From the NCBI RefSeq assembly GCF_963676685.1, contig NC_092353.1:16368001-16432000 (forward strand): a stretch of DNA of 64,000 bases, read 5' to 3'. Source of the DNA: Mytilus edulis. Its lineage: Eukaryota. The notes under the pieces were generated by a model, which made no database searches, was not told the DNA's origin, and worked only from the letters and a program-made list of their open reading frames with translations. Positions 1 to 64,000 of the stretch are shown piece after piece (position 1 is the stretch's first letter; every line of letters begins with the position of its first letter). Both the position numbers and the translations under genes were made by a program.

Positions 1-1459
1 GGGTATATTATTGATATCCTCTGTTAAAATAGTTCACAACTTGTTATAGCGATTTGGAGACTGACATATGGTAAAGACATCCGTCAATTGTTTAAAAACA
101 AATGTTGAATTGTTTTAGATTTCTGTTTTGGGTTTTGTATGGTTTTATTGCTGTGTTATCTAATTACATTAATATTTCATTTTATTGTTAGGTTTACAAG
201 ATGCACGTATGTGTTGCTACTCTTCACAAATGCCGATGAGTACATTAATCATCTATACACAGATGTTTTAAGGCATAAATAATATGCAGTTTCTTTGCGA
301 TCCAAAATATTTACCTTTACGAAATATTATAAAAGTTGAACACAGTAAAGACTTCTAAATCTGTAACTTTTTCACATGTTTAGCTTATTCTATTCTAATT
401 ACCTATGATAAATGTGAACAAAGCCAACGCCACCATGATTTCGTCTTTGATAAAAGTGTCAAGACCTGACAGCTCTCTTTATCTATATTTGTATTCACTG
501 AGCATGTTTCAATTGTATGATTGAGGATTGACCTATTTTGAAATCTCGTACACTTACTTTAGTACTCTTAAAATGGCGTCTTCACATAACAATTCAAGTG
601 CCAAATAACCTTTTCAAGAATCCATTTAGACTTTTTTTCCTTTATTTCGATGTTTGCACCTGCATGTTTCTATTTTGAATTCTATCGCATGTAAGAAACT
701 TATTCTTAGAAAATCTCTGAAAAGAACACCTTATTTCTTGTTACATCACTGATGAAAACTAAGTCGTTTTTTCAATCTTAGAACTTCAACATTTGATAAA
801 AAGATTCGTATGCGCTCGACAATCGAAATAGACACGTGTCTTAAAACAGCTGTAAAAATGGATACACTATACTTCTATCGGGATAAACATTTTGCGGGTA
901 GTTCTTATTTTCTTAGTGTCCATACTTTCTCGTTGTAATAAATCATTTGTTTAAATGTGTGACAAAATATCATAAACTGTTTCGCATATGCAGCTGTAAC
1001 ACATCGTTTATCAGAAAAATGACTAAGACTGTTGAATATTAAATGAAGTCTACTAGCAAAGAAAAAGAAAAACGGTATGTCCTCTTTATTTGCAAATTGT
1101 TTCACTGGGCAGGTTAAAGAGCTTGTATACATGTTGTATAAACATTTGTCAATTTACATTGCACTATAGACGAAGAGTATATGTTAATGAAACAGCACGG
1201 ATAGATACCAAAAGATCGAGACAAAATTATTTTGAGTTTGGTTTTGTAGTCTAGAAGGGTTGGGGTGTCATTAACTAATATATGAATTTGAAAGATTGTC
1301 AGATTTTCAATGGGCTACTACATGACATTGTTCAAATATTTCTAAATTTATTTCTTTTTTGTGTTACTTTCGTGTTTCATTATCTTTTTTTAACAGTGCA
1401 GTGTCTTTTTTTGGACTATTGTTAATCGTTTTCTGTGGCCATGTTATTGTCTTGTGTTC

Positions 1460-1600
1460 CTTCGACTACTTGTTTTGATGGCCATTCGGTATCTTCGACT
1501 GCTTGTTTTGATGGCCATTCTCGGTATCTTCGACTACTTGTTTTGATGGCCATTCTCGGTATCTTCGACTATTAGTTTTGATGGCCATTCACGGTATCTT
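1460..1600 (+). repeat. Tandem repeat, 33-35-bp unit x4 (CTTCGACTACTTGTTTTGATGGCCATTCTCGGTAT)
   Basis: Directly visible head-to-tail copies, no unique spacers. Confidence 0.9.
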
Positions 1601-2412
1601 CATCTTTTCTTTTTACAATTATGAATATTAATTAAGTTATTAAAAATCTTTAAAGATACGTTCAGGTAGCAGAGTTTTGGACGTAACATATTAAATCTCA
1701 TCCAAACGCATTTCATAACGTCTTTAAACGATATTTTCATTATTTACATTGAAATTCGTGAATATTGATTTTAGTTTGAAAAGAAAGAGAGGTGTTATGA
1801 CTAGTGGTGAGGCAACTATCCAACAGAGTCAAAATGTTATGAGTGTATTGAAGACTAGGCCGCATTTAACATCGAAGGTCCTCTCTTTTTCATTGATATA
1901 TAAAGTGTTCATACAGCATTTCAGATATTACTATTAATCAATCGTAATATATGTCAAATCTGTTGAATAATGATAGAACAACAAAGCAAACTTCTAAAGA
2001 TTAGAAAGTCTGACACGTTAGACAAGTATAGCGAAGTACAGATAAAGTTCAAAATTCATTTAAGAGTAATTTGATAAGCCGCAGACTATGTATGGAATTT
2101 CTTTGTTTACACTATTGGTGGTTGGTTAGTATTGCAGAAAAGACTATATTTTTTATTTTTATTGTACACTTACATTATATATACACTCAATGGGTTAAAT
2201 ATACAGTATTCATCCAAAGGGTTAGAAGCTTAATTTTTAATCATCCAGAGATTGTAATACTCTTCGATTTAACATGCAACATCAGAAGCAAGATCCATTT
2301 TAAGGTTAGACATTATCACAAACGAATAACATTGTCTAAACAATTTTTTACATACATATATCGGTTATCTTTGAATTTTTGTATAATTAATCATTATTCT
2401 TTATTTCATTAG

Positions 2413-4842
2413 CTTTCGGTGTAGTACAACCAAAAAATCTGTGTCCTTTAGATTGGGCAGAGTTTAAAGGTGAATGTTTGTTCTTCGCTAAAGATGGCAG
2501 AAGCTGGATCGATGCTCAGGTAATGATACAAATATCAATAATAAATGTTTGACTTTTTAATATAAGCAAAGTGCAAACAACTTACACTTCTGTCAACCTA
2601 TCATATCACTTGATACCCATGCTGGTATCACCATTCACGTATCTTTTAATGCTTAAGTATTGGTTTGCTTTTACATTGATGCGGAAATTTGTTTCCCAGA
2701 CATTATAACTGATTCTCAAACATTAATTAAGTTTTCAATGTTTTATTCTGAAAGCAACAATTTCAATTTATACACAGATGTTCCTTAAGCATGTTTAGTT
2801 TTTGAAATAAACATTCCAATAAACAAAATTCACGTTGATGTCTGTCAATTTCATATGGCACTAGACTCATATTTGATCACAATGTATTTTGCGACAGTAT
2901 TTATTATTGTAATTTATTTCTAATAGAGAGATTGCAGAAGCAGAGGAGCATACTTGGCATCAGATGACAATCCTGACAAACATAACTTCATGCGACAAGT
3001 GATGAGTGCCCTTAAAAGTAAGACTGAAAAAATCATCTGTAAAACATTCAATTAAAACCAACCTTTATGTCAACCTAATACCATATTGTTTTGCGTGGGA
3101 GTTCATTGTGTTCAAGCCGTTTGTTTTCTTAACACATTGTTGGTTATATAATTGAATTTTATGCTACTGTGATACACGTGAGAGGTTTTGCTAGCTATTA
3201 AATCAGGTTTAATCCACGATTTTCCACACAGTCAGGAATACGACAGTTGTTATCAATTCGTTTGCTGTGTTTGAGAGTTTGATTTTGTCATTATGTTGCT
3301 TATAATATGCTTTCAGAATTTTCTTCAGTATTTTTATCACTATATTTTTGGTAGAAAGCAAAAGTATAACAAACAAGAAATAGATGAAACTACATTTATA
3401 CAAATACAGATAGAAAGGGGAAATCCGTTTACGCATTCACTCTGTACCTACCATATCGGTTAGAGAGAACAAAATCTATCGATGCTAAAAAATCTCAACA
3501 ATTCATTTATAGAATACCGAAAAAAAAATACCAATTGAAAATAAGAGATGGAGGGAATTGCTTAAATTTAAAAGGAATTATATACGGCATTCATAATTCC
3601 ATTATTTAGCTTAAATTTGTCTTTTGTTCAAATTATTTCCAATTTGAAAACATTATACTCATCTTATTGTAACAGGTTATTCTATCCATGTGTTGGTAAA
3701 CCTTAGCTTATTATACTTAAATCTTTCAGTTCTGATTGCTTTGTTTGATATAATGTTGGTGTATTGTTGGGTGGTTTTTTTTAAGAAGAATCGGATTATT
3801 TGACCATCCCCTCTGGTATCTTTCGTCCCTCTTTTAAAGATTTTGACAACATAGAACGGGATGAATAATTCTCAAATATTCAACAAAATGTATAAAAAAA
3901 ATTGCTACATATGATTTTATTAATATCCTTTAAAAAAGGCTTTTTTCTCCGATAGCTTTTAACATAGATGGATTTTATTTGGGTTCCGATGATTTTGCCT
4001 TTGAGGGTACATGGAGATGGATGGAAACTGGCTTCCCAGTCTCGTCCTTTACTGCATGGGGCTCAGGCATGCCTCAAGGCGAGGACGGCCATAATTGTAT
4101 GAAATTTAGCTGGGAGAATAACGAAGCTGTTTGGGTTGACGAGGATTGTAATCAACGACGTCATTATATATGCGAAAAACAGTAAGTTCGGATTTTGATA
4201 AGCATTAAAATCGAGAATGGAAACGGGGAATGTGTCAAAGAGACAACAACCCGAACGAAGAGCAGAAAACAGCCGAAGGTCATTAAAGGGTAATTAATTC
4301 AGCGAAAAAATCCCGCACCCGAAGGCGTGCTTTAGTTGGCCTCTAAACAAAAATATGTACTAGTTTAGTGATAATGGACTCCGAAATATATACATAAACT
4401 AAAATTATAAAACTACAAGACTAATAAAATAAAGGCCACAGGCTACTGGCTTGGATTTTTAAGTATTGTTTATTTCACAGTTTATACAACTTCTCGTGAA
4501 AAGTTGACATCAGATTAAATTAGATATTCTTTTATGTCCCTTTTGATCATTTGGCTCCTAACGTTGCTTCGTATTTTTACATTTAGGTTTGAGCGTTCCT
4601 GATAAGGTAAAGCAAGAACACCCATAGCTTTCAAATGTTTGGATATGAGCATTCTGATGCGTTACTACTTCTCTGTTAATGTAATGCTACCTCACAGAAA
4701 TTGGGGGATCACAAAAACAAATCGACTGATATGTATCAAACATTATTTAACACAATAATTTTTATATCTCAAACTAAAATGCAGTTATTTATATTTCAGA
4801 GCAATTGATTTTAGAAATAACACACAGATCATTGGTAGATAG
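2413..4842 (+). CDS. C-type lectin 1 (perlucin-like), 5'-partial; signal-peptide exon not found in window
   Basis: GT-AG exons 2413-2519, 2927-3017, 3956-4181, 4800-4842 join in frame: ..CPLDWAEFKGECLFFAKDGRSWIDAQ/RDCRSRGAYLASDDNPDKHNF../..FYLGSDDFAFEGTWRWMETG..WGSGMPQGEDGHNC..WVDEDCNQRRHYICEK/QAIDFRNNTQIIGR*. Six CTLD cysteines. AATAAA at 4871. Confidence 0.9.
4205..4455 (+). repeat. Dispersed repeat family C (GAGAATGGAAACGGGGAATGTGTCAAAGAGACAACAACCCG...)
   Basis: Related copies at about 30590-30640, 49310-49420 (-), 50528-50765, 55045-55203 (-). Confidence 0.8.
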
Positions 4843-5431
4843 AAGTACAGAGCCGTGATCTTACGTTTTCAATAAATTATGTGTTTGGCATGGTATTAAT
4901 ATGTTTAATTTATTTACTGAATGATTGTTAGTTACTTACAGACCAGTGGAAACTATAACATGATTTTCAGAAAAAGAAAACCTTAAAAAAATATGACACA
5001 AGGATTAAACGTGCAAAGGAGAGACTGTAACTCGAAAGGGTCAATACTGTGCAATATCAGGAATTAAACCTTCCTACAACTTACAACTTGTCGCTTGATT
5101 AAGATCTTTAACGGGCAAATAGGTGCAATTCTCTTCATATATGACTGGTTTTCTCTGAATGTGTTTTTCGTATATTTATCACCCCAAACACGTATTTTAA
5201 AATCGCTTAGTTACTCTTTCACTGACGTATAACCAGCATTTGTCGTACATAGTTTCTGATTCACTTATAAATGGATGTAATAATTTTATCATGATTTTGA
5301 AAAGATGACAACAATCAGCTTATATGTGTACATGTAGTCACATCATTATGATTTATAGTCTATGTGCAAGATTTCGCCACCATCAATCATGCCTTTTATT
5401 TTTTTAAATATATATTACATCCAAATAGTTT

Positions 5432-7882
5432 GGATGTATACAACTCCAGCATAGTATTTTTTTATTTTTTATTCTTGGTGTCATGTAAACTAACAGATAT
5501 TGGAATACGTTTTGTGTTTTTAATACGTTTAAGTAAAAACTAATGATTCAACTATCAATAAATGATATATGACAGTTGCAAAATGTACTTTTCCCAACCA
5601 GCAACAAAATCTAGAACAAATTCTAAACACTTACAAAGAAAAACCTTTATAATTATAATCATTGCTATAATCATTATCATGATTTTATTATTTCATTATT
5701 ATGAAGGCAATTATATTCAATTTCTCTTTTCACTGTACTAGCAAGCCTTATCGTCTGTAAATAAACGTAAAGTCTGGTATGATAAAAATCCTTACAAGTA
5801 TAGTTAATTATTGTCTGCATACGGTCCAGAACCTTTCATTTTAAGTTCAGATTTCGTTAGGTATTGTTCAGACCTTGTCGAGGAGGGTTCAGAATTAAAA
5901 GAAGAAAGTCAGATTTCGTTGAGTAGGGTCATACCTGTTCAAAAATTGTTACAATTGGTCCAAAAGGCTCCAGCATTGGTCGAGTAGGAACAGTACTTAG
6001 TTGAATAAGGTTCGAGTATAGGCAAAGGCGAGGAGGATGATTCCGCTTTATGAAGTATTGTTCATACTCAGTCGAGAGTGGTTCAGGTGATCGATGAGTG
6101 TTTAAAGATCGGGAAGGGTTAAGAATGAACTTGTACATGCCTGAATCTATTGATCAATATTCATACAAAGGATAGATCATTACCACTTTTAACATTTCAA
6201 ATTAAAGACAGATGTATATGATGATACCAAGCACTTTATTTTTTGTGACATATTCAAACAACACATAAAAGAGGGAAGAAAGATACCAAAGGGACAGTCA
6301 AACTCATAAATCGAAAATAAACTAACAACGCCATGGCTAAAAATGAAAAAGACAAACAGACAAACAATACTACACATGACACAACATAGAAAACTAAAGA
6401 AAAAACAACACGAACCCCACCAAAAACTAGGGGTGATCTCAGGTGCTCCGGAAGAGTAAGCAGATCCTACTCCACATGTGGCACCCGTCGTGTTGCTTAT
6501 GTGATAACAAATCCGGTAAATAGTCTAATTCGGTAGGTCACATTCATGAAAGGGAAGGGGATTGTAGTAACGACGTAAGGAACATATCCGACATCATTTG
6601 TGAAACGGTTATTCCATAACGGTCAACCAACTCGTGATGGCGTCCGTAAAATTTACGAAGGGATGATTTCAACTTCACCATTTGGAACTCTTGGTTTTAT
6701 AGCTTCCTTGTGAGCAGCAACCCTCTATCAAGAAAATCATGATAGGAAATACAAGCACGGGAATATCGTATCAATTGGGAAATATATACCCCGTATGCAG
6801 GTGCTGCTGGAATGTTGCTACTTAGAAATGGAAAGTTCACAATTGAAAAGCTGAAATCATCTCTTTTGTCGTAAAGTTTTGTTTTCTACCGACCCTCCTT
6901 GTCAATTTCTAGATGTAGGTCAAGATGTGAGGCCGACTTAACTGTATCTGTAGTATCCTTTATCTATATAATAAATTAGAAATCAAGAAATGGATGTTGC
7001 CTCTGATATTATATTATATATACATGTACGTGACTCCTTTTTGTGTTATCTATCGAAAGAAGCATAAACGATTATAATCATATTATCCAATATAAATGGT
7101 AGCTACGTAAGGTATAATAATCTCGCATCAACTGATTGGTTTTTGTGGCTAATTCGTCCTACTATAAAACGATAATAGCCAAGATTGGCTTCATGGAATG
7201 ATATTTGAAATGCAAGTTGCAATATATTGAACTAACGCATATTTTTGTGTTTATTCAACTCATAGTTGCCATCATTGTTATTCTTACTTGTAGTTCCCTA
7301 TTCAACCAAGTATTAGTCTTACTTGACCAAGTCTGATGCCTATTTGAACAATTTTGAACCTTTTTTGAAAATGTATGAACCCTACTCAACCAAGTCTCGA
7401 CCTTCTTCTATAAACGATGAACCCTCCTATACAAGGTCTGGACAATACTTAACGAATTCTGAACTTTAATTAACAGATTCTGGACCGTATGCAAACAATA
7501 ATGAACTATACTTATAACACTTTTGTTCATGCCAGATTATAATTTTGATTTTGCAATTGTCGACAGGCTTTGCAGGTGCAGTGAAAAGAAAATTGAGTAT
7601 ATTTGCGTTCATGATAATTAAATAATCAAACCATGCTGATGATTATAGCAATACTTAAAATAAATGTTTATTCTTTTTTAAGTGTTTATAGAATTTGTCC
7701 TAGATGTTGCTGATTGGAAGAAGTAATTGTCATATATCATTTATTGAAAGTTGAATAATTAGTTTTCACTTAAACGTATAATACGTATATTTATAAAAAC
7801 ACAAAACTTATTCAAACAATATTTAGTTTACACGACACCAAGAAGAAAAAAGAAAAATATTAAACTGGAGTTGTATACGTCC
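5432..7882. mobile_element. Foldback-like element with diverged inverted arms of about 600 bp
   Basis: 5432-~6070 is the reverse complement of ~7300-7882 (e.g. GGATGTATACAACTCCAG / CTGGAGTTGTATACGTCC; TGCATACGGTCCAGAA / TTCTGGACCGTATGCA). Confidence 0.8.
6266..6965 (-). mobile_element. Penelope-like retroelement 3' fragment (RT C-terminus plus 3' UTR), inactive
   Basis: Minus-strand translation SASHLDLHLEIDKEGR*KTKLYDKRDDFSFSIVNFPFLSSNIPAAPAYGVYISQLIRYSRAC..LLLTRKL*NQEF..KFYGRHHELV, typical of PLE reverse transcriptases; two stops. Confidence 0.85.
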
Positions 7883-9721
7883 TTTTTAATGAATTTGTTT
7901 CACAAACCACACCTCTTTTGGGGAGATGTATAATATTCATAGATGTTTTGTATAGTTTACCCACTGGTTCCCAGATATGATCTTTATGTTACCGGTTTAA
8001 ATACACATATATAATGGCAAAATTGAATTCTGATTGAGACCCAAAGTGAATTGAAGTGTACTACAGGATTAAAGAATCAGTTTTAACTCTTAAACGCTCG
8101 TGCAAATTGTTTTTAATATAAGTCCCACAGCCCTATAGTTTAACATTTTTAAACAATAGTATTACATATGAGTTTTCTATTCTAGGATATTCCTTTTACG
8201 AAACTTCAAATTAAAGTGGCATAGTTGAATTCATAATCGGAATTTATATGGGAAAATGCATTGTTTATATTTACAGACGTCCTACATATTTACATTCGAT
8301 TTAATGATAGATTAATTACATCAAACCACATCGACTTCTTTTGAAAAAAACACATGCCATCAATATAAATCAACAAATTACACGCGAAATAATGCATCAG
8401 ATAGCATTTTTTTTTTAAGTATTAGTTATTTCAAAAATTCAAATAATCCAAACAAGGAGTGACACATGTAAACATCGTTTGCACGCTACAACTCACTTGT
8501 TTTCTAGTTCTAGACCAAATATTGAATTATTTCTAATCACAGGGGATGAGTAATATGTACCGAAAAGTTTCACGCTCAGCGTATATAATATTAGTGCTGC
8601 CAAACGAAAAGATTCGGAAATCGCTTTCACATGTTACACTTAACAACCTACGATTCTTAAGTGCTAGACCATATATTTAAAGCTTTCCATATCAGATACA
8701 AAAAATGAATAGTGCGTAACGAGTGCAGTTTACAATCCAATCTATTTTCATGAACAAACAAGAAAAACAAAAAAAATCACACATCAACTTAATCGCTTCC
8801 AACATTTTCACCATTTTCTTTTAGTTTAACTACTGTTTTTCTCCTAGGCAATGGAAAACAAATGTGACCCAAAAAACCTAGGTATTTTCATAAATATGCA
8901 TCTCAAAAACACATTTGCCAAATCAATTTCAATTTTTGAAACTTTAAATACAATTTACATAATGTTTAAAATAATGTGTTTTCCTGTAGAAAAAAACAAT
9001 TACTTAATACTTGGTTCACTACGTTTTTTATCAATTTTCTTTAAATCGGTCTGTCTAAAAAAGATTTCATCCATGAACATGCAACTATTTTGAACTTTAG
9101 CATCAAATATCCTTCATGTATCATTATCATTTCGATTAAAGTATGAATAACCATTTCTCTATCATATTTATGTGCCGCTCCCATACACACATCTATATAT
9201 GTATATAATTCTATATATCGACTAAAATCGAAAAATTATTAAATATTTCCTCTTCCTTGGACTATACAAAACTTGCCTAAAGTTTACAACTTATTCAGTA
9301 TAACAATTATTTCCGAAATACTGTAGCATAATGATGCATTATGAAAACGACTTCGGTAGTGTTCAACTTACAAAAAAATGCAGGAATAAAACGGACACAA
9401 GTTCAATGAAAGCAAATTAATCAATTGAACCAGAAGCACATTATTACTCTGAGATAGAAACAAACAATGAAGAAAAACTGGAATTGCCTGTTAGAGGAGA
9501 CCAGAAGTGTTACTTCATTTCTAGCAATAGAAAGAAAGTTGCTCTGGTTGTGACTAGTAGTATAGTTATCTCCATAATATCAGTTGTTTGGTTGTTTAGT
9601 CACAGTACAAAGGACAACAAAGGTATAAATTATTATTTAAAAATTAACGGTTTAATATTTTGTTAAGCGTATGAAGAGTCACATAGCATATTTGTTGTAT
9701 TTGATTAACTATCATACTTAA

Positions 9722-10242
9722 AGTCATATGAAAACTCAAATTTAAAAAATGAGGCATATGTTTTTATTACAAAATGGATAGTTGTCTTCATAAACTTTTT
9801 TTGAAGAAAATTATTGAATTTGTCAACATTTTGAAGAAGTTTACTTTTTCTAATTGCTTGCTTCCAGGAAGCAAATCGCCGACATATGTTCCGTATTCAA
9901 AGTGACCTTAGCGTGACTCTCTCGTAAAGATCCGGTGATCGCAATACGCATGAATCTGTCACTGAAAAAAAACTTTTATCTGATTGTACATGTTATACAC
10001 GTGTTCATTATCCATGCTTCTTTGTTTGTTGTTTACTATAAGGTGACAATCGGCAAACTACGGCTTAAAAATATTTGTTCACTTCATAACAGACAAAGAG
10101 GGGAAAATGACGATTATACGATATTTTTGCATAAAAAAAATGATAAAAACGTGCACAGAAGAATAAGTTTATGATATACACACACATTGGTTCAATAGTT
10201 GGATAAACATTTTTGTTAACCAGTCACTCGTTTCATATGACT
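9722..10242. mobile_element. MITE with short TIRs, Kolobok-like (TTAA target)
   Basis: TTAA|AGTCATATGAAA ... TTTCATATGACT|TCAA (right TSD has one mismatch). Confidence 0.6.
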
Positions 10243-11234
10243 TCAAACATCTTATCCAACATATGTTTATTACCACCTGGTGAAATAATCTTTTTCCTGA
10301 ATTCCAGATTGCTTATATATAAGCATCCTTAAATATATTGAAAAGATTGACCACGTTGACCAAAATACATTTTGTAATGAAGCGCGGGAGCACTTCATTC
10401 CAAACATTTTTTCGCACGGTCAACGCTTTAAAGCCTTATAAAATTGCTAAACGAAGCAAGCAATGCTTATAATTACATGTTATGCTAGGTTCATGAAACG
10501 ATTACTACTGGGTTTTTTTTCTTTTATTTATATGTGCACTTTATTGTGGACGCTCGTGTCATCATGATCGATACATTTCTTTTTAAATTGTAGATTACAT
10601 TCAGTATACCGCGATATTGTTGTTAGCCAAATAACGTATAATGACTTAACATACATGCAATGTTATTATTTATCACTTATGGCGGAGTCATTTTACTGTG
10701 CGCAACTATTTTCAGAAAGTTTATTTATCATATTCAACAACTCAATGCTTGTCGATTTATAGACCTCAGCCAATACCACGTTTACATGTTTTTGTAATTT
10801 AATTTAGGGACAGATTCTCTCAAACACACAACGTTTGCACCCAATACAACGCTCGACGTTGACTGTGTAAACAAAACGAAACAGATCAACTGCAGGGACT
10901 GTTCAAACTTTCAGGTACATGTTATGTAATTGGTATGACATATCTCGATCGATAAAACTTGATTATGTAAGGTGTTATTATGGCTATACCACCATTACTT
11001 TTAATCCAAAGAAAAAGTGTCTAAAATATATACTAATATTAAGTTCTAAAACGGTCATATTAAATTGCATGATCGCTAGAAAGTCTGGTTTTTAGCTTAC
11101 TGATTCGATTCGGATCCAAAAATGTTTTATGTTGTCTAGACATTTAATACCCCATCTCCTTATTAATATTTTTAAATACGGTAAAATCAGATTATAGGAA
11201 ATATCTCTCCTTTCTCATTCATGACATAATAGAA

Positions 11235-11750
11235 AAAATAAACGACAAAGAAAGGCAATTTATCCAAACACTACAGAAAGACTAAGCAGTAAAAACCCAA
11301 GATAAAAACCATGGGGATATCATTTGATCCATATGGGTAAATATACCCCGCTACATACGAGACACCCAGTAATTACATATTCGTTGATATAAGTCTCATT
11401 CCGTGATGTCATAATCAAGGCAAAAAGACAGGAAAACGTCTAGAACAATGGGGACATATCCGTAGTCGTCTAGGACAAGATAAACAACAACGTTCGACCA
11501 TCGCAACATAGCGGTCGTGAAACTTACAAAGGGAACACTTCAACTTGATTAATAATTATAATGGTTAAATGGCTTCTTTTCAAGCAGCAATGCTGTTTTA
11601 ATGTAATCCTGTTAGAGAAGGAAAGCCCATAATATCGTATCAACTGAAAGATGTATACTTCAAGCGCTGTTAGAATATTGCTATGATATAGAAATGTAAT
11701 TTTAACAATTAAAAAACTGAAATTATCTTTTTCGTTATAGAGTCTTGTTT
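11235..11750 (-). mobile_element. Older, degenerate copy of the same Penelope-like 3' end
   Basis: Colinear similarity to 6330-6890 (e.g. AATATCGTATCAACTG, CTGAAATTATCTTTTTCGTTATAGAGT, AGCAGCAA). Confidence 0.55.
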
Positions 11751-14700
11751 TTTATTTCATTTATTTGGAGTTCGATGAGATATATGACATCACCAGTAAG
11801 ACATTTTAGTATCATGTTGATCAACCCAGTCTCGCTTCTTTTGAGGTTCACTACATTTCCGCTTTTTTTTTATCTTGATTTGTCTACTTTGTAAATCAAT
11901 GTTACATGCATTTAGCGAATGAATGTACATATATAGGAACGTGAAGTTTAAGGATATTGCTAGGATCTTTTCATTTTTTTAGTAAAGGTTCTGTATAAAG
12001 TACTCTCGAATGGAAAAAAAATACATCAAGAGCGGCACAGTTGGTTTTCATAGGACAGCTGATTATATGTTGAAAACACATCCTTCAAACACAATAAAGA
12101 TTATGTCAAACAAACAATCAATCATCTTCGTGATAGATATGTTTCAGATAAATTATTGTTTATCAGAGTATTTATTATATCCCTTCCTAAAACAGGATAT
12201 TTGTATGTACATTAGTCAGCCTTTCTTTTTTCAAGCAAAGTTGATCAAATTTATTCAATCTTTATTTAAGAATAGAATTGATTAGGAAAACTTTTGTAAA
12301 TGATAGAGAAAAAAAAAGTTTATTATTTTACTGCAAAAGGAAAGCGATTTAGGTTGAATGTTTCTAACAGATCTACGGAATTTTTCAAATATGATTCACA
12401 TCATGGCAAAAAAGGCAGTTTTACAAAAGCTCTGAACCTGGCTAGTATTACCGATAACAGATATGTTCGTAATTGGGAAAGAGTTTACAAGAATTATGAG
12501 GCAGTAATTCGTTTATTTGGGCAATACAGTTTTGACTTGTATTTTTTGACAATATATTATTTCATTTTTACAATATTTCAGATAAACTGATTAATAAGAT
12601 TTAGCCTACAGATGTTGAGTGTGCTCCACTTTGAGATACAAGTAACCTTAAACTTTTCAAATTATCAATTCTAGGTGTCTAAAGCAATCATGTGCTGTAA
12701 TGAAAATGAGTGCAAAGATAGTACCACCACAAATGCAAACAAGATAGTCCAAACTGTTACTGAGCCTACAGTCATTATAACCGGTAAAAAAGTTATGCAT
12801 TTGATAAAAACACGATTGTGAGGGTTTGTTTTCCTTTTTTTTTTTTTTTTTAATTTAAGTGGTTATGTTTAGAAAAAAATGAAACCAACTTCATATGTAC
12901 TTTGTATAATTGGTATAAATTGCAGTTAGGCTGTGTTGTAGTAGAATCAAATACAACACAATGCTTATTATCAAGCTTTTGAAATTAAGAATTATACCAT
13001 TTTGAATTGCTCGGTGAAATTCATTTTGGAATTCATAAGAACGAAGTCACACTGTTATTACTTATCAGTTGTCAAATTACATTTTAGAATTGTATCAGTT
13101 GATATTGCACACTACTGTACTTTTTAGAAACATATATATGCAGTCTCTGTTAAAACCCTAACCTCTACATGTCTAAATATAGCAACAATTATCATTTAAT
13201 CTATCTAGGCGTGGTGTATTTATGTACTCACTATTTAAACTTATGTACACGCTAATAAGTGTTAAACAATATTTTTTATATTTTTTATATTCTATTCGTG
13301 CAATATTTCGCTAAACAAATTACCTCCATCATGTAATACGATATACTTTCGATAAACATTTCTCTGTTTATACCTGTTGCAGATAAATTTTAATATATTT
13401 GAAATCTTAATTTGTGGTGTTTTAAACTAATTATATCAATATTTTTCTTCTTTTTTTTTTTTTTTTGGTTTAAGGAAAATGTGAGAAAACAAGCTGCTTA
13501 AATGGAGGTGTGTGTATTGTATTTGGTAACAACACCCTTTGTCAATGTAGTTCGCAATACTTTGGAAATAAATGTCAGTTGACAGGTAAATATAAATCTA
13601 GTACTGAACAGACTATGCAACAAATCAAAATAGCCAAATATGACCATGTGTTAGCTTGCAATATTCCTGGAATTACATTTGCAATATTGTTTGTAAATAT
13701 TACCATAAACAATATCTTAACAGGAAAATATAATCATGGCACATACACTTAACACAGGATAATAAATGCGGTTATGCATATCAATCATATCCGGTATGAG
13801 TTAGAATCATTGTAAACGTGCAATGCATTCCTGTGTGAAAAGTTCCTGCTTTTTAAGTACATATTGAACTATGGAATGCAGAAATCGGTCAAAAATAGAC
13901 ATGGCTTTAAAAAATTACTGATGGCTCCGGACATATTGATCTACTACTTAAAGGGACTGTCAAATTCATGTTCATCGATTTGACTCAAATTCGATTGATA
14001 ACAATGTAAAACATTTATCCAAATAATGAAAAATCTAAAGTCTAAAATAAACAATATACCAGACATGGGCTCAAAAATATGAAGCTTTGTTTCGAGTATG
14101 TTTTAGTCTAGACACCATCTAATTAACTGCCGAGTTAACCTCCGAATACCTCCGATTGCCATATAAGCGATATAAACATAAATAAAGATATAAATAGAAT
14201 TCAGACTCACTCATTTGGATTTTCTAGGTCTGTTAAATTTCGTATTATAGATTAAATCTATATGTTAATAATCGTTTTTACCTGTATAAGAATGATTTGT
14301 TTTGTGGATCGAATCAGTCAATCAAATCATTAACCTTTATTTCACTTTTAATAATCACATTCTTTTCCTTTAAATTATTGAACTCGCACAATGCATGTGG
14401 TATCCATCACCAGCTAAGGGGTTAAATTGATGTTCAAATGAATACGGATTCAATGACGTCGAATAATTCACTTGCAAGTGAATAATTAATCATCAATATT
14501 TCTTAGCTTTTTGAGAAATTGAACCATACTGGCTGCTAAAAGAGATATATTATTTCACTTTGTCACTTTCATTAATGATTGTACAAGAAAAAAAATCATA
14601 TTTGATATTTTTTATATATCTCGTAGCTAATGCACCGTAAAGTAAAGTACAGTAAAACAACGTATAATGGTAAATAAGTAAATAAAAGCTAACGTATTAT

Positions 14701-14770
14701 GAATATCAATTAATAGGAATTATCATATTAATATTTTGCTATTCCAAATTGGTTATTATAATTATTCCAG

Positions 14771-15996
14771 AACATAAAGGAACCCAGTTTCTTTTGGTGA
14801 TTCCAGAGCAGTATAGTAGTGGCATGCCAAGCTTAAGATCTAAAGTGTTAATCGCAACTGACAATTCAACGTTGATTTGGGTCTATTATTCTAAATCACG
14901 AATACATTCATCAACATTCATCCATATTTCAGAACCATACTATTATCCAGAGACAAATCTAGTAACACGTGATGGTTACAATACAGCCGGAATTGAAGTT
15001 AGCTCTGAAGTTCCAATGTCAATGTACGGTTTTATTCAGAACGACTGGGATGACAACAGTGAAGGATTTTTGGCTTTCCCAGTACACTATGCGGCAAAAT
15101 CCTACATCGTTCCCTCATTTACCGTTTCCAAATTAAGAGGTTTTTCGGTTTTTTCACCTTTGGAATCGGATACTAAAATTCAGATAAATCTGAAAATGAA
15201 GTCCGGCTCGTTGGTTTTTCACAAAGTAACGTACAAAAACAAAGATACAATACAAATTGTACTTCAAAAACACGAAACCTTTCAACTTTCACATTCATCT
15301 GACCTAACAGGAACATTGGTCACTGCAAACAAACGATTTCTTTTAATTAGTGGAAATGTTTGCAGTTACATAATAAACATAGGAGGATGCAATCCATTCA
15401 TTGAAATGGTTTTACCAATAAATCAACTCGATAAATTCTCTGTAATACCAAAAATAGTAACACGCCATACATGTACTGTTCGGATATTGGCTGTAAATTT
15501 CACCATTGTTAAAATTAAACTTGGTGAACATCTTATTGAAGTAGAATTACAAGCGAGGCAATTTCATGATTTCAGTTATACTGATAGTTCAAGTGTATCG
15601 GCTTCAGATGATATAATGGTAATCGTGTTTCCTCATGAAGAAGCAAGCACTCGCTCAAATTCATTCATGATGACCATACATGGAACCAATCAGTTTTTAA
15701 ATGAATATTTATTTGTTGTACCTGAGGGTTTTACAAGCTTTCTAAGTGTTGTTGTCGAGACGGTAGATACCGATGGCTTCGTTCTTGATGACATGTCAGT
15801 CACAAATGATTTATTCGATCGCCAATCAATAATATCAGAGTCAATGATTTTTAGTACTTTCTCAATAAGAGTAAAAAGTGGTAGGCACAAGTTCACCCAT
15901 TTGAAAGGTACATTTTTCGGATTGTGGGTGTATGGGAATGCCTGGTATGATGGTTACGGATATCCTGCAGGATTAGCAATGAAAACACATGTGTAG
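14771..15996 (+). CDS. Terminal exon encoding IgGFc-binding protein N-terminal-type domain (FCGBP-like)
   Basis: Long open exon after acceptor ttccag. Family-typical motifs GTQFLLVIP, SEGFLAFP, LQKHETFQL, DLTGTLVTANK..ISGNVC, FIEMVLP, FGLWVYG..YDGYGYPAG. Confidence 0.9.
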
Positions 15997-17488
15997 TGGT
16001 ATTCTACAGAAATAGCAATGAAAACACATGTGTAGTGCTTTCATTTACTTAATATACCAAGTGAACTCTCAGATGTTAATGAATTACTACATGTAATTGA
16101 GACCGTGTGACAAATTCGCTCTTTCTTTCTACATGACAGTGGACTACATAATAAAATGTTAAAACCTTGAAACAATGGCATACACAGTATATTCACTCAA
16201 TTTACTGACATTTACAGTACTATGTGACCTTTTCTGTGTATTTGCTTGTCATTTAACTCAGACTTACTAGATAATTACTATAATTATGTTAAGATTTGAT
16301 AAGATTTGTAAAATATATTCTGCAATTGTGTTGTATTATATTCATAAACTCCCTATTACTAGACGTATTATGATATACCGTTTACGTCCGTACGTTCGTC
16401 TGCAGATTCGTTCGTCTGTCAACAACATGTCAGACAATAACCCAATAAGTCTTATACAAAAACTCCTAAATGAATTTACATGAAACTTTTGTGAATTGTT
16501 TTTATCTTTGGACTTGAGCTCCCTTTCGATTTAAAATGTTAGATTTACGCTGCAAGTCATTGGGTGTTGTTCATTAAAAAATTATCAAACTTTGATGAAT
16601 AATTTCTGTCTATTGTATGTGTATTGAAACATACAGCTGCATCGAAACATTACCAATTTGTAGATTTCATCTTTTAAAATTTCAATCAAATAACGTTAGC
16701 GTTTATAGGGTCTTCTGCAATCAATTGTAATGTAGTATCACTGTAAACCGATAGAAATTTTAATTATTTTATTCATTAGACAAAGACGAGTCCAAAATGA
16801 TGCTCACAACCTTTGGATGTATTATACATGCATCTGCCATAGATGATCATTGTGTATGATAATAAACTCATCAAAGATACCAGGATTAAAATTTTATATT
16901 TACGTCAGACGCGAGTTTCGTCTTCAAAAGACTCATCAGAGACGCTCGAATCAAAAGGCCAAATAAAGTTCGAAGTTGAAGAGCATTGAGGACCAAAAAT
17001 TCCTAAAAGTTTTGCCAAATACAGTTAAGGTAATCTATTCCTGAGGTAGAAAAACATTAGTATTTCAAAAATTCAAAGTTTTGTTAACAGTTAATTTATT
17101 ATTAATAACAGATCAATGATAATTCAGATCAACACATAAGTGCTAACTAATGGGCTTGTGATACCCTCGGTGAAATAAATCTCCATCAGCAGTGGCATCG
17201 ACCCCGTGGTTGTAAATAAACTCATCATATATAGAAAAGACATTGTCATTCAAACGAACAACTAAAATTTGAGTTGCTACGTGCAAAAATTTCGTAATTT
17301 TTAAAGACGGTACATGACGATACTGTCATTAATATTTTGTCTGGGACAATACATGCATGCAAATTACATAAACATGCCTTATCTCATTTGAAAATCAGGT
17401 TAATAGATTGTCTAGAAGATTCCAATACAAGCCATGACCTGAATGATTATATATTCAAAGATTATATATTAGGATTGATATAATCACC

Positions 17489-20400
17489 ATGGATAAGATG
17501 ATTCTATGTTTGTTTACATTTGTTATCGGTAAGAGTAGCATTTATCCTTCGTGAGATTTTTTTCTATCACGCAGAATCACATTAAGACATTAAGGTTGCG
17601 GTTATATTTTTATATGCTCAATATTTAATGTTAGTGAATTGTTTTGCAGGAAAAAATACAAAGGACACCATATTTGGATTAGTAAAAAATACATTCTGTC
17701 CTATATAAGAAACTTCATTCGCTTTAATGAATTCGTGATCTTCCTGAATGCCAACTGTTGTTGTGGAACATAACTGCACTTTTGCGTATACAATAGATCT
17801 CTCAAATAAATAAGTATATTTGATAAAGTTTAGTTTTCAATTTTGATTTTAATAGTATTTACTTAGGAAGATATATCTTGTGAAATGCAAGCCTTGTGAG
17901 CAATACTTCTAGATCGATTTTCCTCCGTTTCTTGGTGGGGTCAAAGTTCATAGATCAATAGTTTTTATGTAGTGATTTGTAGGTTAAGACCAATAGTTTT
18001 GACATACAGAGAGCCTAGTATATTTATCAACTCAAACAGTCCTTTCAGTACGGATTGTACCGCCGAATGATCATATGTCTATTCCCTGTTAACCATTCAA
18101 GAAGTGTTAGTATTATCGTTGCTGATTGATTATAGTTCAACAAAAAACCTTAGATTAAAAATAAACATCGTTGAAAAGGTACTAGTGCTGACAAATGGGA
18201 TGCTGGGCAATACTATGGTCAGGTACTTGATAATTCAACGACAGCAGCATTGATACAAAGAAAAAGTAAATTTACAATAATACCAATCTCCAATGAAAAT
18301 TCGAATCGGAAAGTCCTTTGTTAAATTTTAAAATCAAAAGCTCAATAACATCTAAAAGAACGATCATATTCCTGACTTGGTACAGGCATTTTTGTATGTA
18401 GAAAATAGTGGATTAAATCTTGTTTTAAAGCCAGCAAAACCTCTAACTTGAATGTATTATATGAACAAACACACATATTACTAGGTAAAAATGTCAATAT
18501 TTGTGGTAAACTTCTCATAGTTATAAACAAGCAAACATGTCAACAGAGAAAAACATAAGAGATAAGAATGCAATACAGTCAATAGTGAAATAACACAACG
18601 GTGGGATATATAAATACCGAGCCACGGCAATATACTTATAACGAGTTATTAAAAATATTTAAATTTAAATGTCAACTACTTTCAGGATTAGCTTTTGTGT
18701 CTTGTATCTCTAAATGCCCAAAGGACTGGGCAGAATATCGTGGCGAATGTTTTCTGTTTAGTATTGACAGAAGGACTTGGGTTGACGCACAAGTAAGTTT
18801 TTATTTAAAACAAATCTATTCTTTTGCAAATTGTTTATTGCTTTTGTATTTACATTGTATCATAGATCAAATGTGTTCATTCAGTGTATATTCACTCGTT
18901 TGTGTTACTATGTCTTTTTATTCAGTTTAGCCATTTCACTATTGTTTCAGGTAAAATTGAAGGTTGGTACCTACCGAAGCGTTCAAACCCGCTGCATTTG
19001 TTTGTATCCATCTCAAGTCAAGAGCCTGATATTCAGTGTTTGTCGTTTGGTGATGTGGTTCATAAGTGTTTCTCGTGTTTCGTTTTAATGACCGACACTA
19101 TGAATTATTTTGCCGACACAAATAACTTTAAATAGAACTATAAGATTGCATGTATATCATTAATGCATAAATACTGTAATTGCTTTGTCATATTTGAATA
19201 CTATAATATGTCGTTAGGTATAGGTTTGGTTTTAAAAATACTAACAGTATAGAGCACACTTTTTAAGGCAATTCTATTTTTTTCATTTAAATAATGCCTA
19301 TGTTACCTTATTGAAACAATTCAACTAGTTGGTTGTCGTTTGTTTATCTGTTACATATTTGTTTTTCGTTCATTTTTAATTATTTAAATGAGGCCGTTAG
19401 TTTTCTCGTTTGAATTGTTTTACAATGTCATATCGGGGCCTTTTATAGCTGAGTTTGCGGTATGGGCTTTGCTCATTGTTGAAGGCCGTACGGTGACCTA
19501 TATTTGTTAATGTCTGTGTCTTCTTGGTCTCTTGTGGACAGTTGTCTTATTGGCAATCATACCACATCTTCTTGTTTATAGTTACATAAAAATTGTTTGT
19601 TCGAATTTTTTTACTTTGTTTAGAAAAACTGTCGAACTCATCAGGCGTATTTGGTAACAGATGACAATGCAGAAAAACACAATTTTATTAGACAAATTCT
19701 CAGTGTCTTAGACGGTAAATATAACATGTAGATAACACACCACCAAGACAGTAACTCAACCCCAATAAAATTTGTAAACATATAGAGGTCGTTTTAAATA
19801 TATGCCTTCCATCAGGACATTACTCTATTACTAAATATTTGTCTAAAACAATCTATAGATTTACTATACTACGAATTATAAAAAAAGAAAACTTAAACTC
19901 ATTAGTCGTAAACAAAGTGATAACTCAAAGCCAAATGAACGAAACACGACCAAAAGACAAACAACAGTATACAAAATACAACATAAAACCTAACAATTAG
20001 CCAACATGAACCCAACCAAAAGCCTGGAGATGGGGAGTGATCTCATGCGTTCCATGAGGGTACGTAGATTTCTCCCAACATGTAATACCCTCGTGTTACT
20101 CCTGTACGTTTTATCAAATGATCAGATATCATAAGATAGAAAATTCCTAGACCGATTCATTAAAGATCGCTCGAAGGGCCAATGTGAACGCTTTAAATCG
20201 ATCATAACTGAAACAAATAAAGAGGTAGTTTACTTTAAGTCGATCTAGAGTGAAACCGATCTTACATCAAATGTGAACGCATAGATCGGTTTAAACTAGT
20301 ACGATTTAATCGAAAATAACGTATGCGCTTGTATAGCGGCATAACTATCCCAGAGGTTGGATCTTTAACAAATGCTATATTTCAAAACCAATTGAAAACA

Positions 20401-22177
20401 TGTTCAATGTTTTCGCCGTAGAATATATTTGCGAAATCTGTGTCTTCTTTTCTTATGCTGATTTGTTTTTCTTTTCAGGAACCGCAGTATTTATTCATGT
20501 TGTAACTTCGTTGCTACAGTTATTCTTCTTTTTTCGAAATTAAAGAAAACTGCAATAACACCAATATCAAAATTTGTATTAAGCATGTGATTCAAGAAAA
20601 ACAATAACTTTATCCACAAGTGTGTGTAACAGTGTATTAACACATCAATTTCATAAACCAGTTTTATTTATACACAATGTTTACAGTTTTATGAATAAAA
20701 AGGTTAAATGAATTGCGGTTTTGATTGCAGTGTGAACACAAAAGAGATCGTTATTATTAAAGATAATGTGAACGCTAACTTGTTTTGTTTAGATTGATTG
20801 AAATGAGATCAACTAAAAAAAGCTAGTGTAAAAGGGGTCTAAGTGACTGTTATCTAATCCCAATTCATCTCTAATTAAATAAACCATCGGTAAAAAAAGA
20901 ATGCTTCTGAAGAGTAGGCAGATCCTACTCCACATGTTGCACACTTAGTAATATTTTATGTATATATATATATATATGTATAAACTACTAATCAGTTTTA
21001 AATGAGTTCTTTAAAATAAATGCATAATACAACAATTTCATATACAACATCTTCTACATTATATGATCCATATAATATCTAAACATAACTACACCCCTTG
21101 ATAAAACTATTTGGTACATATATTTAGTCAACTTCACTCTTCGCCAGTTAATCAGCCTCATACAAAATTGTATGTAAATTTTCTGGCATTGACCTTATAT
21201 TGTATATATGCCACAGTGTTAAAACTTTCTTTTTCTTTATTTTTGCCGAAGTTAAAGTCAACAAAGATACGAATCTGTCTTATTCTAATGGAAGATATTA
21301 AACATTACTTTCAGGAGAAAGAATTCAGAACTTTTTTGTTGGAGCAACAGATCAAGCATTTGAAGGAGAGTGGCGTTGGTTAGAAACTGGTGTCCCACTT
21401 AAAGGTTACACAGCCTGGGGACCAGGAAAACCAGAACATAATGCCACACTTGCCAACAAACAGAACTGTTTGATGTATTACTGGGTTGATGATGACGTGT
21501 TTTGGACTGACCACGATTGTTCTGATAGACATGTTCATTTCATCTGTGAAAAACAGTAAGTACCAGAATTAAAATCGTATAATCAAGATTTTCCATTCTT
21601 GAAAAAAAACCATTAAAATGGAAGAGTCAACTATACATATATTTGTTTCGTGTAAAATTTTATGATGATTTTCACGTTTACACATTTACTTTCACATGAA
21701 TGAAGATACGGTCCTTTATTGTCGTGCACTTTGTGTTGTGTTATAAATATATAGGCGAGTATTTAAAAAGGTAAAAAATTTTTAAAAACCTGAACAATTT
21801 AGTACACCTCTTACGAATACAGTTGCATAATCTGCAGTCTTTGAAAAAGTATATCCGTCAACATTGAAAACATTTACATATATGAAATGTATATCGCTCT
21901 TTCTTTTTTGATTTAATACGTGCATTTCAGTTCCTATACACGTCAACATTATATTTTCAAGCAAGACGACTTTTGGTTTGATAAACATTTATAAATGTTT
22001 TTTCTATAAAAACATTGATTAACCAAGACGATTTCGTTGCTTATTATATTTACCGAGCCTGGTATCCGGGTTTTTTAACACTTTAATGTATCTTAAATAA
22101 CAGAAATGTATTTAAAGTTTTCAAACATTTTTTTCAGGGCTACAGATTTTCAAAATAATACACAGATTATCGGATAA
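17489..22177 (+). CDS. C-type lectin 2 (perlucin-like), secreted, 172 aa
   Basis: Exons 17489-17528, 18686-18792, 19624-19714, 21315-21555, 22138-22177 (519 nt, in frame). Signal peptide MDKMILCLFTFVIGLAFVSC; CPKDW..EC; FVGATDQAFEGEWRW; KPE and WTD motifs; ends ATDFQNNTQIIG*. Confidence 0.93.
20148..20841. mobile_element. Harbinger-like MITE in intron 3 of lectin 2
   Basis: Imperfect TIRs TAGACCGATTCA / TGTAAAAGGGGTCTA; repeated AATGTGAACGC motif. Appears to interrupt a Penelope-type 3' remnant (about 19890-20100 and 20905-20945). Confidence 0.45.
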
Positions 22178-23539
22178 AGCAAGTTATTCCAGGACATATA
22201 GGCATTAAATGGTGTCAAATTGAATATCTTGTTACTTTTAATTAAAGCTTCAAACAGCAAAAGGAAAAATCTAACTAAATGAACAAATAGTTTCAAGTGA
22301 TGTATATTTGAGACACATGATGGTATAAAGTTTGTTTTTTATTTGGAGTAAGTGTTGGTTTTTCTGTTGCTCTAATGGAAAATTTGGTTTATCGTCACTT
22401 GTATCAAACTGATAATAACGTACACGAACAATCATCTAAAAATACGCTTGGGTTTTTATGCTCCTATTGCATTTTTAAAAGTGTTTCCCATTACTCTTCT
22501 TCAATTTAGCTTTTCCACCCGTCCTATTTTTATAACTCTTACTAAGTTTGCCTTATCCTCCACATTTTTTGAAACTCATACAAAATGCTTCGAATCAAGT
22601 CATATAGACATATTTAATAGTTATATTTGAGCAGTGGGTCACTTACCGTTGTAGAGAATGTCCCTTACACCTTGGAAAATTGATTTTTCCCCGCTCTCTA
22701 ACTTAAGTTTAACAGTGAGTCACATACCGTTCTAGAAATTTGCCTCTTTTCATCTTTTAAATTTGCAAAGATTGAGAGGGGGAATTCGTGTCTTAGATAC
22801 ATTCTTCTTTTATCAACTGTTATGTTTATAAGTGCTCAGTTAAATCCAATCAGACAATATTTAAGTGTACGAAAAAAAAAGGATTATAATAATCAAACGT
22901 TTAGGTCTAAACTTTTTATGAAGAAACACAACATATTCTGTAATTCAAAGTACATTTAAACATGACATTTGATGTTGAAGAATATGCTATACACTATATT
23001 TACCATTCTCTTGTCATTAAAGATTGCAATTTGTAAATACAGCTATTTTTCAAACCACACCCCCTTCCGTAGACACTAAACACTTTTCATAGATTCTTAA
23101 TTCTGTTTACGTACTGGTTCCTATATATGATATCTATGTTTCAATTCATAGCGACATAACTTGGGAATGCTACCAGTAAATATACATATACATCTTGGTC
23201 AAATTGAAATCTGTGGGAACCCTTAAGTCCAGGTAGGGGTATAAGGGAATTTAAGTGTAAGTTTAAAACTCGTAGAAGTTCGGTGCATACAAACATTGAC
23301 AATATGCTGCACAGCCCTATATTTTAACATTTGAAAAATATAGCAGTGTATATGAATTTTCCTTTCTAGTATATATATTTATTTATAGTAAAAGTGGTAC
23401 AGTTTTAGACACAAAAGGAGTTCCTATGGGATATTGGATGATAGGTATTTACAGAAATGCACCCTATATAGACTGCAAATTTAGACAGATTTAACTTTGT
23501 TAACCAAATAACACAATACAATTGTACAAAGGATACGTA

Positions 23540-23715
23540 TACACTTTCACAACAATATAATTGTTATAAGCATAGTTATAAACTTTCACAGCAATATGAT
23601 TTTTAAAAACATAGTTATAAACTTTCACAACAATATGATTGTTAAAAGCATAGTAATAAACTTTTTACAACAATATGATTGTTCAAAGAATACTTATACA
23701 CTTTCATAACAATAT
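23540..23715 (+). repeat. Minisatellite, 39-bp unit x about 4.5 (AACTTTCACAACAATATGATTGTTAAAAGCATAGTTATA)
   Basis: Directly visible. Confidence 0.9.
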
Positions 23716-24852
23716 CTCTCAATTCAAGAAATTGGAATTGTAATTTTTCAGTTTTAGACATGCGTTTTGTTTTTAAATTAGGCAATTATACTAATAATAG
23801 GATGACATGTGTAATGAACTATTTGGTCCGGGGAAACTCTTGTTTACGTTGTAAGTATATATTTCATTTCCTCCTAATTGCCTGGAATACTGAATGCTTT
23901 TATTTTTTCTACAAGAGTTTAACCTTCCAATAACATTTGAATTATCATGCAATAAGCATAGAATCATAACAAAATGTTTGTTTGTTTTATCAAATTTAAG
24001 AATAACTTTCCTTCATATTCCGGCCAACCTTAGCATGCTTAGCATACTGTGATTTTGCCAGTTATTTGGCAGTCACAATAAGCGACTATATAATTATTCT
24101 TAGCCAAAATGAGACTTCATAGAATGGAAATTCCCGATTGTGTTTGTACAGTCAATCAACGGCGCAAACAAATTGCACAACCCTGAATTGTTTTAGGGAG
24201 GTGACATCAAATTGCTGTGATACTTTATAGGCCACAAAAAATATTTGGATTCCGACATTTTCTTCATCTAAGGAGTGGCATCGGATTATATAACTGTAAC
24301 AGTATTGTTTATTGCAAAATTGAATTTGATACACAAATTTGTGTTTATGTTTTAGTTTAAAGATCTTAAAGTGTCAATATTTTTGACAAAGATCGTAGCG
24401 ACAGAGTCACAGAAAAAGAATTATGAGACAAAAGATACTTCAGCGAATGTAACTTATTTTATGAATTCCAATATTACAATATGAATTTCAGATAGATCGG
24501 AATATTAGAGAAGCAGCATTCAAGTCCTTACATTAAGAGATTCATATACATAGCCACACATTTTAGTTGTGCAAAATTAACAGTCTCGAGTACAATGGTA
24601 CAAAAATGTAGAACTTTTATGAATATATTCATTTAGGTCTGAAATTTTGTGCTGATTTATTACATATATTGTTGACTAATAAATTATTATTATGTATAAT
24701 GTCAACTTAGGTAAAATGATAACAAAACTGTGTCGTATCAATCGAAACATTTATAGATATGGCTGCCTACGTTAACATAAGGTCAATTAACTGACCCAAA
24801 GTTGAGAACTTGAAACCAGAACTCAGTTATCTATCAGTGTGAGACAGCAAAT

Positions 24853-27800
24853 ATGGAAAGGGCAATTTTCTGTTTATTTACAATTTTCATCGGTAAGAGT
24901 AATTTTTACTATACATACCCGTTCAAATTAAACATGCATAGTATTATTCAATTATATTGACTAATATTAATGGAAATTTGAACAATTGCACGTTTGCACC
25001 TTATTAAATAAATATTCGAAAGAAACCATCAGATGTAAATTTAGGAATTCGATATACCTAATAAAAGATAACCCAGATTCAATGAAATCTCTCGTAATAT
25101 TTCCAACGAATCTATATTACCTTCGTTATAGACAAAATGTAAGACAAATTATTTTTTCAAAATAATCATAATTAAAAAAAACAACAAACAGTAGGTTTGA
25201 ATTTTGGCATTGTTTTGTCAGGAATTTAGTAGGACAGTTCAACTATATATCGACCCGGCAACAATATTTCATTAATGTTCAAGATAAATACAATGAAGGG
25301 CAACCATTAAATCTTTTCCCTTAATGGCAACTGGGCTACCAATGATCAACTGTGATAAAATCTGCCATTCAGCAAAATAATAAGTTCACATTCTGTCAAA
25401 TCCACGACGCTTTTTTCACAATATCTGAAAATATACAACAAACAACAGAAAAAAAAATTCTAATGGGTGGGTTGGGTTTTGTTGTTTTTATATCAGTTTA
25501 AATCATGCAATGAACAAATCATGTAAAGCATACAATTTTATATAAAAAAAACCGGGGTAACCGCTTTTGCAATTATGTTAGTAAATAAAGACGCTTAAGT
25601 CCTTAATTAAAGAAAAGTTAACTCTAGTTTACCAGATGATAATCTCAATTTATCAAATTTATTTAATGCTAAATGATAAAATAATGTTGATATCATGAAC
25701 ATCAAAATATTCAATCCGTTTAAGAACCTTTGATTAAAGGAGACAATATTACATAAATATTGAAATATATTAAATTCGTCCCCATTTTGTATTAAATTAT
25801 ATATTATTCTATATTTCATTAGATGTCAACAGTAGCAGCATGTTATTTTGTTTTGTTCATTTTTATATGCACACACATTAATTTCTATACTTGCGTTATT
25901 TTATCCTTTATTTAGGTCTAATTTATAAAGCACCAAAGCATTGTGTTGCTCGAGCTGCACGGTTTCGATGATAAACACAGAACGTACATGTATACCTTTA
26001 CTACACTTCACTTTTGATAACTATTTACACCAATGGGTCGACACTACTGATGGACGTTTCATATCAATAATGTGGTTATTTTTATAAATTTCCTGTTTAA
26101 CAAACTTTCTTTTTTTTTCTTGATTTTTTCGAAAAACTAAGGATATTCTTATCCCAGGCGTAGATTTACCTTAGCCGTATTTGGCACAACATTTTTGAAT
26201 TCAGGATTCTCAATGCTCTTCAACTTTTTACTTGTATGGCTTTATAAATATTTTGATATGAGTGTCACTGGTGAGTCTTATGTAGATGAAACGCGCGTCT
26301 GACGTACTAAATTATAATTCTAGTACTTTTGATAACTATATTCACCACAAATGAAATAGTTCGTAATTGATGGTATAACGACAACACACGTTTTTGTACT
26401 ATCCTCCTTTAGAGTATACGATTCATCAGCTAACAACACCAATTTAACAACGACGACAACATTTTATCATAAACAAAAAAGTGTCATTTGACCTATATGG
26501 CATATGTCATGTTTCTTAAAGAAAACCGTGAACTCATGTTGTATCTGCCTATTTTAATAAAAACACTTGCAGCTAAAACATTTTTATAACCTTCTGATAT
26601 TATTTTCAGGGATAGTTCTTGTAACAGCAGTGTCTAAGTGTCCTAAAGACTGGGCAGAATTTAACAACGAATGTCTATTTTTCAGTTATGACAGAAGAAA
26701 CTGGTTGGATTCTCAGGTAATGAAATGAAAATTATGGGAAGTTTGTTTGTTGCCGCTGATACATGTTTATTACTGACAATCATTTCTTATTTCGTTTGTG
26801 TATATATTGATATATAGACTAGGTGCAATTATATGATTTGATGTAATTGACAAACAACATTATTTAACACCAAAACCAAAATCTTATAAATCAGTGGTTG
26901 TCTTTTGTTAATGTCTTTCATATATGCTTAAGTGTATTGTTTATTGTTTCAAATGTATATGTGACCGCGTTTAAATGTATGCCGGTATGTTTAAAGAACT
27001 ATCCTCTCGACCAAACGAACAAGCTCTAGGTGGCTACATCTGTTAATTGTCTATCCTATTTGCCCTTGTGTCCTTATACAAAATAACAAAAACAGGCTTT
27101 CAGAAACTAAATAATATCTTATTTAAAAGCAAACATAACTGATTGATACTTTCCTCTGCAGTACTTTTTCATGCAGCCACACGACAACATATGTATTACG
27201 AAGTAACTTTATAAGCATAATTAACAGTCATAAGCAATAGACCATTGAAATTCATAGAAATCCTACCCTACTGAAAAACAATGCTTGACCTTTTAAAATA
27301 TACTCATGCAATATCTTTTATTTCTAACATTCAGAAAAGTTGTCGAGCTCAAAACGCCTATTTAGCAACAGATGACAGTGCAGACAAACATTCCTTCATT
27401 AGACAGATTGTCAGCGTATTAGACGGTAAGATTGCAGAATTATAATGTGTAGGTTGCACTCATGTTTAAAAAGACAAAGAGATTTTCGGTAGGAAATCCT
27501 TTCGCGGATAATGATTTTTAACTATAAATGTAAATTTGTTTCCGAAAGAGTCTTGGTTTTTGAAACAGCTGTATTTACAAAGTGTAACCTATTCTTTTCT
27601 TAATTATTTGTTTTAAAACATATCAAACTGATATTTATACACACTTATCTATCATTTCAATTTTTATATGCTTATAAAACCGAGAAGTATGCTACGTACA
27701 TCATGAAAATTAGAGTCAAAATGACCTGTAAATACTATTCCAGAGGTGGAAAACAGTAACATTTTAATTTAGCGATGCAATATTTCTATATTCACCCGTA

Positions 27801-29111
27801 TTTTTATAGCAATTACAGTTTTCAAATAAACTTCACATACGAAAAAAATAAATAAAAATCACAAAAATACTGAATTTCCGAAGAAAATTCATAACGGAAA
27901 GTCCCTAATAAAATGGCAAAATCAAATGATAAAACACATCAAACGAATGAACAACAAAGTGTCTTACTTAACTGTCGGTTAAATGAATAGATACGGTGGA
28001 TACCAATAAGTTAAAAAATGACACTCCATAAACCAAGTAAGTCCTGGTTAAAACAAAAGGTAACTAAAGCCAGAAAGTTTTGGATGAAATACAGAATTAC
28101 TTTCTAAGATGTAAGTTATTATTTTTAAAGGCGAACGGATTAAAGCTTTCTACATTGGAGCATCTGATCAAGCATTTGAAGGACAATGGCGCTGGTTGGA
28201 AACTGGTGTCCCACTAAAAGGTTACACTCAATGGGGACCAGGAAAACCAGAACCTAACGGTACAATAGCAAACAATCAGAATTGTATGATGTATTACTGG
28301 GTTGATGATGACCTGTATTGGACTGATCATGATTGTAATGACAGAAATGTTCATTTTATCTGTGAGAAACAGTAAGTTTACTATGTACTATGTCGTCGGA
28401 ATTCCGATAACAGTCAGTCTATATTTATGAATAGCTTATAACTAGTTAGTTATCAAAGGTACCAGGATTATAATTTAATACGTCAGTTACGCGTTTTGTC
28501 AACATAAGACTCATCAGTGAAACTCAGTTCAAACTAGTTTTAAGCCAAACAGGTACAAAGTTAAAGACAGACTTCTGAAAAGCTACGAATCATCTGCGAA
28601 TAAAAATTATAGCTATGTTTACCCAATAGATAAATAAAATCAACACTAAAATGATTTGCTTCGTGAATATTTTTTTAATTCGTCGTACAAACGACACGTT
28701 GAAATTATTATCGGTTATTAATTCCTACAAAAGTTATCAAGACTCATAGAATCGATTCCATGAAAGTCCATTTTCAAAGTTCCCTGATTCAGTTCTTAAT
28801 GGTGTTGGAATCTCACAAAAGGATTCATTGTCAAAACTTGACCTTAATAAATGATATGTATTCGAAGTGTATCACCCCTTTTACCTGGTAGAGCTCTGTA
28901 TGCGACTAGCCATGGCCCAATTGTTTAACTTGCTGAAATATATATAGCATTTTTTTTAATTCAACCTCGATGGACTTTTACCTCAGCTTATATTTATGTT
29001 AGCGTAATAATTTATTTACTTGTATTCGCAGAAAGTTAATTAAAATACTTGTCTTTGATTTACAGAGCTTCAGACTTCCAAAATTCAACACAGATTATTG
29101 GAAGAAGATAA
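24853..29111 (+). CDS. C-type lectin 3 (perlucin-like), secreted, 174 aa; closest paralogue of lectin 2
   Basis: Exons 24853-24892, 26610-26716, 27335-27425, 28131-28371, 29066-29111 (525 nt). Same first four exon sizes as lectin 2 (40/107/91/241). MERAIFCLFTIFIGIVLVTA..; KPE and WTD motifs; ends ASDFQNSTQIIGRR*. Confidence 0.93.
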
Positions 29112-32103
29112 AGCTGTCATCAGTAAATACTACAACCAAGTAGCTGACTTTTACAATATAATAATAAACTTTTGTTGTAACTGAACATTTATCATTTCAA
29201 AGGAAGTATACAAATCTCTAAAATGTAATATGAGAATTGTTTAAAATGGACAAAACAATATAAGGAAGGTTTTTTTTCACTTGCTTCGTTGATTGATAGT
29301 GTTTAGTTATGTCAGTTATGATAGTGCGCCTTTTTGAAGTTGTCTTCGAGATTTTGTTTGTACTTTTTTAAGCGCAATATAAGTCAACCTGAATTTTGTT
29401 CACATATCATTTTTCTATATAATGGAATTATATGAGACAGTCGCACAATTGAGAGGCTTAGCCAGCAATAAAACAGGTTAATCCACCACTTTTTACACGA
29501 GAAACTGCCTGTAAAAAGTCAGGAATATGAAAATAACTGTCCATTCGTTTGATGTAATTTTAACTTTTGATTTTGCCATTCGATTATGGACTTTCTGTTT
29601 TGAATATTCCGTGGAGTTATTTTTTTTATTATTATTTTCTTTTTTTTCTGTACTGAGATCGTAATCTATAGCTTTGAGCAATGTTTCCTTTGGAGTCCTA
29701 ATCAACAAATTCCTTATCATCTCGAGTGTAAAACTGCTTTTAACTGATATCGTCTCTTCGTGTTATTTTACGAAAAATGCCGTTTTTTTATGTTTTTACC
29801 TTCTTCTTTGTAAGAAGCAATGCATAGAGGACAGCAATTGAGGAATATTCTGCATTAAAAACACCACCAACATCTGTCTCAATAGAAAACATAGTTTACC
29901 TAGCATTAGACACATGATTTCTATGTTTAAACACGGTAAGCATCAATAGTTGCTAAAGAAGTAGTGGATGTGGTCAAATCTTCTGGTTTGGCCAATTTGC
30001 ACCTAATTAATTCCAAACTTCAATTTTGTCTGAGCGAGGTTTATATGATTGTTAAAGAAAAATATGTTATAAATATTTTCAGTTCTAAGTACCGAGCAGC
30101 TGATATTACCATTGAAGAGTAAAAAGTAAAATCACAAACATAATAAACTCCGAGGAAAATTTTAAACGGAAAGTCCCTAATCATATGGCAAAATCAAATG
30201 ATTAAACATGTCAAACGAATGGACAATTACTGCCATATTCCTGACTTAGTACAGTCATATTTTCAAATGAAGAAAATGGTTGATTGAACCGGGTTTTATA
30301 GCACTAAATCTCTCACTTGTATGACAGTTCACATCATCCTCGTTAAAAGATGATTATAATTTTATCAATTTCAGCTTCCGTAGCGCTTTTTTGTTTTACT
30401 CTCAAACATTTAAAAGTCATTTACGGGCGTAGACATACATGTTTAATTGAAGAGCGATATTACCAAAGGGAATAAGGTGAATAGCTAAATTTATCAAAGA
30501 TAAATTATGACTCAGTCAGTTTGAACTTTATTTGTAAAGGGAAATTTAAGATGCGTTTGTTATATACATCATGTTTATAAGTACATCATAAAATTGAGAA
30601 TAAAATTGTGAATGTGTCAAAGAGACAACAACCCGATATATGGATCCATAAACTGTAAACTGTACTGAATTAAAAATTGTTATTTCAATAATATGAAACC
30701 TTATTATTCATACCTTGCCATTTGAAAATCTGTATCAGTAAAATACCAATGTCATCCGGCGTTATGCAGTACTGTTGAAAACAATGAAACCAATTTTTGA
30801 GTTTTGAATACTATTAGTTTCGTGAAACTGTGTTTTTATTGCAGAATTGTCTATCTAAGTTTTAATATAAGAAATATTTTTAATATCATATTTGCGTTTT
30901 TGAGACAACTGCTGGATACATGTCATATCTAATTTTTATATGTTTGCCAAGCAATTCTGTTGTAATGTTATGTTTCAAAATATTGCCATAAGGCATCAGA
31001 TGGTTGTAAAACTTTTACATCCACTTGCCAAACAGCTAAAATTGTCGTGATGCTTATAAATAAGATTTTCGTCCCTTGCATCTAAAAATATATTGTGTAA
31101 ATAGATTAATAGATCAGTTGTAAGCAAACCTTACTACAAACAATATAAACAAAGACATGCATCTACGTATGCAAAATAAACTAAAAACCACAAACTCTCC
31201 TTGTGATATATGACTGAAATTCGGGCAAACCGAGATACTTAAAAAGTACAAAGTTATCGGAGGTACCAGGCTTATAATTTGAAAAACACGACCATAAATC
31301 AAAACCAATAAACGTTATGAGAACAAAAGACCAATGGTTGATGATATTGACGCACAAACCTCTTAGTAAAACCTATATTTGTCACAGATACAGTTTAAGG
31401 GATAAAAGATAACAGATTCAGAGTATAATGTAACTGTAACTGCAATGCGACCACATAGTATTCGTATTTCACACGTCCAAATGAAGCATTTCGACAGTAT
31501 CATGTTTACGAATCAAGAATTTGAGGTTGTTACTCATTTGATTTTTCAGTTATTACTGAAGGTTTGAGTGGTATCATATATATGTAGGACTCAAATCTAT
31601 GGTGGGTTCCAAATCTTTGGCAAATGTGACGTCATGCCATCCCAAATCTATAGCAGATTTTTTACAATCCTAATCTATGGTAAGTTTTGTAGTTTCCTAG
31701 TCTTTGACGGATTTTTGTTGTTTCCCCAAATCTATGGCAGATGTTGTGCAAATGGAAAACAATGCAGTACATATACGACTAATGATTTGTCCTAAAGAAG
31801 TTGATATGTACCACAATGGGATCATGTCTATAAACCTTTGTGAAATAAACATTCCATAATTGTCAAATCGTGAACAATTCGTAAATGATGAATTCATATA
31901 CCTTAATACAGACTTCGAGATTGAAAGGGTGTGTCCCGTAAAAATAAACATGTTCTAATCTGTGCATGGTACCTTTTTAACCTATTCATTAATCCAACTA
32001 CACTACCAAGAATTTACTCACGTTTTTTGGTACATTTCTACCCTCGTATATCAGTACTGCTCGGCAAGACAGAAAACTTGTAATATTATACTTTTTGTTT
32101 ATT

Positions 32104-32420
32104 CAGTACTGTTTTTGACAGTACTGTTTCATTACTGATTTTGACAGGACTGTTTCAGTACTGATTTTGACAGTACTGTTTCAGGACTGATTTTAATAGT
32201 ACTGTTTCAGGACTTATTTCGTCAGTACTGTTTCAGTACTGATTTTGACAGTACTGTTTCAGTTCTGTTTTTGTCAGTACTGTTCCAGTACTGTTTCAGT
32301 GCTGATTTTGTCAGTACTGATTCAGTTCTGATTTCGTCAGTACTGTGACAGTACTGATTTCGTCAGAAATGTTTCAGTACTGATTTTGTCAGTAGTGTTT
32401 CAGTGCTGATTTTGTACTGT
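32104..32420 (+). repeat. Left subterminal tandem array, 26-bp unit GACAGTACTGTTTCAGTACTGATTTT (about 12 copies)
   Basis: Directly visible; each unit has two CAGTACTG palindromes. Confidence 0.95.
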
Positions 32421-33178
32421 AAGTATACCGATTTTTTTAATTCTATTATTGAGTTGATATTTTCATTCACCGTTTTAGTAATAAATTTACTTTTTAGTGC
32501 GCACCTTATGATATCCATATGAAAAATAGTTGTTTCTTTGGGTATATTTGCAGCAGTCGATTTGGTGTGGTTAACCTTTTAAATTTGAATGTGTATTGTT
32601 TTAAAAAATATTTGGAACTGAAAACTTATATATCTAGGTAGGTATAGTATGGTACATAATAATTGTGACAAATTTTTATCTTGCGTAGACATCTCTGATT
32701 CAGTGTTGGTCTATCAATAGAGAAATTTTTACAATGTGCATCTCAGTACAATTGGTATCCAAATATAGGTTTGATAATTCTGTGACAATATTACTGTTAT
32801 CCTTTTTTATCTGGTTACGTTTTTGTACTTGTACGAAACTCAGGATTCAATGGTTCATGATTATATTTGTTTTCTTTCTAATGATGCCATATTGATAAAT
32901 CATTTTGTTTATAGGTCTTCAATTTTCACATCGAACATTCCCATTTCTAATCCTGTCACCATTGCTGTTAATCATTCTGATGTGACCAGGTGGAATAAGG
33001 CTCAGATAAATTGAATGCAGAACGTTCATATATTTAATAAATATAAAATAGAATAGAAGGCAACGACCGATCTGAAATATACAGATAATGACAAATAAAT
33101 ACAACTTTACATATAAATGCATATGAATATATCATTTTGTAGCAAATAATATGGTATTGTTACGCAATGATACCTTTA

Positions 33179-36061
33179 TTAATTAACCAGTCCAATATGA
33201 ACTCTAGCCGGGCCAATATGAAGATTGAAAATAGTGTGAAAATCTGACATTCAGGACTTCAATAGTAGTGATTTGAATATGTATCAATGAAAATTGAGGA
33301 TTTTAATCAAAACAATAAAATAGTAACAATTTTATTAAATAATCAACAGTAAATAAACACAACAAGTAAAAAACATGTTTTTATCTAGTTTTCAGATTAA
33401 AGCTCTTGGCTGCAGTTTATAGTATTCTTTCTTTCCCCTGAGTATATGTTAATATTGAAAACACCACCTGTTATAGTTGCACCTGCAAACATGGCCATTG
33501 GGTTGTCATGTTTGTTAGCAGTTTGATTATTTGTATTTGATACATTTGCATTTAAATTATTATGAACTAATGTATTTGAGTTTGAAAGTTCACAAGGTTC
33601 CTCTGAATCTGATGTCGTCTGTAAATCTGAGTTCGGCAACATGACCTTAGATATTGTGTGAGAAGCTTGTTGCTGTTGTTCAATAGACGGTACTGAATAA
33701 TGAGTTAAGGTAATAATGCCTTTCCAGCCTCCTAATTGAGCAACTTCATTGGCAGGTCTACCATTTTGAAGTAGTGTGGTAGCAAAAGTTTTACGTCCCG
33801 AATGATTAACCTTTCTTCCTTGAAGATCTCCTTTTTCTGCCATATTTTTTACCATTTTACCTAATTTATCTTTGCCTATGGTTTGGCGAGTGTACCATAT
33901 TTCCTCATGTTTATTATCTAAAGGCCTCAAATAAAATCTATGTTCATCAGTTAATGTGTCTTGAGGTCTATGCCGTTTGTATTCCTTGTAAACATGAATA
34001 GGGCAATTACTTCCTCCTTCCCCGAAAATCTTTGGCGTAATATCCCGGAAATCCCTGCTTTTTGCTCCACTACGGGTTTTGGTGCTTCTTTCTGAAAAAA
34101 GTATGCTTATGTCAATATTTAAAGAAGAATTATCCTTCCTGTCTGTACAAAACTTTCACTTTTATATAACAAAAAACATGTATTGCATAGTAAATAAGAT
34201 TTGTTTTGATAAATATAAAACAATGGTTAATATCCTTAAAAGCACAAATTACCAACTTTTGTCAGGACTGTTGTACATGTACATCCATTATCCACAGAAG
34301 TATATATTCTGTGATTTCTAAAAGATTTAAAATATCAACTATTTAAATGATGGAAATCATAACATAATCTCACCATTAAATTCCAAATACTCCTTTCCAT
34401 CAGATGTAGCTTTTAACTTGACATCTCCCCATGTCATGTTAACATGGTCTTGTCGACCTCGTAGACCAAAGTATGTTGCATTATTTAAAAACACAGCATT
34501 CAGTAATGCATCAGGGTTTTCTGGAAAAAGAAAAAAAAAAGAACTTAACTAAAATACATGTATCTTAATGTAAATATCCAACTTAAAATAGTATTTAAAG
34601 GACAAATACTGTATCAAAATGCAAAAGACCTCTGGAGACACTCTCATTGTTCAAGACCTTATGTGTATTTTAAACATTTTTTATTAGAACAACCATTTAA
34701 TAATCAGGGATGGATAGAGGGCGACAAGGAAATAAAATAATTTGTTTGCCACAAGGTTAGAAAAATGTTTAATTAAAAGTTACTGACTGACACGCTGGAA
34801 TACAACATTTTTTTTAAACTTACGTGTTCCAATAACGCCTTTCTCCCTCAAGATTTGGATTTCCTCAGTCGTCAAAGGTTCAGCTCTGTTTGGCTTACTG
34901 CCCTTGCCCAATGACTTTAATGCCTTTCGCTTCGCTTCTAATACCCGTCTTGTGTGGTTGAACTCAGGATCCTTTTTAATACTGAAACATTAAAGAAAAG
35001 ATATGCATAATATCTGACATGTAATTTTTGCATGTACATGTTTTATACTTATAGCAAAGAGAAACCAAGGAATATTCATTGTACACAAGCTTAAGATCAT
35101 CAAAACCACATTGACCCAGATGATATATATAGTTTTTACCAAAAAAAATGACACAAGGCTAAAATTAAAATATTGGCACTGAATATTCGAGTCATAATGC
35201 TTGACAGAATAATGCAAAGGCTATCATGCTATATCAAGACAAGGGAGTTACATGTCTCACAGATATCAAATAATCTACATGAAAATAATCGTACCTTATA
35301 CTACTTTTTGAGTCCTTCAAATGTCTATCCAAGCTGTTGAACATAGAGGATAAAGAGTCAGGCTCATATTCGTCACCATTTTTCTTCAGGACTCCAAGAA
35401 AAAATCTTGATAACAGACTGTCCAAGTCTTTGGCAGGTATTTCCACTGAATCACGCATTTCTCCAACAGATATGAAAAAATCCAGCATCACTTTCAAGTC
35501 ACTCTTTGTTTTAGTTTTTGTGTTCTTGTTAACACTTAAAGCTAGAAAAGAGTCAGTGTCTTCATCAGTGACAGAGCGAAACCTCTTGCTACTCGAGCTA
35601 TTTTCTTTGTCTGATTCGTCAATCTCATGATTCTGTGCATTTTCAATGTCCTGCAGAATTTCATTTGGGAAGTTGAAATTCGCTGAATCAACTTCTTCCA
35701 GAATCAAATTTCCTTCCCCATTGACATCCGCGAGATTTCTCTTGATGTACTCTGCCTCCCTATTAGATAAATCGTCGTAGTGAAAATAGTCTTCAACTAA
35801 CGCATCCATCGCATCATCTATATTTTTTATAGAGCTATTGCTCCATCGTTTTGTTGTCATTTTCTCCTGTCAGACGACACTCGCCGTAGTTCTCTAGAGT
35901 TATCGGGATTTCAACCGATTAGTCTAGAGCTAATCGAATATGCTAATATTGGGCTTGCTAAACCCGGGCCAATACGGAAAAATCCGTATTGGCCTTATAG
36001 GACAAAATTATCGATTTGGCAGTTTTACTCGTATTTAGTCAAATAAGCTCCAGTTAATTAA
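33179..36061 (-). mobile_element. Crypton (tyrosine-recombinase DNA transposon), apparently full length
   Basis: YR gene bracketed by TTAATTAA at 33179-33186 and 36054-36061. CCAATA-containing motifs near both ends, including hairpin GGCCAATACGGA-AAAA-TCCGTATTGGCC at 35967-35994. Lies inside another transposon. Confidence 0.8.
33397..35860 (-). CDS. Crypton-type tyrosine recombinase (DUF3504 / KIAA1958-ZMYM-like), 521 aa, 4 exons
   Basis: Minus-strand exons 35860-35295, 34981-34824, 34520-34374, 34091-33397 (1566 nt), all GT-AG, no internal stop. Motifs: KNTKTKT..D, LDSLLSRFF..KKNGDEYEPDSL, LEAKRKALKSLGKG.KPNRAEPLT, FGLRGRQDH, ERSTKTRSG, CPIHVYKEY, WYTRQTIG, NHSGRKT, LGGWK..LTHY. Confidence 0.93.
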
Positions 36062-39000
36062 TAATGTATATTATGTTTCATTACACAATTGCAAATAAAT
36101 AATAATGCAAAACACAGTTAAATGACAACTCTGAATGTAAACAATTTGTTAATCAATGCTAATGAAAACTGTTCACTAAAGTAAGTTGACCATACTACTA
36201 TATACAATACTATGTAACATTGAAAGTTAATTACAGGTAAATAAGAAAAATATAAAGTTTGAAATACAATTAGCAAAGTAAATGAAACTAAATAAAATAT
36301 TTAAGTCAAAAACATTTAATCATAAACTAATTTGAAAAACCCTTAAATGTAAATATCTTATAATGCTGGCTACGGCTTTTGATGTTGTTTCTGGTGTTTC
36401 TTATTCTGTATTGATAATAAAGTTTAAAAGTACAATATATATAGTCAATAGGTGAACTGTTAAACTAGATAGAACTAGATAAAACAACTATTAAGTAAGG
36501 TAGTTTGTCCAATAGCCAGTGGTGAGTGAATATCAAAGAGCCCAGATAGAGTATTTTGGATTCATTGAACCATATAATACAAAATATGTTCAATATAGTA
36601 AGATCATTATAATATAGGGTAAAATAGATATAAACTAATTACAAAGTTGGGAATAATATCAAATAGATAATATGGATATAAATGAACTTGTCCACACTGA
36701 GGAAAGAAAATGAATCGACTTTATAAAGGCTATTATAAACTTTCTTATGTTTCCTCATTTCTGTGTTATGTAAAAATAACAAGAATGCACAATTATGGAA
36801 GGGAATGGTCATCAAAATGTACTTATTACTTTATATACTACCAGAAGTCCAGTAATGGACTGGACTCCTGATACTACATGTATATATAATCAATCACAGT
36901 TGAAATTTGTTGCTAAATAAAAAAAAATTAAAAAATATGATAATTCAATTCATCATCATCAGAGTATTGGTGTTTGCCAGTGGCAAGTATTTCATGCACG
37001 TGTAGCTTTAACAATCAATCTCATTATGTGCTCTTTATAATCAGATTCGTGAAACAACGACAAAAAGACATTTAAATATATACTCATTACTTTATAAATA
37101 CAAAAGTACATTAATGTTTAATAAATTGAAGTGGAAATTCAATTTAATTGAAAATTTAGCGTACATATATTGCACTCAGAAACGTGTCCAATTCCCCCAA
37201 CACGTGTCCATGTGACGTCAATGATCTGATAAACATGTCAAATTGCACGGGCGCCAAAATGGGTTCTGGTTATCAACGTCTAACTGTGTCTTTTAAAAGC
37301 AGAAACCACTTCTGCGGGAAGCCGGTCGTCCAATACCTTCATAGACATACATTTTTAAAAAGACATTTAGGCATCACCGGATAATATTAGAACAAAAGAA
37401 TTTACTTACTATTAAACCATGATTTGAACTTTACAAAACTTATTAAATGCAATGTTTATGAGGTTTTTTTTCTAAATACGCATAACATATTGCCAATGGA
37501 CATTAGGCAATCCATAGGTAATTATGTGTTGTAAACTTAGCCTGCAGTTATGCTTGTTATGAATAACCTATGTTGAACAAACTAATGCTTATATATGACA
37601 TACAATGAAGCACCGGGGAAAAATACAGTATGCAATGTATTAGTTTTCTTAATTGTGAAGTACCTCTGTCTGAACTTTATTATAATAATAATCATATTGA
37701 TAAAAAAAAATCATACACCTGGGACAGAGTTGTAACAGTACTACATAACAACAAACTATAAAATTCAGTTGAAAAGGGCTTATTTAACTCATCAGATGAA
37801 TACAAATAGAAATCCATCTAACAAAAACATAATGGACGTTGCCGGATACTTGTATATCCAAACAAGAAAAAGTCACTAAATATTGATCTGAGAGTACTTG
37901 CAGTTACTGACAGCTAGTTCAAAGCCACTAACAACTAATAACAAAAATCATGCATCCAACTTCTAAGACTTAGTTCATAACTTTATTCATTTAGAACTGT
38001 AGATTATAAAATCTTAGTTTTTTTCCTTCTGTTTAAAATAGATTAAATTACAAAATTACAGATGCAATGTTCAACATATATTACGTTTAAAGACGGCAAA
38101 TTTGTGTTATATATTCTTTAAAATAATATACAAACTAAAGAGACAGAAAGACATAAATTTTGCCTCAAAGGGCAAGCGAGAATAAACCAAGAAACAATTT
38201 TCCAATGTCCTTTTTTTCACGGAGTTAATGCAACTTCAAAACGGCTGGCTTTCATATCATTCCCATTGTTGTTATAAAGTAGAAAAAACAATGAATAATC
38301 GATAATAGTGTGGACCGTGGTGCTTGAATATAAAGAAAAGAGAATAACAGTCAAAATTTATAATAAATAATGAAAAATGATATAGAATAATACACAATAC
38401 AGAAATGAAGAAACCACATCCAGACCCTTTTATAAGTTGCACATTTTAATTTGTTTTGCCTTCTAAATCTTCCTGTTTGGACCGGTCTTGGTTTTCTTAC
38501 TGCAAATGAAACGGCATGTGAAATTTATATGAAGAGATCATGTACACACACTTTTTAGATATATATTTATGTTATTGGTCAATGATTGAATTTATGTCGG
38601 TTCAAAGCTCCATAGAGCTCTGTGGGGGCCCCTTCAGTCCAAAGCCACATTGGTCCGATTGCCCAATAGCTCGACACCCTATAGTCCGACCACACATTGG
38701 AACGACACACGAATAAACTGACACATTATTATTGAGCAATATTTTGTATAAAAAATCTTTATTTGAAGAGGATTTAATCCCAATAGTTAAAAATAATCTC
38801 ACTGAGATTCCTAAAAAAAAATAGCATATTCATAAAGTACATGTATTAAAAATGTGCTTAATGTCCAGTTGCAAGTATTACATGCATGTTCAAAACAGTT
38901 GTTGAATAAGTACAATAGGTAAGTCCCGTAATAGATCTGGGGTGAAAGAAGGTCAAAGAAACTTGGACTGCCACTGGACAATGAAAGCATATATTCAATA

Positions 39001-40954
39001 GGGACAGGAATTTGCCCTGCTGCAGGTTCAGACAAAAGGCCACCGACGACCCCTCACGGCCCCTCAAAGAGTTATTGCAATAGTTCTTAACCTGCAGAGA
39101 TCATGGCACTTTCTTTCTATATGAGGTTTCTGATCAAAAGTGACCAATCTCACAGTCACATTTGTTGAAAATTAAACATCTCGCACAGTTTTACTATCGA
39201 TGTTTTTACTGTTTTTATTGTATCACATAAACATTATCCTTTATGATGACAGACTTGCATTCTGGTGACATTTCCTTAGTAGAATGTGTTCACATATGGA
39301 ACAAATCTTGTCTTTATGTCCCATGTATGTGTCAATTGCTCCTGATCCACTTGACAGCATTTTGTAAATCATCGATACAATCTTTATCTCATGATGTACT
39401 TTTTCAAAGGACAATTTATAAAGTGTTACGTCCATAAATAGTATCAGAAAATGCATGTTGGGAAAAACAACTTTTTATAAATTCATGCAAAATATTTGAT
39501 ACAGTATCTATTGTTATAGGTATCTAAAAATGGATCCCACCAGAACACACAGACTAAGTATACGAGGAAAATAAAGTCTTATAGATCAACAACTAAAAAC
39601 TGTAATGAACAGATGATATATGAGATAAAGATAGAACTGGTATGAAAGGTGACAGTAGAACATTGAAATAATTCGAAAGGTAGGTATAGCTTTACACTCA
39701 ATTCTGATTGTTTTAAGTAAGTATTTGCAGTTTTCCCTATTATTTTATTTCAATAACATGAAATGTTGTAGTATGTCCAAGGGACAACAAACAACCAACG
39801 AGCTAATTTAAAAGAATAAAGAGCAGCAATACAATTCTACAACAATTGAAAGAGTCATTTAAGTTAACAAAGAAGTCTATAAGAAGAACAAATCCGTACA
39901 CACAACTTCTCAGTTAACTGTTTCACAGATTGCATTGATATTGTGCTCGAATAATCAGATTATGTTAATACATATGTGTTTTGGTGCCAATCCAAAGATG
40001 AGAGTAACAGCAGGACATATTTTAACTTGAATCTGAAGGAAATATAAACAAAGATCTCCTTCTCTGAAACTGAATAACAAATTTAAGAGATAATATAATG
40101 AGAATTGCCACTGGTACTAAAAATGAAAAATTCCACAAAAAGAAAACTTTTTTTTTATTTTCAAACTGATGTGTAGTGTATAAAATAATGTAAAGTTGTA
40201 GGATTGCCAATGAGACAACTATCCACCAAATTTGAGACGATGTGGATGTAAACAATAATATACAATTGTGCAGACTTCAACAATGAGAAAACCCATACCG
40301 TATTGTCGGCTACAAAAGACCAAGACATAAACAATATATGAAACAATTCAATGTAGAAAAAATAACGACCTAAATTATAATAAAACAATATAAGAATGTT
40401 AAAGTGCAGCCCGTATTGAAAACATGTAAATTTGCCATGAACCCAGACTCGGGGCGCTAAAATTCATCTCCAAATCGTATAAGATCAGGCCCTGAAGTCA
40501 AAAAAAATTCTCAGTGCTCTGAGCACAACAAAATCGTGCTCGAATCATGAATTCCAGAATTTTGATTGGTTGATTTGTTCATTCTGGAGTATGAGTAAAA
40601 AACTGACTCAAAAGTTTTATGACTTCAAGGCCAGTTTTCAAGTAGGTAAATCAAACATTATTCCATTCTTTTTTTTCATTTTTCTCCATGTATAATATGA
40701 ACCTTGTATAATCAACGTTATACCACCTTTATAAATGCATGTACACTGGTTCTCATTATGTCATGGTTGACCTATGTTTGATCTTATTATTGAACTTTAA
40801 CAAACGTGATAAATATTATAATCCACTTTTTCCTTTCCAGAAACAAGTTGGCAAAGATATGTATCACATGCATAGCAAGAGCAGTGGAAAATAACATTGA
40901 AGGAGAATTATGAAACAGTGATTAAAACATCAAATTGAGAGAGAGAAAAACACT

Positions 40955-41575
40955 TTTTAACCGGATTTTTGTGACAAAAATGTCGGTTATTGATTTGGGG
41001 ATGTACGGCGGGCGGGCGGGCGGCAATCAAATGTTGTCCGTGCATTAACTCATGAACCGTTCAACCAAAGCTTTTCAAATTTTAATATGTTGTTACTGAC
41101 AACTAACTGAAGGTCAAGTTCAATAATGGCGATTTTGATTTTTACCGTTCAGGCGTTATGGTTCTTATAAGATTGAAAAATGAAGTTTCCAGTCGTGTCC
41201 GTGCATTTACGCATGAACTGTTCTACCAAAGCTTCCCAAATTTTAATATGTTGTTACTGATGACAAAATAGAGGTCAACTTTAATAATGACGATTTTGAC
41301 TTTTACCGTTCAGGAGTTATGGTTCTTGAAAGATTGCAAAATGGAGTTTCCAGTAGTGTCCGTGCATTTACGCATGAACTGTTCTACCAAAGCTTCCCAA
41401 ATTTTAATATGTTGTTACTGATGACAAAATAGAGGTCAAGTTCAATAAAGACGATTTTGACTTTTACCGTTCAGGAGTTATGGTTCTTGAAAGATTGTAA
41501 AATGGCGTTTCCTTTCACGTTGTTGCATTTACTCATGAACCATTTAATCTAAGCTTTTCAAATTTTAATATGTTG
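40955..41575 (+). mobile_element. Helentron-associated interspersed element (HINE/pearl-like) with (GGCG)n microsatellite and 161-bp tandem core repeats, 3'-truncated
   Basis: T-rich start, short inverted motif, (GGCG)n at about 41007-41023, then units starting TGTCCGTGCATT at 41035, 41196, 41357 and a partial fourth. Architecture typical of bivalve HINEs. Confidence 0.7.
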
Positions 41576-43057
41576 AGTTCCTAAGCTTGTTTTATGCAGT
41601 CAAAAAAATTAATTTTGATAAGCAAACCATGTATGTTCAAAAATTATAAAGGTTAATATATGTACCAAATGACCACCGTCAGACATAAATCAGTCTGTTT
41701 GAAATCAGTCTTTAGATTTTTATACTTTTACAAAATATTCCTCTGTATGTATGTCTGTAAGATTCAAATCCATCCCAGTTTTATGAGGAACTACAAATCA
41801 AGAGTGAACATGCTATACTTAGTAATGTAGTTTAAATCTGACCCTTTCAATTCCTCGTTAACAGGATGCCTAAATATTGTAACACCAAATTTCATATATT
41901 TTTTTAGTAATACATTGTACGCTCTCAGTTAAGGTTTATAGGAATAGGAAAGAGTACAAAAGTTATGCATACCTAAGTTACTATTCACAATACACACATT
42001 ACAAGTGAATGAAATTGCAGAATGATTAATGTATACAAAAAAAAAGAAATCTGTCAATAAATTTCTTTAACCAGTAAAAATCTAACAATGGGCATATGAT
42101 TGGAAATTTATTTATGAGAAATAAGACTGGAAAAGTGGCCGTATTCTGATTATTCCCTCAGCACACAGCATTAAAGAGAAATAACATAGACTTCAGTCTG
42201 AAGGTACCTGGTATAGAGGGACATGTCTTATAGTAGATTCTCTCCTTGTGGTGAACTAGCATGTTGAAAAAGTAGCTCAGTGCATTATTGGTCTAGTTCT
42301 GTACAAAATAGGTTAATTACATTGTATTTATATCTGAGTATCATGTCCTCTTCCTGCACTCAACTTGCCACTGGATCACATAACATCCATCCAACCATCC
42401 ATCTTCTCAAAAGTAATATACCGAGTTTCAATGTTCAATTCTTGTTCAATATGTTCTGATTTGATTCAAGCAAGATACAAATACATGTAATATGGTATTG
42501 TCAAACAGAAATATTAATAAGATCTTACTGAAAACATAAACCTTATAAAATAACCACACAAGATGCAATTCTGAAAATAAATACGACATAAAGCCAGAAT
42601 ATTAAAAAAAAAAAAAGTAACTGTTGAAGAGCTGGAACTAAAGCAAAACCAAATCAGGACAAAAATAAATCAAAGAAATAAAAAAAAACATAACGCAAAC
42701 AACAACATGTCACGATAAAGAAAATGAATGGAAATGTGGTAAGTTTCCAAAGAGAACAATTAACTCACCCTAAATATACAAAACAACCTAAGACCTTTTA
42801 AATAGGCATCACGGTATGCATTCAAATGTAAACACTGTAACTAATTTTAAGGTAAATAAACTAAATTTTACCTGAAATAAAAACAAATAAAAACCTTAAA
42901 AAAGATGCACATTTACGTAATTAAAGAGAGGACATCTTTTTTTATGAACACAGTGGTCTATTAATAATTGCACTGAAAAGAACAGGTACATGTTTATATG
43001 TTTAACAGTAATTAAAAATTCATTACAGATACAGTACTGCTTTAATTAGTGTTATAA

Positions 43058-43400
43058 TGAAACAGTACTGACGAAATCAGCACTGAAACAGTGCTGTCAA
43101 AATCAGTACTGAAACAGTACTGACAAAATCAGAACTGAAACAGTACTGTCTAAATCAGTACTGAAACAGTACTGACGAAATCAGTGCTGAAACAGTACTG
43201 TCAAAATCAGTACTGAAACAGTATAGTCAAAATCAGTACTGAAACAGTTCTGACGAAATCATTGCTGACACAGTACTGTCAAAATCAGTACTGAAACAGT
43301 ACTGTCAAAATCATTACTAAAACAGTACTGTCAAAATCAGTACTGAAACAGTACTGTCAAAATCAGTACTGAAACAGTACTGTCAAAAACAGTACTGAAT
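43058..43400 (-). repeat. Right subterminal tandem array, reverse complement of the left 26-bp unit (about 13 copies)
   Basis: CAGTACTGTCAAAATCAGTACTGAAA repeated head to tail. Confidence 0.95.
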
Positions 43401-46400
43401 AAACAAAAAGTATAACATTACAAGTTTTCTGTCTTGCCGAACAGTACTGATATATACGAGGGAAGAAATGTACCAAAAAAACGTGAGTAAATTCTTGGTA
43501 GTGTAGTAAGTCCCTTAACAAACAAAACGGAAGTTTTTTCTAAAAAAAATGATAAATAACAGTTTTAGTTTTCAAATAATATTTATTTCATTGTTGATAC
43601 ATCTGTTTTTTTTATTCGAAGACGATTTAAATCTTATTTGTATTCGGTAATTTTTTCTTTCACTTTGAAAACTTTGACAGCCGTAGACAGTTAACTATAA
43701 CTTCTTTTCTAAAAAATATCATGTACTGAAAAAGAGTTGCCGTTGTTCATCGCGGGTTTCGGACTGAAAACACATTCGAATTTTGTCTCTCTTCCGGATT
43801 ATAGGTCACATCTTCCTGTAAACCTTCCTCAAATTGTTTTCGAGGGACATATGTTCATCTGGAATGGTCTCAAATCTATGGATTTTGTCATCGTTAACGG
43901 CGGTGACGATGTAATATGGCGTTATTCAATTGTGACGTTATGTGTTAAATCTAACGTCACATTTGCCATAAATTAGGTATCTGTCATAGATTTGGAACCC
44001 ACCATAGATTTGAGTCCTACATATGTAATAATGTTGTGCGCATTATTTTGGCCAAAAATCAGTGCACATACTTATGTACACCATAAAGAAAACAGATAAA
44101 ATGTGGAACAAAATGAGGAAAGAAATTTATGAATCATTCGAAATATTGGGGATTTTATTATCCCAGGCATATATTACCTTAGCCGTATTTAGCACAACTT
44201 TTAGGAATTTTGGGTCCTCAATGCTCTTAACTTTATACTTGTTTGGTTTTCCAATTATATATTTCTGACTCACACTAGTGAGTCTTGTGTAGATGTAACG
44301 TGCGTCTGGCGTATCAAATTATAAGCCTGGTACTTTTGATAACTATTTTAGTAAGATCTTTGTTTAATTGGTTCAATTGTATGTCTACTTTTTAACGCGT
44401 ACCAATTTTAAGAATAAAGGAACTTGTAACTCTCTCAATTGAATGATAGGGGTTTCGAAATGGAACTATTTCCAAGCGTGGCTGGGGTGGTCAAATATTA
44501 TCACTTCGGTTTTTTTCTACGACTGGCAGTGATATCCTTTCAAACGTGAGGTGTCAGCTGGATGTTGGGGATATAGACATACACAGCCATGTCTGGACTG
44601 AATAGGGACGTTACATCCGATGCCTTATGACAAAATAGTGTCACAGTCTCTGCACGTTATATAACCATTGTAACAACTCGTTGGGGGTCCATCGGTTTCA
44701 TTTTTTGCCATGGCATTGTCAGTTTATTTTCGAATACCCGTGTTTAAATATCCCTTGTTTATCTTTCGCTACTCTTTTAGTGGAAGGCCAAATTTCCTTA
44801 CCTATATTTTGGTTGACCTTCCAGTCAGAAACTCCTCATGTTATTTATTGTTAACGGTTTTACGCCTGGAATATTGTACAGAAACCCGGAATATTTATTA
44901 AACCATTATTTTTTTTCAATATATGTATCACTTTGATTTTCACATGTCCATGGAGATTGATTCGATTTGACATTAGCTCTTTAGTCGTATTCCATTCTCC
45001 CTAACAACTTATTGGACATATGTCTTGAGTCACGTTCGGATTTCCTGCATTACGACTGATTTTGCGTATGCCCTTATGTATCTTCTAAAAAAAAGACACA
45101 AAATTACTGAACTCCGCGGAAATTCAAACGGAAAGTTCTTTGTCAAATTGTAAAATCAAAAGCTCAAACACATCAAACGAATGGATAACAACTGAAATAT
45201 TCTTGTAATGGTATAGACATTTTTCCATGTAGAAAATGGTAGATTGAACCTAGCAGCGCAATGAAGGGGTGCAATATGACACCTCAATAGGTGATTGCCA
45301 TTTTGAAGATTCTGCATGCTGACTTAAAACAATAACCTTTTGCTCTAGCTTTCAATTCCAAGAATGTAGAAAAATTCAAAGTGGTAAACAAGAAAATACT
45401 GAGTGATAATTATTGGTAACCAATAATAAACTGTAAACGTATTACACAACTTAAAATATTTAACAAACTGAAAGAACGCAAAACTGGGTACACTGATTAG
45501 TTCGCGATGAACCAGAAGCTTTTACTTCGCTATCGACATCCGGGTAAAATACATTACTATTAACCTTTTACTTTAAACATGTCGACATTTATGAAAGACG
45601 AATAACCTATTGCAACGGTATATGGTTTGGTTTAAAATAAATGTGATAAGATGTGTAAAAAAAACCAAACTTTAATAAAAATTCAAAACAGAAAGTCCCC
45701 TAATGCTATGAGATTTTGATTCTGAACCTTGTAATAAAATGAATGTGTTATCTTGAGTTTATCAAAAATGTAAATGAAAGGTTTTAATATGTTTACAGTA
45801 TTCTGTATAATTTCTATGTGTGTGATTTATACAATCAGAAATTCGATTAAACTTTTAGCCTGAGAAACCTTTCAGCTGCTCAAGGATTAAATGTCTCATA
45901 ATAGTTGACATACTTATCTATATCAATACAGTACTTTTCAAATCCATATATACAGAAATGTACTGTAATAGCATTTCAATTTTTTTCGCAATCAGTATGA
46001 TATATTAAGGATTTTCTTATATCCCAGGAATAGATCATCTGTATTTGTCACAATTGTTTTGTAATTTTGGGTCCTTACTGCTCTTCAACTTTATATTTTA
46101 TAACTCCAAAACGCTAAAAGTGTTGATCGGATATTTAATCCGTGTCCCAAACAATCACTTCATTCACATTAAACTTTTAAAATGATTGCAACTTAATTTT
46201 AACACGTTGCACTTTTAGTGTATAAGTAAGAGTATAGTTTGTCGTGATAAGGACACAAATATATTGAACGATTTATTAACCAAAACCTATAGAGTGGTTG
46301 ACAAAAATAGTCAAGCGCTAAAAAATATCCCGCGTCTATATATTTGTTTGTTTTTATAATAATTAAGATTAGAACACAATGTTGACTGTTGCACCCTTAT

Positions 46401-47807
46401 TTTTGTCATTTTTTTACTATAATGTCTGATTATTTTTTCACACATTGTTTACAATATAAAGGAATTTTATGCTGTTGTAATACATGTGAGGTTTAGCTAG
46501 CTATAAAACCAAGTTTAATCCATCATTTTCAACATAACAAAAATGCCTGTCCCAAGTCGTGAATATGAACTTCCCTCAGACCTCGGTATTTTTGTTACTC
46601 TACCTTTTTATGGGCGTATTTAAAAATTATCAAAACTGGTATCGTTGATGATTGTTTTAACACTGTACCAAAGAACGGAGGAGACAAAGAATTATTTCAC
46701 TACTACAGGACGAAGATGTATGACCGATCTTAAATAAATTGATAACACTCTATAACTCAACATCATCTTTTAAATAAATAGGGTAACATTGGCGAAAGGT
46801 TTCTACCATAAACGGACGGAAGGAAAGACGAACAGAGTTGATCAGTTACTACATCTGAGTTTGCCTTTGGAAATTTAGGTAAACATGCCTTATTATATTG
46901 CCCATTGTTGAAGGTGACCTTTAGATATGTACAACATCGTCCTTTTGTTCTTGATTGATAGTTGAACCAATCATTTTTCTGTTTCTGAAAATCGATACAA
47001 CAGCAGATTTGCTGTTTCTAGCTATCAAACCAGATGTAGTAACACAGTTTGTATGTGTACATTCATCAAATATATATATATATAAAAAAAAAGAAGCTGT
47101 GGTATGATTGCCAATGAGACAACTGTCCACAAGAGACCAAAATGACACAAACATTAACAACTATAGGTCACCGTACGGCCTTTTTATTTCAACTGAATAC
47201 ATATAAATGACTGGCATTTCATAATACATGGTATAACAAAATAATTCCCAGTAAAAATTCTAAACTGAAAGGACCTACTCAAATAGCAAAATCAAAAGCC
47301 CTAACACATCAAACGAATGGATAACAACTGTCATATTCCTGCTTTGGTAACGGTCAATATGTGTAAATTGAATTTGGTTTCAATTGGTGGTCATTTTTGC
47401 TCGATATAGAGCTCCAATATCAATCGCTTGCAATCAATTCCGTTACCTGTAGCTGCTTTTAAGTATCTAAAAATCTAGTATGATGTTGATGTGTACAGGT
47501 TAATAACAAAAACATCTATACTTAATATATCTTAACTGTTTGCAAGTAAATTGTCTGAACAGTTATGTATCAAATATTTCTTTAGCTAGATTTTATCAAA
47601 TTACTCATATCTTTAAACAGCTAAATGAAATAAATGAAACGTTTGTTACAGCTACATTAAACTATGAAATCTAGTGTAATGTTCAGTTGAATAATATTGT
47701 TGGTTATATATCTATATATATAAGATAGTACATTGAAAGTATGCCACGTGTCCTTGAATTGATCTATCAGAACCAGAACTGTTGATGGTACCTCAGTCTT
47801 AGACAAC

Positions 47808-50800
47808 ATGGGAAATCTTACTTTGCATCTATTGTTATGCGTCTTTGTTGGTAAGACTACTAGTTGATTATAATTCTAGATTAACTTAATTCGCATATAT
47901 TTCTTGTGCAGTAAATTTACATAAACACAATATAAGTTCAAAACTGTTATTGTTGTACAAGCTCGTCCTATTTTGTAAACTTTGAAACCTTTGATGTTGT
48001 TTGACAATTTTTACAGGTGATTATAAACATAACATCTGTTATTCTATGTTAAATCTTTGTAATGCTATTCTGAAGTCATTGCTACTAGGCTACTAAGAAA
48101 TTATATAAGGATATTCTTTAAATCAAATTGTCATTGAAGAAGTCCCAGAGAAAAACAAGATTTCGAAGTGTGATAGATTATACACAATAGTGTTGTGACG
48201 TATAGAAAGCACGTGGTGTCATAACAAGGAATTGTAATCACATTGAAATACATTTTTTCGAAATTCAGTCGTGTGGATTTTGTTTAAAAATAAGATAGTA
48301 TTGCAGTGAACAAGTTTGTTCTAATGATTTGAAAATTAGAGACCAATGGCTTCGTTTTTGCCCTCTAAATCAGTTAAATTTGTGTGATGTATGAATAAAA
48401 TACAAAAAATGATAACAGAAATTAAATACTGAACACTGCATCAAATATCCATACTTGGGACTATCATGAAAATATACAACAAACAATGACTTAACAATAT
48501 CAATTTAATCTTCAAAATGTAACGTTTCTCGTTTTTCATTTCAAAGCATAGTTTTTTAGTGTACTATGGCATGTTATTTCTACGACAAGCTGTATAATCA
48601 GCTGCGGAAAGATAGAGGGTAGAGATCAAAGAGACAAAACGCATCAAAACACAAAAGATAAAAAAAAGGCATCATGGCTCGCTTTATTTTGAAAGTGACT
48701 GTCTGATAGAGTGCATTCTTCGGACGTTTACGTTTCGTTTAGCTGTATTTTTATTGCATTTACATGTCCGAGAATATTTTTTATGAATCCATTAAGATAC
48801 TGACACTTCCGGAATAAATGATAGTTGATGTATGCATAGAAAAGCTGCTTATATAATTTTTCAAAATGTATATTTAGCATTGATTGTTCATACCAGAAAT
48901 GGGCAAATTACGGGTTCAAGAAATACATGTACAATAACACCATCATGTTATCTGGTCGTCATTTTTCTTATATGAACTTTATAATTATTCACAGTTATTT
49001 GTACTGCAAAATGTCCGAAAGACTGGGCGGAAGTTGGAAATGAGTGTTTGATGTTTAGTTATGATCGTAACACATGGAGCGGCGCACAGGTTTAATATTT
49101 AAATCAAAACACAAATATAAAAAAAAACAGATACCAAAAAAGAAGTCCGTGATGATTTACACCCCGAAAGACGAATAGCCTCCTTATTACATTTTAAAAC
49201 TATATTTTCTCTCAAAAATATATTAAAGTCATGTTCACATTGTTCGCACCTTTCGTTGTTAGAGTTTTTACAAATATCTATATAGTTAGCTTAGTGAATT
49301 CAGTCACTGAACTATTATACATATTTGTTTAGGGGTCAGCTCAAGGATGCCTCCGGGTACGGGAGTTTCTCGCTGCATTGAAGACCCATCGGTCTCTTTG
49401 ACACATTCCATTCTCAATTTTATTTTCGTCTAAATAAAGAGTTGTTTTGAGAATATTTATTGTTAAATGATGCTCTCTTTGTTCTGTGTGTTTTCTCCCT
49501 TTTTTTAATGGTATAAATTCTGTATCTAGAAAAATGATAAGATCAAATGCTTAATAGGGTTCTTGATCATCAATGGTACATCATTAATCAAGGTCCCTTT
49601 GTCATTGATTATTAAATATATCTATTCATTCGTAGACTATGATGAAAAGCTTTAAACAGTAATTAAATTTTGAATTTGATATAGTAGTCTTTTGTCTGCG
49701 TTGTTCACTCTTACAAGGTTATGAATTTGATGTGGGTATTTGTCATACTAAAGATAATAATATATGGAAGAGGTTTTCGTCATTATAAAGGAAACAATTT
49801 ACATGTAGTCCGGGATTAAAACCTCGGATGGTTTTACTACATGTATCATAAATAGATCAGTGTCAACAATGATATTACTTATTTCATACAAAACAATGTT
49901 TTAAAAATCAATGTAAAATTTCAATGAAAACGTATTTGTTTTGTTTAATTCAAGTGAAATTCACGTTATAAAATCATGTGAATCTCCATTCACGTGAAAT
50001 CAGAATGAAAATTCCCACATCATTTTCACGAATATAAGTTCATGTGAAATTTGCCTGTCTGATTTATGTAAAATTCATATGTTATATTAAAATTTTGTCT
50101 TTGGCAATTCATAATTTTACTATAACAACAATACTGGAAGTGATTAACGACCTTAACTGAGTAATTTGCCTCTATAAAGGGGGGACAATTTAGTTTCGAA
50201 ACTATATAGTTGGGATCACATATTACTTCTTTTAAGAACTGACAGACATTTTTTAATAGAACTACATGTACATATATGTTAAAACAGTATTTTTTAAGAA
50301 CGATTCCAATGTAGGACTGTCAAAATATTTTAATTGAGTAAAACTGTCAGAGTCTGTTCTGGAAAAGAACTGTCCGATAGGAAAATAAAAAGATGTAGTA
50401 TTATTGCCAATGAAACAACTCTCTATCAGATATCATCTATAGGTCACCATTAGGCCTTCAAAAGTTACCTATAGTGTTCCTGTTTATTATTTGGTATGCA
50501 AATAGGACGAAAATTAATTGATTTGGATAAAACTGAGAACGGAAATGGGGAATATGTCAAAGAGACAAAGTCTCGACCAAAGAGAAAAAAAAACAGTCGA
50601 ATTCCACCAATAGGTCTTCAACAGAAAATCCCGCACCCGTAGGCAGGATTAAGCTGGCCCTACCAAGCAATGTGTACTAGTTCAGTGAAAATGAAAGACA
50701 TATTAAACTTTAAAACTTCGAAATGAACTAAAACTAAAAACAATACAAGATTAACAAAGGCCAGAATGTATTTTTCAGTTCCGTTGTTTGTTTCGTATAT

Positions 50801-53479
50801 TATTTTGTCATATCAACCGATTTACTGAACCCGTTGGGTTTTTCGTTTGAATTGTTTTAAATTTTGTCACGTCATTATCCTTTTTTGGTTACAGAAACTA
50901 TATAGTATGAAAATGACAATTTTAAATTCAAAACAATACTTTAATGAACAATTTACTTTTAGGCGTTTTGCAGATCACAACTATCATATCTTGCATCAGA
51001 TGACACCGCTGCTAAGCATACTTTTATCAGACAAGCTCTTAGTGTGCTAGACGGTTCGTATACTTTTCAAACATTCAACGAATATAAAGTCGCACGTTAA
51101 TGAAAATTAAGCGTGCAAAATTGCATTCACGTTGCCTTATAATGGATTTTAAATTGACAAAAGACGCAAATCTCATTTACTTCATTGTTTATGTTTTTTC
51201 ATCTTATAGTGGATGTGTTTTCCTCGGTTTTAGTTTGGAAGCCGGATTTGATTTCTCTCAATCAATTTATGACTTACAAACAGCGGTATACTACTGTTGC
51301 CTTTCAAAAAACCTTTCGACATCTTACAGTAACATCGACAGCGTCAATTACATCATTCAAGAAATCTAAATACGAAAGCTGACCGATTACTTGTGACAAC
51401 TTAACACGTCCAACCAACGGCAAGTTAAAAAGTTTGAAGGTCGTACTTTAACCTATAGTTCAATTGATTACTTCTTATTAATTGTTATTTGGATGGAGAG
51501 TTGTCTCATTGTCACTCATACCACATCTTATTTCTATTGAACACGTATCGGTGCATTTTTAAACATTGCTAAACTTGAACTTTGCATATAACTTCGTATT
51601 ACATTTATTACATTTGAAAGTAATTTACTTTACTTAGGTTTACTTAGGCTCTTTACTGGTTTACTAAAGTTCTTCTACATCAGTCTCTATATCTAAATCT
51701 TCTCCACTTCCGGTGATTTTTTATTTGTAGTCTTCGTACACCATTGTTTGGTTCTTCCAGTGTTTTTCTAGTCTATTCTGAAATGTATTTTTGGTTGGTG
51801 ATGTCACTTGATTTCTGGTAGTGTGTTCCATGTTCTCACCACTCGCAGAGCAAAGGCATTCCTCCTTAATTCTGTTCTTGCTCTCTGTTGAAATGTTTTC
51901 AGACTTTTGCCGCGTATCCCTGTTCGTGTAGTCATATCCTTCCATAATTTAACAAATTGTGCCGCCTCTTTATCATATTTTCCGTTCAGTAGTTTATATA
52001 ATTCAATCATGTCACCTCGGACCCGTTTAAAATTTAGAGATGGTAGTTTTAATTTTTGCAGTCTTTCTGGGTATGTTTAATTTTTGAATCCTGGTAGTTG
52101 TTTAGTTGCCCGGCGCTGCACATTGTCAATCATGTCAAAATATTTTATTTTATATGGATGCCATACTGAGCTTGCAAACTCTAAATGTGTTCTTACGAGT
52201 GTCTTGTATAATGGTATAAAGTATCTGTATCTAAATATTGGAAAGTCCTTCTCAGTAGTGCAAACATGGAATTTGCATATGCAAAGAGGTATACGTCGGA
52301 ATCAAAATTGGAAGGTCATTTATGAAAATTACAAAAAGCACATATCCTTGAGGTATACCTGAAGTTACTTTTGATCATGATGCTGCTTTATTGTTTATTG
52401 AAAAATGTTGTATCCTGTCACTTAGAAAAAACTATCGATCCAATTCAGATCTGAAAGTTCTGTGCCATATGCTCTGAGTTTGTTGATTAGTCTTTTGGGC
52501 GGAACAGTGTCGAATGCTTTCATATAGTCTATGTAAATAACATCGATAGATTTCCCATTATCAAGGGCTTCTAGCCATTTGTCCAATACATTTAAAATTT
52601 GAATAATGTAGATCTGTCTGATATAAATCCATAGTGAAGATCAAATCTTTCATTTTTGGTATATTATAATAATCACTGTGATATAAACATGAATGTCTCT
52701 TTTTCTTCACTAGGTGCGAAAATAAAGGATTTTTTTATCGGTGGAAACGACCGAGTCTTTGAAGGTCAGTGGCGTTGGTTGGAGACTGGCATGCCAATTA
52801 CTAAATTTACAGCTTGGGCTCCAAACAGTCCATCAACAAATATGACACTGGCAATGAAGCAAAATTGTATGATGTTGACATGGGTGGACAATGACGTGTA
52901 TTGGACTGACCACGACTGTTCTGACCGTAGAGGACATTTCATTTGTGAAAAGCCGTAAGCATTTTTTTACATAACGTTACGGAAATATTGCGTGTAGACA
53001 ATACGAATGCCGTATCAACTGTAATAAACGATCAACAGATTCAAAAACATTCATTTACGCGAAAACACATCTTACTTTACAACACAAAAAAAGAAAGGAG
53101 TGGAGTGAAGATGTTGTTTGAAAAGTTATGTGGGGAAACCCTTGCTAATACCGTTTTGATTTAGTTAAGGAATTTCGGTTATTTATAAGCACATAACCTC
53201 GGACTTGCCTTCATTCCTCCCTATTGGATAATAGAATGATCGTTACACGTGACAAAAGCGCTTATCAAATAAATGTATCTTACGTATAAATTATCATTGT
53301 TCACGACAAAGTGACTGGCTACAGAAAACACCGAAAATTACACACATTTTTACATTTTATTTATGTGAGTTGGTATAAGCAATCAAGAAAAAAGGTTTTG
53401 CAAATGATAGATTTAATTGATTCTTCAATTGTATCTTTTCAGGGTGTCTTCCGTCACTAGCGCACCAGTAGTCGGTTGA
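47808..53479 (+). CDS. C-type lectin 4 (perlucin-like), secreted, 168 aa
   Basis: Exons 47808-47850, 48995-49089, 50963-51053, 52714-52954, 53443-53479 (507 nt). MGNLTLHLLLCVFVVICTAKCPKDW..; FIGGNDRVFEGQWRW; SPS and WTD motifs; ends PVSSVTSAPVVG*. AATAAA at 53501. Confidence 0.92.
51623..52635 (-). mobile_element. CR1-clade LINE 3' fragment in intron 3 of lectin 4, internally deleted and frameshifted
   Basis: Minus strand encodes VLDKWLEALDNGKSIDVIYIDYMKAFDTVP.., LYKTLVRTHLEFASSVWHPY, VQRRATKQLPG, YPERLQKLKLPSL..RGDMIELYK, RRNAFALRVVRTWNTLP. AAGTA-type microsatellite tail near 51623-51646. Confidence 0.9.
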
Positions 53480-54182
53480 TTTTGTATAGGAAAGCATTTT
53501 AATAAAACTATAAACAATAATATAGAAACACTTTTCTAGAAGATTTATTTAATCTTAGTATTCCCTTTAAAATGAATTTAGGATGTTGACAGATGTATAT
53601 TTACCTCTAAATTTATTTCAAACTATGGGGATTGTTCAATACTGAAATTCACCGCATAACATCGTTCCGCTTATACTTTGAATTCTAACATTATGATCTC
53701 TGGAAAATGGATCAAAACTTCAATTGTGAAGTATGTGCATTTTCCTTATAAAAAGGTCCATCTTATAAGTTCATCTCTTAGACAGTGTATCACCAAGACC
53801 TTGTTGATAAATATTCAGTATCAACTTCACAAATAATACACGATGGTCTTGAAGTGAAGATTATGTGTACTGATCATGTTCATCATTTTAACGACGTGTT
53901 ATAGTATTCTTTTATTTGTCTTTATCAATATTAATTTTGCTGTTTAATCTGGTTTTGTGCTATCCAATTGAGTGGCTCTGCACTTGTACATCCAGTCATT
54001 ATGTTGTTGTGCTTTGGTAGAATTTTATGTTCTTGTCTTTCATTTTTTCTAATGTTCTTTGTCTATATGCCTTATTGTGATGCTATGTTACATATGACAT
54101 AGTTCTGTACTGATACATACTATCATTGTGTTACCTTTGGTATATTTTGTTTGGTATTCTTGTCTTTCATGTTTCTTTGTTA

Positions 54183-55040
54183 AGCCCCATGGTCAGTTAC
54201 ACTAGACTACGATCGGGCCACGCTCACCGCGATTATATATGAATTCAGAATTCAGATCGTGATGAGATCGCAGTAAGAGCGGCATACAAATGTACATTTC
54301 CGTTTCTTTCCCGTTGCTATGTCCTTATTACGCTTTTATAACAATCCCGTTACGATTATACCACGTTCTCACCACAATTACTCTTCGACCTCGCTACTAT
54401 AATCACGATCTTTCTACGCTCATCGCGTCCTATCGGCGACCATACCACGATTTAACTTATTGCAATACGATCTTTCCAAGCTTCTGCTGGGATAATAACA
54501 CGATCTTACCCCAACCATACTACGATCATACCACGATCTTAGAACGCTTTCAACAATAACGTCAACATCGTTTTCCAAATAAATACTGTTCCATTCCTTA
54601 TATTACTCGCTGATAAGTTTCACGGAAACAACACAGTCATGCAACCAAAATCTACCAGAACTCGTGGGCATGGTGGTAGGGGTAGAGGTAGATCTGATAG
54701 TAAAAAATCATGATCTAGTAGTAGAAATATGTCAGACCTGAATCACAACCTTTTACTGGTCCGCCAAAATCAAATGACGATGCTTTAGTGAACGATATTA
54801 GGGATGACACAACTGTGTCAAGCATGGTTAAGGTATTAGAGAATACGAACAAGAAGTCAAAATAACATATCGACCAACAAAACCTGGAGAGCGTTTATAC
54901 ATGTTATGTGACAATTACAATGAGCATGCTAGTCATAGAATGAACGCAGTCAGATCATAGGAAGAGCGGGAAGAGCACGTGATGAGCGTGCTAAAATCGT
55001 ACTCTGGTCTTGAACAGCGTGGTATAAATGTGAAGTCTAT
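54183..55040. mobile_element. Degenerate non-autonomous DNA transposon (Harbinger-like), ACGAT-rich subterminal motifs
   Basis: Dense ACGAT/ATCGT motifs in opposite orientation near the ends; remnant ORF start MQPKSTRTRGHGGRGRGR at about 54639. Boundaries approximate. Confidence 0.4.
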
Positions 55041-55274
55041 TTTCGATGAACCGGTAAACATTATTTTTAAGGGACCAGCTGAAGCCCGTTTCCAAGTGCA
55101 GGATTTTTTCGCTGTGTTGAAGACCCATTTGTGGCCTTGTGCTGATTTCTGCTCTGTTGTCGGGTTGTTGTCTCTTTGACACATTCCCCGTTTTCATTCT
55201 CAATGTTACCTATATCCAATCATGTGTATAATGTCATAGTTACAAGTATGTACAGTTCAACTTTTCATATGGTG

Positions 55275-55335
55275 TTTTTCATGCCCCACATACGATAGTA
55301 GAGGGGCATTATGTTTTCTGGTCTGTGGGTCAGTA
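55275..55335 (+). mobile_element. Truncated HINE 5' end
   Basis: TTTTTCATGCCCCACATACGATAGTAGAGGGGCATTATGTTTTCTGGTCTGT with internal ATGCCCC/GGGGCAT inverted repeat. Confidence 0.5.
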
Positions 55336-55814
55336 TAGTAGTTTTATCTTTAATGAGACTTAATCATGGGTATTAGGACAAATTTAAAGTTGTTTGAATA
55401 TTTTGATTCCGCTGAAAATAATATAGCTGCGAGAAAAAATCTTTTTGTATATTCTTTGGATATGATCCACTTTTTAAAGTAAAACGAACATATCGATTTT
55501 AATTACGAATTCAATTCATCAATTTCATATCCGAAAATGAGGGCAAAGTTTTTTGTATTTACATGTACGTTTCGTCGCGTTAAATATGTGCGTAATAATA
55601 AATTAACGGATGTAGGGTTTTTGTATATATAACGTTTTTTGTTTCTACAAAACTAATTCAAGGTCTACTTTGACTTGACGTAAACATGTTGGTTATACGA
55701 GCTATTATAATTTTATGTAAGTATTTTATAGAAAATAACAAGTAGTTTATTATAAATATTATTTGTGTGTACTGTCCTATAATTTTACCGAAATTGCTCA
55801 CAACCTCTATTATT

Positions 55815-56390
55815 AGTTATCAAAGGTAACAGGATTATAATTTAATACGCCAGACGAGCGCGTTTAGTCTATATAAGACTCATCAGTGACGATACTATCA
55901 CAATATTTAAAAAGCAAAACAATTACAAAGTTGAAGAGCATTGCGGATCCCAAATTCCAAAAAGTGGTGCTAAATACGGCTAAGGTATTCTATGCCTGGG
56001 ATAAGAAAATCCTTATTTTTTTTCCAAAAATTCAAAGTTTTGTTAACAGAAAATTTATGAAAATGACCACATTATTGCTATTCATGTCAACACATAAGTG
56101 TTGACTACTGGGCTGGTGATACCCTCGGGGACGAAACGTCCACTAGCAGTGTCATCGACCCAGTGGTGTAAATAGTTATCAAAGGTACCAGGATTATAAT
56201 TTTGTACGCCTAACACGCGTTTCGTCTATATAACACTCATCAGTGACGCTACTATCAAAATAGTTAAAAAGCCAAACAATTACAAAGTTGAAGAGCATTG
56301 AGAATTCCCAAAAATTGTACAATATACGGCTAAGGTAATCTATGCCTGAGATAAGAAAATCTTTAGTTTTTCGAAAAATTAAATCGTTGT
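55815..56390 (+). repeat. Dispersed repeat family B, here as a partial head-to-tail dimer of a 359-bp unit
   Basis: Units begin AGTTATCAAAGGTA at 55815 and 56174. Related copies at about 16865-17225, 26015-26340 (-), 28448-28565, 44150-44345 (-), 63735-63830 (-). Confidence 0.85.
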
Positions 56391-57644
56391 TATACATGCC
56401 TTAACACTGATCGACATACCTTGTAAATAAATCATTTACGCGGATACATCATCGACGGTGACAATGTTACAAATGCATGGGTTTAAATCCCATCAAGGGA
56501 AGTACCAAAATTTACTACAATAGATAAGCATAACTTGTTTATCTTTGCGTGTGTTTATTTTTACTTCATCTGTTGTTGTATCTTTGTTAACCTTAAAGTT
56601 CTTGTTATGTTTTCTATTTCTTTTTTTAAACAAGAACTACCTCATATCGGTTTGGTTTTATATTTTCTTTAAAATAGAACTTTGATGACGTTACACTTTA
56701 TAAATTAGATGCGTCCGAACCGGTTTTCTAGATTTATCTCTATCTGAAACGAGTAAAAATATTCTAAAGCGTAAGGAGCTATCTAAAACTGAAAATAAAA
56801 TTGAAAATAAATTAATTTTGGTATTATTGTTCTTGTTGAATTGCCTTTTACATTGCCAAAATGTATATACAAAAATACAATAAAAAGTATTGGTCATCGT
56901 GCCCAATATTTTGCATAAGTTATTCATGATAAACACGTTTTTTTATACTCAGGAATCTATGAATTTTGAAATAAAATATGAAAAAAAACAATTTTAACAT
57001 TTAGTTTAAGAAAATAAATGGTGTCACGAAACTTGTTTTCTTGACTCAATTAAAAATGAAAATTTCTTTTAACCTTCCTTTCTTAAGATTAACTATTGGA
57101 GTAATCTTCTTTTGAATTGCTAACTTGAAGAGTTGATTTGAACAAATACAAATATTTTGTATCTTTATTGCTATCTTAGACTTGCATTACTGGTTGTTAT
57201 TTTTATAACCTTTGTAAACCAATTTTTAGAGGCATTTTTCAGTACAACTTGGAAAATTGGCAAAAAATCTATTATTTCACATATTCTTGAAAACTATCTT
57301 AATGGCAACGAAAAACAAACTTCTAATTTTATCGAAACCTTTTCTATATTGCCCAAAATTTCTTCTGAACATGGTAACAGGAGAGACAAAATATTGCACC
57401 CCCTATTAAAAAAATTGTTTCAAAATATTCTTGTATGACATAATCAAGATTGCATCTTTTTATATGTTGTTCTATAAGTATTTTTTGCATTTTCGACATT
57501 TTTTATAAACACAGTAGTAGTAAATGAATATACCACTTTATATAGATTAGCTAAAACATGATAAACTGTTTCAAACATATACATCCTTTTATCAAAACTG
57601 TGTGCTTAATTCTTCTTTAATATAAAAATGCTGATTCTCTCAAG

Positions 57645-60600
57645 GTGTCCCTGTTATAATTGATGCCAGTATTTGGGGATACTGGGGATCATGTGGGAAG
57701 ACATGTGGAATTGGAACACAAATTAGACAAAGAATAAACAGCGCTGGAAACGTCTTGGAATCGGAAAAACAATATTGTAACACACAGCCGTGTCCAGGTA
57801 CGTGTAACAATGTCATTAAATTAAAACATTGGTTAATTAAATGTAAATCTATTGTTCTATAACAACCAATCTTAAATTATGCACTTATCAAGTGATTTTC
57901 CTAATTTTGACCAATAAGTAAGACATTTGTTTTATTGTCGATAACACATAACCGTTCTTTTTAAGTTATGAACAGCATTTGCTATACTGGTCTTGAAGAT
58001 CACTTACTTTACACCAATAGACAAATGGGTCTTCTTAGAATTGACTGCCCCTCCCCTAAACAAAACGAACTAAACTAAATCACAACACACATGCATTTGT
58101 CATTTGCCATTCTTGTCTTGAAGGTCAGTAATATTCTTGAGGGTCACCAAGCTTTCAATAATAGACGAATGTCAGAACAATATGTTATGCTCAAAAACCT
58201 ACCTAGTCTAGAAAGTTTGTTTTGCAGTTAAAGACTGACATTGAATATTGTAACTTTAATCACTGATAGGTCGGAGGAATCAATTGTTTATAGATTTAAT
58301 TTCGTGTAGCAATACAAAAATAATCTTATATTATCCATCCTTAGCGCTTTTTCGCGGTTTAGTCATTATGAACACTTAAAGTCAAATATGTGAAATCCAA
58401 GTATGTATAAAAATTAATTTACACAGCCACAATGTTTGTTACATTGAGAATTGTTTGTAGTCCAGCTGTGATGTTTTTTAATTCTTTTTACAGTTGCAAA
58501 AACATGCCGCTCTAATTACGTTTGTCCTAATTATGGAGAATGCCGAAATAATACATGTCATTGTACTGGGGATGCTGCAGGAAAAGGTTTCAATACGTTC
58601 AGTTGTTTGCGTAAGTCTCAATTTTCTTAAAGTAAAGTTTTCTATAGAAAAAAGAATAAAATTAAGAAAGTAAAAGAAACAGGATATAAAATTTACGTAC
58701 ACGATATCTGGCTTTAAACATAGCTTAAATCGTCAAACATTTAAGACAGTTCAAATCTTCCTTTAACTTTTTTGTAAAATAATTGTCATCGTATAACAGT
58801 AAAATAAGAAAACACAAAGTAAATCCATTCATATATAGCTGTGTATCCTATAACTTTGACTGACAAAAGATTATCAGACCACATCTGATGTGTCCCACAC
58901 ACAGGCTGTTAATTAAGTTTCATTTTTAAAACTTTTATCATCTAAACTACGATTGATGTTTTATCAACATGCGAAGAAAAGTGAACCGTTTCTCAATAAA
59001 TTTTTGCCGATGTAACTATGTTTTTTTTTTTTAATTTAGTGAACAATTTTACTATATGTATATCTCACACAATTATGCTTCCTAATCGAATAATTTGTAT
59101 AAAATACACTAATGTATAGTCACTTTATCTTGTATATTTGGTCAAAATTGTGTGTTTATCATAATTGTTTATTATTTATGTGTGTGTGTGTGTCTTAACG
59201 ATTCTGATTTATTGACGCATTCTGACCCTTTCATTTCTTGTATATTGATATTGTAAGTCTGTATATCATCTAACACTTTCCCTGAAAACATAAAAATATA
59301 AAGCTTATCAAATATTTAAATGTATATCACATTCATTTTTTTTATCAGCCCAACAAGGAAATTGCGCTATTCTGAAAAACCCTCCGACAGCTATTGGATA
59401 TAAAGATCCTTCAGTAAAATATCCAGGAACCTATGATGATCTGTACAGCTGTACCACAAATGACAACCCGAAATACGAAGTTCATGTAGTTAGCCTCAAA
59501 GGAAACTACAATGAGTTTATATATAAGATATCTATTGTACCACGTGGTCCTGTAGTCAAACCAATTATTCTCGTATTGACATCAGAGTTATGGATAGGTT
59601 CTACACAATGGATGATAGAAACGCCTGTTGGAATTAACAAAGTGCTGTATGGAGTAAGATTTGTTTTCCTTCAAAATGTTTTGTTTTGATAGTGTCTCCG
59701 CGTATAAGACTTTATATATGTAATCATTATAGAAATTAGAATTGTATAAAGAACAAGTTGATCGTTTTGACTGAAACTTTATTATTCACATGGTTCATTT
59801 TTTATTCAAATCTTGTTCTTGAAAAAATACTGTTTATAAAAACGTCAATGTAGCTGGGGTGTCTTTTCTTCAGTCCTGGATTTTGAAATAACACATAATC
59901 GGTCTAGATCTTTAATGAAAGGTGCAAATTTCGAGAGTGGTATGTATAAAAAAAGAAGATGTGGTATGATTGCCAATGAGACAACTCTCCACAAGTGACC
60001 AAAATGACACAGAAATTAACAACTATAGGTCACCGTAAGGCCTTCAATAATGACCAAAGCCCATACCGCATAGTCAGCAATAAAAGGCCCCGCAATGACA
60101 ATGTAAAACAATTCAAACGAGAAAACTAACGCCCTTACTTATATCCAAAAAAATAAACGAAAACAAATATGTAGCACATAAACAAACGACAACCACTGAA
60201 TTACAGGCTCCTGACTTGGGACAGGCACATACATACATAATGTGGCGGAGTTAAACATTTTAGCGGGATCCCAACCCTTCCCCTAACCTGGGACAGTGGT
60301 ATAACAGTACAACATAAGAACGGACTATAAATATCAGTTAAAAAAGGCTTAACTTATCAGATGGACAAAAATATTCATGTGTAAGACTTTTGATTGGTAT
60401 ATAGAAAATTATGTGTTTTATAAAAATTGGGACTGTTCTTTTCACAAGAAAAAAAAATCTTTTATTTTTTTTTTTTTTTTCAACTTTGCCACATAAAAGG
60501 AGATATTCCAGGTATAAGGGAAGATAACTTGGATAAGTAATTTAGATCAAGGAATGTTATGTGAATTAACCTATTTTAATATGTAGCAAGAAAACGAGTA

Positions 60601-63600
60601 CGGTGACCCCATTTTTCGTTTTCTTATATGAAATCATATTATTAGAGTTATTATGTCATATTTTATCTTAATATTTTATGCTGTAGTTTTGTTTTTAACA
60701 CACATGCATGTTTTCCTTGCATAATCTTTACAAAATCTGACAATAAAGCACAACCTTTCTTATCATATTTTAACAAGTTATTAAAACATCTGTGGATTCA
60801 AATTTAAACCCCTGATCTACCACAAATACTCGAGACTCAATGTTTTTTCTATACCGATGCATTTATAGCCTTTATGGTTCATGTCACGCTTTGCATAGTT
60901 TTTGGTTTTCATTGATTAATTGTCATTTAGCTCACCTTGCACCAGCGACGTATTGGACCAGTGAGAACTATTGTCTTCGCTTGATTTTACTTATCAATCT
61001 CGGTGATCGTGGTGGGAAAAAAGGGGGTTAAAGTTATTTCAATACAAACCAAAAGAGTTTTTTTTTTTTAATGTTTAGGTTTTTTATTATTTCCGTTACA
61101 TTTGAATTTACCAACGTGGCCATTATAATTCTAATAAACAGAAGCATAAATTCAATGACCGAAAGGTAATCCGTATGTCTTTCACTGTAGACTTCAAAAC
61201 ATCTGCTTAAGCTCTCGATCATCACTGATGATACAAACACTGAGGAAATGCGCATTTAGTGCTTTACAGTTGATACCGGTAATGTCATGACTACCTCTGG
61301 GTCGATATCTTTGATGGGAGACTGTGAGTTTTCAAGGGTTTTACGAACTCAGGAGATAGTACTTCGACACTGGACACTGGCATTAACATACACATTTTGT
61401 TTGAATGAAATTCTGTGTAAAAAAAAATCAGAAATATATCTGCCTCGTGCAAAACTCTGATATATTTTCCAGATTTTGCTTTACTTTTTGGTTTTATTAA
61501 CTCCAAATGTTTTTTAAGGAATTTGAATTTCTAAATTTTTGGCTTCTAGCATCACTAAAGAGACAATTATAGTCTTAATACGCATCTGATGCAGTAAAAT
61601 CGGTACCTTAACTGTTATTATATAGTTACAAAGTGTTATAAATGTCCTTCTTTATTTCTTTAATTCTTTAATTCTAAACCACAAAGCAATTAACAGCATT
61701 TTTTTATTTGCTTATCATCAGTGCATCTGGTTGAAAAGGTGAATGCAATCAAATAACAACAATATTTAAATGTATGTGTATCTCCCTAGTTTCTTGTTCT
61801 GGTTTGGTATTGTTTGGTTATTTGGTTTAGGTTTTTGCATCAAATTCAGTGGCCTCAATCATCACTATAAAGACATCATTGTTGCATTACTCATCTTGTG
61901 CAGTAATATTTACCATTAATGTTATAAATAGACATGATTTAACTTTGTTAGGGGTTTGAGGTTTAATCCACCATTTTCCACATAAGAAAATGATTGTACC
62001 AAGCTAGGAATATGATAGTTGTTATCCATTCGTTCGATGTGTTTGAGCTTTCAATTTTGCCATTTGATGAGGGACTTTCCGTTTTGAATTTTCCTCAGAG
62101 TTCGATATATTTGTTACTTTACTTTTTTCCACTGGATTCGCAATTAGTATTTTTTGTAACTTATTGAATTTACAAATATTTGGAAAACAATGATAAAACG
62201 TATCATTTTGAAGTATTAATACTGTAAATGTAGCAATAATGCAATCTATTTTTCAACAGCGCAAGGATCCAAATTTACGAATATCATTTTTGTGATGGAA
62301 AATACTATTTGTTGTCTATCTTACAGCCTTTTGTTTTAGTGTTAATTTGTAGAATTTATATGTATATACTTATTTCTGTTTCATCTCTTAAATCAACCAA
62401 TTCGACCAAATTGCCTCATTAAATATTTTACCAGTGATCGAGTGTTTGCCTTTGTCCAGATAATGTATATGTTATATTTCATTCTCATAATAAGCAAGGT
62501 CTGATGAAATAATGAATGTTTGAAATGCATACTTATTTTATAACAGGGAAGGGCCAATCCTTCAACTGTTGGAAAACAAAATTCGTCAAAATGTGAATTC
62601 CGAGCGTTTCAGAGAATAGATTGGATAAAGTACACTGGATATGGAAGGGACGAATATACCTCAGAACTACTTAGATCGGTAACCGAAGATTTCGGACCCA
62701 TAACATCGTTCACAGGATATTATCAAACGAGCAATGAATTAGTATTTCGAATAATATTACATGTTGGAGGCAATCCACTTCAAGTCATTCCTTTTGGAGA
62801 CACGGTAAGAGAACTTTTTATAAATTATATTACATGATGGAGGCAATCCACTTCAAGTCATTCCTTTTGGAGACACGGTAAGAGAACTTTTATAAATTAA
62901 GAAGAAGAAAAAACATAAACGGAAATAAAATAGTTCGACAATTGAAGATATGAGTTAAACTCTTTTCAACTGATTTTGATAGCTTGTTTATATGTTTTAC
63001 TGTTACACCACTGTCCAAAGGAAGGAGAGGGTAGTGCGCGTGAAGACATGTTTAATCCTCTAAATTATGTACGTGTCTGTCCCAAGTCAGGAGCCTGCAA
63101 TTTAGTTGTTGTCGTTTGTTGTTGAAATAGTATAGCATATTTGTATTTCATTCAATGTTGGTGCTATATGAATCAGACCGTTAACTTTCTCTTGTGAATT
63201 ATTATACATTTGTCATTTCGGGGCCGCTTATAGCAAATATTGCGTTATATAAAGGCAAAAGTAGTTTAACGCTGTTCAATAGTCATAAATCGATTAAGCA
63301 AAAACAAATCCGTGTTACAAAACTATAAAAGAAAAACAACGGAACACCAGAAGCATTAAACTGCAACAAAAACAAACACCAACAAATATAGAAACGGACA
63401 ATTTGTTAACCACTGCCATAATCCGTCCTTGGTACAGGACATTTTAAGAAAAAAATGGTGGGCCGACCTGGATTAATGGCTAGCCGAACCTCTCGCTTAT
63501 TTGGCAACGTTTGAAATACACTACATGACAGGAATACAGTACAAACAAACGCAAGAACGCTAAGAAGAGACATATACATAAATAAATAATTTATAAGTAC

Positions 63601-63717
63601 ATTACAACATTGTTTAAAATATTGTCTTATTTATTTCATAGTACATGGTGTCCAGCAATTGTACTGAAGGAATGCTTGACTGTCCATTGATGAATCAGCA
63701 GTTTAGTAGTCCGTCAA
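57645..63717 (+). CDS. Extracellular protein: TSP1 repeat, EGF-like domain and uncharacterised beta-rich domain; partial (first and last exons unresolved)
   Basis: Phase-compatible exons 57645-57797 (WGYWGSCGKTCGIGTQIRQR..CNTQPCP), 58494-58610 (CRSNYVCPNYGECRNNTCHCTG..C), 59349-59653 (..YEVHVVSL..KPIILVLTSE..W..INKVLYG), 62547-62804 (..GYGRD..ELL..FGPITSFTGYY..), 63642-63717. A possible further exon starts at 63880. Confidence 0.82.
59950..60375 (+). repeat. Dispersed repeat family A (AAGATGTGGTATGATTGCCAATGAGACAACT...), longest copy
   Basis: Other copies at about 19330-19575 (-), 40195-40390, 47090-47185, 50390-50460, 63050-63250 (-). Confidence 0.85.
62754..62898 (+). repeat. 73-bp tandem duplication spanning an exon end and its splice donor
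   Basis: 62754-62826 is repeated at 62827-62898 with one substitution and one T deletion. Confidence 0.95.
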
Positions 63718-64000
63718 GTAAGTGTTCATCATTATTGATTCGAGCGTCAATGATGAATCTTTTGTAGACGAAACGCGCGTCTGGCGTAAATATAAAATTT
63801 CAATCCTGGTATCTATGTTGAGTTTATTTACTTTACTTTTGATAGATGGGGTTATTTCTTCAATGTCCCTTTTTTGTAGACCCAAGGCTTAACCGAAAAT
63901 ATGGCCATCTTTTGGTCATCTTCCGACTGACAGTTTGAATTTGCTCTCATTGTCCGGTGGTATTTCAAATTTCCAGTCCTTCATCCAGGGAGACCCCTAT

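Follow-up and report, generated by a model that had tools for sequence, protein, structure and literature searches.

The question raised by this locus of the mussel Mytilus edulis is why four lectin genes end in the same short way, with two hydrophobic residues, Gly, and only basic residues after the Gly, and what such an end is for. All four genes lie in the window, which is the whole stretch of 64,000 nucleotides analyzed here. It has long been debated how regulated secretory granules select their soluble cargo, and amidation, to our knowledge, is viewed almost solely as a modification of peptide hormones and toxins. A three-residue tag that unrelated folded proteins have in common, and that is preserved from one bivalve order to another, opens both points to direct testing. 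As a sequence marker it would also sort bivalve lectins and C1q proteins, both very large families, into functional classes.

Four lectin genes and their last exons

The four genes are on the forward strand, are intact, and have five exons each; each encodes a predicted secreted protein with one C-type-lectin domain. Gene 1 (2088..4842, 167 aa; exons 2088-2124, 2413-2519, 2927-3017, 3956-4181, and 4800-4842) was a GT-AG model with an open frame and gave the same protein as RefSeq XP_071136668.1. Gene 2 (17489..22177, 172 aa, XP_071138099.1; exons 17489-17528, 18686-18792, 19624-19714, 21315-21555, and 22138-22177) was a GT-AG model with joints in RNA contigs. The GT-AG models of gene 3 (24853..29111, 174 aa, XP_071138100.1; exons 24853-24892, 26610-26716, 27335-27425, 28131-28371, and 29066-29111) and gene 4 (47808..53479, 168 aa, XP_071138102.1; exons 47808-47850, 48995-49089, 50963-51053, 52714-52954, and 53443-53479) had all four joints in RNA contigs.

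A hydrophobic stretch of about 20 residues, judged by eye, was present at the N-terminus of all four proteins. The domain of gene 2 matched Pfam Lectin_C with an E-value of 4.8e-16. The Cys and Trp core was invariant in the lectin alignment, as expected of a Lectin_C domain, and among the 60 matches listed, every solved structure related to the lectin had a C-type lectin fold. Canonical Ca-dependent sugar sites carry the motifs EPN or QPD, plus WND. The corresponding positions of genes 1 to 4 were MPQ, KPE, KPE, and SPS, with WVD or WTD at the place of WND, and the canonical site (EPN/QPD plus WND) was not found in any of the four. Since the canonical EPN/QPD motif was absent, the proteins are called lectin-like here and their sugar binding is putative. 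The RefSeq label for bivalve small secreted single-domain C-type lectins of this type is "perlucin-like".

The sequence-only reading had located the ends IIGR, IIG, IIGRR, and VVG in genes 1 to 4, and all of them were confirmed in place on the forward strand. IIGR-stop (4828-4842) closed the last-exon coding part of gene 1 (4800..4842), with AATAAA at 4871; IIG-stop (22166-22177) closed that of gene 2 (22138..22177), with ATTAAA at 22204; IIGRR-stop (29094-29111) closed that of gene 3 (29066..29111), with AATAAA at 29163 and 29467; and VVG-stop (53468-53479) closed that of gene 4 (53443..53479), with AATAAA at 53501. In each gene AATAAA or ATTAAA lay 21-51 bases 3' of the stop codon. The coding part of each last exon was 37-46 bases long and was joined to the lectin-domain exon by a phase-2 GT-AG intron.

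The joint 28371 to 29066 of gene 3 was present in RNA contigs of all four runs, and the joint 21555 to 22138 of gene 2 in those of one run out of four. The joint 52954 to 53443 of gene 4 was likewise found in one of the four runs, where the second Val codon carried a single synonymous change; the gene 4 contigs of the other three runs ended at the domain-exon boundary, which is uninformative on splicing. Transcripts of genes 2, 3, and 4 therefore reach the last exon.

An exon counts as a micro-exon when its whole length is no more than about 50 bases. The RNA contigs of gene 3 reached 29341-29524, which corresponds to 276-459 bases of terminal exon, and the terminal exon of gene 4 was 148 bases in RNA contigs. 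The description of the last exon as a micro-exon was therefore imprecise: it is a terminal exon with 3' UTR, and only its coding part is short. A dedicated exon was also not required, because the tag lay in the domain's own exon in two genes (L025 and L129), in the C1q genes, and in the trypsin genes. A glycosylatable NxT linker had been proposed as well. It was present in three of the four window genes, the last exon of gene 4 having a Ser/Thr-rich linker ahead of VVG; as part of a general design it was not supported, and it was rare elsewhere. Among 24 listed tails, the sequon occurred only in two window genes and in the unlinked gene L113.

The tails of genes 1 to 3 are for the most part inherited from a common ancestor. 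The bare motif had seven matches in the six frames of the window, of which three were chance occurrences. The bare motif is not rare, and the weight therefore rests on its position and on out-of-sample genes.

Recurrence of the tag in bivalve proteins

Two of the three upstream paralogues ended in IIG, and a distant copy ended in IFG; for one upstream paralogue no such tail was found within 25 kb. In the first set of unlinked lectin loci, a hydrophobic-hydrophobic-Gly end was present within 1.5 kb in 6 of 22. In further lectin loci the tag was found within 6 kb in 15 of 39, and seven control residues scored from 1 to 6 in these 39 loci. A strict test was limited to unlinked mussel lectin genes sharing the intron. 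The hydrophobic-hydrophobic-Gly end was found in 14 of 23 genes, and an end with any other residue in place of Gly in at most one of 23 (Fisher p 7.5e-5). The 24 tails used six, seven, and three codons at the three tag positions and all three stops; the constraint therefore acts on the protein. The tag was scattered on a tree of 51 lectin exons, with 13 changes against a shuffled mean of 17.2; the tree rests on 68 columns and its resolution is poor (15 of 48 branches starred). This tree omits L014 and L027, and L024 and L039 are tail-less in it only from short flanks. The lectin tag may have had a single origin with later losses.

Lectin orthologues were present in oysters and scallops. The oyster ends were MIG, VIG, and VIGK, two scallops had VVGRR, and the linkers of both groups were unlike those of mussels. 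Exceptions were one M. galloprovincialis paralogue model ending in IFS and four oyster models, two ending in VVQ and two in MSSP or MASS. The homologue sampling covered bivalves, and most homologue ends come from gene-model predictions. Many gene models omit or misread the lectin last exon, so the tag is easily overlooked. A comparison of the scallop tail with the protein atlas gave no usable match.

The tag crosses protein families, being present in lectins, triple-C1q proteins, and two trypsin-like genes. It was found in 4 of 30 C1q loci of the mussel. Of 22 triple-C1q homologues, which came from an ark clam and a venerid clam as well as from mussels, oysters, and scallops, 18 carried the tag and four did not. 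A separate exon for the C1q tag was considered and rejected; what looked like an acceptor is coding sequence, and the C1q tag lies within the exon of the domain. The trypsin-like genes L253 and L347 end with the tag, and sampled trypsin ends carried it in only 1 of 39 cases in one sample and 0 of 4 in another. Like a lumenal sorting signal, the tag is a short sequence that keeps its place at the terminus of unrelated cargo proteins. No convincing case was found within 1.5 kb flanks of 30 ShK, 30 SUEL, and 30 F-type loci, a null result that is weak because many such genes end beyond the short flanks.

IIG, IVG, and VVG resemble the mature N-terminus of trypsin-like proteases. The idea that the tag is a counterpart of this N-terminus was set aside, because the first residue of a C-terminal tag has no free amino group.

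Residues after the Gly and candidate processing

All four window genes ended in a bare Gly or in Gly followed only by basic residues. The sequence-only reading had claimed that the hydrophobic-hydrophobic-Gly core is conserved and that only basic residues follow, and this held in all out-of-sample cases (85 records and 23 loci). The 28 lectin records had no extension in 19 cases, RR in four, R in three, and K in two. Non-basic extensions occurred in 0 of 85 protein records, and K alone ever followed the Gly in the 23 genomic lectin loci. The basic extensions were a minority of ends, came from about five lineages, and were absent from the 18 tagged C1q ends. At the level of sequence, the conserved core and the K/R-only rule are what one would expect if trimming by a carboxypeptidase is followed by PAM amidation.

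Such processing is known for secreted peptides ending in X-G, X-G-K/R, or X-G-RR, which undergo carboxypeptidase E/D trimming and PAM alpha-amidation; the consulted part of PMC12294457 gives it as predicted for Mytilus myticalins A and B. The tagged proteins are similar in having a terminal Gly on a secreted chain with only removable basic residues after it. They differ in that the carriers are folded proteins of 20-50 kDa from several families, internal cleavage is not needed, and the hydrophobic pair before the Gly is conserved across families.

Folded substrates are also described in excerpts of other papers. Chlamydomonas proGATI is a folded protein from which three Arg are trimmed before amidation at Ile (PMC9351486). 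It resembles the tagged lectins as a large folded secreted protein with an Arg-bearing end and Ile after a small-residue linker (PMC9351486, PMC6919629). In proGATI, however, amidation and activity were measured and a single algal gene family is involved, whereas the present evidence comes from sequence and covers several folds. In IgG heavy chains, C-terminal proline amidation, possibly by PAM, is reported in the portion of PMC6343775 that was available. The shared point is that a secreted, folded protein ending in Gly can undergo amidation, but the amidated IgG form is described as a minor variant with no known activity effect, and it has no conserved hydrophobic pair. According to the available part of a preprint (bioRxiv 10.1101/2020.03.08.982777), PAM handles proANP as cargo in a non-catalytic way, and granule formation requires it. 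PAM can therefore route soluble cargo, which makes it a candidate reader of a tag resembling its own substrates; proANP itself does not become amidated, and its handling depends on no C-terminal motif.

Genes 1 to 4 resemble the bivalve subfamily A lectins, as far as these are described in the accessible part of PMC10140915, in having a signal-peptide-like start and one Lectin_C domain. The terms "C-terminal", "amid", and "motif" had zero occurrences in the main text accessible for that paper, and three accession stems were searched for in the accessible part of its supplement and not found. No description of the tag was found in a literature search.

Proposed function and alternative explanations

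The tag would consist of a variable linker, two hydrophobic residues, Gly, and then up to two basic residues. In the proposed mechanism, the basic residues after the Gly would be cut off by a basic carboxypeptidase, PAM would turn the trimmed Gly end into an Ile- or Val-amide, and a putative partner would read the tag and sort or hold the carriers in secretory granules. Judged from the ends, trimming by a basic carboxypeptidase and amidation by PAM probably take place. The two hydrophobic residues are very probably kept for a binding partner, and the odds are about even that this partner works within the secretory pathway, sorting or storing the carriers, and not outside the cell. The whole reading, a family-crossing tag that is likely trimmed, amidated by PAM, and read by a putative partner for granule sorting, is put forward tentatively, at somewhat less than an even chance.

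The end might instead be read as a free acid. The hydrophobic-hydrophobic-Gly would then be bound by a lumenal cargo receptor, the basic residues would be trimmed or tolerated, and amidation would be absent or incidental. Gly was the final residue in 19 of 28 lectin records and in 18 of 18 tagged C1q ends, and the spread across families suits a sorting label equally well. A single substitution can turn a stop codon into AAA, AAG, AGA, or CGA, so that mutation alone somewhat favours K or R after the Gly. Free-acid recognition alone, however, leaves the absence of non-basic residues after the Gly unexplained, and excerpts of PMC9351486 and PMC6343775 indicate that PAM accepts an exposed hydrophobic-Gly end in the secretory pathway, including one on a large folded protein. 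Reading as a free acid is unlikely. An extracellular role is also unlikely; in it the tag, amidated or not, either docks on a partner lectin, a mucus scaffold, or a cell-surface receptor or acts as a signal in the manner of a short amidated peptide. The extracellular role is consistent with the predicted exposure of the tag on its linker. In the available text of PMC10140915, subfamily A lectins occur mainly in digestive gland and gill, the membership of the window genes being putative, and in that of PMC6919629 the amidated proGATI end is itself an active signal in Chlamydomonas. The presence of one tag on three unrelated folds is more simply explained by a common intracellular route than by a common extracellular target.

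Two further explanations are a structural role and shared ancestry with chance. Two beta-branched residues and Gly would suit a short strand packing on the tail's own domain or on an oligomer interface, and oligomer contacts are invisible in single-chain models. In AlphaFold2 models, pLDDT was below 50 for tail residues 164-172 of the lectin and for the last four residues of a triple-C1q protein (mean pLDDT 88); terminal low pLDDT is common and is no proof of disorder. The tag is predicted from these models to hang free of the fold. Its position off the domain in both models, its presence on lectin, C1q, and trypsin folds with linkers of about 4 to 16 residues, and the K/R-only extensions, which a strand leaves unexplained, make a structural role very unlikely. 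Shared ancestry and chance, with tandem duplicates inheriting one last exon without special function, would account for the similar tails of genes 1 to 3, for the three chance matches in the window, and for genome-wide counts at control level. Against this, the last three residues persist across bivalve orders on linkers that have been replaced, synonymous codons vary at the tag, and two unrelated families bear it in another exon layout. This highly improbable explanation was largely refuted by the triple-C1q homologues and the strict test.

A broader form of the granule-sorting reading is rather doubtful. The tag would be a bivalve hydrophobic-amide address label, acquired independently by unrelated secreted defence and gut proteins (many C-type lectins, triple-C1q proteins, and some proteases) and converted by PAM, and a dedicated receptor, possibly PAM itself, would load its carriers into one regulated route. 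If so, amidation would be a sorting mark for folded proteins and the tag a sequence marker of a whole secretory pathway.

Family-blind patterns, which were underpowered, revealed no bulk excess of the tag across the genome. The pattern of acceptor, [IV]IG-stop, and AATAAA matched at 36 places and a Pro control at 41. Ends in G-K/R/Q had 29 matches and their reversed control 33, with no convincing gene. The pattern [GADE][IV][IV]G gave 137 against 58, a figure raised by a dispersed repeat that made up 11 of the 30 loci read. The pattern PI[IV]G gave 22 against 11, and its matches included four C1q genes and one trypsin gene. Separately, a gene upstream of L161 was seen to end in NPIIG and to have a strong acceptor.

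Tag in the terminal exons of the lectin genes

The open frames of the four five-exon C-type-lectin-domain genes of the window (genes 1–4, + strand) encode proteins of 167, 172, 174, and 168 aa, all of which begin with a hydrophobic stretch and contain a single C-type lectin domain. They were identical to RefSeq models named Mytilus edulis perlucin-like or CLEC17A-like, which are predictions not independent of the window gene models. In all four genes, a phase-2 GT-AG intron separated the exon ending the lectin domain from a last exon carrying the tag, two hydrophobic residues and Gly with zero to two basic residues (IIGR, IIG, IIGRR, and VVG). A six-frame scan of the whole window for [IV][IV]G[KR]{0,2}-stop gave seven matches: these four termini and three chance matches. 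RNA contigs gave independent support for splicing. The last joint was present in contigs of 4/4 runs for gene 3 and of 1/4 runs each for genes 2 and 4; in 3 of the 5 runs used, the RNA nature was only guessed. The four tags of the sequence-only reading were thus present in last exons, with splicing seen in contigs for genes 2–4. Its term "micro-exon" fits the 37–46 coding bases alone, because the last exon is terminal and carries UTR.

The domain exons (3956–4181, 21315–21555, 28131–28371, and 52714–52954) lacked canonical sugar-binding motifs and had MPQ, KPE, KPE, and SPS instead.

Tag in other lectin genes and bivalves

Three further lectin genes (L019, L020, and L021) were found upstream of the window on the minus strand. 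They lie head-to-head with genes 1–4, in a cluster of at least seven genes. Two of the three had an IIG end in the same exon type; no such tail was found within 25 kb of the third. A lectin copy 63 Mb distant ended in IFG. A genome-wide search with one exon as query gave 132 lectin-exon matches. The motif was found within 1.5 kb in 6 of the best 22 unlinked loci by rank. The sample was extended to 40 loci with 6 kb behind each, made up of 14 of the 16 negative loci and the 26 that followed in rank; the motif occurred in 15 of 39 readable loci, and seven control residues replacing Gly gave 1–6 each. In a strict test, an [IV][IVLF]G end with a poly(A) signal was present in 14 of the 23 loci having a phase-2 donor, while I, H, and S took the Gly position at one locus each (Fisher p 7.5e-5, in which independence is overstated, some loci being tandem kin). 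A single K was the only residue after Gly among these loci. The 24 tails used six, seven, and three codons at the three positions and all three stops, so the tag is not a repeated DNA element. The tag is a real feature, more widespread than was first seen; the need for a dedicated exon was not supported, as two lectin loci carried the tag within the domain's own exon.

An IFG end was also present in a dispersed paralogue whose N-terminus is extended by a cysteine-rich region (L017 and protein records P0005–P0007 and P0020–P0023). One M. galloprovincialis model ended in IFS, a possible natural loss of Gly.

The ends were MIG, VIG, or VIGK in oyster orthologue models and VVGRR in two models from scallops; their linkers were Gly/Ser-rich, unlike those of mussels. 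These bivalve orders diverged several hundred million years ago. The 63 lectin records comprised 28 with the motif, 12 with another tail, 7 with a stop at the exon end, 5 with intron-like read-on, and 11 with the domain end missing. Several records without the tag seem to be gene models in which the last exon is missing; the IFS, VVQ (twice), MSSP, and MASS ends may be genuine exceptions. Of the 28, 19 had no extension, four had RR, three R, and two K; the records are redundant and represent about five separate extension events. The claim that only basic residues follow Gly was borne out: K, R, and RR alone were found, with no non-basic extension in 85 records.

Tag in other protein families

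No bulk excess of the tag was found, the family-blind genome pattern giving 36 matches vs. 41 for the control. Motif counts were inflated by a dispersed repeat reading AIIG-stop then AATAAA (L289–L291, L301, L302, L310, L311, L314, and L316). Nine of the first 28 distinct family-blind places lay behind lectin exons and two within C1q exons. Among 30 C1q loci, four ended in PIIG, all from one cluster of triple-C1q genes (three-domain C1q proteins of bivalves), and 26 ended at the domain. Longer triple-C1q homologues from mussels, oysters, scallops, an ark clam, and a venerid clam had the motif end in 18 of 22, with no basic extension on any of the 18. One trypsin-like gene, found by a pattern search, ended in PIVG. 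Sampled trypsin ends, some of them read-throughs and not true ends, had the motif in 1/39 and 0/4, the one following a Pro/Thr linker. ShK, SUEL, and F-type loci showed no convincing tag in 30 each with short flanks. The tag is thus carried by some members of at least two, and probably three, unrelated folds.

Locus L161 (= L266) had a strong acceptor, a phase-2 exon, an NPIIG end, and AATAAA. No family match was found for its upstream exons, and it may represent an additional tagged family. Secreted mussel proteins also have a second type of C-terminal appendage: long Lys/Asn-rich basic tails occurred in 17 of the 39 sampled trypsin-like ends (L356, L358, L362–L364, L368, L370, L372, L373, L377–L380, and L382–L385).

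Possible processing of the tag

Carboxypeptidase E/D-type trimming and amidation by PAM, the alpha-amidating enzyme, are known to act on a Gly end followed by basic residues only. G, GK, GR, and GRR ends would be processed by this route to one product, the simplest reason why the variants interchange between paralogues. Caution is needed, as stop codons can turn into K or R codons by a single substitution, so that mutation by itself would favour such extensions somewhat, and the majority of tag carriers have no extension. PAM requires only Gly, yet the hydrophobic pair is kept, which points to a partner that would read the C-terminus. For carriers as unrelated as these, the simplest thing in common would be a shared secretory route, which tagged proteins may follow. 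PAM can itself handle cargo, according to one preprint (bioRxiv 10.1101/2020.03.08.982777), and is a candidate reader of the tag. Trimming, amidation, reading partner, and sorting route together form a plausible mechanism, all of which we infer.

Related cases are described in several papers. Chlamydomonas proGATI is a large folded protein with trimming and amidation shown and an Ile-amide end (PMC9351486, PMC6919629); in the bivalve tags, by contrast, amidation is inferred from sequence. IgG has an amidated terminus as a minor variant (PMC6343775), and trimming and amidation are predicted for mussel myticalins (PMC12294457). Residues 164–172 of gene 2 were unstructured in AlphaFold2, with pLDDT under 50 (model mean 70.9). 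In a confident triple-C1q model (mean pLDDT 88.1, pTM 0.90), values under 50 were confined to the signal region and the four C-terminal residues. These predictions fit, weakly, an exposed tag.

While the amidation signal itself is known, no description was found of its serving as a shared, sequence-specific tag across unrelated folded proteins. A literature search, with subscription journals mostly outside its scope, found no description of the motif or of amidated bivalve lectins. Word searches of available text gave no mention of the tag in a bivalve lectin genomic survey and its supplement (PMC10140915), a bivalve lectin review (PMC12842671), and two C1q papers (PMC10672478, PMC6835236). 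A cloning paper may still mention it in passing. The trimming and amidation proposal is cheap to test.

Between genes 1 and 2 lies a gene (9421–15996, +) with an EGF-like exon (13474–13749) and a long IgGFc-binding-domain exon (14686–15996; Pfam E 9.5e-37). Its C-terminus had no tag, and one M. coruscus model (P0049) fused it to gene 1. Between genes 3 and 4, two frames (33397–35869, −) matched DUF3504, phage integrase, and QRICH1-like proteins; we take this element to be a likely Crypton-like tyrosine-recombinase. Intron 3 of gene 4 contained broken frames (51721–52640, −) that resembled a reverse-transcriptase fragment by eye, with no Pfam match in the one piece scanned. A further gene (57635–62837, +) had a TSP1 domain at 57635–57859 and unassigned exons at 59294–59686 and 62544–62834.

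What the first reader, a model, noticed from the sequence alone, without database searches (positions are those of the whole stretch)
31584..44020. Triple-nested transposon: Crypton inside CACTA-like element inside an ATAT-flanked MITE, all termini still readable
Seen: three concentric pairs of ends, ATAT|GTAGGACTC..GAGTCCTAC|ATAT, TA|CACTACCAAG..CTTGGTAGTG|TA and TTAATTAA..TTAATTAA, plus a HINE at 40955-41575. This gives the insertion order. Inference: both outer layers keep well-matched TIRs, so a trans-acting DDE transposase could move the whole block, carrying an intact recombinase gene as cargo. The block sits inside a lectin tandem array and is a candidate hemizygous or presence/absence region.
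Basis: partly seen in the sequence, partly recalled or inferred. Interest (0 to 1): 0.8.

Follow-up and report, generated by a model that had tools for sequence, protein, structure and literature searches.

The report
Four-deep transposon nest in mussel DNA
This is an ordinary but cleanly readable pile of jumping genes inserted one inside another in a mussel-like genome. It has four layers, not three, and the innermost belongs to a very young tyrosine-recombinase (Crypton) family. I found no sign that the pile ever moved as one block.

Summary
The two outer end pairs are real, at the stated coordinates, and belong to multi-copy families.

- **Outer element (L1), 31584-44020.** A ~1 kb non-coding TIR element. 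It always sits in an ATATAT target, with a 4-6 bp duplication.
- **Middle element (L2), 32001-43503.** An 11.5 kb non-coding TIR element. It made an exact TA duplication, because intact L1 copies read CCAAC-TA-GTAAG. This is Tc1/mariner-type target behaviour, not CACTA.
- **A missed layer.** The Crypton sits in a solo Ty3/Gypsy LTR (32981-36696, TG..CA ends, CTGA duplication), not directly in L2.
- **Crypton limits.** They are 33151-36065, not the TTAATTAA boxes. The family has about 15 copies at 99-100% identity, a DUF3504-type recombinase in four open coding segments, no TSD, and AATAAT microhomology with its target.
- **Terminal palindrome.** Full-length copies and an ~850 bp non-autonomous derivative carry a 146-nt terminal palindrome. 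The window copy has lost 122 bp of it.
- **HINE-like element, 40952-41576.** It replaces about 80 bp of the L2 backbone.
- **Co-mobilisation.** All four tested junction types occur only at this locus in the assembly, so it is unsupported.
- **Presence/absence.** Not shown. Contigs from two other organisms run 25 nt across the L1/L2 junction.

This is a new member of known kinds, of low to moderate interest.

The parts
31578..31583 (.). Left target copy of L1 (ATATAT). The right partner is ATATGT at 44021-44026.
   Evidence: In 25 copies both flanks read ATATAT or a variant. L009 (ATGTAT), L054 (ACATAT) and L071 (AAATAT) carry the same non-palindromic 6-mer on both sides.
31584..32000 (+). L1 left arm. 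L1 is a ~1 kb non-coding TIR element, and this is the outermost and oldest layer. The TIR starts GTAGGACTCAAATCTATGG, and CAAATCTATGG motifs repeat near the end.
   Evidence: Other copies are 80-92% identical and run straight through position 32000/43506.
43504..44020 (+). L1 right arm. It starts with the second copy of the TA duplicated by L2 (43504-43505).
   Evidence: The TIR matches the left arm 33/33.
32001..43503 (+). L2, an 11.5 kb non-coding TIR element with about 7.2 kb of its own backbone. Its TIRs are about 110 bp and start CACTACCAAG. Inverted arrays of a 26-bp unit lie at 32102-32415 and 43058-43399. Its TSD is TA.
   Evidence: All 20 ends seen are flanked by TA. A collinear 11.5 kb copy lies at C2:37435353-37446872. 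No ORF of 130 aa or more (150 or more for some loci) lies in backbone sequence in the copies examined.
32981..36696 (-). Solo LTR of a Ty3/Gypsy retrotransposon. It is 801 bp of LTR, split by the Crypton into 32981-33150 and 36066-36696. Its ends read TG..CA. The 4-bp TSD CTGA lies at 32977-32980 and 36697-36700.
   Evidence: The empty site GTTAATCATT-CTGA-GGAAAG occurs in L2 copy L048. The full element L047 has 804-bp LTRs that are 100% identical, a gag of 335 aa and a pol of 1327 aa with PR-RT-RH-IN domains.
33151..36065 (-). CryptonA-type tyrosine-recombinase element, 2915 bp here and about 3036 bp in full-length copies. On the + strand it begins ATGGTATT and ends ..CCAGTTAATTAATAAT. AATAAT occurs at both junctions (33145-33150 and 36060-36065). 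This copy lacks 122 bp of the 146-nt terminal palindrome.
   Evidence: LTR copies without the insert read ..GCAAATAAT-GTATATT.. (and the joint 33144>36060).
33397..35860 (-). Recombinase gene in four open coding segments. These lie within 35860-35237, 34989-34783, 34548-34360 and 34155-33397, counting the stop. The catalytic residues are visible: R in GLRGRQ, HxxR in NHSGRKT, W in GGWKG, and Y in LTHY.
   Evidence: Pfam gives DUF3504 at 3.8e-10 (profile 76-161) and 1.3e-5 (profile 19-68), Phage_integrase at 1.7e-6, and QRICH1 domain at 1.3e-5, below its cut-off. Splice sites were not verified, and the segments were not joined.
40952..41576 (+). HINE-like (pearl/MgE-type) element. It has a left flank with a hairpin (CCGGATTTTTGT/ACAAAAATGTCGG), a (GGCG)n microsatellite, and 3.4 units of 161 bp. 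It replaces about 80 bp of L2 backbone.
   Evidence: The anatomy was compared with PMC7492417.
52656..52958 (+). Terminal C-type lectin exon of the next gene downstream. Similar exons end at about 4176, 21550 and 28366.

Best explanation
The stretch records successive, independent insertions at one spot, either between two C-type lectin genes or inside an intron of one.

1. A ~1 kb non-coding TIR element (L1) inserted at an ATATAT site.
2. A large non-coding TIR element (L2) inserted into a TA inside L1 by a cut-and-paste DDE transposase supplied in trans. The TA target marks it as Tc1/mariner/pogo-type. Its backbone was then about 7 kb.
3. A Ty3/Gypsy retrotransposon integrated into L2 and duplicated CTGA. 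It later collapsed to a solo LTR by LTR-LTR recombination.
4. A HINE-like rolling-circle element landed in a T-rich stretch of L2, and about 80 bp of backbone is missing there.
5. Last, a CryptonA element integrated into the LTR by tyrosine-recombinase recombination. The recombination joined its circle junction (..AATAAT|ATGG..) to an AATAAT in the target. No bases were duplicated.

The Crypton family is very young, with about 15 copies at 99-100% identity. Its mobility probably depends on its two conserved ends, including a 146-nt terminal palindrome. The window copy has lost most of that palindrome, so it is probably crippled in cis even though its gene looks intact.

The order of layers, the duplications and the family memberships are shown. 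The LTR-LTR collapse, the trans-acting enzymes and the role of the palindrome are inferred.
For: **L1.** It is a high-copy family, and intact copies run through the L2 insertion point with a single TA.

**L2.** TA flanks 20 of 20 ends. Both deletion derivatives and long collinear copies exist.

**Solo LTR.** The ends read TG..CA, the TSD is CTGA, and the empty site occurs in L2 copy L048. The full-length element has identical 804-bp LTRs and PR-RT-RH-IN domains.

**Crypton.**
- About 15 dispersed copies are 99-100% identical with shared termini.
- Empty LTR sites have a 6-bp overlap (the joint appears in three of the four runs laid).
- DUF3504 scores 3.8e-10 and Phage_integrase is above its cut-off.
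- Left flanks vary while the element's 3' end stays constant at AATAA(T/A).
- The palindrome folds at -68.7 kcal/mol with z = -19.
- The non-autonomous derivative keeps only the left 165 bp and the right 187 bp.

**Relative ages.** Identity to relatives fits the nesting order. L1 is 80-92% identical to other copies, L2 up to 95%, the LTR 92-96%, and the HINE-like element 94-95%. The Crypton differs at 3 of 2909 positions.

**Junctions.** Each junction is unique to this locus.
Against: - No transposase was found for L1 or L2, so their superfamilies rest on TSD and termini alone.
- The L1 TSD register (6 bp, or 4 bp TATA with TGT..ACA ends) is not resolved.
- The genome search scores only the best 40 candidates per query, so 'unique junction' is a strong indication and not an exhaustive proof.
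- The splice model of the recombinase has no RNA support.
- The loss of the palindrome in the window copy could be an assembly artefact at a long hairpin.
- The HINE-like 3' palindrome was not found.
Confidence: 0.85

Rival explanations
1. The block is a composite that a trans-acting DDE transposase can move, or has moved, as a whole by using the L1 or L2 TIRs. It would carry the Crypton recombinase gene as cargo, like MarCry-1_FO of Fusarium.
For: - Both TIR pairs are well kept: L1 matches 33/33 and L2 105/113.
- L2 elements of about 11.5 kb exist elsewhere, so that size is tolerated.
- A Mariner-Crypton composite with TA duplications is described in PMC3212892.
Against: - All four junction types are found only at this locus.
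- L1 copies are 80-92% identical, so the family is old.
- No autonomous partner was seen for either family.
- The Crypton family spreads on its own, into unrelated sites.
Confidence: 0.05
2. L2 is a true CACTA/EnSpm (CMC) derivative whose TSD only looks like TA.
For: The termini read CACTA..TAGTG, and there are long inverted subterminal arrays of a 26-bp unit. Both are CACTA-like traits.
Against: - The filled and empty sites differ by exactly TA.
- The third base outward varies (c, g, a) at the 20 ends.
- ITm elements make TA duplications (PMC10045372). That CACTA/EnSpm elements make 3-bp ones is from my own knowledge.
Confidence: 0.07
3. The block, or its innermost layer, is a hemizygous presence/absence variant in the population.
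For: - None of the contigs shown for the four runs carries the window-specific LTR/Crypton junction or the window's deleted-palindrome form.
- The Crypton family is young.
- Bivalves carry many hemizygous TE insertions, including Crypton-A (bioRxiv 10.64898/2026.02.10.705023).
Against: - For the outer layers, contigs from organisms A and C run 25 nt across the L1/L2 junction with no mismatch. Contigs from X1, X2 and X10 run 18-20 nt from the unique flank into L1.
- The assembly holds no empty-site haplotig.
- Contigs show presence, not absence.
Confidence: 0.4
4. The nest is an assembly artefact, made by chimeric joins between repeats.
For: The region is almost wholly repeats. The palindrome deletion is seen only here.
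Against: - Every layer closes with a matching duplication or microhomology, and the host sequence continues exactly across it.
- Independent contigs from other individuals run 25 nt across the L1/L2 junction.
Confidence: 0.03

Closest known systems
CryptonA elements (Kojima and Jurka 2011, PMC3212892). Polymorphic Crypton-A insertions are also reported in oysters (bioRxiv 10.64898/2026.02.10.705023).
   Same: - A single gene for a tyrosine recombinase that matches DUF3504 and keeps the catalytic residues.
- No RT, no TIRs and no LTRs.
- A short direct repeat at the ends that reflects microhomology with the target.
- A non-autonomous derivative that keeps only the ends, as described for CryptonI-1N1_RPro.
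   Different: - One end is a 146-nt near-perfect palindrome. The 2011 survey reports no terminal repeats in animal Cryptons, and the two Crypton papers I searched do not mention palindromes or hairpins.
- The junction reads T|ATGG. That recalls the TATGG termini of CryptonS, a different group.
MarCry-1_FO, the Mariner-Crypton composite of Fusarium oxysporum (PMC3212892)
   Same: A Crypton recombinase gene lies inside TIRs of a TA-duplicating element.
   Different: MarCry exists as several copies more than 97% identical, each with its own TA duplication, and it encodes the DDE transposase. Here the composite occurs once. The Crypton is separated from L2 by a solo LTR, and no transposase is present.
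Tc1/mariner/pogo (ITm) non-autonomous elements
   Same: An exact TA duplication, TIRs, and short deletion derivatives of 0.5-1.8 kb alongside long copies.
   Different: The element is very large (about a 7 kb backbone), has 110-bp TIRs starting CACTA, and carries arrays of 300 bp or more of a 26-bp subterminal unit. No transposase was found, so ISL2EU-type (1-4 bp duplications) cannot be excluded.
HINE / pearl / MgE elements of bivalves (PMC7492417, PMC4067079)
   Same: A left flank with a short hairpin, a tetranucleotide microsatellite, an array of about 160-bp repeats, a T-rich insertion site, and no duplication.
   Different: No 3' sub-terminal repeat plus palindrome was seen, and the element ends inside a repeat-like unit. 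The insertion goes with a loss of about 80 bp of host sequence.
Ginger1 (4-bp duplication) or IS3EU/GingerRoot (6-bp duplication) as candidates for L1
   Same: L1 has a 4-6 bp duplication. If the register is TATA|TGTAGG..CCTACA|TATA, it has TG..CA ends. GingerRoot termini are occasionally TG..CA (PMC10045372).
   Different: IS3EU termini are TA..TA, which L1 does not fit in any register. No transposase was found, so this is a lead only.

Membership tests
CACTA/EnSpm (for L2) | 3-bp target site duplication | tested here: not met
   The filled site reads CCAAC-TA[L2]TA-GTAAG. Empty paralogues read CCAAC-TA-GTAAG. The third base outward varies at 20 ends.
CACTA/EnSpm (for L2) | CACTA/G termini and subterminal repeats | tested here: met
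   The termini read CACTACCAAG..CTTGGTAGTG. Inverted arrays of a 26-bp unit lie at both ends.
CACTA/EnSpm (for L2) | CMC-type transposase in an autonomous member | tested here: inconclusive
   The copies examined hold no ORF of 130 aa or more (150 or more for some loci) in backbone sequence, and none was scanned for a transposase domain. The genome was not searched exhaustively.
Tc1/mariner/pogo (ITm) (for L2) | TA target site duplication | tested here: met
   The rule is taken from PMC10045372.
Tc1/mariner/pogo (ITm) (for L2) | DDE/D transposase of the ITm type | tested here: inconclusive
   No coding capacity was found in any copy examined.
Crypton (CryptonA) | Tyrosine recombinase with an R..HxxR..Y catalytic set and similarity to DUF3504 | tested here: met
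   DUF3504 scores 40.5 bits (cut-off 29.7) and Phage_integrase 28.4-29.3 bits (cut-off 27.1). The catalytic residues were read. The segments were searched one by one, not joined.
Crypton (CryptonA) | No reverse transcriptase and no second enzyme | tested here: met
   The element is about 3.0 kb, and no other long open frame stands out as a second gene.
Crypton (CryptonA) | No TIRs or LTRs, and short direct repeats that reflect microhomology rather than duplication | tested here: met
   The empty site has a single AATAAT. Left flanks vary while the element's 3' end is constant.
Crypton (CryptonA) | Excision as a circle and reintegration | not testable with these tools
   This needs outward PCR or reads across a circle junction.
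Ty3/Gypsy LTR retrotransposon (solo LTR) | TG..CA ends, a 4-6 bp duplication, and homology to the LTRs of an element with PR-RT-RH-IN | tested here: met
HINE (non-autonomous Helentron) | 5' sub-terminal repeat with its complement, a microsatellite and a tandem array, inserted at a T-rich site without duplication | tested here: met
   compared with PMC7492417.
HINE (non-autonomous Helentron) | 3' sub-terminal repeat followed by a palindrome, and an autonomous Helentron partner | tested here: inconclusive
   No 3' palindrome is evident in 41480-41576. A partner was not searched for.
MITE (for L1) | Short, non-coding, with TIRs, a TSD and a high copy number | tested here: met
   All features are present. 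At about 1.0 kb it is longer than a typical MITE.
Composite transposon of the MarCry type | The same composite at two or more loci, each with the outer element's duplication | tested here: not met
   The junctions are unique in the assembly.

The most novel reading that the evidence does not exclude
The Crypton family is active now in several mussel species. Its 146-nt terminal palindrome, together with the adjacent TTAATTAA box and the AATAAT|ATGG junction, would be its recombination site. That would be the first defined cis-acting site for an animal Crypton. The window copy, with an intact gene but a deleted palindrome, would be a natural cis-dead, trans-competent copy.
Probability: 0.3. Interest if true: 0.55.

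Novelty: new member of a known kind. Interest (0 to 1): 0.28.

Why it matters
The nest itself is routine for a genome that is roughly half repeats.

- **As a dated stack.** It gives exact ends and target rules for five mussel repeat families.
- **As a caution.** CACTA-like ends do not make an element a CACTA element.
- **The Crypton family is the useful part.**
  - It has about 15 near-identical autonomous copies.
  - A non-autonomous derivative keeps only the two ends.
  - It has a long terminal palindrome.
  - Together these make it a good candidate for the first experimental look at how animal Cryptons recognise their ends and targets.

Tried and rejected
- **Transposase in L2.** I looked in six long loci and in the window backbone and found none.
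- **Paralogous empty site for L1.** I searched inside the lectin array and then the whole assembly. The flank is unique, so no empty site or haplotig exists.
- **Genome-wide Lectin_C scan.** It did not reach the window's exons among the best 150 hits and added nothing.
- **Reads.** Only Logan contigs were available, and they break at repeats. They could not show absence or depth halving, and the 6 kb limit kept the two sides of the 11.5 kb block out of one call.
- **Earlier notes.** A word search gave no lead on L1 or L2.
- **Big protein searches.** I skipped them, because Pfam settled the recombinase family.
- **Joined coding segments.** They were searched one at a time.
- **Consensus sequences.** I built none for the LTR element or the Crypton.

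Full report
**Setting.** The window is C10:16368001-16432000 of a 1.37 Gb assembly with about 31% G+C. An earlier agent's note in this scan calls the genome a mussel, which I did not verify. C-type lectin terminal exons on the + strand end near 4176, 21550, 28366 and 52949, and Pfam Lectin_C scores 4.1e-5 for 52656-52958. It sits either between two genes or in an intron of the downstream one.

**Layer 1 (L1), 31584-32000 plus 43504-44020.**
- The stated ends are present, and the arms match 33/33.
- The family is abundant, with 546 first-look candidates.
- Intact copies are 0.9-1.1 kb and 80-92% identical to this one.
- In 25 copies both flanks read ATATAT or a one-base variant.
- Three copies carry the same non-palindromic 6-mer on both sides: ATGTAT, ACATAT and AAATAT. 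These bases are therefore a target duplication, not part of the TIR.
- The data fit either a 6-bp duplication, or a 4-bp TATA duplication with TGTAGG..CCTACA ends.
Copy L009 would then read GTAT against ATGT.
- No copy encodes a protein, so the superfamily stays open. Ginger-like or GingerRoot-like is only a lead, based on the TSD rules in PMC10045372.

**Layer 2 (L2), 32001-43503.**
- The TIRs are about 110 bp (105/113 matching).
- Inverted arrays of a 26-bp unit follow them.
- All 20 ends seen in the genome are flanked by TA, and the next base outward varies.
- Intact L1 copies L003 and L008 read CCAAC-TA-GTAAG, exactly where the window reads CCAAC-TA[L2]TA-GTAAG.
- That meets the Tc1/mariner/pogo rule and fails the 3-bp rule of CACTA. 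The label 'CACTA-like' holds only for the look of the ends.
- The family has short derivatives (0.5-1.8 kb) and long copies. One collinear 11.5 kb copy lies on C2.
- The copies examined hold no ORF of 130 aa or more (150 or more for some loci) in backbone sequence.
- Its own backbone here is about 7.2 kb: 32001-32980, 36697-40951 and 41577-43503.

- 32981-33150 plus 36066-36696 is 92-96% identical to an 804-bp repeat. Elsewhere that repeat occurs as direct pairs 6.48 kb apart.
- In locus L047 the two repeats are 100% identical. They flank a 335-aa gag (PNMA, zinc knuckle) and a 1327-aa pol with protease, RT, RNase H and integrase domains. This is a young Ty3/Gypsy family.
- The window holds a complete solo LTR with TG..CA ends and a CTGA duplication.
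- L2 copy L048 shows the empty site GTTAATCATT-CTGA-GGAAAG.

**Layer 4, the Crypton.**
- *Limits and copies.* Copy comparison sets the limits at 33151 and 36065. About 15 dispersed copies are 99-100% identical.
- *Host site.* LTR copies without the insert read ..GCAAATAAT-GTATATT... The AATAAT is present at both junctions in the window. The insert-free LTR form also appears as a joint in three of the four runs laid.
- *Target rule.* In ten copies the left flank varies ([A/C]NTWNT), while the element's right end is constant at AATAA(T/A). This is insertion without duplication at sites with microhomology to the element's 3' end, which is the Crypton hallmark (PMC3212892, PMC13465315).
- *Gene.* It lies on the minus strand in four open segments.
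  - DUF3504 scores 3.8e-10 (profile 76-161) and 1.3e-5 (profile 19-68), in collinear order.
  - Phage_integrase scores above its cut-off.
  - The first segment has a sub-threshold QRICH1-domain match.
  - R, HxxR, W and Y are in place.
  - Kojima and Jurka report that CryptonA recombinases match DUF3504 while DIRS and Ngaro recombinases do not.
- *Differences from other copies.* The window copy differs from the form assembled in all four public runs at three positions: 33713, 35031 and 35882.
- *TTAATTAA boxes.* The boxes at 33179 and 36054 are not the ends, and their number in the window is what chance gives. Both do lie inside the conserved terminal segments.

**Palindrome and the non-autonomous derivative.**
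- Full-length copies (about 3036 bp) begin ATGGTATT and run straight into a 146-nt near-perfect palindrome. As DNA it folds at -68.7 kcal/mol with z = -19.
- The window copy has lost 122 bp of it between short ATT repeats.
- An ~850 bp non-autonomous derivative has at least five copies by the hits. It keeps only the left 165 bp (the palindrome plus the TTAATTAA box) and the right 187 bp.
- This suggests that these ends are what the recombinase needs, and that the window copy is impaired in cis. That is an inference.

**HINE-like element, about 40952-41576.**
- It has a left hairpin, a (GGCG)n microsatellite and 3.4 units of 161 bp. It is 94-95% identical to a very abundant family.
- Five loci from four other L2 copies carry about 75-90 bp of backbone in its place, so the insertion came with a small deletion.
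- The anatomy fits bivalve HINE/pearl/MgE elements (PMC7492417), but I did not see the 3' palindrome.

**Co-mobilisation.**
- 100-bp probes across the L1/L2, L2/LTR, LTR/Crypton and L2/HINE junctions each gave one full-length hit, the window itself.
- Only the best 40 candidates are scored per query, so this is strong but not exhaustive.
- A precedent for such a composite exists (MarCry-1_FO, PMC3212892), but nothing here shows that this block ever moved as one.

**Presence/absence.**
- Only Logan contigs were available.
- Contigs from X1, X2 and X10 run 18-20 nt from the unique left flank into L1.
- Contigs from X1 (organism A) and X13 (organism C) run 25 nt across the L1/L2 junction with no mismatch.
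- These crossings are shorter than the tool's 31-nt bridging rule. Even so, they indicate that the outer layers are shared among organisms.
- No contig shown carries the window's LTR/Crypton junction, so the youngest layer may be polymorphic. Contigs cannot show absence.
- The left flank has no second copy in the assembly, so no empty-site haplotig exists.
- The same 2926-nt Crypton contig is present in runs from all three organisms.

**Verdict.** The count of layers, one pair of ends and one family label are wrong, and the co-mobilisation inference has no support. The nest is ordinary. The Crypton family is a well-defined new member of a known kind, with an unusual terminal palindrome.

Noticed in passing
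L074:59-912 (G000:C9:56616008-56616861). Similar places are at C9:540198-540927, C4:24457926-24458651, C7:34388656-34389380 and C9:12911053-12911945.: An ~850 bp non-autonomous derivative of the Crypton. It keeps only the left 165 bp (the palindrome and the TTAATTAA box) and the right 187 bp, with about 510 bp of unrelated sequence between them.
   Followed up: partly
L024:1376-1521, and the same place in L025-L034: A 146-nt near-perfect palindrome at the left end of every full-length Crypton copy. Only the window copy lacks it.
   Followed up: partly
L047:1434-8715 and L050:1360-8641: Full-length Ty3/Gypsy elements. In L047 the two 804-bp LTRs are 100% identical, and both loci have open gag (335 aa) and pol (1327 aa) frames. 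The family looks recently active. I observed only and built no consensus.
   Followed up: partly
window 33156-36064, in runs X1, X2, X10 and X13: The same 2926-nt Crypton contig, with the same three differences from the window copy, is assembled in runs labelled as three different organisms. The family is shared almost unchanged among them.
   Followed up: no
window 44137-44349, with related copies near 16870, 26128, 28447, 45999, 55814 and 56170: A ~210 bp dispersed repeat, 72-80% identical between copies, lies just right of the block and occurs several times in the window.
   Followed up: no
window 14749-15996 (+): A 415-aa open frame with a strong IgGFc_binding domain (7.8e-37), upstream of the lectin genes.
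   Followed up: no
window 32819-32824: Several runs show contigs that leave the window sequence here (loose ends). L2 copy L048 has about 1 kb extra at this point. It is a module boundary or an insertion hotspot in the L2 backbone.
   Followed up: no
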